From: Leucoraja ocellata
Lineage: Eukaryota
NCBI GenBank assembly: GCA_036785375.1
Contig: JAWMAR010000026.1
Location: forward strand, 8,432,001-8,496,000
DNA length: 64,000 bases
Direction: 5' to 3'
The notes under the pieces: model-generated
Seen by the model: the letters and a program-made list of their open reading frames with translations, nothing else
Told to the model about the DNA's origin: nothing
Database searches by the model: none
In this document: positions 1 through 64,000 of the stretch, piece after piece
Position numbering within the stretch: position 1 is the stretch's first letter
Layout: the number at the start of each line of letters is the position of its first letter
Position numbers and translations under genes: made by a program

Positions 1-1113
1 GACCCATGTAAGTTGCCATTTGATGCATTTGAAGTAAAATCAAAAGACAGGCCAGAAAGTGATATGTGCGCGTCCTTTCACTAGAGCTGCGCGTTGTGCC
101 GTCCCAAACCATTGCATATTTTACGTGTTAATGGGCCTCTTGACAAATTTAATCGATTCGTTACCGCAAATCAATAAAACCATTCATGGAATGTTTCTTG
201 TGTTTGAGGAAGATATCGTGAATCTGCTGCCATGCCTAACCCCTCCAGGTTGCTCACTGATATTCTAAGTCAAAGGAGCATTTTCGTCTGTGTTCTGTAT
301 GGATTTTCGATGGTCGCCGTGCCATCCTGAATACAGCGGACGTCAATTCGCCTTTGGAAGTAGACTACGAGGTCATGCACATCATTAGAATGGACGGTTC
401 CAAAAAATCGGGTTCCATCGATACTCTGGATTTAAAAAACAAATGATTATGTGTTTCTGTGTTGTACAGCACATCATTTGTCACGAATGGTATTTCCACT
501 GTTCAGTCACAGCGAGCGAAATCTACCTTCGATTTTCCTACCACTCTCTTGAAATTAATTTTATTTGGGATCGGATTTCACAGCAAATTTCAACTTCCTT
601 AATTACATTCCCAATATTCCATGAATACTGCATCGTCTATAATTCTGCCTCGAGCACACCAGGGCCGCCAATAAACGTAATGACGGTGGAGATTTTTTTC
701 CAGCCACACTGTTGAATCACAAGGTGAAGAGTATATAACTCTTTATCCCTTGCCATTCGTAGACATTCCACAAAACGTCTTGTTGTACCGACACAGCTAT
801 AAATCAATACTTGTTACGCTCTGCGACCTATCCAAGCTACATACTTATATACTGTTTAGAATTGGTTGCAGGCAAATATTTGGTTCTTCTGCACCTTAAT
901 GATTCTTTGATCATATGTTATTTACACACAACTGGCATGAGACAAAAATGAAAAAGACAGCAACTGCGTTCATGGGCAATGTTCATGTGTGTTTATTCCC
1001 GTCGACGTCAACTCGATATAAACAAAGACAGAATTATGCTTTTGAAATAGCAGCCTGCCCTATTATTAACACTATAAATATATTACAACTTGTCATTATT
1101 TTATTGTTTACAG

Positions 1114-1212
1114 TTCCATTACCCGATAATCCATTTCATAACTGGATTTATGGTTGCATCGGAGCAGGATTGATACCTCTCATAATCATTATTTTCATTG
1201 TGAAACGGAAAG
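1114..1212 (+). CDS. A1 transmembrane exon (neutral TM)
   Basis: tttacag|TT...AAA G|gtaagg, 99 nt; hydrophobic [20 protein letters not shown] followed by KRK stop-transfer. Confidence 0.85.
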
Positions 1213-4200
1213 GTAAGGCTCCTAAACTTTTTGATCTCGAGATTGTTATAAAATTAACCAATCAAAATTCAGCAATACTTTAGTTAGAAATACAGCTCGG
1301 AAACAGGTGATTCGGCCCACCGAGTCGGCGCCGACCAGCGACCCCGTCATAGTTACACTATCGTACACACACTAGGGACAATTTACAGTTATACCAAGCC
1401 ATTTCATCTACAAATCTGTACGTCTTTGGAGAGTGGGAAGAAACGGAGATGCAGGAGAAAATAATATTGGAGAGTTATATTGGATCGGACACTGCATGCG
1501 TTAGCTGGTCTGTGGTACATACGCCCCATCTCACTGAGTGCATCGTTTCTCGGAAGCTAACTTTTGAGTTAGTCACCGATTTGTTCATGCAGGATAGCTG
1601 CTTGGTGTTTTGGGGCAGGTTGTGGGATAAGGGGTTGAGTGTGAAAAATGGGTCGGTGATGCAGAAACACATTCTGTAATTGAATGTGCTCCGGCTCGTA
1701 GAGGACTAATATCCTGTAGATTTTTAACAATTGGTATCGTGATATTAGTTTTGCTACATACATGTATACAAACTCAAAAGTTTAAAAAAATGTATATGCT
1801 GCCAGATTTACTGGCTACTACGATTCTTTGTAATGGCCAAAAGTTTTGTATTCAAAATTACCTCACTCTAGGGACGTGCAGAAAATCGAAAGGACGTGCA
1901 GGGCATACAACAAAGGTAAGACATGTATAATACTGCAGAGACGTTCAAACAGCACTCGGACATCCTCCCAATTATTACCTTCGTTTGGATAATTACAAAA
2001 TTCTACAAGTCAACTTTCGTGATGAAATTGGAGCAAAATGAAATTCCTCAGTAATGCCTTCAAATGCAAACACAGCTACTGCAGGCCCATGTGTGTACTT
2101 GATGTTTGTTAATGGAAGCATGGCGATAGAAACGTAGAATTGGGAGAAGGAATACGCGACATGGTCCTTCGACCTTTCTTGGTCGTTCAATACTTTCTCC
2201 CATTGTCCCTTGATCCCTGAGACTTGTTTCGCGCTGTAGTTCTCTCTCATATTATAACAATGTTCACATCATTTTGAATAAATGTCATAATTTGGATTCG
2301 AGTGATTTGTGAGATAGATTTTCTTCTCTCCTGGAGAAGAACGCTGTCCCCATTACAGTTTGAAATCGTTTTTCCCGTATTATTTTACAATGGTTCCTGG
2401 TACTGGGGTTCCCATCAATGGGAAATGACATTACTCCATCATATCTCTCCTATACCGTGGATTTGTAAACAATTGTCTGGCTGCCTTCTCATGCGTCCAA
2501 ATTTTAGTGAAATCACCTCAATTTAACCCAATGCATACGCTAGACTTGACAGTCTATCAGTCTGTTGAAATCTCACTGAGCTCACCCCATCATAGGAAGA
2601 TCTCGTCACAGTCAAAGAGACCAAAGAAACGCACGCCTCTCAAGGAGACCAGTCATCAAGGTCTATGCAAGTCGATACATTCCTTTTCCGATAGCTTTTT
2701 TCATCGGAATTTGGCATGCTGCTGGAATGTACGATGTTTAATTTTGACTATTGTGGTAAATTTATGGAAAATATTTTGATTGGTAGGAAATAATTCTAAC
2801 ATAATACTGTTTTTTAGACTAAGCATTTGGAATCCGATGAAGCAATTGTTTACAGTGATTTCCGTATCGCTGATGCAAAGCGATCTGCCGAAGATAAATA
2901 TGCAGAACCGAGCACAATATATACCCAGGTATATGCAACATGCGCCATTTCACGGAGCAGCGAATGAATCACAGTTGAATGGAATTTCGAGATGTATCTG
3001 AGTGCTTCGTTCGTAGCTTTGTCTAATTGCAATTAACAAAATGCACTCAAAAAGGGGGGAAATCTAATAGAAACGGCAGAATTGAGGGCCTTTGCTTTAG
3101 TTTAATTTACTTTTCGTGAATAAGCGAGGCTATAATCCATAATACACCACTAACTGAAATTCAGGTGGTGATTAAAGGGCACAATCTTGAATCTCTCTCG
3201 TGCTTCAGATAAAGGTGCTGTCATATTGCTTCGTGTAGAAGCTTGGGGGATTTAGACCCAACGAGGAGGGAGGACTGGCAACCAATTTCTAAGTAAAGAA
3301 CGTGTATGACTCGGAGAGGAACCTACACGTGGCAGTGATCCCATTCAAACTTTGTTCTCTAGGAGTGGAGATCAAAAGATTGCTTTGCGCTTATGCAATG
3401 GATGGGATGAATAGCTGCAGTGTACGTAGTAAATAGTACACTGGTGAAGGAAATAACTGCTTACGGTAGCTGGGTTGGTAACCAAATGCACCGATTTGAC
3501 CTGCATGGTGTCGGGTGTCTGGAATTGGAACATTTGCTGGAACTGCACTCGGCTGGCCAGATGAAAGTCATTCTATCACATGCTCAAATTATGCTTTGAC
3601 GATGAGAAACTGTTTCGGAGTCAGTGATTGGGGTAGCTTTTCGCAGGATACACCGCCTACTCTTGCAGCTCTACTATTTATGAGGCTAATCCTCGTGCAT
3701 TTGTGATCTATGATAAGTACTAAAGAGTTGACGTTGGAGGATTCAGTGACCGCAATGCCACTGAAGTTCAGGGTAACCTGTTGGACTACATTTTTTGTGA
3801 TGTCACTCAACACCTTTAGTCTATCCGGTCGTGAAATTGCCAACAGGGATGGACTATTTGAATTTCTGAGAATTTGCAAGCGGAACGGAATAACACCCCA
3901 GATGTGATTTAAGATGGACGGAAGGTCATTTATGAGCAATTCAACATGTATGAGCCTACGATACAGCCCAGAATATTTCCCGTGGTGAAGCTAACGCTCT
4001 CGGATAGTTAATCTGGAGCAATAACAACCAGTGCACCGCATGACTCCAGTTATACATAACTCAATTATACTGTAATTGGAATATACCCGTGATAGAAATA
4101 GTGCAGGGAACATTCGCCTGATTGATCTTTGCGGTGATTGGTTTTGCTACATGGGGAGATGTTAGGAACATATATTGGAGAAGAGAGAATAANNNNNNNN

Positions 4201-7200
4201 NNNNNNNNNNNNNNNNNNNNNNNNNNNNNNNNNNNNNNNNNNNNNNNNNNNNNNNNNNNNNNNNNNNNNNNNNNNNNNNNNNNNNNNNNNNNNNNNNNNN
4301 NNNNNNNNNNNNNNNNNNNNNNNNNNNNNNNNNNNNNNNNNNNNNNNNNNNNNNNNNNNNNNNNNNNNNNNNNNNNNNNNNNNNNNNNNNNNNNNNNNNN
4401 NNNNNNNNNNNNNNNNNNNNNNNNNNNNNNNNNNNNNNNNNNNNNNNNNNNNNNNNNNNNNNNNNNNNNNNNNNNNNNNNNNNNNNNNNNNNNNNNNNNN
4501 NNNNNNNNNNNNNNNNNNNNNNNNNNNNNNNNNNNNNNNNNNNNNNNNNNNNNNNNNNNNNNNNNNNNNNNNNNNNNNNNNNNNNNNNNNNNNNNNNNNN
4601 NNNNNNNNNNNNNNNNNNNNNNNNNNNNNNNNNNNNNNNNNNNNNNNNNNNNNNNNNNNNNNNNNNNNNNNNNNNNNNNNNNNNNNNNNNNNNNNNNNNN
4701 NNNNNNNNNNNNNNNNNNNNNNNNNNNNNNNNNNNNNNNNNNNNNNCTTCTTCTTCGTTTTCTTCTTCTTCTTTTTCTTCTTCTTTTTCATCTTTTTCTT
4801 CTTTTTCTCCCTTTTCTTCTTTTTCTTCTTCTAAAAACCTGCAATATTTTAGAGGCTGACAAATAGGTGTTGATATTTATTCTGATTTGGTTGCTTAGAA
4901 TCAGGGTTTGCAATCTCATAATGAGGATATAACATATTTGCAGGGATAGCATTATGAATCAAGACTGATCCCTGCAACATGATGTGACAATTGACAACCC
5001 AGACACAATGAATAATCTGACAAGATATGATGTCATTATTATATTAGGGAAGCAATGCATTTGAGATTACTGCATGGTAAGTTTTTTATGTACAGTGTAG
5101 TGTGTTTGATATCTGTAACATACTGTCAGGGGAAGTGCTAGAATCAGATACAATTGCTATGTTTAAATGGCTTTTATATAGATACATCCACGGGCAATAG
5201 TTTCCAAAACTGGTCATAAGTATAGATGGGCATAAGCTCGGTATTATGTCCTTGGCAGAAGGATCTATTTTTGCACTGTCCGACTCTTTGACTGCAAAGC
5301 ACACGAGATAAAGATTAGTGGTAATATTTCAACTGCAGTAGAGACACTAGAAGGCACTCCTGACGCTATTGTTTATTTTTGTTTAAGTTCTGGGCATTAG
5401 CCTGAGTGTGGACGCTGATATTGCTTTGCTCACACTGCCTGGGGAGTTCGATGATTTAATGGAGATTTAATTGATAGCATACTTCTCCACATATGCTCAT
5501 TGTCTGTTGTAGGTCGATCAATTCTCAAATCACGGCTTTTTGGAGTTTTGGGGGGGGGGGGGGGGAGCCTGGTTCAAGGCCTTGTCTTTACTTCAAAGCC
5601 TGTGCTGTCACATCTAAAATGGATCTAAATATCACCGTTATTATTTGACTTAATTCAGAAATAACATCAGGTACCGAGTTGGATTGCATTTATTGCAGAA
5701 TTCTTAAGACCCCTCAGTGACAGAGGTCGGATGTTTTGCAATGCCCGGGCATCCCAGCTGAAGGGGAATTTTGGGAGGTGATGTGCAGCACGGTGACTGA
5801 AAAGATTGAGAAAGTTGCTGTGGTTATCACGCAATCTTTCTTGGTTTGGTGCTCTTATGAATGTTAGATTTGTGGGTTTCATTTTGTAGGTAATGTAAAC
5901 TGGGGACCATTTGCAAGGGTAGTTAAAACCGAAAATAACTTTTCATACGCAATCTTCATTAATAGTTGTCATGTAGCTCTTGAAGTAGAAGTGTTTGAGG
6001 ACTGTTCTCATTATTTTCTCTGCGGCATGTATTAGGGAGCCCCGCGTATTCCATTACATGAAAGTGTTGGTCCCAATTATTGCATCTGTAATGTCCCTTC
6101 TCTTCCTGGCTAGGAGGTGTGAGCCTGTAATTTCGTATCCGAATTGCACCTACACAATAGTGAATTTCCTGCACGTCAGTCCAGATACATCCACTAATAA
6201 TGAAAATGTATCATAGCATCTGGCAGTTTAATTTTAATTTAAATATTCTTATTTGAATTTCACATCAATTTGCATACATAGAATGATAACAGACAGTGAC
6301 ACTCAAGGCATAATAGTGCAACAGTATGTAAGCGACCCTCAAAGCCCTTACCCTTACCCACCTTCAACCCACCCGAATCAGGTCGGAACCAAACGGGGAC
6401 AAACAACACTCACATACGTACACATCCACACAAATACATAGAGATAAACAAAACAAAATGTACTGGGAAAAAAGAAAGAAAAAAAAAAGAAAAAAGACAC
6501 TAATAACAGTAAATAAGTAGGTAATTAAATAAATAAGTGAGGGGGGGGGGCTAAGGGGGGAGCAGCTGCAGTAAAGCAGGACAGTAATGGAAAGCACTCA
6601 GTCCTCTTCTGAATCCGGGGACAAGTTAAGAGAGTTAACAAGTTCCAGGAAAGGGTTCCATGTGTCTAGGAATGTCTTGGTAGAGCCTTTGAGAGAGAAC
6701 CTAAGTTTTTCAAGCTCTAAATTGTAGAGCACCTCCTTGATCCGTGTGTCGGGGGATAGGTGAGCCTCCAGTTAAGCAAGATCAGTCTCCGGGCTAACAA
6801 GATTGTAAAAGCCAGTACCCGCTTCAACGCAACAGAGAGGTTGGTGTTGGGAGGAGTGCCAAAAGTCTGACAGTGGGTTTGAAGGAATAGTCTGGCCATA
6901 GGCTCTGCTGATTCCTGGGATGTCAGGACTTTCTTATGAAGAAAGACTGGATAGACTCGGTTTGTACTCGCTAGAATTTAGAAGATTGAGGGGGGATCTT
7001 ATAGAAACTTACAAAATTCTTAAGGGTTGGACAGGCTAGATGAAGGAAGATTGTTCCCGATGTTGGGGAAGTCCAGAACAAGGGGTCACAGTTTAAGGAT
7101 AAAGGGGAAATCTTTTAGGACCGAGATGAGGAAAACATTTTTCACACAGAGAGTGGTGAATCTCTGGAATTCTCTCCCGCAGAAGGTAGTTGAGGCCAGT

Positions 7201-9012
7201 TCATTGGCTATATTTAAGAGGGAGTTAGATGTGGCCCTTGTCCTAAAGGGATCAGGGGGTATGGAGAGAAGGCAGGTACAGGATACTGAGTTGGATGATC
7301 AGCCATGATCATATTGAATGGCAGTGCAGGCTCGAAGGGCCGAATAGCCTACTCCTGCACCTATTTTCTATGTTTCTATGTTTCTATGCTTATCACGTCG
7401 AAAACACTCCTCCAAAAGGCTGCCAGTTTAGGGCAAGACCAGAACATATGGCTATGGTTGGCAAGGAATTGATTACATCTGTTGCAGGTGTCCCTAACAG
7501 CGAGGTAAATTCTAGATAATCTTGCATTTGTGTAGTGGACTTTGTGAAGCACTTTGCATTGGATTAGGCCATGACGGGCACATATGGAGGAAGAATGGAT
7601 CAAATCCAAGGCAGAGTCCCATTGCTGGTCTGTTAGTTTCGTATTCAGCTCGCTCTCCCACGTAGCTTTTAATGAGGTATGAGGTTTCAATATAACCGAC
7701 CCTAACAAGTTATACAAAACAGAAATGCATTTCTTCCGGTTGGGGTCTAGCACTAGGATGGTATCGGTCAGCGTTTCAGGGGGGCGATTTGGGAAATGGG
7801 GAAATGTCTTCTTCACAAAATCCCTAATCTGGAAAAAACGAAAAAGGTGGGAGTTTGGGAGGATGTAGTTGGACAAGAGCTCCGCAAAGGATGAAAAAAT
7901 GCCATCCTTGTATAGGTTTTTGATACTACTGATACCGTTACCATGCCAAGTTTTGAATGCGGGGTCTGTACTTGAAGGTTTAAAGATGTGATTTTTAAGC
8001 AGTGGGGTTAAGATGGAAGGGCAGTTTAATTTTGTTCATTGAGTTTCATGTTAAATGAAAGTCGGCAGGAAAATCAGTTCTGATGGCTAAGTAGACAGTG
8101 GTGCAATACTAAGTAAAGTCAAATTTAGAATGGAAATTGGTGTTTCCATGGGCCACTCCATGACAGTAAGAATAAAATAAGTTTCCAATTGTGGCCTGGT
8201 TACCATGCACAATAGTTTGATGCTCTCAATGGCAAATAAACAAGTAAGGATATTTGGTATTGGAAAATGTTTGAACTGATAAATTTGAGAACCATCAGAA
8301 AATGGTAAATAGAAAATATTTTTCTCTCACTTGTATTTTTTGATGACACAGCAGAGAAGCTTAATGAAAGGGAAACATCCCAAGTGAGCTTTTAATAAAG
8401 TGCAGACAGAAGGCTGGCAAGCGAGTCTGTGGCCAAATAAATAAAATATAACACTTAAATGCACAAAAAGGGGATCAGTAAGAGAAGGCGCCCCCGTTCA
8501 AATAAACCCTAGCTAGTTGAATTTAAAGACACAAGAGAGAACATTTACTTTCAATTCGATCAACATTGGGAAATGATGCAAATGAGGCCTTCAGCAACTA
8601 TTTCCATGCAAGAACATTAAAAAAAAATTAAATCACTTAGCAGTATATTTTGTTTGGCTTGATGCTAATGCATAGTCTTATGTTTAGCCAATGATCACTG
8701 GACAACCCAGAGCAGCGATAAATGAATCCATTTGTTCTTTCGCAGAAGAAAATATAATATTAATATAATAACATTTTTCATATTAATAAAGGCATTTGTT
8801 ATTTTGCTACCATTTACAATGTCCATTACTGGCGGCGGTGGTGTATTTTTGGAAATATGTTGATTGATGTAATAATTATAACAAATTGTGATAACTTTCA
8901 GACAATGCAATCCGAATGTGATCCAAAGTTAACGTATACTACTCTAAACATTGCTGGTCTAAAACCATCTACTAAATGCAGATACGTTGAAGAAAGCACG
9001 GTGTATGCCCAG
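1114..9012 (+). CDS. Gene A1 (3' part): inhibitory-type IgSF receptor; TM exon 1114-1212, cytoplasmic exon 1872-1915, ITIM exon 8902-9012; 5' exons lie upstream of the window
   Basis: AG/GT-bounded, phase-compatible exons (1-1, 1-0, 0-0). TM exon (V)[32 protein letters not shown] has no charged TM residue. 44-nt exon [15 protein letters not shown]. 111-nt exon [37 protein letters not shown] contains ITIM LTYTTL. TM and 44-nt exons are paralogous to those of A2. Confidence 0.75.
4193..4746. other. Assembly gap (N run), followed by a (CTT/T)-rich simple repeat to about 4832
   Basis: N characters. Confidence 0.99.
6340..8020 (-). mobile_element. L1/Tx1-type LINE 3' fragment, interrupted by a CR1 insertion
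   Basis: ORF 7376-7876 with zf-RVT-like CNRC...HMFWSCPKL; ORF 6717-6899 ([11 protein letters not shown]) continues the ORF2 C-terminus. Confidence 0.75.
6915..7388 (+). mobile_element. CR1/HER1-type LINE 3' end nested in the L1 fragment
   Basis: RTRGHSLRI...[14 protein letters not shown]; (TTTCTATG)n tail. Confidence 0.85.
8902..9012 (+). CDS. A1 cytoplasmic exon with ITIM (LTYTTL) and a second tyrosine motif (TVYAQ|)
   Basis: tttcag|ACA...CAG|gtaagt, 37 codons; aligns by eye with B1 exon 13601-13687 (YxxL/M-N...EExTxYxQ). Confidence 0.75.
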
Positions 9013-9119
9013 GTAAGTGTAACAAGAGCCAATTAATGGAATAACTCACGAATCAAAAAAGAATGCATGTTAACCAATTATCTATGCAAGGTGTCTGTCG
9101 TTACATAGATGAGTAGATG

Positions 9120-9960
9120 CATAGACAATAGGTGCAGGAGTAGGCCATTCGGTCCCCCGAGCCAGCACCGCCATTCAATGTGATCATGGCTGATCATCCA
9201 AAGAGCTCTATCTCACTTTCTTTTGAATGCATCCAATGAATCGCCCTCTACTGCCTCCAATTCCACAAATTTGCAGCCCTCTGGGTGAAAATGTTTTTCC
9301 TCATCTCAGTCCTAGATGGCTTACCCCTTATTCTTAAACTGTGGTCCCTTTAAGGACTGGATTCCCCCAACATCGGGAACATGTTTCTTGCATCTAGCGT
9401 GGCAAATCCCTTAATAATTTTATATGTTTCTAAATTCCAGTGAATACAAGCTCAGTCGCTCCAGTCACGCCATCCTGTGAATTAACCTCGTGAACCTAAG
9501 CTGCACTCCCTCAATAGCAATAATGTCCTTCCTCAAATTAGGAGACCAAAACTGCACACAATACTCCAGTTGTGGTCTCATCAGGGCCCTGTACAACTGC
9601 AGAAGGACCTCTTTGCTCGTATACTCAACTCCTATCGTTATGAAGGCCAACATGCCATTAGCTTCCTTCACTGCCTGCTGTACCTGCATGCTTACTTTCA
9701 ATGACTGATGTACAAGGACACATAGGTCTCGTTGTACTTCCCTTTTCCTAACCTGACATAATTCAGATAATAATCTGCCTTCCTGTTCTTTCCACCAGTA
9801 GATAACCTTGCATTTATCCACATTATACTTCATTTGCCATGCATCTGCCCACTCGCCCAACCTGTCCAAGTCACCCTGAATCCTCATAGCATCCTCTTCA
9901 CAGTTTACACTGCAACCCAGACTTGTGTCATCTGCAAATTTGCTAATGTTACTTTTAGTT
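9120..9960 (-). mobile_element. CR1-type LINE 3' fragment
   Basis: ORF 9465-9887 (QGDLDRLGEWADAWQM...LYRALMRPQLEYCVQFWSP). Confidence 0.85.
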
Positions 9961-11532
9961 CCCTCATGTAAATATTGTTACTTTTAATTCCCTCATCTAC
10001 CCCCCCCCCCCCCCCCCCTCCCCAGCTACAACCAGTAGAATGAAATCAAGAACATGTAGATATAACCGCCAACATTGGCTCTTTCGCTCTCTCTTTGCTT
10101 CGATTATTTTGGATGGATTTCGTCATCTCGGCCAAGCCAATATTTATTGATCATTAATAACGGCGATTGAGGAGATCGTAATAGCCGCATCCTTGAACTT
10201 CTGCTATCTACTTGCTAGACTCGCGCTGTTATTGGGAGGCAGTCCAGAAAAGTAGACCCAATGACGGTGAAGGACTAATGATAAAATCCCTATATCAGGG
10301 TGGTTTGTGACCTTGACAGGAACCTGCTAAGTATTTCCATACTGCCCTTCCAGCGTTGGAAGAAATGTGCGTAGGGCGATGGGCTGGTGTTGCTGAGATG
10401 GACTGCTTTTTTCCGGAATTATGTCGTTTCCGTGGAGTTACTGGAACTCATCCAGACAAATGGAATTGGGGTTTTTTCATATACTTAACTTCTGCTTTGA
10501 AATGGAGGAAAGATTTCATGGTGTCATATGGACTGAATTTGCGTTTATTATCATTTGCACAGGGATAGCCAGGTACAAGTACAATGACAACCTTACTCGC
10601 AGCAGCATCACCGGCACCAAGAATCAGGAGGCATACTACAACATGACATACATAATTATACTTAAGTCATAAGTAACTTCTGCTGGGCAGTAGAAAAAAT
10701 AAGCAATATGGCAGAAAAAAAGAAATGGTTGCAAAACACCCTTAAAAAAAACAAGCTCATAGTTGTGCCATCGTGTTTTATTAGTGAGGTGGAATTGGGA
10801 TTGAGCAGGCTACTTCAAAAACCTTATGGTTGTAGGAAAGTGCCTGGTCCTAAACCTGGTGGCGTGGGGTTTTAGGCCTCTGCGCTTCCTGCAGGATGGT
10901 AGAGGCGTGAGACGGCATGTACCTGATGGTTGGGAGCCTAGACGGTAGATGCCACCATCTTGAGGAAATGCCTCATGTTGATGCTTTAAATGGTGAGGAT
11001 GCTGGGGACGGTGAAGTACATAGAGCTGGTTGATGACCAGCATGGATAGGGTCGGCCAAATAGCATGTTTTCTCTCAATTATTCTCGACATGAAGCACCA
11101 AGAAGATAATTTATACAGTAGTAGACGGCTAAAAGCTAAAACCTTATAATTTCTTAGTCATGAAATGTTGAAATAATTATAAGAAGAAAGGAATTAAACA
11201 ATATGAAAACAAGCTGATCAAGGATAATTTACCAATACATTGTTCGAGCGATGAGATAGGAGATGTATTTTCAATTCAGTGAATTCTTGAAATGCGCAGA
11301 TTGTCGATTAAATATGACAAATTATATCATAGGTGAAAGTAAACGCACAATTCAGTTGCAAATGATCAGTGGCAAAGACCATGTGGCTGTCTTATATCTT
11401 GTATTCCATTGGACGAGTATGTCTATCAATTAAAACGTTGCATTTATTTTGGTGGCGTAGTTACTGAGGGACAGCTGTCAAAGCAAAAGCTGAAATGAAT
11501 TGACGACTATGTTATGAAACACTATTTTACAG

Positions 11533-11613
11533 ACAATACATGGCCGACCTGAACGCATGGCCGAAGAAATGAATATCAATACAGGAAACATCAACCAAAT
11601 TGTACAATCGTAA
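11533..11613 (+). CDS. Candidate terminal coding exon of A1 (TIHGRPERMAEEMNINTGNINQIVQS*)
   Basis: ttttacag acceptor, phase 0, open to TAA; no homology support. Confidence 0.3.
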   Translation, partial: TIHGRPERMAEEMNINTGNINQIVQS

Positions 11614-13381
11614 TCTGCCTTACACTGCAAAATTCGCAGGAATGTTGAGTAGTGTCAAGGCAGCCATATTTTCCAGTGCATTTGGAACATTATCGCTGGA
11701 AGTTCTGTATTTGTTGGGTTTTGTTCAGTTTATTTATGGATCCATGCTTTCCTGATTGAAAACACGCCAATTTAGTCGACTGTTCTGCAAACAATATGGA
11801 TTATTTCAAGCTCTTACTGACTAAAAAATTGCTCTTTTGTACCCAACCGGCCCAGTGACAGCACCAATTATGAATTTTCCAATAGTATTCATCTTTCAGA
11901 TCATGCAAATTGTCCATTAACTAACGTAAGGATCTGTATGTGAACTGACGTGGAGATGTTTTTGTACTCAGGGGTCATATCTTATCGAACAGTAAATGTT
12001 GCAAGAATTAAAAATAGACTCTTCAGGTTAGACCGCTAATCGGCACGAGTAGAAGCCGGGCACATACGGCTTGTTTAGTACGAGTGGGACATGTACAGTC
12101 GATACAGTCGGAGTTTCTTCGTCAATTGAATTGTCCGCAACATGGACGTCATATTTTTATTGTAGGTGAACATTTCCGTGCTAAATCTATATAATACCAA
12201 TATATCGTAGTAATTATTTTTGCTGTTAATCTCTGTGAATCAATAAATCCGTTTTACTTCTTGAATGTCAGTGTTGCTTATTATTTCTGCCTTCTTGATT
12301 CTTATATGGCTTGAATTGGAAATCTATTCTGACTATCGTCACTGTCTATTCCTTCAATAATTTGACACACGTGTAGCAGGTCGCCATTCAGCCTCGTACC
12401 CTTGAGGTATACATGACAATTATATCAAATTTCACCCCATAAGTGTATGTAACACCTCACATTTCTCTGTATTCCATTCCATCAACCATTCCTCAGCCCA
12501 CCTGGCTAATCGATCCAGATCCTGCTGCTATATTTCACAACAATCTTTACTATCTGCAAAACCACTCACTTGTATCATCAACAAACTTGCTAATATTGCC
12601 CTGTATGTTCCCATCCAAATGACACGACCACAGCTGGGAAGAAACTGTCACTGGATCTGGACGTATGCGTTTTCATACTCTGTCCCTCTTGCCTGGTGGG
12701 TGAGGTGAGAAGTTGGAGTGTTCGGGTTGAGACCCTACCTTGATTATACCGATGGCTTTGCGAGGCAGCGCGCAGTGTAGATGGAGTTAATGGCAGGGAG
12801 ATGGTTTGCGTGACGGTCTGGGCTGGTCCACGATTCTCTGCTATTTCTTACGGTCTAGGATGGAGCTATTCCCACGCCACCTGTGATACATCCCGATAAA
12901 ATGCTTCATACGATGCATATGTTCAGTTTTCTTAAACTATGAGGAGTACAGACAGGACAGATGTTCAGGGTCTTTATCTTAATATTGTGGAGATATGTTT
13001 AACTGGCGAGGGTATGCTTAAAATGAGATGAGTAGAAAAGCGTGGGGTAATTATGTACACAGAATGTGGTTACTACCATGGACGAGCTGACAAAATTACA
13101 GCCTTTCACTTGCATTTCCACAGGCACTTAGATAGGGAAAAAGTAGAGCGATGATCTTATGCGGTTAGCTAGGATTTGCGGTGAAAGGCATTTATTGTGC
13201 CGAACAGCCCTTATCAAGGGTAACATTCATCAAAGTAGATCATCTCTCATTAAAATCCCCTGCTCACTGCGCATTGTCTTGTAAATGATTGTCTGTACGA
13301 TCTGTGACACAATGTTAATCAGCTTTATGTAATTGAAATATCGTTCGCTTCAGAGTGAATGGACGCTAGCTGGTTTCACAG

Positions 13382-13687
13382 CTATTGAAAAATCCTGATT
13401 CCTGCGTACTCTGTTTCATTGTTCTTCGCCGTTCTTGAATGTTTCAGAGAAGCGGCGAGATCCAGAGTTGCATAGGTCAGTTTATGTTCTGACACTTCTT
13501 TGACCTGTCGAAAAATAATCAGAGATCATGAGCTGCTGATTCGCCTATATGGGCGACGTACACGGATTTTCCTTGCAGTACACTTCCGCTTTTACCATAC
13601 CTGGCCATAGGTTGTTCGTTCTTCGTGGCGTTTGTTTTTCGTAGTTTTCTTCTGTCCGCTGAAGTTCATATCTGCATACGAAGGATA
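13382..13687 (-). CDS. B1 tyrosine-motif exons (13601-13687 and 13382-13504): ITIM/ITSM tail
   Basis: YPSYADMNFSGQKKTTKNKRHEERTTYGQ|VKEVSEHKLTYATLDLAASLKHSRTAKNNETEYAGIRIFQ*. Confidence 0.85.
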
Positions 13688-16600
13688 CTGAGGGAACATT
13701 TATTTGAAAGGGAATAAACTCCGCATTTACAAACAACTGCGAAGACGAGCAAACACAAAACAAGCGAGTGGAAGCTGGGTCTGCACGACCAGTCATTCCA
13801 TTGCTATATATGGTTACTTCCCTATGATGAGATTACTAAAAAAGTAAACGGAAGCAACTCGTATCTAATTGGTTTGAGTTTCCTGAATAATTAGTGAACT
13901 ATTAGCCAAATCGTGAAACGCATGGGGCAAAACACTGACCGGAAGTGTGTTGGATGATGACTTCGAGGAAAATATAGAGTTGACGCGATTTCTGGGCTCA
14001 GACATGTTAGCAGATTTTCCGTCATATATCAGAACGAGCTACTCCGCAAAAAATATGACGTGTGAATTTTGAATTGGAACAGGATGGGCCTCGGTTGTGA
14101 TGCTTCACTAAGTAAATAATCCACGCGACACAGACGGATTAGACATAAACTATTTAGGATAACTCGAAGGATACGCAAGTACACGTCGCTGAATATGGGA
14201 GGATAAGGAAAAGTGCAAACGGTGCACATAGAGAGTTTCTCGAAAAGTGAATCCATCCTGTTGTCCCATCAATATCCTGTGAAACCATCAAAACAATTAC
14301 CTGTTTTTCGAAGTGGTGGGTTCTGGCCTCAATATTTTCTGGTGCTAGTAGAAAACATAATAAAACGACCAAATTTAATCATCAACGTATCACAACCTGC
14401 CTGCCGATAGTCAGTTAATAATCGCGTTGTCACCAGATTCGTTCGGCTGCAGAAATTGACCATTGCGGTCATGCTATCTTGTTATTTAAACAAATCCTCA
14501 CCTCGTTAGTCCTAATGCTAAGGAAAAGCATACGGAAAAGTTGAAACCCTATTGTTTGCTTCCGCTTTCCTGTGATAACTGCCCCCTATTTAAACAATCC
14601 GACATTTGCAGCATTTCACCTAGTGTTTAAAAACGCCTTCTTTTAGAACAAACAAAAACAATGATTTTGCAACCAACAGCTTAAACCGGTTAAAATGATG
14701 TTTGCCACAGAATGCTGCGGCCGGAAAAAGGCCCTGTGGTCTAAATCGTTATTTCAGCACTTCTCGTTCCCCCTTCAACTGAACATTGCTATTTTCGGAA
14801 GTAATTCAGCGGGTTAGGCAGCATCTACGGGGGACATCGATAGTCGAAGTTCCAGCTCAACCCCATGTCCCCTATCCATTGTCTATTCAGATGTTGCCAA
14901 ACCGCAGAGTTATTCCAGCACTGTGTCGCTAATTTCGTACAAGGATCAAATCACTTCTTACCTTCAGTACTGTGTAATTTGTACCGCCTGACATAACATA
15001 CCAACGCTGGAATAATTAGCACGCATATGGCAAATCCACCCGCCAGAAAGCAGACGAGTTTAACGCGTGTTCCTAAAGGGAAAATAAAAGCTGAATATTA
15101 TAACTTTTCAGAGGTTATCTTCATTAAATAATCAGAGTACACGAACCAGGGATTACAGAATGGGTTCCACATTTTCACTTTATTACGCTGAATTCCATCT
15201 GCCACTTATTTACCCCCTCTCCCAAGCTGTCCAAGTCCTCCCTGCTTCCTCAGCACTATCTGCCCCTGTACCCACCTTAATGTCATCTGAAAAATTGGCG
15301 AAAGAGCCATCAATTTCATCATCCTGATTTACATATAATGTAAAATGTAGCAGACACAACACCGACCCCTGCAGAACACCACTAGTCAACCGCAACAAAC
15401 CACAAAATGGCCCTTTATTGGCACAATTTGCCTTCTGCCAGTCAGCCAATCACCAATCCGTGCTAATCCCTTGCCTTTAATGCCTTGCGCTTCTATTTTA
15501 TTCAGCGGCCTCACGTGTGGCATCTCGTCAAAATTCCAAACAAAATGCATCCTTAATACGGATTCTAAAATTTAAAAATGTCAATCAGTAGCCTATAAAG
15601 ATTGAGCTTTTTTTTACTCTTCATACTGTCTGATTGTTGAGTATCTCAAACATTTCCCCTTGTTTCTCCTTCACACTTTATGTCTACATACTATTTTGAC
15701 ATTGTACGAATGCGCTTGTCACCCCCTCGCCCCGTTTCGCCGTGTTACTGGTGACAGGGAGGAAGCCCCAACTCTCCGGCAATCAAAATATAAACATTAA
15801 GGAAACGAATTACCTGGAATGAAAACATCAAAAATGAATTCCACTGCGCATAATAAAAACACGATTTCTCGTGCACGATCTGTAATGTACTTAGTATTCG
15901 GTAAAATAGATTATTCTACTGGGTTTCGGGACTGTGTCTTCTGTGTTGGGATCATTAATATCGTAAAGGCTGTTTAATTGAAATATCGACCGACTGTTGA
16001 CATTTTGGAAAGATAACTGCAGTCGATAGGGTTCATTTATCAACACAAGATCAGAATTATTCTGAGTTGTGATATATCTCTGAGAGGGTTTGGCGGACCA
16101 ATCATTGATTCACCATTGATGTGTTGCACATGCACTGTCCCAGCTTTCAAAATCGTTTGAACAATATAGACGTAAGTCACGTTATACAACCCCGAGAAAG
16201 TGACACTCTGGATCCATTCCTGGCACATCTTCGCAGTTATTAACTCTGCTGTTTCACATCTGCAGAGACCCTGGATCAAATCTGGCCTCCAGTGTTCTCC
16301 GGGGTTTTGATATTGCTACGGTGATCACGTTACTTCCGTAGGGTACTCTAACATCTTCCCAAATCTCAACCAGTTGCAGGATTGTTGGTTAATTTGCCAT
16401 TATACGTAGTCATTAAGTTTGAAGAAGGGTCTCAACCCGAAACGTCACCCATTCTTTCTCTCCAAAGACGCTGCCTGTCCCGTTGAGCTACGCCAGTATT
16501 TTGTGACTATCCTTGTCATTAATGTGATGGTCATTTTGTGGGGAGTTGGTGGAACTGTGCAGGGAATGAAATGGGGCGACAGTAGGTTTTGTACAATTGG

Positions 16601-19600
16601 GGTAGCTGATCCCAAGCACTTGTTTTCTTCCTCTAACTACATAAAATATGTACACTAGAACCGTTGGGTTTGGGGCTGGAGAAAAGTATACAGTCTCCGT
16701 CGCTGCGATTGAGCTTATTATTCATAATAGTGGGGAAGTGGAAAATTTATATTTATCATTTGTACCTTATGAAAACTCAAACGATGAAGAGACAACCAAG
16801 ATTAAACGATTGGGTTTATCAAACAAAAGAACAAAATATACAATGGGGGGAACCTGTCGAGAGAATTTCATAATGGTGACTAAAGTTAAAGCAGGTACAT
16901 AGCTAATGGAAATCTTATTATTTATCAAGAAAGAACTACCATGTAAGCAAGGAGGTTGTGCCATTGCGTTAATTCACATTACAGGCTCTCGTACTGGCAC
17001 CGTTATCTCCAGCGCATTTCCTCCGACTCAGCCAGGTGAACGTGCTCCATACCTATATGTATTTTCTGAGACATTGTTTGCCATTTTCTGATAATCGCAC
17101 GTTCTGTAATCGCAAACTTCACTGGACCTTAATTGGTACATGTGACAATAAACTGACCTTGAAACCTTGAATCGCTGTTTCTATAAGCACCCTTTACCTC
17201 AACGTGTTTGCCTCCATCATTGTTTGGTCCACAACCATGCATGCTCAATTTATCAGTCTGCTGCTCTGATATCTAGCCCCAACACCCACCTGGAACAAGA
17301 CGAGCTTTCTCCTTGTCCATAAACTCATACGGTCACAAGAAATAGGAGTAGAATTAAGCCTTTCGGTCCATCGTCTACTCCACAATTCAATCATATCTGA
17401 TCTATCTCTCCCTCCTTACCCCATTCTCCTGCATTCTCCCCATACCGCCGGACACCTGTACTAATCAAGAATCTATCTATCTCTGCCTATAAAATATCCA
17501 CTGACGGCCTGCACAGCCTTCTGTAGCAAATTATTCCGCAGATTCACCGTTAATCTGTAAGTAATCTTAAGTAATTTTAAGTGCTGCACAATTAGTAATG
17601 CGTTCGAAAAAAATCCCGTTATTTCAATTGGTAACCTGAAACTCTCAGACCAATAAAACAATGGGTGCCATTTAGCAAGTGCGAGGCACAGAAACATTCC
17701 GTAGGATGATTTAACAGGCCTTGGGTTCCCTGAGAAGGGCAACCACCACCTTGTGCTCAACAGCGACACATCTAGTAGAGCTGCTGTTTCACAGCACCAG
17801 AGATACAGGTTCAATTTTAACTTGGGCGTTGGGCCCTGTCTATGTGGAGTTTGCACTCTCTCCCTGTAATCATTTGGGTTTCCTCATGGTGCTCCAGGTT
17901 TCTCCCACATCTCAAAGACGTGTGGATTTGTGCGGCAGCAATCGAGACAGCAGGAGAGGTTATCGGGGATAGGAGTAGGATTGGGCCATTCGGCCATCCG
18001 CCATTCTATCGTGGCTGGTCTTTCTCTCCCTCCTAACCCCACGATCCCACCTTCTCCCCATAACCTCTGACACCTGTAATAATCAATCTCTGCCTAAAAA
18101 ATATCCACTGACGGCCTCCACGGCCTTCTTTTAATTATTTAATTCTGAGGCTATTACCTCTGGTCCTAGACTCGCCCACTAATGGAATCATCCTCTCCTC
18201 ATGCACTCTATCCAAGCCTTTCACTATTCTGTATGTTTCAATGAGGTCCCGTCTCATCTTCTAAACTCCAGCGAATAGTGCCGACAAACGCTCATCATAA
18301 TTTAACCTACTCATTCCCGGGTCTATTCTTGTAAACTTCTTCCATGCTACTACCCTCTAACTTCAATGAATCATTAAGCGACCATCGGACCGCCTGACTG
18401 CTGTTCTCCCTCCACTTTCTTTCTCGCAAAGGTATTATTTCACCACAAACCATCTTCACTATCCTGTATCCGGGAACACCTATTTGCCTTCTCACCGTAC
18501 CTTCGCATTGAGCGATAGATATTATAATGTTTGTCCTTTCAAAACTTCCATTAACACCATCCAGTGATCTGCGTACTCCCGCCAGAGTTCACCTTTTCAG
18601 ATTTCAATTGCTCCAGTATATTTGGTGAGGTCTATTTTAGTTGGGAAACACCAAATGCAAACGGGAGCTGCGGAAGCACAGCGGCGCAGCTATAGAGCTG
18701 CTGCATCACAGCGCGAGAGACACAGGTTTGATCCGAACCATGAATGCTGTCCGTGTGGAAGGTGTACGCTCTCAATGTGACTGCGTTGGTGTTCTTCGGG
18801 TGATATGGCCTCCTCGCACATCCCACATAGAATGGATGTGCAAGTGTGTAGGCTAATTGGCTTCTGTAAGTTGTCGCCAGTGTCCAGGAAGTGGATGAAA
18901 AAGTGTTCTAACAGAGAACTATATACTGGTGATCGATGATCAGCGCGGACCTGGTGTGCTGAAGGCTCCGTTTCCACGCGGTGTCTCTAAAACTAACACT
19001 GTCAATATGAAGATGTTAACTCAATTTCCAATTGTACCTAAAATCGTAATCCATCTTACATTTTCAATTTGTTTCCTTTACTTCTCGTCCTACCTCAACG
19101 AAGTCACAAGAATGTGTTATGGAATCTCTTCTAACTGCATTGACTAAAACCTTAGACCTGAGCAATGAATTCACCAATTTCAGAAAATTGGATGAAAACT
19201 GGCAGTTTCTATGAATGAAAATAATGGAATAAATTCTGGGCGATGCTGGGCGAATAAAATTAACTAAACATAGAAACCATCAGCTGGAATTATCGTTTAT
19301 CCGTATTGTGTTCGCATATTTTCTTATTTCTCCTTTATTTTCATTTTCCTCTTCTATTTGAATCCCATCACAGATCAGCAACGATGATTAAAAATATATA
19401 TCTGAGTTAATGACCGCGTATGTTACTAAATTTCCCTTGGTCTCTGCCCTCCGGTTCATTGGTTTGGTCCCGTGGAACTTGTTTCCATGTTGGATTACCA
19501 TCCCTCTCCAACGTTACAGCGATAAGACTACACATTATTTTACATTTAAGCAATGTCCTTATTATGCAGGGAAACAGCTTTACAAGTATTTGCTGAGACG

Positions 19601-22600
19601 ACTTGTTGGTGTTCTGTGTGCAGTCCTGGTCATCCTGCTATACGTAGAATGTCATGTTGGAAAAGGTGCAGAAAGGAATCAGCAAGGTATTACCTGGAAT
19701 TCATGGCTGGAGTTATCCGGTGATGCTGAGCAGGTTGTGAGCTCTTCCCATGAGGTATAGGAGGTTTACCTAATTCAAGTATATAAAATTATGATGGGCG
19801 TAGAGAAAGTGAATGCTTATAGCCGTTTTTGCCAGGGTAATGGATTCTCAACATGGAAGGTTACGAGGCGCCCAAGGGGCAATTTATTTCTGAGGAAGCT
19901 ACAGAAGCGTATTCAATTGCGATTTTCAAAGGAATCTTGGATAGATATTTGGATAGGAAACATTTAGAGGGGAAATTGTCAAATGCGGAGAGAAGGGTCT
20001 AGGCCAGAATGGCAATTTGCTCGACGTGGACGGGGCGGGCCGACGGGCCATGCTTCCATGCTGTAGAGCTCTATATAATCGGAAATACACAGCGAGTTCC
20101 AGCGTCCGCTATTACACAAACATGCAAACACAACTGTCATATTTGCGCGATATTTCTTACTAATCAGTATCTAATTTCGTACACGGGTCCTACCTTTCCA
20201 TTTCAACAAAGGCATGCCCACAATCTCCATTCAAATAGTTAAAAACCGTCTGGCGTAAACTTTAGGTGGGAATTCATGAAATGCCTCGACATAAAACAGT
20301 GCTATATCTCAGGACGTTATTGAAGGTATAAACCTCATACCCATTCCAGGAAAACTGTGAGTTTCAACGGTCGGAACCAGGAGGGTGACGTGAGACACGT
20401 GGCAACTAAAATTCGATCGGCGATCCAGTACATGCAGGAAGCTGGAAGCAAGGTATAATCCCTCGTCGTTCCGTATTTTAGTGGTACTTATTCCAGAAGT
20501 GATTTCTTGGTCATCTTTATACCAGGTAAGTTCACAGTCCGCCGGGAAAAACGGAGCAGTCGTACAGTTTAGGGCCAGGGAAGGAGTGTTCATCTGTTTA
20601 ATCTTCAAAGGCGTCGGTGACACTGCAAACAATTTAAGACAAATTAGTTAGTACCCCTATATGTTTGTTTAGAAGTAATCGCTTTCGAAATGGATAATAC
20701 CATACCTTCTTGGGCGCTCCTTTAATAGTAAAGTATTTCAGCTACGTTGTTGGAAATATATAGTACAGCAAATACTTGTTATAACGCAGTTGCACCGGAC
20801 CACTATATATGAGCGCTATGTGAGGCGGGTGTCACCACCCATCACTTTTCCCAATGCCTTAATTCTGCCCATGCGACGAATGGAGAAACTATCGGCATGG
20901 CCGACTGAGTCTGGGGACGAGGGGCCAGCCAAGTCTCTGAAATAGAGCACAGAGCATTCGGTCATCTTTGATGAAGCTACCTTGCCTCTGGGATTTCCTT
21001 GTCATGGGCGATTCTCTTTCTATAATGCTTAACAGTTTTAGTTTATTATCACGTGTACCGAGCCACAGTGAAATGCTTTTTGTCGTGTGCTCAATCAGCG
21101 AAATTACTACACATGATTACAATTAAGCCGTCCGCATTGTACAGATTCAGGATTACCGGATAACGGTTAGTTCACGATAAAGTCCAGTAAAGTCCGATAA
21201 AAGATAGTTTGAAGATAGTTTGAGAATCTCCAGTTAGATAGATGGCAGGACTTGACCTCTCTCTAGTTGGTGAAAAGACGGTTTTGGGTACCTGCTGGGA
21301 ATGCAACGTTGCTACACCAGACAAAGCAGACTTCAACGTGGTACAATCAAACGGAAAATTGCGTTAATTAAGTATTCAGTAGTTGTTGATGTGGGTTTGA
21401 AATGGCGCGCTGTGCGGTGGGAAGGGCGTACTCAGTTGGGTGAAGTCTTTCTGGCATATTTCCACCCAAAGATCGACTATAACGCTAACGTGTAATTGCC
21501 ATTCAGAGTGAAGCTTCTGTTCTCCCACTCGACGCTCTGCTGGGTTCCAATGAAGCTCGACGAAAAATGACGGATAACGTTTTGATTAATATTCTCAATT
21601 TGCAATTTAATCATTTGAATTCTGGTTCTACTTTTATCTCCTTTGTTTAGATATTTTGTGACGTTGCATTATTCTCAGATTTCTCCCCGTTTATAATTTA
21701 ATGTTTTTTTTTCGTCTTCCATCCATACTAATACGCCACCACGCACCCCACCTATTCTTCCTTACGGTATCTCTGAATTTCTTGAACAATTTTCACCATG
21801 AACTTTTGTTACTTCCGCTATAACGTTCTAGGCAGAAACTAATTTCAGTAGTCACAGATGTGTTGTGACTCGTATTTTATCATTGATTTTCTTTGAAACT
21901 ATGAATTCCTAAAATCACGTTAGAATAGTCTTACACAAGATTGCGGTTAGAATATATCACGCTCACTATTCATCAAATGTTTCTTCTATCTACATACGTT
22001 TTGTTAACATTTACTATTTGGACTAGATATAACTACATAAATGGTCAAGTATGGTTATTCTGCAACAAAGAGCTCAATTCGTGATCCCCCAAGAATGCTC
22101 CATAGATACATAGACACATAGAATATAGGTGCAGGAGTAGGCCATTCGGCCCTTCAATCTGATCATGGCTGACCATCATCTGGATATCACAGGTCTCGAC
22201 TCGAACGCAATGCTTTTTTGACTAAACGACTGCAGCTACAATACTCACTAACATATGACGGAATATATATAATTGACTACTATCTGCAATCTTAATCTCT
22301 ACTCCTTTTGCAGGATGCAGTTGAGGGGCCGCCAAGAAAGTTAACCCTACACATAAAAATGATAATTAATTGGTATGAAATTAAAGAATAACGATTGCCC
22401 AAAGGTCTCATGGTCCAACAATCACGAAAAACCAATTACGTAGATCGTTAGAGCATAACTTCTAGTACCGACTGAGAAAGGGTCCGTTTATTGCTACTTC
22501 ATAACTCTGTCGCACACCATATTCCTTTTTGTATTGTGATTCGAAACATCAAGGAAGACTCACCGTTTACAATAATCCTCGTGCCATTGCTTTTAGAAAT

Positions 22601-23110
22601 CTTTCCATTCCCGCCTCTCACACTGCAATAATAGATCCCGGAGTCACGGAAGCTCACGTTCAACAGATGTAATTCGGCCGATCCCTTCAGGACATTGTTC
22701 ATTATCATCCTCCTGTTTGCGGTGGGATTCAACGTCCCTTCTTGACCGTCTCTCTTCCAGTATACATCCACCTGTGCATTCTGACCGAAGTTCGGGAAAG
22801 TACAGTATAGGGATACATTTTCACCTTTCACTTTCGTTACCTCATCAGGAATCTGACGCACCCTGAACGAGGAGGCCTCTTCAGTAACTGTCAAAATTAA
22901 AAACAAACGTTAAACATGTGAAATGACAATGAACGGATTGATAAAAATGCAAATAGCTGAAATAGCTCGACCCAAAAGTAAGTTACACATCTTATACTTT
23001 TCGCGGATTGACCTTTTCCCTGTTATTTTCGTTTAATAGAGGGAAATATATTAACCTGTGTGACTCATGAGCAGGGCCGAGAGACACAGCAGCACGGCAA
23101 ACATAAACAT
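13382..23110 (-). CDS. Gene B1: complete inhibitory VJ-C1-TM IgSF receptor (NKp30/CD28-like V, SIRP-alpha-like tail), 341 aa
   Basis: Exons (minus strand): leader 23056-23110 (MFMFAVLLCLSALLMSHT), V 22564-22887, C1 20341-20622, TM 14962-15072 (LVCFLAGGFAICVLIIPALVCYV), cyt1 14301-14344, cyt2 13601-13687, cyt3 13382-13504 with TAG. All GT-AG and phase-consistent, total 1026 nt. Tail motifs SYADM, TTYGQV, LTYATL, TEYAGI. Confidence 0.88.
14962..15072 (-). CDS. B1 transmembrane exon (neutral TM)
   Basis: ccctttag|GA...GAA G|gtaag; GTRVKLVCFLAGGFAICVLIIPALVCYVRRYKLHSTE. Confidence 0.85.
17960..18330 (-). mobile_element. CR1-type LINE 3' fragment (degenerate)
   Basis: Reverse-strand similarity to the other CR1 3' ends in the window. 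Confidence 0.6.
18680..18995 (+). mobile_element. tRNA-derived SINE (HE1-like); related copies near 1283-1460, 17750-17930, 23690-23995, 40205-40375, 54750-55050
   Basis: gcacagcggcgcagc...gagctgctg.ctcacagcg.cagaga head and ctctaaaactaa-type tail recur across the window. Confidence 0.6.
20341..20622 (-). CDS. B1 C1-set exon
   Basis: LNCTTAPFFPADCELTWYK...LYLASSFL...FSCHVSHVTL; C1-set FxP, W, YxxxSxL and CxVxH motifs. Confidence 0.9.
22564..22887 (-). CDS. B1 V-set exon (germline-joined VJ type)
   Basis: SLYC...VYW...LHLLNV...DSGIYYC...KSNGTRIIV; canonical V-set C/W/DxGxYxC; G strand lies in the same exon; phase-1 boundaries. Confidence 0.92.
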
Positions 23111-23229
23111 TCTGAAGCAAGATGATGAAATTCAACGATGTTTGTTCTCTGACAGCGAGTCAAGCAGTGAAGCTTGTTGGCGAGCGTCTTGCAGCAATAC
23201 CGCGTGGTCCGAATGGTTCCGTTTTACTT

Positions 23230-23237
23230 TGACGTCA
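23230..23237. promoter_or_regulatory. CRE-like palindrome TGACGTCA about 120 bp upstream of the B1 ATG
   Basis: Perfect TGACGTCA, retained in the B2 paralog at 54290-54297. Confidence 0.35.
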
Positions 23238-24012
23238 TAGCGCTGGAAAGCACAGCCAATGTCACGGAGAACACAGACGTTGCAGATATTATCTAGAAAA
23301 TATGGTGCATTGTGTATATCATTGAAAGTTTTGCTTTGATGCAGCTTCGCTCAGGTCACAAACCCGGTTAACCTTTACAGATGCTTTACATGATACGGCC
23401 AATCGAAAGTAGAATATCAAAGTAACGCAAAGAGAAATACATAAATAGAATTCGTGGAAAGTGTCGAAAAGAAATGCCTCGCCAGTCAAATCTAAGCGCT
23501 TTACAGATACTGCAGCAGTTAGAATGGGGGAAGAAAACCAACGCGTAGAACAAATAATCATATACTGTACATTATCTCTGCCTTGGGGTAAAAAGACAAA
23601 TAATGTTTATAGATATGCCGGTGAATAAAGGACGGGCGCAGAGGATAGACAAAAATAAATACTTTCAAAACCTAAATGTTACTAAAGAGTTTAGAATTTA
23701 GAGAATATAGAAACAGTCCCATCGGAGCATCGAATCCACGACAACCATCGATCACCTCTTGACACCAGTTCCATGTTATCCCACTTTCTCACCCACTACC
23801 TGCATGTTAAGGGCAATTTACAGCAGCCAACAAAGCAGCAATTCTTTGGGATGTAGGAAGAAATCAGAGCACACGTAGAAACCCCATGTGGTTATAAGGA
23901 GAACTTGCAAATTCCACACAGACAGCACCGAACTAGGTTAGGGTCAAACGAGGATCTCCGGCAATGGGAGGCAGCATCTCGACCAGTTACCACAATTGAA
24001 GAGGTTTATGAT

Positions 24013-25760
24013 TTGATTTGATTTGATTCAACTTTATTGTCATTGCACAAATACGAGTACAAGTACAACGAAATGCAGTTCAGCATCTAATCAGAGTGCA
24101 AGATAGTAAAAATACTGGTTAAAACAATATGTGCAATGTGGATGAATTAAACTAGTACATAGGCAATAAATGTATACAGATAAAAGAGTATAAATATAGC
24201 TAGCGTCGGGCCTGTGAGTTCAGCAAGGTGGTGGTATTTTGGAAAAAGCTGTTCCTCAGCCTGCTTGTGCGAGACCTGAGGCTCCTGTACCGCGGTTAGG
24301 GTGAGAGGGGTCCATAATGATTTTCCCGCCCGTCTCAGACACCGTTTGCGGTGGAGGGCATCCATGGCAGGGAGCGGGGCATCGATGATGTGCTGAGCGG
24401 TTTTCACCACACGTTGCAGTGCCATCCTGTCAGCTGTTGTGCAGCTGCTGTACCATACCGTGGAGCAAGTGGTCAGGATGCTTTCAATGGTACAGCGGTA
24501 GAAGTTGGACAGGATCTGGGGGGACAGGTGAACTTTCTTAAGCCTCCTCAGAAGGTAAAGGCGCTGTTGCGCCTTTTTGATCAGTTTGGTGGTATTAAGG
24601 GACCAGGACAGATCCTCTGAGATATGTACCCCGAGGAATTTGTAGTTGGAGACGCGCTCCACCTCAGTCCCGTTTATGTGGATGGGGGTATGTCTGCCAC
24701 CTCTGGTCTTCCTGAAGTCTACGTTGATTTCCTTCGTCTTCTTTGAGTTGATGAAGAGGTTATTATTGGTACATCAGGCTGCCAGGTTCTGGACCCCCTC
24801 CCTGTAGGCTGATTCGTTATTGTCTCTGATCAGTCCTACCACCGTGGTGTCATCGGCGAATTTTATGATGGCGTTGGAGCCATACATAGGGACGCAGTCA
24901 TGGGTGAAGAAGGAGTAGAGGAGAGGGCTGAGCACACAGCCCTGTGGCACGCCAGTGTTCAGTGTCAGAGTGGAGGAGGTGAGGTTGTTGATCCTAACAG
25001 ACTGGGATCTGTTGCTGAGGAAATCCAGTGTCCAATTGCAGAGGGAGGTGGTGATGCCAACACCGCTAAGTTTGGTGATCAAACTGGCGCGGATGACAAT
25101 ATTAAATGCGGAGCTGAAATCGATGAACAACAACCTGATGTAGGAGTTGTTATTGACCACGTGGGTCAGGGCAGAGTGTAGGGCCGCAGATGTGGCGTCC
25201 TCTGTAGACCTGTTGGGCCGGTAGGCAAACTGACGGGGGTCCAGTGTGGGAGGGAGGCTGGATTTGAGGTGAGCCAAGATCAGTCGCTCAAAGCACTTCG
25301 CGATGACAGGGGTGAGTGCCGCTGGGCAAAAGTTATTGAGACTCCCTGAAGCTGACTGTTTGGGCATTGGCACATTGGTTGAGGTCTTGAGGCAAGTAGA
25401 GACGACATCCTGGGCCAGTGACAGATTGAAAATGTCAGTGAAGACCAGGGATAGTTGTCCAGCACATGCCCTGAGCACACGCCCGGGATGCCATGGGGCC
25501 GGCAGCTTTGTGCTCATTCACTTTGCTCAGTACAGCAGAGGTGGAGAGACTGAGGGGTTGTCCATTCGGGGGTGGGGCAGCTTTGATGGCCGGTGTTATA
25601 TTGTCCCGATCAAAACGAGCATAGAAGTAGTTTAGCTCGTCAGGAAGGGAGGCGTTGTCTGGGGGGGGGGGGGGTGTTAACTTTATTGTAGTCGGTAATG
25701 GACTTGATGCTTTGCCACATGCGTCTGGGTTCGGAGATGTTTTGAAAATGCTCCTCGAAA
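24013..25760 (-). mobile_element. Rex1/Babar-type non-LTR retrotransposon, 5'-truncated, present in block 1 only
   Basis: RT motifs [13 protein letters not shown] and [13 protein letters not shown]-terminal KKAQQRLYLLRRLKK; AATAAA plus (CAAAT)n tail; empty site at about 55065. Confidence 0.85.
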
Positions 25761-27164
25761 ATGCGCCCAAGCATTGATGAATTCCAATCAGCTGGTCTTC
25801 AATACTCACAGATTTGTGGAATTTTGAAATATATATATTGGATATTATCCTCCGTGGTTCTATAGATTCAGTAATTATTCCTGGATAGTTCTGAATAGCA
25901 AATGTGAACCTTGCGTTTCGGGCAGCGAGAGAAAGAGAGGGATAGGATCGCCGCGAAACGGGAAGGTTAGATCAAATGTCATAGCAAACACGTGCTGCCT
26001 TGTAATTCTTGTTGTGCACATCGTGGCTCGTCTGCACGTGGCTGCTGCGTCTTTGGGGGTTTCCTCGGACTTTCAATCTTCCGAAGGCTTTTCAAAATTG
26101 GGGCTCGGCGAAAAGAGCACATAGAATAGGGATCAGCAGAGACGGGTGAATTGTGACTTGGTTAATGATTCGAAAGCGAAGAATCGGAATAGACAGACAC
26201 TTCTCAATGTGGCAGCTCGTCACCAATGGAAATTAGGCTGTGGGCCGAGCATCAAAAATGTGTCTAGAAATCGGGTTCGTGCCTCAAGTCACCGAACTAC
26301 AAGCAATTTCCCATAGATTTAGATGAAATATAAGTGAGAAGGAAGTCATAACTCGTCAGTGTCAAAAGTTGCACATTAATTAATTAAAATAATTTGAAAA
26401 TGAAATCGGGAAAGTAAGCGCCATCTAGTGGCCCATTCTCATATTGCACCACAGGCTGCTTATTTCCGTGTTGCAGTCCATTTAAACTATATTATTATAC
26501 CTATATATATATGACTTGTAAATATGACTGTAATCATATATAATTAAGTATAATTATATTATATGAAAATAATATGATTAATATAATTGTGAGTGTTTTT
26601 TTAATGACACTGTCGCAGAGGTCCTGCTCCTGAACCAGCCTAATTAATGGGTGAGGGCAGTTCTTGTGGGTTCCTCCCTTTACTGAACCCCACTGACTGC
26701 CAGTGTGCAGAGTGTGGTCACGGCCATAGTGGGACTGGGGCAGTTCCAGGCTGGGGGACAGTCCTGCAAGGCATCTTCCAGTCGCTTTAACAGGAAATGT
26801 AATGAAACTGCAGCAGAGGTCCCAGGTTTTAAGGGCTCGTGAACCTGCCCAATTAAAGGGTCAGAACAGATCCTCTGGGTTCCCCGTTTTACTGAACCCC
26901 ACTGACTGCCATAGTGGGGATAGTGGGGGCAATGGCCATAGTGGGACTGTGGCAGACCTGTAAGAGACCTGTCTTATTTCTGATGTAAATGTCACATCCT
27001 GACCAAGAATCGAATACTCTGATGTTTACTCGATGAGTATTCATTTTAAGCTACAATGAGCCTATATATATATATATGATAGAGACCCCCCTTGCAAATG
27101 AGGGCTATTGCCTTTAACCTAAAATAACCCTAAAAGTGTTGCATTATTTGAGTATCTGTAGTTT

Positions 27165-27360
27165 GTGCGTGTGTGTCTGTGTATACCTGTCAAACGTGTA
27201 TCTGTGGATGTGTGGATGTAAGTGTGCATGTATATGTGTATGTATGTGTGTGTGTGTGTGTGGATGTATGTGTGCATGTATGTGTGTGTGTGTATGCATG
27301 GAAGTGTGCGTACGGATGGATGTGTGTGTGGATGTGTGTATGTATGTGTGGATGGGTGGG
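27165..27360. repeat. (TG)/(TGTA)-rich microsatellite
   Basis: Seen directly. Confidence 0.9.
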
Positions 27361-27759
27361 CGGTTGCACTGTCATTCACCCGCACGCCATTATCATCAGT
27401 AATTCACTCATTGTTTAAATAATTTGACCAAATAAACAGTGAAACGATCGACACTAAAATAAAACTTTATATAATCATTTACTTCCACAATTTATTTGTT
27501 TACATTACATCTGATCGTCATCTGGATATTCTTCATCAGATTCCAAGTCTTTTGATAAGTTTTGATAAGTCCATTGATAAGTTAGTTCAAGTCCAAGTGG
27601 AAGGTCAAGCAGAGGCCAAAAAAAACATCTCATAGTCATTAAGTCTGCATCGACTTCAATTCATAACACTTCAACCTCTTCTTAATGTTAATGAGAATAC
27701 CACTGTTACTACCATAGATAAATTATGTTCAAGTTTGTTCAAATACACCAATTCATTTC

Positions 27760-30285
27760 TGTAAAGACTTCCAAACACGTGATGTCTTCACTACATGTTT
27801 TATTATAGATACTGGTATAAAACACACACAGTGCCCTAGCTGCCCGTGGTCTGTCACTGGAGCTAGAGAGGGAGAGAGACGTGAGGAGGCTACAGTTATA
27901 CTGAAGATAATGGGGCATGGTTAGTAGTGGTGAGGTCACTATGTTAAAGGAGCATGCACTGATCTATATCCTTCCCCTCGGAAAACAAAGTATTATAGCA
28001 GTGACAGTGCGAACACGACTCATACGCTAGAAACACCCTCCGCGCGTACACCGGCAAGAAACAGTTAACACATTCAAGCAAACTCCCCGTAACGTACAGG
28101 CGGCTTGACCAACTGCCCGGAGCGGGTGCGCAGCCCACCCTCCACCCCCCTTCCCCCCTTCCGCAGGAAGAGCAGGGACGAGAGCCGGGCCGGCGATAGG
28201 GGAACGGGCAGGAGAACTTGCCGGAGAGGGAGGACGAGGAGAGCGGGGAGGAGAAGCGGGAGAAGTGGGCACGGGAGCGGGCGAGGAAGGAGAAGGTGGA
28301 CTGGGAGGAGCCGGGGGAGAACGGGGCACACAGAGCTGAGACGGCAGAGCCCTGGGCATGCGAGGAGCGGAGGGCAGAGAGGAAGGAACCGGAGGGCCAA
28401 AGGGGGCTGCAGGGGGTGGAGCGGGCTCGTTGACCAGGAGCAGATGCTGGCGGGACCGGCGGTAGATGGTACCCTCGTACTCAACGAGGTAAGACCGAGG
28501 AGAACCTGCAGAGCCGACGACCACGGCTAGCCGGTAGTGGCCGGAGGGGGACCGCATCCGGACCACCTGATTTGGGAAGAGACGCGGAAGGGGACGACAG
28601 GTCCTGGCGTGAGAGCGCTTCTGGATGGCCTGTTTCTGGGCAAATCGCTCCTGGACAGTGGCAGGGCTGAGGACCGAGGGCTGCAGAGATCGATGTGAGA
28701 CAGGGATCGGAGGGCGTGTGGTGCGGGACATGAGCCGCTGAGCAGGCGAGCCCAGGGCAGGGTCACGGGAAATATTGCGGAGGTTGAGGATGGCCAGGTA
28801 AAAGTCCGACAGTGAAAGTCTGCAATGCTCCAGCAACTCCTTTGCACTGCGGACGGCGCGCTCAGCAAGGCCATTGCTCTGCGGGTACTCCGGGCTGTTG
28901 GTGATGTGGCGAAAGTTCCAGGATGCAGCGGAGGCGTGGAACTCCGCACTGGACAACTGGCCGCTGGTGTCAGACTGCAAAGTAACTGGAGAGCCAAAGG
29001 TCGCAAAGTGGCGGCGCAGCTTCCCGATGACAGCAGCAGATGTGAGGGTGGGTAGTAGTACGGGCTGAGCTCTTAAGGAAGCCTGATCTGACTTTAAACG
29101 AGGCTTTGCATTCCTCTCGTATGGCTGCTGCTGTTGCCTCTGTATCTACACCTGCTGCTCAGGATGTTCACTATGCCAGTGCTGCTGGGCGCAGGCGGAA
29201 CGATGGCCCGCTACGCCAGCGTAGTGCTCCCGCACCCGCGAGGGATGGCCCACGTCGTTGCCCCAACTGCAACTTCGCTAGTCATCAGTTTAATGTTTGC
29301 CCCACGCTGGGGAAAACTTGCAATTTCTGCCGAAAGCTAAATCACTTTTCTGCAGCTTGTCGTTCCACTGGCAGGCCGGTCCCTGCTCCACGGAGGAGCC
29401 TAAACAACCTTGCTGAGACTGATAGCACTCTTGGTTCCCAGCACCATTCAGACGAACTCCTTGATTCAGATCAGGCTCCTCCCATGATGAATCGTCTATT
29501 TTTTCGCTCTTGGGTGCACCTGCTTTGATAAAGGATCACTCTGTACGTGTTACCGTGAATGGGTCGACCTTTACCGCGAAGGTCGACATGGAGCTTTCGC
29601 CAATGTTATGTCAAGGAGCCTCTTCGAGCAGATAAGATCTGGTGAGAAGGTTACTCCCGACGACTCCCGTCTTCATGCCTATGGGAGAGGAGTGCTCACA
29701 CCAGTCGGAAAAACAACCCTTATCTGCACAGTTCTGCAGACCTCTCGGCCCCTCACTTTCCTCCTGCTAGACTCTGAGAATGTAACTCTGTTGGGCGCTC
29801 GTGCATGCCAGGACCTCGGTTTGGTTTCCTTCCACCGCGGTATCTACCTGGTGCAGGCCCCCATGGATCCCATGATCGAGTACCCCGATCGTTTTGGTGA
29901 TGTGTTGGGGAAGTTACCCTGCAACTACAAGATCGCTGTGGACCCGCAGGTCGATCCGGTAATCCTCCCGGCTCACCACGTCTCCTTTGCCATGAAGGAC
30001 AGGGTGGAGTCAACTCTGCGCCACATGGTGGCCACGGACATACTCAAGGAAGTGAGTGATCCCACTTCTGACACCATGTAAAGACTTCCAAACACGTGAT
30101 GTCTTCACTACATGTTTTACTATAGATACTGGTATAAAACACATACAGTGCCCTAGCTGTCCGTGGTCTGTCACTGGAGCTAGAGAGGGAGAGAGACGTG
30201 GGGAGGCTACAGTTATACTGAAGATAATGGGGAGTGGTTAGTAGTGGTGAGGTCACTATGTTAAAGGAGCATGCACTGATCTACA
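27760..30285 (-). mobile_element. Gypsy/Ty3 LTR retrotransposon, internally deleted and inverted
   Basis: 209-bp LTRs at 27760-27968 and 30077-30285 (minus strand TGTAGATC...TTTACA; the 3' LTR starts TATAGATC). 5-bp TSD ATTTC, PBS TGGTGTCAGAAGTGGGAT, purine tract. Integrase SPEYPQSNGLAERAVR on minus; gag CCHC knuckle and protease/RT start on plus. Confidence 0.9.
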
Positions 30286-30734
30286 ATTTCTACATAAACA
30301 TCAGCCATTTCTGGCCATTTCTCACTGCAATGGTAGCCTATAAAGTGCAATAAATATTCTTCCGTTTTTCTCCCGTGGTCGGGGCCTTGAAACAGCCGCT
30401 ACGGCCGGCACTGTGTACAGCCACTATGTACAGCCTTCCACCCCCCCCCCCCCCCCCCCCCCGCCCGCCCGCCCGCGGAGATGATCGCGAATCGGCCGCT
30501 TCTTAATTGAGACCGCGGCTTCATCATTTTAATACATAGGCCCCGCGATCGGAGCACTTTTTCCCGGTAATTTATCGCAGGCAGCTCCGAGATTAGATGT
30601 TAAAGATTTATTATCTATAACAAGCTGGCATTACTGAAAATGTTTAATTTACCTTGTGTTATGGATACACATAGTTTAGGCCCTCAACTTCATGATTGAG
30701 TGAATGAGTGAGTGAATGAGTGAATGGGTGAGTG

Positions 30735-31038
30735 NNNNNNNNNNNNNNNNNNNNNNNNNNNNNNNNNNNNNNNNNNNNNNNNNNNNNNNNNNNNNNNNNN
30801 NNNNNNNNNNNNNNNNNNNNNNNNNNNNNNNNNNNNNNNNNNNNNNNNNNNNNNNNNNNNNNNNNNNNNNNNNNNNNNNNNNNNNNNNNNNNNNNNNNNN
30901 NNNNNNNNNNNNNNNNNNNNNNNNNNNNNNNNNNNNNNNNNNNNNNNNNNNNNNNNNNNNNNNNNNNNNNNNNNNNNNNNNNNNNNNNNNNNNNNNNNNN
31001 NNNNNNNNNNNNNNNNNNNNNNNNNNNNNNNNNNNNNN
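30735..31038. other. Assembly gap inside a (TGAG/TGAA)n microsatellite (about 30695-31095)
   Basis: N run flanked by tetranucleotide repeats. Confidence 0.99.
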
Positions 31039-32608
31039 ATGATTGAGTGAGTGAGTGAGTGAATGAATGAATGCATGAATGAATGAGTGAATGTACATAA
31101 GGACAGCTATTTAAAATCGAGTCGCATCGGAATTGCTTTTCACGGAACTCCCTATGGAGTTATGAGGGGAGATTATTGAAAGCATTTAATTGAATTACCG
31201 ATATTTGATGTGAAAGACCAGGGGATGGAAGGCTATGGGGAAATGGCATAGAAGGAGAATTGGGGGCAAGGGTGGATTAAGGACTTGCTGAATGACGGGC
31301 GGCCTTCAGTGTTCAGATAGCATATTCCCTGTTCCTAGCGCTTAAATGTTGCGGAAGATAGATGCAATTAACTGGCGTAACTCACCGGGACAAGCAGCAT
31401 CTCTGGAGAGAAGGGAAGGGTGACACCTCAGGTCGAGACCTTTCTTCAGACAGTTTTACTTCTTCAAAGTAGACATACCTTGAGGAGATTTCGCAGTGGA
31501 GCGCGCAAAATGTGTCAAAAAAGTACTGCAGATAATGGTTTACATCGAAGGTAGACACAACATGCTGGAGTAACTCAGTGGGCTAGGAAGCATCTCTGGG
31601 GAGAAGTAAAGGTGACGTTTCAGGTCGAGACCCTTCTTCAGTCTCGACCCGAAACGTCACCCATTCCTTCTCTCAAGATGCTGCCTGTCCCGCTGAGTTA
31701 TTCCAGCATTTTGGGTGTATCTACAGTTTTATTTCTTGGTCTTTTGACTCCTACCGTTTTTCCCGAATCGAAAGCGATCTTTTTTTTTTAATCCTGTTAC
31801 ACGGAGAAATGGGAATTGCGTTAAATTGGTCCCATCATCCAGGCGGAATTATGCTCGACATCCCACTCCTGCCTCAGCTCGAATGTACGCGGACCATCGT
31901 AGAACTGCAAAATATTGCCGATCTGAAGCCTGTTTCGATGACAGAGAAATACTCTCTTATGTACATCCTCGATTAATTGCCAGTTTTGACCATGATGTGA
32001 ACCGCTCGCCTTTCAATTTGCCAATTAACTCAACAATGTGAACCTCTGGCGCTTTGCATGTCATACGGCAGTTAAATGTAGCAAAGGCTGGGCAAAGGGT
32101 AAAAGGAGGAGGAGGTAGCTGAACTGTTTCGAGAAAGGCACCATGTACTTACTTGATACTCCATGATGACTTAGCTTTGCTAGCATCATGGCGTGTTGAA
32201 TGGAAAGTATTGGCGCAATCAAAGCAGGGCGCATCTGCGACACGTCACTGTATTTTCACAAAGGTCGACCGTGGACACCAAAGTGGACACCACATTCGTG
32301 ACGATCAGTACGAGGACATTGCTTAATAGATCGCATGGGCAAAAGCGCAATGGCAGCCATTTCTAGCTGCATTGAATGTCTGTAGTTGTTCAGCAAATGC
32401 TTTGTGAAGTTTTCGGAAACGTGTGAGCAGCCACTAACTTCACCTTTGCTCCGCGTCAATGCGCAGAGAGGCAGCTCATGCATGAGATGAGCATGAGCAG
32501 ACTCACTTTCCGGCACACCCACTGAACCCAAGCATACTCGCGGTATTCCTCGCTCACTATTTATTCGACACTTGTTTCAGTCGACTGTTCTCTGCAGTTT
32601 TGCCGTGA

Positions 32609-35600
32609 ATGATGACACGTGTCTTACTGCAATTGATTGTTCTTCACATCAGCTGCGCCGGTATATTTTACTCTTGCTATAGACAGTCCGACCGAAAGTT
32701 AATTATCAATTTATATGTTTGCTGATCCTTTATCTTTATTTATTTTCTCATTTCGTGCAATTTTCAATTAATTTGGTCAATACCTCGCTTTAATCCTAAA
32801 CCTTATAGTTTGATTTTTCGTTTCCCGACAGCTGGTGGCGATGGTCCGTTGACCGTAACACAAGTTCCAGAAGCAGTTTTGATGCGGGGTGACTCGGCAG
32901 TGCTTTACTGCATTTATCCAATCTTCTCAGACAACAAGCTGTACACAGTGCATTGGTGGAGAGATGGGGATAATAGATTCCTGGATGAAAGTGCAGATAG
33001 ACGAATCCAGTTTTATTTCCTGAGAGGGGGAAGCGCTGTCTTACGGGTGGAGGACGTGACAGTGAAGGACGCCGGGCTCTATTTCTGCAGCTTGACACGT
33101 TCCAAAGTTTTAAATGGGACTGGTACAAAGCTGGTAGTTTACGGTGAGTTTCGGGGAGAGGAGTGAGCCAGATCGGTTAACTTCACCACCTCAAAGCGAT
33201 TAGCTGAATCACGTTGAAGAAATTCCGCGTTATTCATCACCTGTGTCCTTTGAAATAACATGATTTGGGTGATTGGTTAGAGAGTATTTTTGACGCAATT
33301 ACCAAAGAATCCGAATAGACTGATTGAGAGAGTAAATGACGCCTTCCACATCTCCTGCTTGACAGAATTATAAAACCTTTCGCGTATATTTTAGAATTGC
33401 TTTAACACGGCTGGAATGGAAACCAACGACACAGGTAGTTGTGATTGAAAATATGTAGAGTTCCGAATGTGGTACTGATCAAGGAGATTATTATTTTTAA
33501 TTGATTTATTTGCATCTGCCATCTGTTTTATCTGGTGTAAGGAATTACAAGTGTATTGCCCCTGTCCCACTTAAGAAACCTGAACGGAAACCTCTGGAGA
33601 CTTTGCGCCCCACCCAAGGTTTTCGTGCGGTTCCCGGAGGTTGCAGGTGCTTGCCGGAGGTTGCAGGTAGTGGAAGCAGGTAGGGAGACTGACAAAAACC
33701 TCCGCACGGAAACCTTGGCGCAATTACCGGTCTAACGCAATATCAATGTTATTATTGTACTGCACCCTCTCCGGTGGTAGATGTTCCAGGTATGCAAAAC
33801 GTCTTCTTCTCCTTTACATTTTTTCTCGTTTGACCTAAAAACCCTGCCACATAGTTCTTAATTCCACTATTCTGGGGAAAAGACTTATATGCTATGAGTG
33901 GCCCCGATATTAAAAACAAAAACGTCTATTAAGTTACTCCTCTGCTTCCTTCCTTCCATTGAGAATAAACGCAGTTCACCAAATGTCTCGTTATAAAAAA
34001 GGTCCTCTATTTCAGTCAACATTGTGGTGAACCTCTTTTGCACTTGCTCAATTGGTACCATGTTTAACCGTGGTATAAGTTTGGTCACACTTCTGATTGC
34101 CCCGGATTACTTGAAATGATATAGGAGCCGTGAAGCGAGTCAATCATTGAGGAACGCAACATTCAAGATCTATATTGTTACATTTAGTCTGCAGAAGGGT
34201 CACCACCCGAAACGTCACCTATTCCTTTTATCCAGAGATGCTTCAGCGCGCTGAGTTACTCCAGCTTTTTGCCAGGTTTAACCCAGAATCTACAGTTCCT
34301 TCCTACACATTGTTGCATTTACGTGTATTCTCCGCTCACCTTCCAAGCGATAGAAAACTTCCCCCTGGTCCAAGTTTACAATATTTTTTCACACAAGGAC
34401 ACATTTTTCTGACCTTCTAGCTCAAACATATTTTGACCTCAAGTTACTGCTGAATAAATTTTCTGCTCGATTTATTTATTCCATATAACCATATAACCAT
34501 ATAACAATTACAGCACGGAAACAGGCCATCTCGGCCCTACAAGTCCGTGCCGAACAACTTTTTTTCCCCTTAGTCCCACCTGCCTGCACTCATACCATAA
34601 CCCTCCATTCCATTCTCATCCATATGCCTGTCCAATTGATTTTTAAATGATACCAATGAACCTGCCTCCACCACTTCCACTGGAAGCTCATTCCACACCG
34701 CTACCACTCTCTGAGTAAAGAAGTTCCCCCTCATATTACCCCTAAACTTTTGTCCCGTAATTCTGAAGTCATGTCCTCTTGTTTGAATCTTCCCTATTCT
34801 CAAAGGGAAAAGCTGGTCCACGTCAACTCTGTCTATCCCTCTCATTATTTTAAAGACCTCTATCAAGTCCCCCCTTAACCTTCTGCGCTCCAGAGAATTA
34901 AGACCTAACTTATTCAACCTATCTCTGTAACTTAGTTGTTGAAACCCAGGCAACATTCTAGTAAATCTCCTATGTACTCTCTCTATTTTGTTGACATCCT
35001 TCCTATAATTGGGCGACCAAAATTGTACACCATAATCCAGATTTGGTCTCACCAATGCCTTGTACAATTTTAACATTACATCCCAGCTTCTATACTCAAT
35101 GCTCTGATTTATAAAGGCTAGCATACCAAAAGCTTTCTTTACCACCCTATCTATATGAGATTCCACCTTCAAGGAACTATGCACGGTTATACCCAGATCC
35201 CTCTGTTCAATTGTATTCTTCAATTCCCTACCATTTACCATGTACGTCCTATTTTGATTTGTCCTGCCAAGGTGTAGCACCTCACATTTATCAGCATTAA
35301 ACTCCATCTGCCATCTTTCAGCCCATTTTTCCAAATGGCCTAAATCACTCTGTAGACTTTGGAAATCCTCTTCATTATCCACAACACCCCCTATCTTGGT
35401 ATCACCTGCATACTTACTAATCCAACTATTTCAACAACGACAAAGAATATATTTGTAAAATTTAGATTGTCGAGCTATTATTATGGGTTACATTTTGTAC
35501 AATTATATCACCAAATTATAATATAAATCGTGAAGACGTTTTGAAAATTCAAGTTGCTTAAGAAGGAACTGCAGATGCCGGAAATCGAAGGTAGATAAAA

Positions 35601-38600
35601 ATGCTGGAGAAACTCAGCGGGTGCAGCAGCATCTATGGAGCGAAGGAAATAGGCAACGTTTCGGGCCGAAACCCTTCAGTCTGAAGAAGGATTTCGGCCT
35701 GAAACGTTGCTTATTTCCTTCGCTCCATAGATGCTGCTGCACCCGCTGAGTTTCTCCAGCATTTTTGTGTACCTTAGAAAATTCAAGTTAATGCTTTGGC
35801 TCTTGATGTCAGAACGCATCATTTACTTGCGCTGCGAGTAGAAACAGAAACGATATGATATTTATGAAGTAAGGTAACTGTTGTATAATAGACCCAAACT
35901 GTAAAATCAGGGCATACAATAAAAAGGTTTAAAAGGAATGAAATTAGACGTTAGTTTATACCACAAGGAACAAACTTAACAGTTTTAAATCGCTTTAAGT
36001 GCATTCGTTATACAACTAGGCTGCAAAAAATATGGTTCAATTAAGATTATTTTCGAGGCTACAATGAAATTTGATTCGTCACGAAAATCACCGGAACTGG
36101 TGAAATTTAAAAATCGTTTTATTTTCCAGACCCTCCAACTCCTCTGAGCTTGACCACCATGCTGCCGGAGAACACATCGGTTACTCTGATTCTCGTTTGT
36201 AAAACAGCAACGTTCTTTCCTCTTGATCTGAATATTACTTGGTACAAAAATGGGTCAGATATTATACAGAAGATTGAGCCAAACAAAACGCAGACATCAG
36301 CAGGACTGTACGAAGCTTGGAGCTGCCTGACCGAGACAGACGATGTGGAGAGCGGGACAGTTTATACCTGCCAGGTGTCTCATATTTCTCTTCCAAATCC
36401 AACCAATATCAGCTACACTTTCTACAGCCGAGGTAAGAATAACGATACGTTTACGGTATAATTTGGCCACTTAGAACCCTGATTACCCCATGAACAGGCG
36501 CAGATAATAAAGAATAATATTGTTCGTTTAGCATATATAGGACCGTTGATATATTGTGTACTTCCCTTTCACTGATGTGAGCTCATCAACTGTAATTCCT
36601 TTGCCTAATTGAAGCAAAACACGGGCATTTAGCAGATAACAGCCAGCCTGTTTCAGTGACAGCGCTCCTTTCAGCACATCTTCAGCAGGCGCACCAAAAT
36701 ACTATTATTCCCAACCAGCCTTGTCGATTTCGCAAAGTCGTCTGCTGTGGATTTACTAGTTCACCACTCAACGTCTTTCGAACATAGCTTAGTGCACGGA
36801 CAATAATTATTGATTAGCTAAGGCAATTATTACAACGAAATTGATCGTATAATAATTTGAAGAGCTGGCTTTGTCTAGCAGATTCTGCACCTGGGGAGTT
36901 ATGAATACCGTTAAATGAATTAAGGTTGTATTTTAGAATTCTCAGTTTTAACGCGGACAGTCATGGCTCAGGAACACACATTTGCTAAAGTTATTGTCAC
37001 CCGTCCGCCTGTGAACGAATGTAGAAGCAAGACATAAATGCTAGCAATGAGAGGAACACATTGACATAGAAGTCGTACGAGCAATAAACCGATGTAAAAT
37101 GCGTCTTCCATCATGAATGATTGATTTACAATCTTCTTCTGCTAGAAATGTCAAACAGGGCGATTCACCTCGGCATACGAACGAATGTTCGCTTGTGCAA
37201 AAGTCACACTTTCTGCATATGGCCTCACCTATCATGCAAATATACTCCTGCCATATTACGTTAGCTTCGCCCGGCATGTGATTTACTCTTCCCTCAATAT
37301 GTTTCTCCAGATTTGGACTGGACTTATTCTCCTTTGCACCAATCCACTCAGCACCCAGTGAGGTTCTTTAAACTTTACAAGGGATTTACTCATTCCTGTT
37401 TCACGATTTCTAAACATGTCGAGGCAGGGGAAGACAACATTCCACAAAGTACTTCTGCGTGTTTTTCATTTATGTACCATTATTCTTGAACTTTATGCTC
37501 CCCATAAATTACTTTTTGCACCGGGGCATTATCATTCGCTTGCAGATTTTACACGATCAGTGATAATTGACATTTTTCAACTGAATTGCGTTCCATAATT
37601 CCAGGTTCACTTACTTTAGTTGTTAGAATTCAATTTCCAATAAATTCCAATGTACTCTTTGCTAAACGTAGGCAGCGTCCGCCCATGCTTAAACAAATCC
37701 ACCAGATGGTTTCAATGTAATTAAATTAGAGACAGGCGAAAATTTAGTCATGATCTGCCTGCATCATCATTGAAGTAAAATAACCGAATTAGAAAACCTA
37801 CGCCAGAATTTCGGTAAATATATTGAGGGCATGCTGTTTCATGCCCGAATAAGGACCATTGCTTGTATAGAAAAGACATTTGTACAGAATGGAGAACGTC
37901 TAACGAGCAAATTTTACAATTAATTCCCGTGTGTCTATATTGGACAAATATTTTGTTGATGAAGTAACAAGCCAATTTGATGAATCATTGTTGTAGATGA
38001 CGTCAATAAGATGTTTTGAGAAAAGGATTCGACAAAGCTTCAAATAAAATGTTGGTTATTAAATTTGTCGCTCATAGACATAAAGCAAACAACTAATAAA
38101 TTTTAAACTAATAAACCGGTTGCAGCTCCTAGACTGTGGAACAGCATCCCCCTTCCCATCAGAACTGCCCCGTCCATTAAGTCAAGACCTTACCTATACT
38201 CCCAAGCCTTTCCTGACGTCCACTGAGCGCGGGCTATATGTTTATATGTATGTAGTTTGTTTGTTTATACTATTCTTATAACAAATGTAAAGCACTTTGG
38301 GCAACGAGAGTTGTTTTTTAAAATGTGCTATATAAATAAATGTGACTTGACTTGACTTGAATAAACAAATGAGTTTTCAGGAAGGCATACGAAGGAATGT
38401 GGTGGAGAGAGTAACCAAGAAAAAGCGGGGAATAGGACGTTGCTCTTCGATTATCCGGGTTCGAAATGATGGATGTAATAAGGTCTACTAAGTAATCAGT
38501 TCACGGTTCTTACAAAACTTGCAATCAAAGATAAAAGCTGACCGATGTCTGTTGTAATTTGATGCATTTGAAATAAGATCACGAGACAGGACGGAAATTG

Positions 38601-40885
38601 TTTTGTCCGCATCCTTTCAATAAAGATGCGCGGGTATGCCGATCCAAATCATTGCTTATTTAATGTAATTTAATAGTTCTGCTGATAGGTTGTTATTAAT
38701 TAATTACCTCAAATTAATAACAATATTCTGTGTTTGGAGGGGATAATGTGAAGCTGCCGCAACACCTAAGCCCAGGTAGTTCATTGAAATTCTGCAGGAA
38801 AGGCGCATTGTCGACTGTGTATTTTGACTGTATCCATTTTCAATAGACAATAGACAATAGACAATAGGTGCAGGAGTAGGCCATTCGGCCCTTCGAGCCA
38901 GCACCGCCATTCAATGTGATCATGGCTGATCATCCCCAATCAGTACCCCGTTCTTGTCTTCTCCCCACATCCCCTGACTCCGCTATCTTTTTTAAGAGCC
39001 CTATCTAGCTCTCTATTGAAAGCATCCAGAGAACCGGCCTCCACCGCCCTATGACGCTATGTGCCACCCTGAAGACATAGAACATCTATCCACCTTTGGA
39101 AAGGAAATACTAAGTCATGTACATCAATATAATTAAGGGCTCTAAAATACAGATTTTCCATCGGCACCCTGGATTAAAAAATAAACAAAATATAGGAATG
39201 TGTATTCAAAAATGCTGGAGAAACTCAGCGGGTGCAGCAGCATCTATGGAGCGAAGGAAATAGGCAACGTTTGCTCCATAGATGCTGCTGCACCCGCTGA
39301 GTTTCTCCAGCATTTTTGTGCACTTTCGATTTTCCAGCATCTGCAGTTCCTTCTTAAACACATAGGAATATGTATTTCTGTGTTGTACGATACTTCGTTT
39401 GTAACTGCTCAGTCACAGCGAGCAAAATCTACCTTGGATTATCTTCCCACTCTCTTGAATTTAATTTAAAAGATTCCTGTCGATTTGGGATCGCAATTCA
39501 CACCAAAATTCAATTTCCACAATTACATTCCCAATATTCCACGAATATTGCACCGTCTGGAACTCAGCGTTGGGCACATCAGGGCCGACATAAACGTAAT
39601 GATGGCGGGGGGATGTTTCTAGCCTCACTGTATAATCACATGATGAAGAGTAAATACGTGTTTTTATCATTTCCAATTTCTGGATATTCCACAGGATGGC
39701 CTGTTGTACCGACACAGCTATACATCACTACACGTTACGATCTGCAACATGGCTATATACGCACTTCGAAGTAATTAGTATTGGTTGTAGCCAAATAAAA
39801 AAAATTCTGCACCTCAATTATGCTTTCATTATATGAGTCATATGCACACAACTGGTATTGGACAGAAATGGAAGCCAGCAACTGCGCTCGTGGGCAATGT
39901 TCCCATCGGTTTATTTCGCGTCGGAAAGTCAAATCGATATATTTTTTTAAAAGACAGAATGACGCTGTTGAACTGATTGCCTGTCCTATTATATAATACT
40001 GTACATATGTTAAAATTAACCACTATTTTTTTTTTTATCGTTTACAGTTTTTATTAATCCACCTCATAACACGATTGTTGGTTGGATAAGAGCAGGATTG
40101 ATAGCTATCATAATCGTTATTTTCATTGTGATATATAAAGGTAAGACTCCGAAGCTACTTGATCTCTAGATTGTTGTAAAATTAACCAATCGGAATTCAG
40201 CAATACTTTAGTTTAGTTTAGAGATACAGCGCGGAAACAAGCCCCCCGGCTCACCGAGTCGGCGCCGAACAGCGATCCCCGCAACCTACACACACTAACG
40301 TCAATTTATAAATATATCAAGCCAATTAACCTACAAACCTGTAAATCTCTGGGGGAAAACCAGATGTACTGGAGAAAATAATGTTTGAGAGTGTTATTGG
40401 ATCGGACACAACGCGGTTAGCTAATCTATAAATACACCCGCCGCATCTCACTAGGTGCATGGTTTCCCGGAAGCTAACCTTTGAGCTAGTCACCGATTTG
40501 TACATGAAGGATTGATGCTTGGTGTTGTGGGCCAGGTTGTGGAATAAGGGGTGGAGTCTGAGAAAATGGGTCGGTGATGCAAAAACTCATTTTGCAATTG
40601 ATTCTGCTTCGATTCGACAACTTGAAGAGGACTCATATTCTGTAGATTTTTAACTATTGATATCGTGATATTAGTTTCACTGCATACATGTATACAAAAA
40701 CAAAAGTAATCAGAAAAATATAAAGTTTTATATGCTGCTAGATGTATTGGCTACCACTCTTTGTCTCGGCCAAGAGTGATTTTTTTTCTCTCAATCACCT
40801 CTCTATAGGGACGTGCAGAACATCGAAAGAAGGTGCCGATCAGAAACCGAAGGCAAGACGAATGAATGAATGTATGGATGAATAG
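32609..40885 (+). CDS. Gene A2: complete activating-type VJ-C1-TM IgSF receptor (TM arginine, short tail), 278 aa
   Basis: Leader 32609-32660 (MMTRVLLQLIVLHISCA), V 32832-33143 ending NGTGTKLVVY, C1 36130-36432, TM 40048-40140 (TIVGWIRAGLIAIIIVIFIVIYK). Last exon 40809-40885 reads through a GT>GC mutated donor to TAG. Phases are consistent. Confidence 0.85.
32832..33143 (+). CDS. A2 V-set exon (germline-joined VJ type, GxGTxLxV)
   Basis: VLYC...HWW...DAGLYFC...LNGTGTKLVVY; cgacag| ... G|gtgagt. Confidence 0.92.
34485..35425 (-). mobile_element. CR1-type LINE 3' portion, young, in the A2 V-C1 intron
   Basis: Uninterrupted 270-aa ORF2 C-terminus 34570-35382; (CCATATAA)n tail. Confidence 0.9.
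35555..35780. mobile_element. Penelope-like palindromic repeat; related copies near 16415-16510, 31350-31725, 34185-34300, 39200-39360, 44625-44815, 55110-55230, 56835-57100, 59030-59145, 59580-59680
   Basis: Long inverted repeat aaaatgctggagaaactcagcggg...gtttcgggccgaaacc / tctgaagaagg...gaaacgtt...ctgagtttctccagcatttt. Confidence 0.6.
36130..36432 (+). CDS. A2 C1-set exon
   Basis: LVCKTATFFPLDLNITWYK...LYEAWSCL...YTCQVSHISL; ttccag| ... G|gtaag. Confidence 0.9.
40048..40140 (+). CDS. A2 transmembrane exon with Arg (codon 40089-40091)
   Basis: tttacag|TT...AAA G|gtaaga; paralog of 1114-1212 with GGA>AGA. Confidence 0.85.
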
Positions 40886-43549
40886 ACACGTATGATAATG
40901 CAGATACATTCGAACGACACTCGGACTTTCTCCCAATTATTACCTTGGTTTGGCTTCCAAATGTTACTGCAAGTCAAATTGCCTGGAGAACAAAATAAAT
41001 TTCCTCGGCAAACATAACTGTTGTAGGCACATTTATGTACGTTATGATATTTATGGAAGCACTGAGATAAAACGAAGAATTTAGTGAAGGGATAGGCCAT
41101 ATGATCCTTCGAACATGCTTGGTCGTTCAGTATGATCATGACTGAACTTGCAAATGCAATGTCTTGCTCCTGTTTTCTCCCGATGTCCATTGATCCCAGA
41201 TAGTTGTTTCCTGCTGCAGGTCTCTATCATGTTATAACAAAATGTACTCCATTGTTAATGTATTTACGCATTTGGATTCGAGTGATTTATGATATAGATA
41301 AATATGTAGATGTTCTCAACTCCCAGAGAAGAACGCGGTCCTCACCACAGTCAGAAGTGGATTTTCCCTTATTCTTTGACAATGATCCCTGGTACTGATT
41401 TTCCCATCAATCGGGAACAAACTTACTCCATCATATCTTTCCTAGACCGTGGATATTTAAGCGTTCTGTGGGCTACCTTCTTAGGCTTCCATATTTTAAC
41501 CTAAGTGCCCCAATTTAATCCAATGCATACGTCAGTCTGGACGCAGTCTACCAGTCTGTTGAAATCTCACTGAACTCACACCACCACAAGAAGATCTGTT
41601 CACAGTCAAATGTACAAAAATACACTCAACTCTCAAGGAGAGCAATCAGCAATATCTATACAACTGCATCGAGACAATGCTTCTTCTATTGTGGAATCAT
41701 CTTGATATGAAGACCATTCTATAATGTGCCTCCTTCGTTGCTTGCTGCGACTGTATGCCCAGCTTTACTGCGTTTCATAATCTATCGGGTTTCAGCCAAT
41801 GATCGTCCTTCTTGTCATTATCACGGAAGTTGAAACCCTCGCATTTATTAAGATTGCACTCCATCCGCCGTGAATCTGTCCTTTATCTCAATATGAAGCT
41901 TCTCAGCATCCACCTGAGTGCTCAACCTCTCACACAGTTTGATGCTGTCGATAAACAGCTATATAATTCCATGATCTAATTATCAATATATATCGTGACT
42001 AGCTGAAATCCCAGCAATGAGCTCGATTGTACCCTGCTACTCGATGCCTGCTACTATGGTAAAACAGATCTGTTTATCTTCACTCTTTCTTTTCTGTTGG
42101 CCAACTAATTGCTGATTACTCTCAGCATGCTAACCTTTAATTTGTTCTAGTCAGTTCGGTAAGATTTTACTGAAATGCTTCAGGTCGTATGAATACACTA
42201 AAACGACGGACTCCCCCTCACATATTCTGTCAGTAAATTCCTCAAAAATACGATAGACTTGTCAAGCATAACCGCTGTTTTACAAATTGACGTTTGCTTT
42301 GACCGGTCGCTTTCCCCATTCTAATTGTTAACTCCCTTTGCTCAATTACTTGCAAAGCAATTTTGTTAAGTTTTATTTTGGTGGTGCCTTTTGGGTCGAC
42401 GAGATTTATTGGTGCCAGTCACCTTCATTCTCCAGTACTGCTTTCACTTAGTTCCTTGCTTCGACTAGACAAGATGTTTCTCACATAGCTCCAGGGCCCT
42501 TTTAAATACTCCATTAAAGCTAATCAAATGGCATATTTAATTGTCCTGCTATGACTGTTTTATGAATTGATAATTCAAACCCTGTATAAATGACACTGGT
42601 CCCGACTGTAGGTACTTAAAATTTCCATAATCTATGTTCCCTCTTCACACGCACGCACATACGCAGACACTTATACATAGAAGGTTTTGATGTCAGTGGT
42701 TAAATATCCGTCAGCTTCATCTTATATTCTACATCCACCCTTCTAACTGCCCTTAACCTCGTAGGTGAAGCCTAAAGTTCTCATAATCCCCAACTTTGCT
42801 ACGTTTTCCAGCCACATTTTATTACTGCTCGTTGGATGTCTTCGGGCTATATTGTGGAATTCCTCGGTATTGGCGCAATAGAGAGGAACTGATTTAGGTG
42901 TTTCCGTAAAAAAACAGCACTCAGTAGTGAAACTGAGGTCTCCAAACTTCCAGAATATTTCCTTGTTTTTTTATGTAATATTCTCATTGTTTCATATCCT
43001 GTATTTTAAGTAGTATAAATCATGGAGTATAGCCAAAATAATGAAATGAAGCAAAAATAAATAAATCTATTTTCACAAAGAAAAAAAAGCAGATATATCC
43101 CTGTGTTCTTGCCTTTTTTGTGACATTTTGCAAGCAACATTTGATTTCATCAAATCCTACAGCTAATGTATACCAGAGAGATTGCATTAATTTTACAATT
43201 AAATAAGTCAAATTCTGATTATGCTTATGATTTTTATAATTTATCACCCGATAAGATGATTTTCTGATACCCCAAGTTTTTGCAACAGAACGTGAGCGTC
43301 CATTTGGTCACGTGTGAAGTGTGTGAATTAAAACCAGTAACAGTATATGTTTTAATTGTTTATCTTTTGTGTTTAAGCTTTCCACTGAAATACGTAATAA
43401 TGAATAGAACTTCAAATCATGCATTAAAAATCTAGTTTGCTCAAATATTATAGCGATGTTTAATTCTGTGTGTTGTCCAGCCCCCCCCCCCCCCACGTCC
43501 CCCTTCCCCCGTTGAGTAACGTCGTGAATACTATATATTGCGCTATAAC

Positions 43550-43580
<31 letters not shown>

Positions 43581-43884
43581 GGTACCGAGATCTCGTAAGG
43601 GAGCTTCAAAATCAGTAAGTGTCCCATTTGTCTTATATGTTTTAAGTGTTGACAGTATTACATTTTGGTAAACCTTTGGTCGATTGTCTGATCATTTATC
43701 GTATTTCTATCGACGTTAAGGGGGGTAACGTATATCAGAGTAGAACATCTCTCATTAAAATTCCCTGCTCACTGCTGATTCTCTTGTAAATGCTAATGTA
43801 TCTGTACAATCTGTGACCCAATGTTAGTAAGGTTTATGGAATTGAAATTGGATGAACGTTAATGAACGTTTGATGATTTCGCAG

Positions 43885-44190
43885 CTATATTAAAATCTTC
43901 ATTCCTGCATATTCTGTTACATTATTCTTCTCCGTTCTTGGGTCTTTCGGAGAAGCGATGAGATCCAGAGTAGCATTGGTCAGCTTATTTTCAGACACTT
44001 CTTTGACCTATCGAAAAATAATCAGAGATCATTAGCTGCCGATTCGCCTATATGGACGACGTACGCGAATTTATATTGGAGCACCCTTCCGCTTTTATCT
44101 TACCTGGGCATTGGTAGTTTGTTTTTCGTGCCGTCTGTTTTTCTCAGTTTTCCTCTGTCCGCTGACGTTCAAATCTGCACACGTCGCATT
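43885..44190 (-). pseudogene. Vestigial B2 tail exons (44104-44190 and 43885-44007) with mutated ITIM/ITSM tyrosines
   Basis: NATCADLNVSGQRKTEKNRRHEKQTTNAQ|VKEVSENKLTNATLDLIASPKDPRTEKNNVTEYAGMKILI*; same lengths and splice sites as B1, but downstream of the stop/frameshift. Confidence 0.8.
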
Positions 44191-44819
44191 CTGAGGGAAC
44201 ATATATTGGAAGAGAAATAAACTCCGCATTTACAAACAACTGCGAAGACGAGGAAACATAAAACAATGGGGTGAAAGTTGGTTGTGCTATACGCTATAAA
44301 CGGCTACTTCCCTGGGATAAGAGCCCTAAAAAGTAATTGAAGTAATTGGTTTGCTTTTCCTGAATAATTAGTGACTATTAGCCAAATCTTGACACGTGTG
44401 GTGCAGAACACTGACCGGAAGTTTGTTGGATGATAACTTCTGGGAAAATATCCAGGTGGCGCGGTTTCTGGGCTCAGACATGTTAGCAATATTTTCCGTC
44501 ATATATCAGTACGAGCTACTGCACAAAAAATGTCGTGTGAGTTTCGAATTAGAACAGGATGGGCCTCGGTGATGATGCTTCACGGAGTGTTTAATTCGCT
44601 TGACACAGACGGGTTATACATAAACTGAAGGTAGAGAATAGGCGGCGTTTCGGGTCGAGACTCTACCTCAGTTTGATCAGTCTGAAGAAGGGTATCGACC
44701 CGAAACGTCGCCTATTGCTTCTCTTCATAGATGCTGCCTCGCAGGCTGAGTTTCTCCAGCATTTTTGACTACCTTTGATTTTTCCAGCATCCGAAGTTCT
44801 TTCTTAGACATAAACTGAA

Positions 44820-45355
44820 AGTTAACATGCAGGTATTAGGTGTCCTAGTTTGAGGAAGGACATTATTGGTATTGTGAGAGTGCAGCGTTGGTTCACCAGT
44901 TTAATTTCCGGGATGGCGTGACTGATATATGACGAAAGAATGGATCGACTGGGCTTATATTCACTGGAATTTAGAAGGATGCGTCATCAAACATATAAAA
45001 CTATTCAGGGATTGGACAGGCTAGATGCAAGAAAATGTTCCCCTTGTTGGGGGAGTCCAGAATCAAGAGTCACAGTTTAAGAATATGGGGTAGGCCATTT
45101 AGGACTGAGATAAGGACACACGTTTTCACCCAGAGAGCTGTGAATCTGTGGAATTCTCTGCCGCAGAAGGCAGTGGGGGCCAGTTCACTGGATGCATTCA
45201 ACAGAGAGTTGGATATAGCTCTAGGGTCTAGGGATATGGGGAGAAATCAGGTACAGGGTACTGATTCTGGATGATCAACCATGATCATATTAGATGACGG
45301 TGCTGGCTCGAAGGGTCCAATGGCCTACTACTGCACCTGTTTTATATGTTTCTAT
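44820..45355 (+). mobile_element. CR1-type LINE 3' fragment, block 2 only
   Basis: ORF 45035-45274 ([17 protein letters not shown]); tttctatg tail. Confidence 0.8.
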
Positions 45356-45559
45356 GTAACTGTTTGGGAGAAAGATTCGCAAGCGCTGGTCGCTGACGAT
45401 CATGGACTATACCATAAGAATACGGGAGGATAAGAAAAATTGCAAACGAGACACATAGAGAGTTTCACGAAAAATGGAACCATCCTGTTCGCCCATCAAT
45501 GTGATTATAATTACAGGCGTCCATTTGCAGAACATGATACGACAGGTTATACAAGAAAA

Positions 45560-48500
45560 TCACTTGTTTCCAAAGTAGTGGGTTATGTCCACAATATGTT
45601 CTGGGGCTAGCAGAGAACATAAACAACCAAATTTAATTATCAACATGTCACAACCTGCCGGCCGATAATCAGTTGAGAATCGATTTGTGACCAGATTCGT
45701 TCGGCTGCAGAATGTGATCATTGCGGTCATGCTATTCTTGTTATTTGAACAAATCCTCTCCTCGTTAGTCCTACTGCTGAGGAAAAGCGCGTGGAAAAGT
45801 TCAAAACCTCTGGTTTGAATACGCTCTCCTGTGATAACTGCCCTTATTTAAACAACCCGACCTTTGCAGCATTTCACATAATGTTAACAGCGCCATCTTG
45901 TATTACAAACGATAACAATGCTTTTACAGCCAACGGACATAATGCTACGGCCGGAGAAAAAGGCCCTGGTGTTTAAATCGTTACATGAGCTCATCTCGTT
46001 GCTCCTTCAATTGAACATTGTTATTTTCGGAGAAAACACGAAATGTTGTAGTTATTCAGCGGGTTAGGCATCGTCTACGGGGATCATCGGTAGATGAAGT
46101 TTCGGGTCAGGACCCTTCTTTACACGTGACTCAAACCCAACCCCCCCTATCCATTGCCTCTCCAGATGCTGCATAAATAGCCGAATTATTCCAGCACTGC
46201 GTTTTGCATCTGCAGTTCCTCATGTCGCAAATCTCAGACAAGGGTGAAGTCGCATCTTACCTTCAGTACTGTCTAATTCGTACCACCTGACAAAAAATAC
46301 CACCGCTAGAATAATTAACACGCATATGGCAAATCCACCCGCCCGAAAGTAGATGAGTTTAAGGCTTGTTCCTAAAGGGAAATGAAAGCTGAATATTAGA
46401 ATTTTTCAGAGAGGTTATCTTCATTAAATAATCAGATTACACGAAACAGGGAATTACAGGATGGGTTCCACATTTTCTCTCATCTCTCAAATGCATGACT
46501 GCTACACAACATTCCATCTGCCACTTGTTTACACTCACGCTCCCAAGCTGTCCAAGTCCTTCTGCAGACTCCCTGCTTCTTCAACACTATCTGCACCTAT
46601 CTTCATATCATCGGAAAACCTGCCGACAAAGCCATCAATTTCATCCTCTAGACAATTAACATATAATGTAAATTGTAGCAGACTCAACACCGACCCCTGC
46701 AGAATACCAGTATTAAAACGTAGCTAACCACAAAAGGCCCCTTTATTGCCACGGTTTGTCTTCAGCCAGCAAGCCAATCTTCAATCCGTGATAATTCCTA
46801 ATGCCATGCGATTCTATTTTGTTTAGCGGTCTCACATAAGGCACCTTATCAAAGGCCTACTGAAATTCTGTGAACGACGCCATTGGTTTTCTTCACTACC
46901 TGCTGTACCTGCACGCCAACTTTCAGTGAATGGTGTACAAGGACACCCAGGTCACGCTGTACCCCCTTACCTAACCTAAACCCATTGAGATAATAATCTG
47001 TCCCCTTGTTTTTGCCACCAAAGTTGGTAACCTAATATTTATCTATATTATACTGCATCTGCCACGCATCTGCCCACTCACTCAACCTGCCCAGGTCAAC
47101 CTGCAACGTCCTAACATCCTCTTCACAGTTCACACTGCCACCCAGCTTTGTGTCATCTGCAAACTTGCTAGTGTTGCTCCTAATTCCCTCTTCCAAATCA
47201 TTAATATATATGGTAAACAGTTGCGGCACCAACACCGAGCATTGCGGCACTCCACTCGTCACTGCCTGCCACTCTGAAAAGGACCCGTTCACTCCTACTC
47301 TTTGCTTCTTGTCTGCCAACCAATGTTCTATCCATGTCAATACCCTACCCCCAATATCATGTGCTCTAATTTTAGTCACCAGTCTCCCATGCGGGACCTT
47401 ATCAAAGGTTTTCTGAAAGTCTAGATACACTACATCCACTGCCTCCCCTTCATCCATTTTACTTGTCACATCCTCAAAAAATTCCAGAAGCTTAGTCAAG
47501 CATGATTTTCCTTTCATAAATCCATGCTGACTTGGATTAATCATTTTACTGCTATCCAAATGCTCCATTATTACCTCTTAATGATTGACTCCAGCATCTT
47601 TCCCACCACCGAAGTTAGGCTAACTGGACTGTATATCCACGTTTTCTCTCTCGCTCCGTTCATGAAAGGTGGGATAACATTAGCTATCCTCCAATCCACA
47701 GGAACTGATCCTGAATCTATTGAACATTGGAAAATGATCACCAGCGCGTCCAATATTTCTAGAGCCACCTCCCTGAGGACCATGGTATGCAGAACATCGC
47801 CTAATTATAATTTATTTCAGTTCCTCTACCCCCCTTTGATCCTCTGTCCTCCAGTACTTCTGGGAGATTGTTTGTGTCTTCCTTAGTGAAGACAGATCCA
47901 AAGTACCTGTTCAACTCCTCTGCCATTTCCTTGGTGCCCATAATAATTTCACCCGTGTCTGCCTTCTGATTTTGCTACTCTTTTTCCCTTAACATATCTA
48001 AAGAGGCTTTTGCTGACCTTCTTTATGTTCCTGGCCAGCTTCCCCTCGTACTTCATCTTTTCAGCCGTATTGCCCGTTTTGTTTCCTTCTGTTGTCCAAT
48101 GAAAGTTTCCCAATCCTCCGGCTTCCGACTACTCTTTACTGCGTTATGCATCTTTTCTTTTAATTTTATTCTATCCCTAACTTCTCTTGTCAGTCGCGGT
48201 TGCCTCCTATTCCCCTTAGAATCTGTCTTGAAATGTCTGGGAGCACAGAACATATCAGACCGTTCAGAGGAACGCACATCAGCCGGAATTATCGCTTATC
48301 CGTATTATATGTATAACCTTTCGAACATTTTCTTATTTCTCCTTTCCTTTCATTTTCCTCTTCTGTTTGAATCTCATCACAGATCAGCAACGATGGAAAA
48401 ATAAATCATCTGAGTTAATGAAAAATAAATCATCTGTTTTAATGCTATAAAATCTGCCTTGGCCTCTGTCTTGTGGTATTGGTCCCTTGGAACTTGAAAT

Positions 48501-51500
48501 ATTTTGGATTTAGTCTGCAATGTTACAGCGTTAAGACTGAAAATTAATTTGCATATAAACAGAAAACAATGCCCTTATTATGCAGGGAAACAGCTTTACA
48601 AGTATGTGCTCGTTGGTGTTCTGTGTGCAGTCCTGGTCATCCTGCCTATACGTAGCATGTCATTATGTTGGAAAAGGTGCAGAAAGGATTCATCAGCGTA
48701 TTACTTTGATGGCTTGATTTATCCGGTAATGCTGAGCAGGTTGTAACCTCTTCCCGTGAGGCATGGGATGTTTACCTAATTGAAATATATAAAATTATGA
48801 TGGGCGTAGAGAAAGTGAATGCTTACAGTCGTTTTTGCCAGGGTAATGGATTCTTAACAGGGAAGGTTACGAGGTTCCCAAGGGGCAATTTCTTTCCGAG
48901 GAAGCTTCAGAAGCGTATTCAATTGTGGATTTTCAAATGATATTGGATAGATATTTGGATAGGAAAGATTTAGAGGGGAAATGGTCAAATGGGTCCAGTC
49001 CAGAATGCCAACTTGCTTGGCGTGGACGAGGCGGGCCGAAGGGCCTTGCTTCCATGCTGTAGAGCTCTATATAATCGGAGATAAACAGCGAGTTCCAGCG
49101 TCCGCTATTACACAAACATGCAAACACAATTGTCATCTTTGCGCGATATCTCTTACTAACCCGTATCTAGTTTCGTAGACTGTCATACCTTTCCATTTCA
49201 ACAAAGACATGCCCGCAATCTCCATCCAAATACTTAAAAACGGTCTGGCGTACGTTTTGGGTGGGAATTCATGAAATGCCTTGACATAAAACAGTGATAT
49301 ATCTCAGGACGTTATTGAAGGTATAAACCTCATACCCATTCCAGGAAAACTGTAAGTTTCAACGGTCGGAACCAGGAGGGTGACGTGAGACACGTGGCAA
49401 CTATAATTCGATCGGCGATCCACTACATGCAGGAAGCTGGAAGCAACGTATAATCCCTCGTCGTTCCGTATTGTAGTGGTACTTATTCCAGAAGTGATTT
49501 CTTGGTCATCTTTATACCAGGTGAGTTTACAGTCCTCCGGGAAAAACGGAGCAGTCGTACAGTTTAGGGCCAGGGAAGGAACGTTCACCTGTTTAATCTT
49601 CAAAGGCGTCGGTGACACTGCAAACAATTTAAGACAAATGAGTTAGTACCCCTATATCTTTATTTAGAAGACAATGTAATCGCTTTCGAAATGGATAATA
49701 CCATACCTTTTTGGGCGTTCCTTTAATAGTAAATTATTTTGACTATGTTGTTGGAAATATATAGTAGAGTAAACACTTGTTATAACGCAGTTGGCCAGGA
49801 CCACTATATATGAGCGCTATGTGAGGCGGGTGTCACCACCCATCACCTTCCCCAACGGCTTCATTCTGCCCATGCGACGAATGGAGAAACTATCGGCAAG
49901 GACGGCTGAGTCTGGGGAAGAGGGGTGAGCCAAGTCTCTGTGAAAGAGAGCACAGAGCATTCGGTCATCTCTCTTTGTTAAAGCTACCTTGCCTCCGAGA
50001 TTTCCTGGTCATGGGGGATTCACTTTTGTTTTGTGCCTAACAGTTTTAGTTTATTATCACGTGTACCGAGCCACCGTGAAATGCTTTTTGTTGTGTGTTA
50101 TTCAATCAGCGAAATTACCACACATGATTACAATCAAGCCGTCCACATTGTACAGATTCAGGATTACCGGAGTCTGTTTAACTCAAGATAAAGTCCAGTA
50201 AAGTCCGATAAAAATATAGTTTGAGAATCTCCAGTAATGTAGGTAGAATCTCCAGTAAGGTAGATGGACTTGACCTCTTTAGTTGGTGATAGGACGGGTT
50301 TGGGTATCTGCTGGGAAAGCAATGTTGCTACACCAGACAAGGCAGAGTTCAAGGTGGTACAATCAAACGGAAAATTGCGTTAATGAAATCATAAATTTAG
50401 TTCTGTTTGTATTATATGTGAAACATGCTGAAAGACAGAAGCAGCTTTATGTATGCGTGGAAGTCTTCTGAGGGACAACGCGCAGAATAATTTGCACGTT
50501 TGACATAATGTGTAGTATCTCGTGTTACCCGGGTAATAACTAAAGTTTTGAGTGAAAAGGGTATTTTTAGGAGCAACAATAAACAATACTGGGAATCTGT
50601 GGGAAGATCCGATCAAGTTTGAAAAACGTTCTGCAGAGTTGTATTTAAGATGAACTTTTAATAGTAGTCTGATAAATCTTAATAGGATAAACGACGAAGA
50701 CACCTTAGTTTTAGTGTACATAATAAAGGTAAAAAGGGAAATCGGGTGGCAGGCAGGGCGGTGGGGGGGGGGGGGGGGGGGAGTAGTTAATTTAGAATGT
50801 GGTGATGCGAGTTAACACATCGGTTGTGTCTTATAATGGAATAAATCTACAGACGCCGAGAATCGATGAAACAAGACATCAAATTAAGAGTGTATCAACA
50901 GAGGAATCGCATGTAAATACCTATATGAAGACTAGTGGATGACTCATATTGTGGCTATATTTGAGGGCTGCAAGCAAAAGTCTGGGAACTGTAAACCAGT
51001 CTGTGGTAGGAAGGCCACTGGAAATGATTCAGAGGGATAAATTATGTTCCGCATTTGATTAAAAAGGAGCTGATGGGGGGGGGGGGGGGGGGGGGGCATT
51101 TAATAGAATGAAATGTTTAGCAACATCCATTACTTAACTCCAAATAGGACACCATCTCAAAAGGCAAAGGAGCGTCACCATTATGCTCCCGTCCACGTAA
51201 CAAAAGCATTATCTCCACATCGGAGGGTAAATCATTGATCTCCATCCCAAACTGATCTACGCAAGTGCTCTCACCAGAAAATATCCGCGGATCTTTCACA
51301 AGTAGTGATCGGAAATGTACTGGAAGCAGAGCTAATCAGACCGTGAAAAATAAATTAAATGAACACCTGGTGGAAAGCAATTGAAGCGTTCCAAGAAAAA
51401 AAGGGAGCATGGGACTGACAATCCCTGGTGGCGGCCAGGTAATTGATCTCTCAATTGCAACGCAAACTTCTTTTCCTCGGTTATTGTAATTTGATGTGGT

Positions 51501-54184
51501 GAAATGTTTCGTTTACAAGGACTTGATTCCACTACTCTAGGTAAAAGGCGATGCATATACTAGATTTATTCCGGTCATGATCAGATACCCCTCAATAAGT
51601 TCACCCCTTACGCTCCTGCGCTGCAAAGAATAAAGTCCTGGCCTGCTCCGGCTCTCCCTATAGCTCAGACCCTCGCGTCGTGGCAACATCCTCGTAAATC
51701 TGCCCTATACCATTTCCAGCTTAAATACATCATGCGTAGTTGCAGAGGCGGATCCGATAGGGGCATCTTAGATATTTTTAAATTGGCAAATATAGGGAAT
51801 GAAAGGATATGTCTCACACAGAGCGGAGATTTATTTAGTTTGGCACCATATTCGGCACTGAAATTGTGGGCCGAAGGACCTATTCATGTTCTATCTTTAG
51901 GAGTTGTTGAATTGATTTTTGAGTAGTTATAAGTTTCGAAAATGATGGGATGCTTTAGGTATTTGTCGTCTTCGCAATACATGTCACGGCACTTAAACTG
52001 GACAAGGTATGGTAGCGTGTCTGTGTGTATTCAGTAAACATAGAAACATAGAAAATAGGTGCAGGAATAGGCCATTCTGCCCTTCGAGCCTGCACCGCCA
52101 TTCAATATGATCATGGCTGATCATCCAATTCAGTATCCTGTACCTGTCTTCTCTCCATTACCCCTGATGCCTTTAGCCACAAGGGCCACATCAAATCCCT
52201 CTTAAATATAGCCAATGAACTGGCCTCAACTACCTTCTGTGGCCGCGAATCCCAGAGATTCACCACTCTTTCTGTGAAAAATGTTTCCTCATCTCGGTCT
52301 TAAAAGATTTCCCCCGTATCCTTAAACTGTGACCCCTTGTTCTGGACTTCCCCAACATCTGGAACAACCTTCCTGCATCTAGCCTGTCCAACCCCTTAAG
52401 AATTTTGTAAGTTTCTATAAGATCCCCCCTCAATCTTCTAAATTCTAGCGAGTACAAACCGAGTCTATCCAGTCTTTCTTCATATGCAAGTCCTGACATC
52501 CCAGGAATCAGTCTGGTGAACCTTCTCTGTACTCCCTCTATGGCAAGAATGTTCTTCCTCAGATTAGTAGTTGCTGATGTGGGATTGAAATGTGCGGTGG
52601 GATATTTCCACCCAGAAATCGAGTACGACGCTGACGTGTAATTATCATTCGTATTGTAACTTCTGTTCTCCCACTCGACGCTCTGCTGAGTTCCAATGAA
52701 ACTCGAAGTAAAATGACGGATAACGTTTTGATTAATATTCTCGATTTGCAATTTAATCATTTGAATTCTGGTACTACTTTCATCTCCTTTGTTTACATGG
52801 TTTGTGACTTGTCGCATTAATCTCAGATTTTCCCCCGTTTATCATGTAATTTTTTTTGTCTTCCACCCATACTAATGCGCCGCCACGCACCCCACCTATT
52901 CTTCCCTGCTATACCTCTGAATTTCTTGAACAATTTTCATCATGAACTTTTGTTACTTCCGCTATAACGTTGTCGGCAGAAACTAATTTATGTAGTCGCA
53001 GATGTGTTGTGACTAGTATTTTCTCATTGATTTTCTTTGAAACTATGAATTCCTAAAATCATGGTAGAATAGTCTGTCAGAAGATTGCGGTTAGAATATA
53101 TCACGCTCACTATTCACCAAATGTTTCTTCTAACAACATACGTGTTGTTAACATTTACTAGTTGAACTAGAAATAGCTACATAAATGGTCAAACATGGAT
53201 ATTCTGCATCAAAGAGCACCATTCGCGACCCCCCTAGAATGCTCCATCATCTGGATGTCACAGGTCTCGACTCGAACGCAATGTTTTTTTGACTGAACAA
53301 CTTTAGCTACAATACTCACCAACATATGATAGCTTATATTTAATTGACTACTATCTGCAATTTTAATCTATACTTTCGCTGGATACAGTTGAGGGGCCGC
53401 CAAGAAAATTAACCCTACACATATAAATAATAACTAAATGATAGGAAATTAAAGAATAATGATTGTCCAAAGATCTCATGATCCAACAATCACGAAAAAC
53501 CAATTACTTAAATCGTTAGAGCAAAACTTCTAGTACAGACTGAGAAAGGGTCCGTTTATTGCTACTTTATAACTCTGTAGCACACCATATTTCTGTGTTT
53601 GTATTGTGATTCGAAACATCAAGTAAGACTCACCGTGTACAATAATCCTCGTGCCATTGCTTTTGGAAGTCTTTCCATTCCCGCCTCTCACACTGCAATA
53701 ATAGATCCCGGAGTCACGGAAGCTCACGTTCAACAGATGTAATTCGGCCGATCCCTTCAGGACATTGTTCATTATCATCCTACTGTTTGCGGTGGGATTC
53801 AACGTCCCTTCTTGACCGTCTCTCTTCCAGTATACATCCACCAGTGCATTCTGACCGAAGTTCGGGAAAGTACAGTATAGGGATACATTTTCACCTTTCA
53901 CTTTCGTTACCTCATCGGGAACCTGACGCGCCCTGAACGAGGAGGCCTCTTCAGTAACTGTCAAAATTAAAAACAAACGTTAAACATGTGAAATGACAAT
54001 GAACGGATTGATAAAAAAATCAAAATGGCTGAAATAGCTCGACCGAAAATTAAGCGTTGTACATCTTATACTTTTCGCGGATTGACCTTTTCCCTGTTAT
54101 TTTCGTTTAATAGAGGGAAATATGTTAACCTGTGTGACTCATATGCAGGATCGAGAGATACAGTAGCACGGCAAACATAAACAT
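45560..54184 (-). CDS. Gene B2: activating-type paralog of B1 (TM arginine, truncated tail), 272 aa
   Basis: Leader 54130-54184, V 53634-53957, C1 49336-49617, TM 46261-46371 (LIYFRAGGFAICVLIILAVVFFV). Cyt1 45560-45606 ends in TGA after a 1-nt deletion relative to B1. Confidence 0.85.
46261..46371 (-). CDS. B2 transmembrane exon with Arg (codon 46343-46345)
   Basis: GTSLKLIYFRAGGFAICVLIILAVVFFVRWYELDSTE; CTG>CGG relative to B1. Confidence 0.85.
46870..48220 (-). mobile_element. CR1-type LINE RT fragment
   Basis: ORFs 47032-47568 (QHGFMKGKSCLT...YLDFQKTFDKVPH...KFADDTKLGG) and 47571-47783. Confidence 0.88.
49336..49617 (-). CDS. B2 C1-set exon
   Basis: Same length and boundaries as the B1 C1 exon; 9 amino-acid differences counted by eye. 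Confidence 0.9.
52035..52565 (-). mobile_element. CR1-type LINE 3' end, block 2 only
   Basis: NLRKNILAIEGVQRRFTRLIPG...RTRGHSLRI; (CATAGAAA)n tail on plus. Confidence 0.85.
53634..53957 (-). CDS. B2 V-set exon
   Basis: Same length and boundaries as the B1 V exon; 6 amino-acid differences counted by eye. Confidence 0.92.
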
Positions 54185-56089
54185 TCTGAACAAAGGGGGT
54201 GAAATTCAACGATGTTTGCTCTTTGACAGCGAGTCAAGCAGTGAAGCTTGTTGGCGAGCGTCTTGCAGCAATGGTTCCGTTTCACTTTTTGACGTCATAG
54301 CGCTGAAAAGCACACTTTGTGTCACGGAGAACACAGACGTTGCAGATATTATCCAGAGAATATGGCGCATTTTGTGTATCATGGAACGTTTTGATTTGAT
54401 GCAGCTTCGCTTATGTCACAAACCCGGTTAATTTTTACCGATGCTTTATATGATATGGCCAATCGAAAGTAGAATATCAAAGTAACGTAACGAGAAATAC
54501 ATAAATAGGATTCGTGGAATGTGTCGAAAGGAAATGCTACGCCAGTCAAATCTAAGCGCTTTACAGATACTGCAGCTGTTGGAATGCGAAAAGAAAACCC
54601 CCGCGTAGAACAAATAATCATATTCTGTACATTATCTCTGCCTTGGGAAAAAGTCAAATAAGGCTTATGGATGTGACGTTGAATAACGGACGGGCGCATG
54701 GGATAAAGGAACATAAATACTTTCAAAACATAAATGTTACTAAAGAATTTAGAATGTAAAGAATATAGAAACAGTCCCATCGGAGCACCTAATCCACACC
54801 AACTATCGATCACCCCTTCACACCAGTTTCATGTTATCCCACTTTCTCACCCACTACCTGCACGTTAAGGGCAAATTACAGCAGCCAACAAAGCAGTAAG
54901 TCTTTGGGATCCAGGAAGAAATCAGAGCACACGTAGGAAATCCATGTGGTTACAACGATAAATTGCAAATTCCACACAGACAGCACCGAACGAAGTTAGG
55001 GTCGAACGAGGATCCCCGCCAATGTGAGGCAGCTTCTCGACCAGTTGCCACCATTGAAGAGGATTATGCGTCCACGCATTGATGAATTCTAATCAGCTGG
55101 TCTTCTATGTTGTTTAAGAAGGAACTGCAGATGCTGGAAAATCGAAGGTAGACAAACGTGCTGGAGAAACTCAGCGGGTGCAGCAGCATCTATGGAGCGA
55201 AGGAAATAAGCAACGTTTCGGGCCTAAACCTGTTCTGTTCACAGATTTGTAGAATTTTGAAATATATATATTGGATATTATCCTTCGAGGTTCTATAGAT
55301 TCAGTCATTATTCCAGGGTAGTTCTAAACAGCAAATGTGAAACTTCCGTTTGGTTTCCAATGTTTCTTGGGTAGTTTATGTGGGGATGGGGGGGGGGGGG
55401 GGGGGTATTTTGGGAAACATTGTTTCAATCACTTACTTCGACCGAGATGCGATTTGCTCCGTGCCGAATCTCTCCCCCCTCCCCCCCCCCCCCCCCCTTT
55501 TTTTTGCGGCCTAACATCCTGGAGTGGTGCACCTTTCCTGGATACCGGCTCGGAGCTTCAGGTGCGAGCGCGGCGCCGAGCCGGGGATCCTTTACCGAGG
55601 ATCGCCAGAAGAAGAGCTCCGATTGCGCGGCCTGTGGACTTGAACCTCGGTCTCCGGTAGCCCTCGGTCTCCGGTAAGAAGAAGCCGGCTCTGGAACTGC
55701 ATGCCGCGGCTGTTCCAATCCGACCCGACGCCGGAGTTTTGATCATCCCGACGAGAGGGCCTGGACATCGGACTGTCGGCAGCGGCGAACTGCAGAGTGT
55801 TCAAGGCCCCGACCACCACGGGTGAACAAAGGAGGAAGATGACTGAACTTTATTGCCTTCCATCACAGTGAGGAATGTTGATTCCACTGTCGTGCATGTT
55901 CATGTTAAATTTAATTTATGTGTGTATTGTGCTCTTTTCACTTAGTATGGCTGTGTGGTAACTCAAATTTCACTGGACCTTAGTTGATTAAGTGACAATG
56001 AACGCGAACTTGAACTTCGACTTTGGCAGCGAGAGCAAGAGAGGGATAGGATCGCCGCAAAAAGAGAAGGTTAGATCAAGTGTCATCGC

Positions 56090-56258
56090 CAGGGCCGGAT
56101 TTACGTATAAGCTTCACAAGCTTAAGCTTAGGGCCTCGGGAGGACCGGATTTACCTATCGGCTTCATGGGCTGATTGGAAGGGGCCTTACATAGGGGATT
56201 GAGAGGGGCCTCACAAGTGGAATAGCCTAGGGCCTCTCTTCATCTAAATCCGGCCCTG
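56090..56258. mobile_element. hAT-type MITE with 14-bp TIRs and 8-bp TSD
   Basis: TIRs CAGGGCCGGATTTA / TAAATCCGGCCCTG; TSD GTCATCGC at 56082-56089 and 56259-56266; single empty site GTCATAGC near 25978 in block 1. Confidence 0.88.
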
Positions 56259-58219
56259 GTCATCGCAAACATGTGCTGCCTTGTAATTCTTGTTGTGCAC
56301 ACCGTGGTGCGTCTGCAAGTGGCTGCTGCTTATTTGGGGGTTTCCGCAGACTTTCAATCTTCCGAAAGCTTTTCAAAATCGGAGCTCGGTGAAAAGAGCA
56401 CATGGAATAGGGATCAGCAGAGACGTGTGAATTGTCACTTGGTTGATGATTCGAAAGCAAAGAACCGGAATAAACAGACATTTCTCAATGTGGCAGATCG
56501 TGACCAATGAGTATGAAATGATCCTTTATTGAAGTATGAACAGGTGGATTCGGCAAGGTGACCAATTGTAGCGTTGCCTTAAAAATACGTGGTGAGTAAG
56601 ATGTCACGACAAATGAAATACAATGAAGAAATGCCGTGTCAGGTGGAGTACCATGAGGGGAAATTTAAATTATGCACACCAATGGAGAGACAGTGCACAG
56701 GTGCCCCATTATATGTTTTAGGGTGAGATATGCGGAAATGTTGATATTCAAAGGTACCTGCAAGTCACCGAAGTCTATTCATTATTCATTTGCACCAAAC
56801 AGTGAGGTTCGACAAGCAAGTGGTAAGTTAATGTTAGACAAAAATGCAGGAGAAACTCAGCGGGTGACGCAGCATCTATGCAGCGAAGGAATAAGGATCT
56901 CGGCCCGAAACGTTACCTGTTCCTTCTCTCCGTAGATGCTGGCTCAACCGCTGAGTTTCTCCAGCATTTTGGTCTACCTTCGAATTTTCCAGCATCAGCA
57001 GTTGTTTCTTAAACAGAAAAAGCTGGAGTAACTCAGCGGGACAGGCAGCATCTTTGGAGAGAAGGAATAGGTGACGTTTCGGGTCGAGACCCTTCTGCAG
57101 ACTGGTTAGGGATAAGGGAAACGAGAGATATAGACGGTGATGTGGAGAGATAAAGAACACTGAATCAAAGCTCTGCAAAACAAGTAACGATGATAAAGGA
57201 AACGGGCCATTGTAAGCTGTTTGTAGAGTGACATTGAGAAGCTGTTGCGACTTGGGCGGGGGAGGGATAGAGAGAGAGAGGGAATGTCGGGGCTACCAGA
57301 AGTGAGAGAAATAAATATTCATACGACTGGGCTGCAAGCAGCCCAATCGAAATATCAGATGGTGTTCTTCCAATTTGTTTTTGCTATAGAATTTCACTAC
57401 CAGAATGCACTTGTCATCTTACAACAAGCTACTGCCTAGTTGAGACCACATCCGGCCGAACATTTACTTCATTTACTCCAAAAGTGAACAATTCCAAAAC
57501 TATAGATCTCAGAGAAAATTCACGTGGTCACAAGGAGAACGTACAAATTCCATAAGACAGCACCCGTGGTCAGGATCTTACACGAGTCTTTGCCGACCCT
57601 GTCTACCATACCACCCCCATTAATGGCATCTGCAGACATTGTTCTCATGCCTTGTTTCTTCTCATCCAAATTGTTGACATAAAACACAAACAGCAATGGA
57701 CCCAGCCCCGATCCATGAACACAGCAAGAGTCACAGCCTTCAATCTGAATTTTTTTTAAATATTATTCCTTCCAGAAATCAGATTTTCTGCCCATTAAGC
57801 TAGCTCTCACGCCATCTAGCTTTCCAGGGTAACTTGGCATGCAGAATCTTCCATAAAAAAACATTTTCTCTCTCCTTGCCATCTTCAACCTTCTAATTTG
57901 CTTCTTCAAAACTCTTGGTCATGTGTTCATAAAGCTGCATATATCTTATCTCAGAATGCTCTCCAGTAACATATCTGCCATAGATGTCAGGCACAGATCT
58001 ATAGATCCTAGGCTTTTCCTTGCATGAAACACATGAAGATCAGGGAACTTGGGGGCAATCAATGGAAGTATCTTGAGGGCAGTCTGTATTACGATAGAGG
58101 TGCTCAACGTCCTAACGTGTAAAAGGTAGAGAAATCCTCCGGGCCTGATCAGATTTATTCGAGAACACTGCGGGAAGATAGAGAACAAATTGCAGTTGAC
58201 CTGGCTGAAATATGAGTCA

Positions 58220-58968
58220 TCAATGGGGTTAAGTTAGGTAAGGGGACGGTGCAGCGAGACCTGGGTGTCCTTGTACATCGGTCACTGAAAGTTGGCTTAC
58301 AGGTACAGCAGGCAGTGAAGAAAGTTAATGGAATGTTGGCCTTCATAACAAGAGGATTTCAATATAGGAGTAAAGAGGTTCTTCTGCAGTTGTATTGGGC
58401 TCTGGTGAGACCACATCTGTAGTATTGTGTACAGTTTTGGTCTCCTAATTTGAGGAAGGACATCCTTGTGATTGAAGCAGTGCAGCGTAGTTTCACGTGA
58501 TTGATCCCTGTGATGGCGGGACTGTCATTTGAGGGTAGATTGAAAATACTATTCACTGGAGTTTAGATAGATGAGGTGGGATCTTATAGAAACATATAAA
58601 ATTATAAAAGGACTGGGCAAGCTAGATGCAGGAAAAATGTTTCCAATGTTGAGCGAGTCCAGAACCAGGGGCCACAGTCTTAGAATAAAGAGGAGGTCAT
58701 TTAAGTGTGAGAAAAACGTTTGCACCCAGAGAGTTGGGAATTTATGGAATTCCCTGCCACAGAGGGCAGTGGAGGCCAAGTCACTGGATGGATTTAAGAG
58801 AGAGTTAGATAGAGCTCCAGGGGCTGGTGGAATCAAGGGATATGGGGAGAAGGCACGCGCGGGTTATTGATAGGGGACGATCAACCATGATCACAATAAA
58901 TGGCGGTGCTGGTTTGAAGGGCCGAATGGCCTCCTCCTGCACCTAGCTTCTATGTTTCTATGTTTCTA
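58220..58968 (+). mobile_element. CR1-type LINE 3' fragment
   Basis: ORF 58571-58870; (TTTCTATG)n tail. Confidence 0.85.
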
Positions 58969-61459
58969 TCATTAAATGTGGGTGAGGTGCCGGAAGATTG
59001 CAGGGTGGCACTTGTACATGTAGGAACTGGAGCTGCTGGTTTAAAGCGAAGATGGGCATAAAATGCTGAAGTAACTCAGCGGGACAGACAGCATCTCTGG
59101 AGAGAAGGAATGAGCGACGTTTTGGGACGAGACCCTTCTTCAGAGGGTTTGGATTGGAGGGCTCTGAATAGTGGTGTGCCTCCAGGATTGGTGCTGGGCC
59201 CATTGCTGTTTGTGGGTTACTGTATATCAACGATTTGGATGAGAACATACAAAGCCGGATTATTGCAGATGACTGTTAATTGGGTAATATTGTAGATAGC
59301 GAAAACGGTTATCAAAGGTTACAGCGGGATCTTGTTCAGTTGGGCAAGTGGGCTGATGAATGGTTAACGAGTTTAATGCATTTAAGTGTGAGGTTTTATA
59401 TTTTGGGAAGTGAAATGTGGGCAGGACCTTAATAGTAAACGGCAAAACGTTTGTGGAGCTGAAGGGTCAAGGTGTGCTGGTACAGTACATAGTTCCTTGA
59501 GAGTGGTGTCACAGGTAGATAAGGTGGTTAAAAAAAGGTATAGGCGTTCATCAGTCAGGATAATGAGTATAGAATTTGGGATGTACACAAAAATGCTGGA
59601 GAAACTCAGCGGGTGCAGCAGCATCTATGGAGCGAAGGATATATGTAACGTTTCGGGCCGAAACCCTTCTTCAGACTGATAGGGGGTGGCAGAGAGTAGG
59701 AAGGAAAAAGGGAGGAGGAGGAGCCCGAGGGCTGGGGGATGGGAGGAGACAGCTCGAGGGCCAAGGAAGGGGAGGAGACATCAAGGGCTAACAAAATTGA
59801 TGTATGTTGTATAGAATTTGGGATGTTATGTTATAACTGTATAAGGAGCTGGGGAGCAGTTTCCCACGTGATAGTGGGGATATGAAATGAACTTCCAGAT
59901 GAGATTATTGAGGCTGAAACTACAACAAAATTTAAAGGACATTTGAACAGGACAGGGATGGCTTTGGAGACCAAACGCAGGTAGATGAGCCTAATGCAGA
60001 TGGGACACCGTGATCGGCATGATGCATTCCAGCCCCTCTGCCAACATATATCTGTGTAAAGAGCTTGCCCCATACATCAATATCAAACTTCCCCCACTCA
60101 GTTTATATGTTTATATCCATGCCCTCTTATGTTGGACATTTCCCACCCTAGGATAAATTTGTGACAGACTACCCTATCTATGCCCGTCACTTAAAAAATA
60201 ATAATTTGATCTATTATCCCCTCAGCCTCTGACATTCCATAGAAAAGAATCCAGGTTTATCCAACCTCTCCTTGTAGCTGAAACTCTCTAATCCATGCAA
60301 TGTTCTAGTAAACCTCCGCTGCACCCTCTCAAATGCATCCACACCATGTCACTATTTCATTTGAACTAATTTAACAGTGACGTTCATTCAACACTTAGAT
60401 AAACAAGATGTTTTCGTACTTTTTATTTCTTCTCTAAATCACAAATATTTGATCAGAAATACGCCGAATGAGTTAACATTGAGCATGTCTCTGCCTGATG
60501 GAAATGTATCCATCGCTTCACTAATTTCAGACGTTCACAGATAGTTCACGTATATCACGTAGTCACCAGCTGATGTCAATGAGGAAGCTTTATGGTTACT
60601 GTTTAGATGTAGTAAGACGGGAGATGCGTGCGGCTTTCAGGTGTGTCACCTCAACACTGGAAGCCCCGGTTGAATCTGGCCGCCAGTGTGTTTTTTCCCG
60701 TTCTCCATTTGACCACGTCATGAGGTCATAAGCGATAGGAGTAGAATTAGGCCATATGGCCCATTAAGTACATTCAATCGTGCCTGATTACTCTTTCCTC
60801 TTAACCCAATTCTACCCATAACCTTTGACACCTGTATTATTCAAGAACTAATCTCAGGCACCTGTACTAACCACGTGCTCCGTTAATTCACATATATCGA
60901 AAAATTGAGTCGATAAGGTGGTGCGTTGCGTTGGTGGGTGATGGAACGGGAGAGTGCATTGAAATGGATTTTGAGAGAATAAACTGGTATTAATGTACAA
61001 CCTTGCTTGACACACGAGGTCGTTGGACCAAACAAACTGCGACGCCAGGTATTATTTTGTGACAGTGCATGGAAACGGACGAAATTAAACATTTCTGCCT
61101 ACTGATACAACAGTCCAGTTCAACCCAAAGCAGACTTGTCCAATCCATAAACGCCAAACGGCAATATATGCATAATGGATTTTAATGCAAGTATGTTAAT
61201 TTAGTCAATGTAATTATTCTAATTAAATACCTTTGTTAAATTGCGGTCATTTCAAATGCGACTTCACATCATTCCGAATTGCAATTCGAAGTTGAGAACA
61301 GTTAAAACTCACTTTAACATTACAATTTGAAGAATAACCGTGCAACCAATATGAGCTCGTAATCGAATTAGTTGTGAAGCTTTCAACACAATACCTCATA
61401 GCATTATCTACACGACGTTTGACAACCTGGAACATTAAATTGAAGATAAATATGAACAA

Positions 61460-62300
61460 TGCAGTCGGTAGGGGGCGCTGCAAGTCGGCAGCCCTGCCAG
61501 CAGCCTGTCCGTTTTTTCTACTTTTTTGTTTATTTTAGTGTGTTTAAATGTGTGTTTTTTATGTTCCTCTATGTCTCTTGTGTGGGGTGGGGGGGGGGGG
61601 GGGGTAAGGGAGAACCCGTTTCGGTTTTATCCATGTCGCCTCCCCGTGACCTAACCGAGGATCGGTGCGGCCTTTCCCGGAGACCTGCCCGAGGCTTCAG
61701 CCGTGGGCGCAGAGCGGAACTCTCGGCCTGGAGCGGGCGAGCCCTCGCCGGCGCTCGCCGGAGGGGAGCGCTCCGTTCAATGGCGTCGTCCTGGGCCTGG
61801 GATCCCTCGACGGGGACCCGGGAGGAGAAGAGCTCCAACCGCCGGACCGCGGCCAACTTCGCCCGCGGGCGCGGCGGAAACTTACCATCAAGAGCGGGGT
61901 CCCTCATCCCTGGACAGGAGCTTCGACCGCCGGCCCTGTGGTCTGCGGTGCTTCTGGCTGCGGCGCGGCGGGAACTTTAAATCTTCGACCGCCGGCCTGC
62001 GGCCTACACCAACCTGAAGTCGCGGTCTCCGGTAGGGGAGCACCGATTCAGGACTTACCTGGACTTTTTACCTTGTCTGCACATCTGGACGCCCGCAGCG
62101 GCGGCTGCGGATGGTTGAAGTCCCGACCACGGGGGACAATGGAGGAGGACTGGCCAAATGTTGTGCCTTCCACCACAGTGATGAATGCTGTGGTGGATGT
62201 TTGTGTTAAATTTTTATTGTGTTTTTGTGTGTTTTTTTTCGTTGTATCGCTGCTGGCAAAATGTGACGAATAAAACTGATTGGTTGATTGATTGATTGCT
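61460..62300 (+). mobile_element. GC-rich non-autonomous retro-like repeat (related segment near 55340-56020)
   Basis: GC-rich core, shared 3' motif gccttccaccacagtga.gaatg, AATAAA and (GATT)n tail; no coherent protein. Confidence 0.45.
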
Positions 62301-63318
62301 TTACATTTACTTACTATAATATAATCTTGACGTTAATCTGTGAGCCTGTCGCCCGTTTAACATCTTAAATATAAGCTTACCTAAAATGAGGAAAAAATGT
62401 ACTCGGAGGTCCGCTCCAGTTCATGTAAGGTCTAATAATTAGATTATATACAGCCGGTAATGAAGACCTGTTAGTTTAATCGTTTCAGGCGGAGTATAAA
62501 AATAAGGACATTTGAATGAGTGAATGATTACGCTCTCTACATTCTTTTACTTTCGTGCGGTCTAATTATTGCCTGACCTGTTCCGGATTGAGCCACGCAT
62601 TTAGTTTCCATTCTTCAAAGTCCCATCAAGTAAGCGCGTAAATGTTCTGTGATTGCACATGAAGGAGACCATTCTAGCAGATGCAGAGCCACATGATTGA
62701 CGCATTCTTTCCTTTCAGATCGGAAAATTCATTGCCGATTTCGTTGAACTCATCTCAACTTTAGGCGTGTTTCCTCTGCGGATTTTGCATGTAGGTACAG
62801 CTTTTTTTTTTACAAAACATAGTTTCAATTTGTGTTCATGGGTAGCTCACCCCAATTACTAGTATGTTTCAGGTGACATTGAAAGCGAACCACATTAATG
62901 GGTTGAAATTACATTGCCTCGATTGGGGCAAGGTTATCCTATGAAGGGCTTAATTCAGCCACACGAGATTTCAAGAACAACCCCGCAATTTAGTTATCAT
63001 TAAGACTAAATTATTTTAGGGGGGGGGGGGGGGGGGGGGGTCTTATTTGGCATCTTATTTTAATTAGATCCTCTCACGAGGCCGAAAATCGAGAAATGGT
63101 CGATGTGCGCACTGTTTGATGTCCTCAAATAAAACAGCCTTCTATTTCCTGACTCAATTTCCGCCTTCAGGCACTCAGCCAGGCCCTATATTAAAAGCAA
63201 CGCATTTCTCGACCATGTCATGGGGTGACCGATGTGATGAGGAGTCAGTGTAGAATATACCGTGACGATTATTAACCAGACCTTCATCTTTCCCAGCCAG
63301 GCGTGCTTAGTAGTCGAT

Positions 63319-63981
63319 ATGTTTCTGAAAGTGTCACCTTGGACGATATATTTCCTTGGAATTTTGAATGCGGGTAAATTAGGGCTTCTATTGTTTTTTA
63401 TTTATGTGTCTTCAAATTAGGCAGATATGATAGTTGTACCTTATAATGTTATGTCGAATTATCCATAAAGTCATTGCTGTCGTATGAGTTCTGGAAAGGA
63501 GGGTAATTTACGAAACCTTTACGAGGACACAAAAAGCGGGCATAATTATTATCTGGGCTCCCATTGTAAATATTTGGGCTGAGTGCAATAAGATTTTTGC
63601 CTGCAGTGTTACATTTCCATTGCTGTATATCAATGACTAAACTGGATTTGCACCATCTATTGACAGCTGCTGAGAACAGGTCGGGCAAGACGATATCGAA
63701 TGTTGCAAATCAGAATACGGTGATCAGTGGCATAAATTTTACATGTCGGTGTCCCTTCCCCTTCAATGTAAATCTGACAAACCTGGAGGTTTTCTGGTGG
63801 AAAGATGGAAATAAAGGCTTCCTGAAAGAAGATAGCAGGAAAATCTTCACTATACGGGCAGGAGGCGCCTACCTGCACCTGCTGAATGTCACGGTCTCGG
63901 ACGCCGGAACATACAAATGTCTTGCAAAACAAGCGGGCCGAACGGTTGGGAAGGAAACAAGAGAGCAACTGATCGTATATG
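63319..63981 (+). CDS. Gene A3 (5' part): leader 63319-63373 and V-set exon 63667-63981 of a divergent family member
   Basis: Leader MFLKVSPWTIYFLGILNA|gtaaat. V: AAENRSGKTISNVANQNTVISGINFTCRCPFPFNVNLTNLEVFWWKDGNKGFLKEDSRKIFTIRAGGAYLHLLNVTVSDAGTYKCLAKQAGRTVGKETREQLIVY|gtgagc. Not shown in the ORF track. Confidence 0.85.
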
Positions 63982-64000
63982 GTGAGCGAACGGCACTTTA

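Follow-up and report, generated by a model that had tools for sequence, protein, structure and literature searches.

Two cassettes of convergent genes

The window (the whole stretch of 64,000 nucleotides of skate DNA analysed here) contains two tandem copies of a cassette, 72-90% identical, each consisting of two convergent genes, A on the forward strand and B on the reverse strand. The plan common to the genes starts with a split leader and a single V exon whose end is J-like; one C1-set exon and a transmembrane (TM) exon come next, and the cytoplasmic part is made up of a mini exon of 44 nt and exons with tyrosine motifs. The exon chain agrees with the gene models of the relatives P0005, P0009 and P0180. 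The features of the two copies (blocks 1 and 2), including two assembly gaps, are listed below.

Gene A1, block 1
1114-1212, +, TM exon, neutral, with Gly where A2 has Arg; phase 1 to 1, donor GTAAG; matches the TM of the Mobula protein P0180 (E 2.7e-4)
1872-1915, +, cytoplasmic mini exon, 44 nt; phase 1 to 0, GT donor
2818-2928, +, cytoplasmic exon with Tyr sites IVYSDF and TIYTQ; phase 0 to 0; P0180 tail, E 0.003
4193-4746, assembly gap 1, inside an A1 intron between exons 2818-2928 and 8902-9012
8902-9012, +, cytoplasmic exon with the ITIM LTYTTL (8929-8946, +) and TVYAQ; phase 0 to 0; P0180 tail, 58.5%, E 9e-10
11533-11613, +, probable final coding stretch with a stop at its end; P0180 C-terminus, E 0.006

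Gene B1, block 1
23056-23110, -, leader exon
22564-22887, -, V exon with a partial J-like end and a GT donor directly after it; Pfam V-set 1.4e-13
20341-20622, -, C1-set exon; Pfam C1-set 1.9e-12; best PDB match UrIg2, 8.7e-15
14962-15072, -, TM exon, neutral, with Leu where B2 has Arg
14301-14344, -, mini exon, 44 nt; phase 1 to 0, donor GTAATT; aligns with the corresponding segment of P0009
13601-13687, -, cytoplasmic exon with SYADM (13667-13681, -) and TTYGQ(V) (TTYGQV at 13598-13615, -); phase 0 to 0
13382-13504, -, last coding exon with the ITIM LTYATL (13463-13480, -), the ITSM-like TEYAGI (13397-13414, -) and the stop; homology to the P0005 and P0009 tails

Between the blocks
30735-31038, assembly gap 2, intergenic, with a GAGT/GAAT simple repeat on both flanks

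Gene A2, block 2
32609-32660, +, leader exon, past gap 2
32832-33143, +, V exon with the J-like end GTGTKLVV; Pfam V-set 2.7e-8; 96.6% to P0181
36130-36432, +, C1-set exon; Pfam C1-set 1.2e-12; 95.7% to P0181
40048-40140, +, TM exon with Arg, AGA versus GGA (Gly) in A1, one base
40809-40852, +, mini exon, 44 nt, with a GC donor; read-through meets a stop after 10 codons

Gene B2, block 2
54130-54184, -, leader exon
53634-53957, -, V exon
49336-49617, -, C1-set exon
46261-46371, -, TM exon with Arg, CGG versus CTG (Leu) in B1, one base
45564-45606, -, mini exon, 43 nt, one fewer than in B1; donor GTGATT; immediate in-frame TGA if unspliced
44104-44190, -, match of the B1 SYADM/TTYGQ exon; both Tyr gone, stop 7 codons in (shifted frame)
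43885-44007, -, match of the B1 last exon, with LTNATL (Tyr lost) and TEYAGM; out of frame in the predicted transcript

In self-blastn the two blocks match colinearly, with 72% identity in the A part, 73.5-80% in the B tail part and 86-90% in the B V/C1 part, which upholds the preliminary description in its claim that a two-gene cassette had been duplicated. Because the divergence of the A part is about that of the B tail part, the matches fit one old duplication of the whole cassette. The VJ-C1 organisation ascribed to the genes at the same time was found in A2, B1 and B2, but the V and C1 exons of A1 fall outside the window. Gap 1 is intronic, and therefore no reading frame crosses it; the connection from the A1 TM to LTYTTL spans the gap, so that the A1 exon chain is predicted across it.

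Transmembrane residues, tails and ectodomains

Both gene pairs display the dichotomy first noticed in them, namely a neutral TM with tyrosine-motif tails in A1 and B1 and a TM Arg in A2 and B2. The TM motif has changed in parallel, reading Cys-x-(Gly/Leu)-Ala-Gly in A1 and B1 versus (Trp/Tyr)-x-Arg-Ala-Gly in A2 and B2, where the Arg lies in the outer third of the TM. Judged by outgroups, Arg is the derived state in A2 and B2, because the Mobula proteins carry Gly (P0180, for A) and Leu (P0005, for B) at the aligned sites.

All the tyrosine motifs named in the preliminary description are present at their places; by the usual patterns, however, only LTYTTL and LTYATL are canonical ITIMs; TTYGQV and TEYAGI resemble ITSMs, and SYADM is of the YxxM type. 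Since a loose ITIM pattern occurs 298 times across the six frames of the window, support for the tail exons is taken from homology to the tails of annotated relatives (E 9e-10 to 1e-5) and from splice phases, which agree. The short, ITIM-free tails described for block 2 arise by different lesions. A2 combines the GC donor with missing tyrosine exons, as no counterpart of those of A1 was found between positions 40.9 and 43.8 kb. B2 retains both tail exons, contrary to what a simple loss would imply, and is cut by the frame shift of its 43-nt (versus 44-nt) mini exon. The predicted B2 tail ends 1-7 codons past the mini exon, with splicing as predicted, and the loss of three of its four Tyr is not above the expectation for neutral decay (rough estimate ~0.17). 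Because the predicted stop lies ~65 nt upstream of the last exon junction, the putative B2 transcript may be subject to nonsense-mediated decay. The leader, V, C1 and TM exons of A2 and B2 are open, with intact splice sites.

B1 and B2 are most alike in their ectodomains. The V exons share 316 of 324 nt and the C1 exons 271 of 282 nt, within flanking 100-nt windows of 86-93% identity; the tail exons (70/87 and 102/123 nt) do not rise above their own flanks. Synonymous divergence across V and C1 is 0.022 (3 changes). The introns diverge more than this (Poisson P at most 6e-4), a sign that the ectodomain exons were homogenised recently. Amino acids are changed by 16 of the 19 V and C1 differences, a pattern that fits both relaxed constraint and diversifying selection, and 12 of 13 differences in the TM exon are non-synonymous. 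The sequences carry these hallmarks of paired receptors: alike ectodomains (B1/B2), an ITIM-bearing partner and, with splicing as predicted, a partner with a basic TM and a short tail.

A chondrichthyan V-C1 family and its known counterparts

Related genes are annotated, under no proper name, in at least 15 chondrichthyan species (sharks, rays and one chimaera), in both ITIM and Arg-TM/short-tail forms. Automatic NCBI names for members include SIRP-alpha-like, SHPS-1-like, SIRP-beta-1-like, B7-H6-like/NCR3LG1-like and tapasin-related-like. A chondrichthyan origin applied to 20 of the 20 proteins whose names were looked up, and this would so far be a multigene family known from cartilaginous fishes alone. 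Among 59 database proteins, 23 are of the ITIM type and nine have an Arg TM with a short tail, and the C1 tree of the family contains at least eight inhibitory/activating switches, several of them starred sister pairs. The TM is absent from 15 of 62 rows of the family set, many of which are perhaps partial models. A single annotated protein is near-identical, P0181 from Leucoraja erinacea (96% to A2); its model reads through after V-C1 and lacks a TM. In the window, read-through of the A2 C1 exon likewise meets a stop 10 codons on. The suggestion that paired V-C1 genes would be new to cartilaginous fishes is therefore only partly sustained: both forms were already annotated within the family, but the literature search found no paper treating the chondrichthyan V-C1 family as paired receptors. 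The block genes add to this annotated family, and the activating/inhibitory design itself is ordinary among immune receptors.

Of the known systems, the SIRP family, in which SIRP-alpha is inhibitory and SIRP-beta activates via DAP12, offers a close parallel: a V domain with a J-like end is followed by a C1-set domain, and partners differ in having an ITIM tail or a basic TM with a short tail. By language-model features, SIRP-alpha-like clusters come nearest among those with names (0.96), and in a PDB search with the family profile the SIRP-alpha ectodomain ranked fifth (5.9e-23), with UrIg2 best (1e-29) and CD276 at 2.7e-21. However, the SIRP ectodomain is V-C1-C1, whereas a single C1 exon lies between V and TM in A2, B1, B2 and the models of their relatives, which sets these genes apart from the SIRP family in domain make-up. 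The basic TM residue of SIRP-beta is Lys, compared with Arg in A2 and B2.

The elasmobranch UrIg and UrIg2 genes, which are non-rearranging VJ-C1 genes, resemble the A and B genes in their split leader, single VJ exon without RSS and C1-set domains. According to the available text on nurse shark UrIg2 (PMC12227049), that protein has nine C1 domains and its role lies with liver, gill or ECM, not with lymphocytes, and the term 'ITIM' is absent from that text; the A and B genes differ in having one C1 exon and signalling tails, and are not placed with UrIg/UrIg2. Nor are they rearranging Ig or TCR genes, as the V and the J-like end share one exon with a GT donor directly after it. The single-V-domain structures in PDB that the B1 V exon matches include NKp30 (NCR3; 2.3e-4), which has no C1 domain; B7-H6 (NCR3LG1) does not appear in any of the three lists of the best 60 PDB matches, obtained with the B1 V exon, the B1 C1 exon and the family profile. 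The NITRs of bony fish are not known to have a C1 domain. Activating/inhibitory IgSF families are also known from skate, in the form of the MDIRs of clearnose skate, with CD300/TREM/pIgR-like domains as far as the available text describes them (PMC3031540). The MDIRs and NITRs have in common with the present genes a multigene activating/inhibitory IgSF character and a paired logic, but neither has a V-C1 ectodomain.

Signalling roles and competing explanations

ITIM-type motifs have an established role in recruiting SH2 phosphatases upon phosphorylation. On the strength of their motifs, A1 and B1, with neutral TMs and ITIM/ITSM-like tails, would most likely be inhibitory and recruit such phosphatases after tyrosine phosphorylation. 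A2 and B2 have each gained the TM Arg by one base and lost the tyrosine tail by a lesion of its own, and would most likely act as activating partners in which the Arg pairs with an ITAM adaptor with an acidic TM. Counting against this activating role, the available text of a 2014 survey reports that no FcR gamma chain was found among shark genomes (PMC4016189). The sequence evidence favours, with a probability of roughly 0.55, the reading that A1 and B1 are inhibitory and A2 and B2 activating members of duplicated paired V-C1 receptors; this reading presumes expression, in vivo splicing, signalling and a ligand common to the partners.

A weaker but appreciable case can be made that block 2 holds duplicated genes in decay or already silent, in which the tail lesions would mark the onset of pseudogenisation and the TM Arg would be incidental. 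Four RNA runs (1.1-1.9 billion letters each, 5-25% of each run, tissues unknown) were compared with block 2 only, and depth on the exons examined was zero or near zero: 0 on the two B2 cytoplasmic exons and the mini exon, with maxima of 0.18 on the B2 TM bin and, in one run, 0.24 on the A2 mini-exon bin. No splice joints at the predicted block 2 introns were present in the four runs; low depth was also seen at 42.77-43.77 kb, between the 3' ends of A2 and B2. The B2 tail exons conserved no better than their flanks, the largely non-synonymous V/C1 and TM-exon differences, the possible nonsense-mediated decay of B2 and the TM-less L. erinacea model of A2 all point the same way. Against decay stand the open exons and intact splice sites of A2 and B2, V and C1 as islands of 96-99% identity within less similar flanks, and the joint occurrence in both genes of Arg TM and tail loss, a combination found again in the nine annotated relatives; the RNA sampling was also shallow. 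It is unlikely that block 2 encodes proteins that function without an adaptor, either as tail-less ligand decoys or chiefly as soluble V-C1 products of transcripts that read on past C1. The early read-through stop of A2, the corresponding form of P0181 and the family rows without a TM (many perhaps partial) would suit such products, but the A2 and B2 TM exons retain strong acceptors and donors, and burying an Arg in a single-pass TM carries a cost unless a partner is present.

The worry that block 2 might be a misassembled haplotype was not substantiated, as the copies are far too diverged for haplotypes. Gap 2 does fall between the blocks, and their connection spans it; an assembly artefact, whether a second haplotype or a misjoin at this gap, is nevertheless highly improbable, given that the divergence between the blocks is 10-28%, that a 2.2-kb insertion at 50.4-52.6 kb also sets them apart, that the same simple repeat is found on both sides of the gap, and that two DNA runs from two samples contain 0.79-0.81 of the sampled words from 40040-49700.

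A more speculative and rather doubtful variant of the paired-receptor reading is that A and B are two chains of one non-rearranging VJ-C1 heterodimer, of which the duplication yielded inhibitory and activating versions. No stalk cysteine was seen. Such a dimer would explain why the convergent pairing was kept, why the sign switched jointly in one copy and why the TM motif changed in parallel, and each cassette would then constitute one antigen-receptor-like receptor.

Organisation of the two cassettes

Self-comparison of the 64,000-nt window (G+C 42.8%, with two runs of N at 4193-4746 and 30735-31038) reveals two colinear blocks. Each carries a convergent cassette, with an A gene on the forward strand and a B gene on the reverse strand (A1 and B1 in block 1, A2 and B2 in block 2).

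Colinear segments of block 1 and block 2, with identity in self-comparison
435-2670 and 39356-41663, 71.9%
13218-14151 and 43723-44626, 80.0%
14191-15532 and 45418-46853, 73.5%
19278-21371 and 48277-50387, 85.9%
21452-22103 and 52598-53247, 88.5%
22173-24010 and 53244-55068, 90.2%

Block 2 alone contains a further 2.2 kb, at 50.4-52.6 kb. The preliminary description had allowed that block 2 might be an alternative haplotype; the blocks have diverged by 10-28%, and are therefore not two haplotypes of one locus. Their adjacency depends on the second gap, which is intergenic and lies within a GAGT/GAAT repeat found on both sides of it. Adjoining this gap, the region 27760-30283 looks like a rearranged LTR retroelement: it has a pair of direct repeats of 207 nt, 97% alike and spaced by 2317 nt, together with an integrase-like frame at 28030-29145 (reverse strand) and zinc-knuckle and protease-like frames at 29046-30078 (forward strand). 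Introns and spacers are also occupied by LINE-type reverse-transcriptase-like frames on the reverse strand (7379-8035, 9468-9977, 24150-25517, 34573-35430 and 47035-47577), and short interspersed copies with 73-94% mutual match occur at, for example, 6908-7383, 44836-45357, 52036-52570 and 58436-58969.

The ectodomain exons, searched singly or as separate alignment rows, were assigned by open frame and Pfam match.

Ectodomain exons
22564-22887, reverse, B1 V-set exon
20341-20622, reverse, B1 C1-set exon
53634-53957, reverse, B2 V-set exon
49336-49617, reverse, B2 C1-set exon
32832-33143, forward, A2 V-set exon
36130-36432, forward, A2 C1-set exon

Leader exons were identified for A2, B1 and B2; A1 is contained in the window only from its transmembrane (TM) exon (1114-1212) on. 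The V exons end in a J-like stretch that is followed directly by a GT donor, leaving no recombination signal; V and J-like end lie in a single exon, and the earlier designation of these as non-rearranging genes is retained. If the donor of the A2 C1 exon is not used, the frame continues for 10 codons to a stop (36433-36465, forward strand), and such a read-through could possibly yield a soluble V-C1 form. The Leucoraja erinacea model P0181, which is 96% identical to A2, is a V-C1 read-through of the same kind, without a TM segment.

At the end of the window, 63319-64000 holds the start of a third A-like gene on the forward strand.

Exons of the third A-like gene
63319-63373, forward, leader
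from about 63.69 kb, forward, V exon

Its V sequence is 67.7% identical over 96 amino acids to that of Pristis pectinata P0193, a protein with an arginine in the TM segment and a short tail. The gene array seems to continue past the window end.

Transmembrane exons and cytoplasmic tails

The arginines originally noted in the TM segments of both block 2 genes are borne out by comparison with block 1. The A1 and A2 TM exons (mean column identity 87%) differ by GGA (Gly) in A1 and AGA (Arg) in A2 at the same place, and the B1 and B2 TM exons (98 of 111 nt identical; 12 non-synonymous differences and one synonymous) by CTG (Leu) in B1 and CGG (Arg) in B2. The aligned places in the Mobula relatives are occupied by glycine in P0180 (A type) and leucine in P0005 (B type); the TM arginine was therefore derived twice. 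The cysteine two residues before this place has been replaced in both pairs, by tryptophan in A2 and tyrosine in B2, and Cys-x-(Gly/Leu)-Ala-Gly in the block 1 segments (1146-1202 and 14999-15055) corresponds to (Trp/Tyr)-x-Arg-Ala-Gly in block 2 (40074-40130 and 46289-46345), so that cysteine loss parallels arginine gain. A Gly-Cys-x-x-Gly-Gly-type motif is frequent among ITIM-type relatives. A tblastn search of the window with the TM segments of the family proteins P0018, P0164, P0189 and P0192 gave no alternative Arg-type TM exon at E < 0.05. A TM-like open frame (19602-19658 and 48594-48650) is present in both blocks inside the B C1-to-TM intron, but it is on the forward strand, which is the wrong one for a B exon.

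Splicing of the B TM exon straight to the exon encoding SYADM would give the wrong frame; a mini exon of 44 nt was accordingly sought and found. All four genes have a mini exon after the TM exon, leading from phase 1 to phase 0, and it measures 44 nt in A1, A2 and B1. The B1 mini exon leads into a pair of phase-0 exons (SYADM and TTYGQ; LTYATL and TEYAGI), after which comes a stop.

A1 tail exons
2818-2928, forward, IVYSDF and TIYTQ
8902-9012, forward, LTYTTL and TVYAQ
11533-11613, forward, probable last coding stretch, ends in stop

The first gap falls within the A1 intron that separates the exons at 2.8 and 8.9 kb, and is crossed by no frame; the link from TM exon to LTYTTL spans it, and is based on the same order and strand in the Mobula model. 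All three A1 tail exons are matched by the tail of P0180, with E values of 9e-10 (8.9-kb exon), 0.003 (2.8-kb exon) and 0.006 (11.5-kb exon); the tails of P0005 and the related P0009 match the B1 exons at E about 1e-5, and both exon chains agree with the relatives' gene models.

The block 2 tails are cut in two different ways. The A2 mini exon has a GC donor, and read-through ends in a stop after 10 codons; homology between A1 and A2 stops at 41663, 150 nt short of where the first tyrosine exon would lie, and none of the A1 tyrosine exons is matched in 40.9-43.8 kb. The B2 mini exon is 43 nt long: unspliced, it leads at once to an in-frame TGA, and spliced at its retained GT, it puts the next exon out of frame, with a stop after 7 codons. 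Short tails without ITIMs had been described for both genes, and this stands for the unmatched A2 exons and the cut B2 frame; the B2 tail exons, however, have not been lost, as both are present with intact splice sites, although three of the four tyrosine codons are changed. This and the partial A1 gene are among the corrections needed to the preliminary description, whose overall observation is otherwise confirmed at the sequence level.

Relatives and nearest known systems

With the B1 V exon as query, phmmer gave 673 matches at E <= 0.001 among 1.84 billion representatives, including proteins of 260-380 amino acids with the same build as B1. A profile search with 8000 scored candidates gave 51 proteins with E values of 1e-10 or below. 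Sharks, rays and one chimaera, at least 15 species in all, are represented in the family, and all 20 family proteins whose names were checked are chondrichthyan. Members carry automatic names such as SHPS-1-like, SIRP-beta-1-like, NCR3LG1-like, tapasin-related-like and Ig lambda-like. Among database rows with the C1 motif, 23 of 59 are of ITIM type and nine of 59 combine a TM arginine with a short tail that lacks motifs. A tree of C1 domains, made from few columns by a quick method, requires at least eight changes of the inhibitory/activating label, and B1/B2 is one of several mixed sister pairs in it.

The best solved match of both the C1 exon and the V-C1 family profile is UrIg2, which makes the family comparison material for antigen receptor origin. 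SIRP-alpha ranks fifth among solved structures for the family profile, and a comparison of language-model features places SIRP-alpha-like clusters nearest among those with names. However, SIRP has two C1 domains and UrIg2, according to PMC12227049, multiple C domains, unlike the V-C1 family.

No name or study was found for the family, though gene models exist, and full-text searches, supplements aside, gave no paper describing it or its pairing; other VJ-C1 genes may be included in Table S1 and fig. S1 of PMC12227049. The suggestion that V-C1 pairing is new is in keeping with the literature searched, but it must be narrowed, since an activating/inhibitory IgSF family, MDIR, is reported from skate (PMC3031540).

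Proposed paired reading, possible decay and RNA depth

The best explanation of the locus, with a probability of about 0.55 and judged from sequence, is that block 1 encodes inhibitory receptors and block 2 their activating counterparts. The main rival is that the block 2 genes are decaying. The B2 tail exons show no higher conservation than the sequence on either side, and by rough estimate their tyrosine losses are compatible with neutral decay. The ectodomain exons of B1 and B2 are identical at 316 of 324 nt (V) and 271 of 282 nt (C1), whereas identity is 86-93% in flanking 100-nt windows and 72-88% in the tail part. Only three of the 19 V and C1 differences are synonymous (pS 0.022, pN 0.035), fewer than expected from intron-like divergence (P 6e-4 or less), and the simplest reading of so few is that these exons were recently homogenised and acquired amino-acid changes afterwards. 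Ectodomains of known paired receptors are also reported to be kept alike, partly by gene conversion.

On the paired reading, the oldest living jawed vertebrates would have an inhibitory/activating pairing logic built on a V-C1 scaffold that resembles antigen receptors, and the locus would be a clean natural record of a sign switch, with the TM arginine gained by one base and the tail cut by two different small lesions while the ectodomain exons stayed alike. Should the block 2 genes be functional, an acidic-TM adaptor must exist in cartilaginous fishes. A 2014 survey reports FcR gamma chain, FcR and LRC homologues as not found in sharks (PMC4016189), which makes the adaptor a testable gap.

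A word search found no RNA run containing sequence words of 40040-49700. Four RNA runs without stated tissue were mapped onto 40373-46372, a stretch of block 2 that covers the A2 mini exon and the B2 TM, mini and tail exons, with 5-25% of each run read. At this sampling, the bins of the B2 mini exon and its two tail exons had a depth of 0 in all four runs, the B2 TM bin at most 0.18 and the A2 mini-exon bin 0.24 in one run, and no splice joints were seen at predicted introns in the stretch. Depth at 44.57-45.37 kb is repeat-derived and was rejected as an exon signal, because 88-98% of the reads there run on unlike the window. Low depth, up to about 5, was found on both strands at 42773-43772, between the convergent 3' ends of A2 and B2, and mainly on the reverse strand in a single-cell run. 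The reverse strand has poly(A) signals at 42818, 43351 and 43459 and the forward strand has one at 43056, followed by an A8 run; the RNA at 42.77-43.77 kb may represent the B2 3' UTR. A run of 28 G is present at 43550-43577, where RNA reads appear to be cut.

Follow-up and report, generated by a model that had tools for sequence, protein, structure and literature searches.

The window (64,000 nucleotides of a contig of the skate Leucoraja ocellata) carries members of a family of non-rearranging genes with the exon order leader, V, C1 and transmembrane (TM). Probably these genes encode SIRP-like paired receptors, of which A1 and B1 are predicted to be inhibitory and A2 and B2 to be activating. 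Because non-rearranging V plus C1 receptors occur here as look-alike pairs, one inhibitory and one activating, the cluster likely functions as the SIRP family of mammals does and is unlikely to be the remnant of a T-cell receptor.

Gene anatomy, C1 class and absence of RSS

For B1 and A2, the leader, V, C1 and TM exons splice in frame with AG/GT at all sites (Table 1). The architecture put forward in the original prediction, V-C1-TM without RSS, was confirmed for both genes, and its range of 20341..36432 ends exactly on the C1 exons of B1 (20341) and A2 (36432). Direct splicing of V to C1 was likewise upheld, with splice sites and orthologous RefSeq models, rather than reads, as its basis. B1 is a predicted inhibitory receptor of 341 residues, whose four tail tyrosines form two ITIM-type/ITSM-type repeats. 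For A2, the V domain was modelled with a pLDDT of 91, and no tyrosine exon was found in a search downstream of the short tail. A leader candidate near 25990 was discarded in favour of 32609. The leader, V and C1 exons of A1 are located 4-8 kb upstream of the window start; its last exon was searched for and not found. All splice routes tested for B2 (3/3) reach a stop before any tyrosine motif. The C1 exon of the subfamily C copy lies just beyond the window, and the copy stops at a 200-N run. No ancient R...IIVDH activating TM exon was found in the window.

Table 1. Exons of genes B1, A2, A1, B2 and C in the window (positions count from its first letter).
Feature	Position	Strand	Observation
B1 leader exon	23056..23110	-	ATG, hydrophobic stretch, phase-1 GT donor
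B1 V exon, G strand KSNGTRIIV included	22564..22887	-	Pfam V-set 51 bits; AG/GT
B1 C1-set exon	20341..20622	-	Pfam C1-set 49 bits; AG/GT
B1 TM exon, helix without charged residue	14962..15072	-	
B1 cytoplasmic linker exon	14301..14344	-	Phase 1 to 0 exon scan; open in model
B1 tyrosine exon 1	13601..13687	-	PSYADM non-canonical; TTYGQ ITSM-type, completed by next exon
B1 last exon	13382..13504	-	LTYATL ITIM; TEYAGI ITSM; stop
A2 leader exon	32609..32660	+	Leader scan; similar to leader of shark orthologue P0002
A2 V exon, G strand NGTGTKLVV included	32832..33143	+	Pfam V-set 34.4 bits; AG/GT
A2 C1-set exon	36130..36432	+	Pfam C1-set 48.5 bits; AG/GT
A2 TM exon	40048..40140	+	Arg (WIRAG) vs Gly in partner A1 (CIGAG)
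A2 short tail	40809..40885	+	GC donor; read-through adds 25 residues before the stop, none of them tyrosine
A1 TM exon, uncharged	1114..1212	+	
A1 cytoplasmic linker exon	1872..1915	+	
A1 tyrosine exon 1	2818..2928	+	IVYSDF, TIYTQ
A1 tyrosine exon 2	8902..9012	+	LTYTTL ITIM, TVYAQ
B2 leader exon	54130..54184	-	
B2 V exon	53634..53957	-	Pfam V-set 51.4 bits; 97.5% identical to B1
B2 C1-set exon	49336..49617	-	Pfam C1-set 49.8 bits; 96% identical to B1
B2 TM exon	46261..46371	-	Arg (YFRAG) vs Leu in B1 (CFLAG)
B2 linker exon, frame ends here	45560..45606	-	
B2 tyrosine exons, relic and out of frame	43885..44190	-	3/4 tyrosines replaced
V exon, third subfamily (C)	63667..63981	+	

For domain classification, exons were ranked against Pfam. 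V-set came first in 3/4 V exons (Ig_3 in that of the C gene). The second domain ranked as C1-set rather than C2/I-set in 3/3 C exons, with 48.5-49.8 bits (cut-off 21) compared to at most 30.3 bits for C2-set_2. C1 hallmarks were taken from PMC2785349 and scored in 28 exons, a set that takes in mirror copies: Cys-13-Trp was present in 27/28, (F/Y)(F/Y/H)P in 27/28 and C-x-V/I-x-H in 26/28. When the C domain modelled for a shark orthologue was superposed on C1 domains of MHC II and Ig, it fitted at 1.4-2.3 A. Apart from a single stray C exon, mapped genes have one C1 exon per V; two near-identical C1 domains in one Amblyraja model possibly reflect merged genes.

For RSS scoring, heptamer-spacer-nonamer arrangements were counted in the window. 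With up to 3 mismatches 0 were found vs 2.0 expected (5 simulations), and at 4 mismatches 11 vs 15.8 expected. V exons are unbroken from strand A through G, with no separate J segment. The G-strand motifs were found as originally quoted, NGTGTKLVV in A2 and KSNGTRIIV in B. Their description as J-like held insofar as the strand is G-x-G-like (G-x-G-T/S in 15/27 V exons), but not for the J consensus F/W-G-x-G, which occurs in 0/27 skate V exons and 0/76 database V domains; B1 is also without the first glycine. With rearranging Ig/TCR genes the family shares the C1-set domain, and neither RSS, split V/J nor J consensus.

Family size and paired organisation

On the skate contig carrying the window, the genes form part of a tandem family with 21 members or more, and relatives were found in 17 named cartilaginous fishes. 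The number of ITIM-type/ITSM-type repeats is 2-3 in shark, ray and chimaera orthologues. Automatic RefSeq labels of the relatives are SIRP-alpha-, tapasin-, B7-H6- or light-chain-like. The cluster is flanked by HYDIN-, septin-, UBA-domain- and GPCR-type genes (80 selected ORFs scanned; contig-level assembly). A literature search found no description of the family; Ohta 2019, the first UrIg paper, Fu 2019 (PRARP) and supplements may list its genes. Neither family size nor the paired inhibitory/activating organisation figured in the original prediction.

For the census, 21 non-redundant genes on contig C26 were classified by hand, and the TM exon was located in 19. Membrane Arg was present in 8/19, none of which (0/8) has an in-frame tyrosine tail, whereas 10/11 genes without it have ITIM/ITSM-type tyrosine exons. 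This split gave a Fisher p of 1.2e-4, or 0.005 when collapsed to lineages, values that overstate independence because the genes are related. Among database proteins (filtered set, isoforms included), a strict tyrosine motif was found in 0/17 Arg forms vs 25/42 non-Arg forms, the remaining 17/42 of which are without it.

The ectodomain exons of the partners are homogenised. A1 and A2 are 98.4% identical in the V exon and 97.4% in the C1 exon, compared to 80% in the TM exon and only 62-85% in three adjoining intron flanks; the short leader-V intron (99.7%) is also converted. The TM exon of B2 differs from that of B1 by 12 changed codons vs 1 silent, which relaxed selection could also yield. In subfamily B, inhibitory and Arg forms are sisters in Heptranchias, Mobula (two species) and skate. 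The A2 Arg codon is the same in a contig of organism D, and the Arg of B2 possibly lies at the edge of the membrane. NxxR, the TM motif of FcR-gamma-associating receptors (PMC2413239), is present in other family members (P0088, P0110, P0176, P0181); unlike those receptors, A2 and B2 have Arg helices without the Asn, and the skate ectodomain is V-C1. Two zeta-family TM exons are present in G000. RNA depth was repeat-dominated: zero from three raw RNA runs for the B1 V and C1 bins, 0.39 on the B1 V bin (one contig set), and zero on the A2 TM exon (two RNA sets), values that speak neither for nor against expression.

As paired receptors, the inhibitory forms would bind a self ligand through the V domain and recruit SHP-1/2 through the phosphorylated ITIM/ITSM tail. 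The Arg partner would signal via an FcR-gamma or CD3-zeta dimer on meeting the same or a pathogen-mimic ligand, and gene conversion would hold partner ectodomains alike.

Relation to SIRP

SIRP-like signalling had been proposed from the outset and was supported. According to PMC2785349 and PMC11599192, joined V and C1 domains with an ITIM tail are a known SIRP property; the SIRP ectodomain is V-C1-C1, with two C1-set domains (PMC12975943). With SIRP-alpha/beta/gamma the skate family shares a V-set domain with G-x-G strand followed by a membrane-proximal C1-set domain, predicted ITIM-type inhibitory members (B1, A1) with a four-tyrosine tail, basic-TM, short-tailed predicted activating partners (A2, B2 and six more genes), and the tandem cluster. 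Unlike SIRP, it has a single C1, Arg near the outer helix end, about 20 genes in ancient subfamilies and HYDIN linkage. The TM Lys of SIRP-beta is mid-helix and its adaptor is DAP12; the human SIRP locus adjoins NSFL1C. With its single C1, where SIRP has two, and its HYDIN instead of NSFL1C neighbour, the family is SIRP-like in design yet not classed as SIRP.

The nearest ESM Atlas clusters were SIRP-alpha-like (0.96). The best PDB sequence match was SIRP-gamma with 53 bits, level with IgM (52) and B7-H6 (51). SIRP V domains were outside the top 60 matches of either V exon, and in the V fold search many families tied, with SIRP V unlisted, an absence that carries no weight against SIRP. PDB domain-profile searches were swamped by multi-domain chains, and V relatives could not be ranked. 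The CD47 family search gave zero matches anywhere, controls likewise zero; the opioid-precursor search gave weak matches alone, on another contig.

The family may even represent the SIRP lineage proper in cartilaginous fishes (as co-orthologues or duplication-sister copies), with the second C1 gained later in bony vertebrates, a reading to which we give slightly less than an even chance. Shared V/C1 content, the four-tyrosine tail, the paired design, the top ESM Atlas matches and many RefSeq models named SIRP-alpha-like are consistent with it. A search of the 260 kb surrounding the skate NSFL1C-like gene (C667:200-460 kb) turned up no Ig exon, so that site holds no competing SIRP, and the HYDIN region (human 16q) and SIRP region (20p13) are, we assume, genome-duplication sisters. 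The single C1 argues against this lineage, as do the flanks, which are HYDIN and septin with SEP-domain and syntaphilin-family genes on other contigs. The short proteins read from the best 150 profile matches included no recognisable tetrapod V-C1-C1 SIRP.

Other readings and significance

A2 and B2 are unlikely to be decaying duplicates, with tails lost by drift and arginines arisen by chance. Decay would fit the GC donor and lost tyrosine exons of A2, the frameshift and relic exons of B2, arginines each one base away from the partner's codon, and the Amblyraja model P0138, which is short-tailed without Arg. However, reading frames and splice sites are intact in the leader, V, C1 and TM exons, neighbouring introns of the A pair are 15-38% diverged, and Arg and tail loss coincide in 8/8 genes from about six TM lineages.

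Links of the family to antigen receptors, CD28 and NKp30 are weak, and the proposed mosaic of a TCR-like body carrying an NKp30/CD28-like V was not supported. PRARP, VJC1, UrIg and UrIg2 have, like the skate genes, a single-exon V with G strand, then C1, and no RSS; the joined V with one C1 is that of PRARP/VJC1. UrIg has three C1 domains and UrIg2 nine; each forms homodimers and is linked to MHC or Ig/TCR (PMC12227049). Unlike these, with their three or more C1, the skate genes combine a single C1 with ITIM tails, occur in paired forms and occupy a different locus. It is improbable that the genes are relics of a pre-RAG antigen receptor akin to PRARP/UrIg, perhaps forming TCR-like A/B heterodimers. 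The joined V and C1, the G-x-G-T/S strand, C1 profile scores for Ig lambda C (49 bits) and UrIg2 C1 (43 bits) and top Foldseek matches to Fab light chains point that way, but the V exons are devoid of F/W-G-x-G and the J-Phe position is mostly a sequon Asn (43/64 database V domains), where glycosylation would hinder VH/VL-type pairing. Fab matches had an rmsd of ~8 A vs 3.2-4.7 A for B7-family/SIRP-gamma chains (model pTM only 0.49), and ITIM tails and a HYDIN-linked site misfit the MHC/antigen-receptor complex (PMC12227049, PMC10751288).

For the suggested CD28 likeness of KSNGT, B orthologues of sharks and rays were read by pattern. As all of them (11/11) have G-x-G-T there, KSNGT is a recent, skate-derived substitution. 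The CD28-family CDR3 motifs PPP/EIP, as given in PMC11599192, are missing in 15/15 aligned V exons. The NKp30 likeness reached only 21-25 bits, a score equalled by TCR-alpha, VNAR and pIgR, and the V fold fails to separate these families (Z 12.7-14.3). The CD28 family and NKp30 share the G-x-G-type G strand but have a single V and no C1, whereas the skate genes have a C1 after each V.

ITIM forms beside Arg-TM forms also occur in the FcR-gamma-associating paired receptors LILR/PIR, NKp46 and Xenopus XFL, with which some members of the skate family share NxxR; their ectodomains, however, are C2-type. Skate MDIR are likewise multigene activating/inhibitory Ig receptors; they are CD300/TREM/pIgR-like, with no C1 domain reported in the passage on them in PMC3031540. 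B7-H6 (NCR3LG1) has a two-domain V-C1 ectodomain of similar predicted linear shape but, unlike the skate family, is a ligand. We know of no paired ITIM/Arg multigene design for B7-H6. It is very improbable that the genes are B7-H6/B7-type ligands, as a B7-H6 sequence score of 51 bits, a fold Z of 14.5 and some RefSeq models of that name might suggest, since the conservation of repeated ITIM/ITSM exons and the presence of Arg-TM partners mark receptors and the B7-H6/tapasin-like outlier P0156 (lizard) falls outside every subfamily in the C1 tree, the deep forks of which are unresolved.

As SIRP-like paired receptors, the cluster shows activating receptors derived from inhibitory ones several times, and the family adds no strong candidate for the RAG-invaded gene. 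A bolder proposal, held tentatively and rather doubtful, is that the family is the main, as yet undescribed paired-receptor system of cartilaginous fishes and the two-domain form in which the SIRP lineage survives, on the duplication sister of the tetrapod SIRP chromosome. If so, a V-C1 receptor with ITIM tail would have existed, outside the MHC paralogon, before the second genome duplication, and a one-base Arg change with loss of the tail would repeatedly produce activating forms, their ectodomain being copied by gene conversion. The family would bear on the origin of SIRPs and of C1 domains outside antigen receptors, and in sharks, rays and chimaeras a large, named repertoire of inhibitory and activating receptors would become available for testing.

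Exon anatomy and domain class

The V and C1 exons of B1 (minus strand) and A2 (plus strand) were analysed in a window (C26 8,432,001–8,496,000) that also holds the 3' half of A1, complete B2 and a V exon of subfamily C. As originally predicted, a V exon was followed by a single C1 exon and a TM exon, and both B1 and A2 were in frame from leader to TM with canonical splice sites. The second domain was assigned to C1, rather than to the C2- or I-set, by Pfam, sequence hallmarks, profile search and fold. Hallmarks for exon scoring were taken from PMC2785349 and were present in 26–27 of 28 exons. The predicted lack of RSS was likewise borne out, RSS-like sites within the window not exceeding background.

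Cluster organisation and homogenised exons

On contig C26 (JAWMAR010000026.1), 21 non-redundant family genes were counted in two clusters; additional matches were obtained on contigs C578, C1270 and C105. The window has an inverted near-copy (mirror copy) on C26 (95–99.5% identical). Its arm is bounded by two runs of 200 Ns, at one of which the homology ends, so that the scaffold probably contains a second, uncollapsed haplotype here. Each gene was counted once. Duplicate matches also came from contig pairs C578/C1270, C62/C308 and C14/C904.

A1 and A2 were 98.4% identical in the V exon and 97.4% in the C1 exon, versus 80% in the TM exon and 62–85% in three adjoining intron flanks. The contrast was milder in the B pair (96–97.5% versus 91–95%; TM 88%). 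The A2 C1 exon of the window differed by 6–8 bases from both A1 copies, yet its mirror copy was 24 bases away, a pattern indicative of gene conversion in the recent past.

For flanking genes, 80 ORFs picked out of ~300 ranked candidates were scanned. The cluster is flanked by HYDIN (Hydin_ADK, 57.7 bits) and, on its other side, by an exon weakly matching septin (18 bits). Judged on these flanking genes, the locus seems unlike the MHC or Ig/TCR complex described in PMC10751288 and PMC12227049.

Locations of clusters, the inverted copy and further features
Feature	Location	Remarks
Family clusters	C26 7.83–8.50 and 11.96–12.15 Mb
Inverted near-copy	C26 8.368–8.498 vs 7.967–8.09 Mb
Gypsy-like retroelement fragment	window 28030–30078	between B1 and A2; integrase-, gag- and protease-like frames, both strands
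207-base direct repeat	window 27760 and 30077	flanks Gypsy-like fragment
LINE reverse-transcriptase fragments	window 7379–8035, 9468–9977, 24150–25971, 34573–35430, 47035–47577	introns/intergenic DNA
UBA-domain exon	L049:864–1130 (C26 ~8.637 Mb)	TDP2-like by eye; opposite strand inside HYDIN
Single-exon GPCR genes	L072, L074 (C26 7.71–7.74 Mb)	tandem duplicated; left of cluster
FAM110-like and TRH-receptor-like genes	C667 280–408 kb	duplicated; by eye; beside NSFL1C-like gene
V exon with EIP motif	L040:4616–4936 (C228)	separate; like CD28H-type receptors in PMC11599192
Subfamily without TM arginine or tyrosine motif	L093 (C26 12.07–12.08 Mb)	also proteins P0071, P0072, P0151; tail rich in cysteine and lysine, conserved in sharks

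Tyrosine tails, TM arginines and proposed signalling

The B1 C-terminus carries four tyrosines in two repeats, and the A1 tail at least four tyrosines. In A2 and in B2, the TM arginine corresponds to one base change each and is accompanied by tail loss: in A2 the donor reads GC and tyrosine exons are missing; B2 runs into an early stop whichever of the three tested splice routes is taken, and in its relic tyrosine exons other residues stand at 3 of 4 tyrosine positions. A relic ITIM in an activating receptor is the textbook inhibitory-to-activating route (KIR2DS2; PMC3533184). In a hand census of C26, excluding 2 genes with no located TM, an in-frame tyrosine tail was found in 0/8 Arg genes and 10/11 non-Arg genes; one Arg gene retains the tyrosine exon with a stop directly after the helix. 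Database proteins, isoforms included, gave the same split (strict tyrosine motif in 0/17 Arg versus 25/42 non-Arg).

Of the SIRP-like signalling originally proposed, this tyrosine-tail/Arg pattern was recovered in the genes; the phosphatase and adaptor steps are predicted from sequence. By analogy with SIRP-alpha (PMC12975943), tyrosine tails would recruit SHP-1/2, and Arg helices may bind an ITAM dimer. NxxR, an FcR-gamma-binding motif (PMC2413239), occurs in four database members and two skate genes upstream, and two zeta-family TM exons are present in the assembly. The Asn of NxxR is missing from the Arg helices of the window itself, which counts against ITAM-dimer binding.

Relatives and comparison with known receptors

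The antigen-receptor and CD28 links of the original prediction fared less well. A TCR-like body was not favoured, the model being closer to linear B7 and SIRP chains than to Fab, at low hinge confidence. The CD28-like KSNGT of subfamily B is derived: among 12 orthologues, the 11 shark and ray sequences matched by the pattern all have G-x-G-T (1/12 was not matched), as does a skate paralogue. The J phenylalanine is absent from every family V analysed, mostly replaced by a glycosylation sequon. According to PMC11599192, a single-V-exon G-x-G strand is common to CD79, NITR, SIRP, CD8, NKp30 and PRARP; SIRP V plus C1 was earlier proposed as an antigen-receptor link (PMC2785349).

The nearest database protein was from Leucoraja erinacea (97% identical). 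Two database searches returned cartilaginous fishes exclusively (15/15 and 24/24 matches); 20 further species look-ups covered 17 chondrichthyan entries and 3 reptile outliers, picked deliberately. Relatives were found in 17 named species, including a chimaera, and where several members were seen in one species they had one longest contig in common. RefSeq names them inconsistently, as SIRP-alpha-, tapasin-related-, B7-H6- or light-chain-like. In both domain trees, sharks as well as rays are represented in each of the three subfamilies (A, B, C), which are therefore older than the shark-ray split; the trees were built by a quick method without SIRP, B7-H6 or NKp30, and deeper forks had no resolution. 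The next immune match of the family profile was a turtle multi-V receptor family (P0073, P0122, P0125, P0166) that has G-x-G-T strands, includes ITIM as well as Arg-TM members and may be a tetrapod relative. UrIg2-like multi-C1 proteins (P0036, P0093, P0106) were also among profile matches.

That the family would work like SIRP is suggested by the nearest Atlas clusters and the best PDB sequence match, both SIRPs; the PDB match was on a par with those to B7-H6 and IgM. SIRP-beta has a TM lysine. In human, HYDIN lies at 16q and the SIRP genes at 20p13, regions that are probably paralogous. Assignment to SIRP was nevertheless withheld, because its members carry a single C1 and a 260-kb region surrounding the NSFL1C-like gene of the skate (identified by its SEP domain and reading of exons) yielded neither V nor C1 exons. 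The literature searched, which covered PRARP/UrIg work only in part, contained no account of the family. The genes belong to a real and large family of SIRP-like paired receptors with predicted signalling roles, and the family is apparently undescribed.

Follow-up and report, generated by a model that had tools for sequence, protein, structure and literature searches.

Probable relic ITIM exons behind a frameshift stop in a putative activating receptor gene of Leucoraja ocellata

The receptor gene B2 of Leucoraja ocellata retains two open tail exons from which inhibitory tyrosines have disappeared, located behind a stop codon in the first cytoplasmic exon. This raises the question of whether the motifs or the tail were lost first. 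The initial annotation had proposed that selection disabled each inhibitory motif while the tail was still translated, truncation coming last. The reading favoured here, with a probability of about 0.68, is that B2 is a duplicate of an ITIM-bearing receptor with a transmembrane (TM) arginine and a frameshift-stop and serves as the activating member of a pair, the distal exons being relics whose main tyrosines disappeared once the tail had been truncated.

The window, i.e., the whole stretch of 64,000 nt analyzed (G000:C26:8432001-8496000, genome of 3.44 Gb), contains two tandem units, each composed of an A gene (plus strand) and a B gene (minus strand) arranged tail to tail. A second, inverted copy of the cluster about 450 kb off (G000:C26:7.92-8.05 Mb, L006-L024) contributes a third B gene (B3), present solely there, and copies of B1 and B2 (B1p and B2p). 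All B genes share a leader-V-C1-TM-tail architecture (Pfam V-set and C1-set; leaders identified). The closest database relatives of the window's receptor genes come from rays and sharks and carry automatic names ('SHPS1/SIRP-like', 'tapasin-related', 'CD276 homolog'). Around A2/B2, the second cluster matches the window at 99.5% identity across 19.5 kb, and around A1/B1 at 95.8-97.6%; the second cluster may be either a haplotype or a duplication, and a sweep or conversion might account for the slight divergence of the activating unit. A GC-rich piece at 27760-30283 contains 207-nt direct repeats (97% alike) and ORF fragments which we take to be gag/protease/integrase-like, the piece presumably being retroelement-like; LINE and SINE fragments are abundant elsewhere in the window. 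The features relevant to the B genes are as follows:

13382-23110, minus strand: B1, inhibitory-type paralogue
23056-23110, 22564-22887 and 14962-15072, minus strand: B1 leader, V and TM exons
14301-14344, 13601-13687 and 13382-13504, minus strand: B1 tail exons c1, c2 and c3
54130-54184, minus strand: B2 leader exon, 18 codons plus phase-1 donor; most similar to leaders of rays/sharks, with conservation in B1, B1p and B3
53634-53957, minus strand: B2 V-set exon (Pfam V-set, 5.4e-14)
49336-49617, minus strand: B2 C1-set exon, 96.2% identity to B1 (Pfam C1-set, 6.8e-13)
46261-46371, minus strand: B2 TM exon, containing IYFRAGGF with Leu>Arg at 46343-46345
45560-45606, minus strand: B2 c1, first cytoplasmic exon, 1-nt deletion in an A run near 45567
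44104-44190, minus strand: B2 c2, relic tail exon, 87 nt, Tyr1>Cys at 44180 and Tyr2>Asn at 44112
43885-44007, minus strand: B2 c3, relic tail exon, 123 nt, Tyr3>Asn at 43977 and Ile>Met at 43900 giving YAGM
41663-43681, no strand: replacement stretch, 2 kb in place of 10.5 kb of the A1-B1 interval, removing the A2 Tyr exons and an AATAAA

Leader, V, C1 and TM of B2 are all intact. Identity to B1 decreases from 97.5% in V and about 96% in C1 to 88% in TM and 82% (81.9%) in the tail; such conservation of the ectodomain, against a 12-18% difference in TM and tail, is what gene conversion would be expected to produce in paired receptors. The TM codon at 46343-46345 is CGG in B2 versus CTG in B1, B1p and B3, and this Leu>Arg exchange, absent from the initial annotation, is what makes the activating reading. 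No close B2 orthologue with an FRAGG-type TM was present among the relatives from the protein searches. A separate search with the B2 V exon as query gave 1 match among 75 candidates. A previously considered leader at 25978-26228/56259-56509 was dropped, the real leader being 54130-54184.

The truncating deletion is real. Compared with 44 nt in B1, c1 of B2 comprises 43 nt to the old donor, and the frame reads ...HYFGNK followed by an in-frame TGA (45560-45562). Since the deletion is also present in B2p and in a further sample bearing this species label, where a 1,121-nt contig piece (record 16) crosses the site gap-free and with a single other letter, it is not an assembly error. The old donor at 45563 is weakened, its U1 duplex scoring -2.2 kcal/mol versus -8.1/-8.3 kcal/mol in B1/B3 by a rough measure built on the U1 end. 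Splicing at this donor would, as annotated initially, frameshift into c2 (MRRVQI-stop). This stop lies 65 nt ahead of the last junction, and with the NMD distance rule at 50-55 nt such a message is a likely NMD target. The AATAAA behind c3 in B1, B1p and B3 is gone in B2; beyond the c1 stop, the intron contains an ATTAAA (44905), which is a candidate poly(A) site. A short ITIM-less tail is predicted from the DNA by both routes, intron read-through and the old donor. This short tail has a new Tyr (45575-45577, THYFGNK), which is not known to match any motif. A candidate mini-exon of 21 nt in the c1-c2 interval (44416-44436 in B2) was ruled out, B3 being without 4 nt of it and B1p carrying an in-frame TAA.

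The favoured reading would involve the following course. A duplicate of an ITIM-bearing V-C1 receptor would have gained the TM Arg, and the frameshift and stop in c1 would have cut off the inhibitory tail. The B2 message probably reads through into the c1 intron, yielding a 25-residue tail and presumably using the ATTAAA at 44905, whereas c2 and c3 would be left as likely untranslated relics, in which the later Tyr1 and Tyr3 changes may have accumulated by drift. By analogy with NKp30 and NKp46, an ITAM adaptor of the FcR-gamma/CD3-zeta type may provide the Asp that partners the TM Arg. B2 is accordingly likely to be the activating partner of the ITIM-bearing B1/B3.

As described initially, c2 and c3 of B2 have kept the lengths of B1 (87 and 123 nt), AG/GT ends and open frames, and the exchanges SYADM>TCADL, TTYGQ>TTNAQ, LTYATL>LTNATL and TEYAGI>TEYAGM were all found again. 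At this divergence an open frame has about an even chance (P of no stop 0.46-0.55; P of no indel about 0.15). Motifs were compared with the ITIM consensus. The last exchange does produce the YxxM pattern (YAGM), yet behind the stop, in a stretch predicted to be untranslated in the main product.

The exon-initial Tyr, previously counted as a fifth loss, was not lost in B2. The first c2 codon is AAT (Asn) in B3 as well, and the position is Ser, where aligned, in 11 long-tailed shark/ray proteins carrying the segment or its neighbours, which points to a gain in B1 (Asn>Tyr at 13685-13687). Since this Tyr is B1-specific, the count becomes three of four shared Tyr codons, not four of five. The earlier pairwise version (4/5 Tyr among 38 differences) gives P = 0.075; for the loss of three of four, P is modest and post hoc (about 0.01-0.03). 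For at least three of the four codons, P is 0.024-0.033 with 19-20 random changes and 0.008-0.018 with 12-16. The latter numbers were used because B2 is the deepest of the three B genes (identity of the intron between TM and c1: B1-B3 88.5%, B2-B1 83.6%, B2-B3 81.8%) and its own branch therefore probably carries fewer changes. Tyr2, moreover, is Asn (T-N-A) in 6 of 14 rows of the protein alignment, i.e., in manta and stingray proteins whose tail is long and whose other motifs are intact, and is thus dispensable; with Tyr2 left out, P is 0.05-0.11. Both Phe codons (2/2) are also lost in B2. As the locus was picked for its Tyr pattern, these P values give weak support for selection.

Where B1 and B3 agree, B2-only changes affect 20/183 positions in c2+c3 (0.11) and 141/1052 in the introns (0.13; Fisher P = 0.41), compared with 19/143 in the 3' UTR and 7/98 in TM, the lowest rate on the B2 branch. 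The pN/pS of the B2 relic exons is 0.77-1.04; however, the working tail of B1 is fast-changing too (13 non-synonymous, 3 synonymous changes), so that pN/pS cannot separate a relic from a working tail. Taken together, the reduced count, the modest P, the intron-like rate and the Asn at Tyr2 in long-tailed rays fall short of showing selection against each motif during translation.

The order of events is best approached through related organisms. Contigs of 4 of 24 runs, one each of organisms A-D, were compared over 43800-46420; the small shares of organisms E-H may be repeats. The comparison considers 40 of 181 differences, all 40 of which are fixed in at least one run. Organism B is about 2% from the window and is the same at 44180 and 43977, while organisms C and D are 3-4% from it and have TAT at both positions in every contig there. 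In organism C, Tyr accounts for the entire contig depth (111.6/111.6 at 43977 and 79.2/79.2 at 44180). In organism D, where coverage comprises the tail exons and c1 and TM are uncovered, both Tyr lie on one 823-nt contig that is 96.7% like B2 versus 82-86% for B1/B3.

Organism C further has a c1 that is one base shorter than in B1/B3 and followed by TGA, with the old donor destroyed (GT>AT at 45563). The contig, covering 45437-45775, has 13 other letters and 14 gap letters, the latter being one 14-nt intron insertion that restores a B3-like intron. The c1 and tail contigs of organism C are physically unlinked, with repeats between; as they end at the very repeat insertions that lie between the window's c1 and c2, they fit one gene. 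If so, organism C would possess a B2-type gene with the stop and both main ITIM tyrosines. Over 44363-44625, two lineages of B2 type seem to coexist in organism C, at depths of about 46 and 25; derived states of one are shared by D, those of the other by A and B. The c1 contig, of depth 52, goes with the D-like lineage, so that the cut would predate the separation of these lineages. Since none of the differences considered falls at 46344, 44112 or 43900, Arg, Tyr2>Asn and Ile>Met are presumably already present in organism C. The order would then be Arg, cut, Tyr2>Asn and Ile>Met (in whichever sequence), followed by Tyr1>Cys and Tyr3>Asn on the A/B branch.

Truncation thus most likely preceded the loss of the two main ITIM tyrosines, the reverse of the order first proposed, which is contradicted for its two best ITIM tyrosines by the combination of frameshift, stop, dead donor and TAT at 44180 and 43977 in organism C. 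The long-tailed, Tyr-less intermediate expected from that order was looked for; it is absent among B1, B1p, B2p, B3 and the ray/shark proteins searched, and organism C has the opposite form. The proposed direction from an inhibitory B1-like form to an activating B2 is right, although it is the outgroups and not the Tyr argument that show it: shark/ray relatives, B1 and B3 have a long ITIM tail and no Arg in the matching TM exon, and the shark/ray relatives show the long tail to be ancestral.

One aspect fits drift less readily. On the recent branch (after the C/D split), three changes are seen in c2+c3 (43972, silent; 43977; 44180), two of which remove Tyr1 and Tyr3 (P = 0.0025 by simulation; 0.004-0.014 at branch rates of 1.5-3%; overall about 0.003-0.006). 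This concentration is more than drift readily gives and could be explained by chance or a leaky long isoform. In the latter case, a minor splice form in the A/B lineage would have restored the c2/c3 frame, and selection would have removed the two ITIM tyrosines and spared YxxM, the same problem being solved in organism C by killing the c1 donor. We consider this unlikely, even though the excess of recent Tyr hits is joined by a cryptic donor in the B2 TM exon (CAG/GTGGTA at 46286; U1 -8.5 kcal/mol, top 2% of 676 GT sites) that originated along this A+B branch as well. Combined with the 43-nt c1 and the old donor, it yields in the window a stop-free path to the c3 stop that ends in YAGM, and both c1 changes on the window lineage (45570, 45591) abolish a TGA in the long-path frame. 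However, the path is shut in organism B by a TGA at 45591-45593, though B is already without both Tyr, and it requires the weak old donor, as good a score being reached by 45% of GT sites. Open paths are also common by chance (48/888 or 5% for the window, 30/1080 for B-like and 4/861 for C-like sequences), the remaining B-like ones rely on weak sites, and the old place is without a poly(A) signal. Rather improbable, too, is the specific version in which the new TM donor re-opened the tail, selection stripped both ITIM tyrosines and kept YxxM, and the sister lineage destroyed its donor and kept the tyrosines. If true, it would mean a receptor combining a TM Arg with a PI3K motif of its own, and two solutions to one leaky switch across living species.

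The order proposed initially, with all motifs disabled by selection in a translated tail and the cut last, is now quite improbable. It can draw on the three of four Tyr lost, the intact frames and splice sites, and on Tyr2>Asn and Ile>Met, which seem older and could predate the cut. The stop together with intact Tyr1 and Tyr3 in organism C nevertheless requires either two missing contigs there or a tail converted back later from a paralogue, and the form it predicts is absent as described above. That B2 is a decaying pseudogene with an incidental Arg is very unlikely, since the frameshift, the weakened donor, the lost poly(A) signal and the probable NMD fate of old-donor messages are opposed by intact leader, V, C1 and TM exons, by TM having the lowest rate on the B2 branch, and by an Arg gain at a like place in A2.

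The A2 gene of the same duplicated unit is indeed predicted to have made a parallel switch, combining an Arg gain with deletion of its Tyr exons:

40048-40140, plus strand: A2 TM exon, Gly>Arg at 40089-40091 (GWIRAGL; A1 has GCIGAGL)

A2 (40048-41663) lacks all Tyr exons that A1 (2818-11580) has at 2818-2931 and 8890-9012. A single replacement of 10.5 kb by 2 kb explains both the lost Tyr exons of A2 and the lost poly(A) signal of B2.

Taking B2 as an activating receptor with relic exons, one comparison is with the shark/ray V-C1 ITIM receptors, which have 54-59% identity in V and share the tail motifs xYAxLN, VYAQ, LTYA and TEYAxI. Short-tailed ray/shark relatives (P0007, P0008, P0012, P0014, P0019 and P0022) have an Arg in another TM exon and appear to represent an older activating solution. 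Unlike those with a CRILLG-type TM exon (P0007, P0012), B2 and A2 acquired their Arg anew within the TM exon of the inhibitory form; a CRILLG-type short TM exon was not found in 114 kb around the window or in 146.5 kb of the second cluster. The literature search, with subscription papers and supplements outside its scope, yielded no description of paired forms of this ray/shark V-C1 family or of Tyr-less relic tail exons.

SIRP (alpha/beta) has a V and two C1-set domains, differing from the one V and one C1 exon of B2. NKp30 is among the PDB matches of the B2 V domain (E 3.6e-5). In NKp30 and NKp46, a TM Arg pairs with the Asp of CD3-zeta/FcR-gamma (PMC6514059). B2 resembles them in its TM Arg, but unlike NKp30/NCR3 (a single IgV) it has V plus a C1-set exon and a recent ITIM-bearing ancestor. 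YxxM is described as the PI3K site of CD28/ICOS tails (PMC11599192); the YAGM of B2 fits this motif by one Ile>Met exchange, but sits in a relic exon behind the stop. Canonical B2 splice paths end before it, and it is reached by cryptic paths only.

For KIR and Ly49, activating receptors are reported to derive from inhibitory ones by a basic TM residue and ITIM loss via a stop (PMC2213150, Abi-Rached and Parham 2005). According to the same text, the charge preceded ITIM loss in rat Ly49s3, with charge-first intermediates in rat Ly49, whereas in KIR it could not be decided whether charge or stop came first (PMC2213150). Cattle KLRC1 is described as having both Arg and ITIMs (PMC12227049, bioRxiv 10.1101/069922). 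Like KIR2DS/3DS and activating Ly49, B2 has a basic TM residue, a predicted stop-caused ITIM loss and an ectodomain shared with its inhibitory partner. It differs in its V-C1 ectodomain, its occurrence in cartilaginous fish, the Arg at the outer TM end and the whole exons left behind the stop. The process itself is already known from KIR and Ly49; the little-studied family is new to it. The inhibitory-to-activating switch is thereby extended to an extensive and scarcely described V-C1 family of cartilaginous fish. A single duplicated unit contains two such switches in parallel (A2, B2), and some of the steps can be put in order from living relatives, whereas the KIR study left charge and stop unordered. 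The case also cautions that Tyr loss in an open relic exon is no proof of selection before truncation. As judged from its sequence, B2 would thus work like KIR/Ly49, while by architecture it is neither KIR, Ly49, SIRP nor NKp30.
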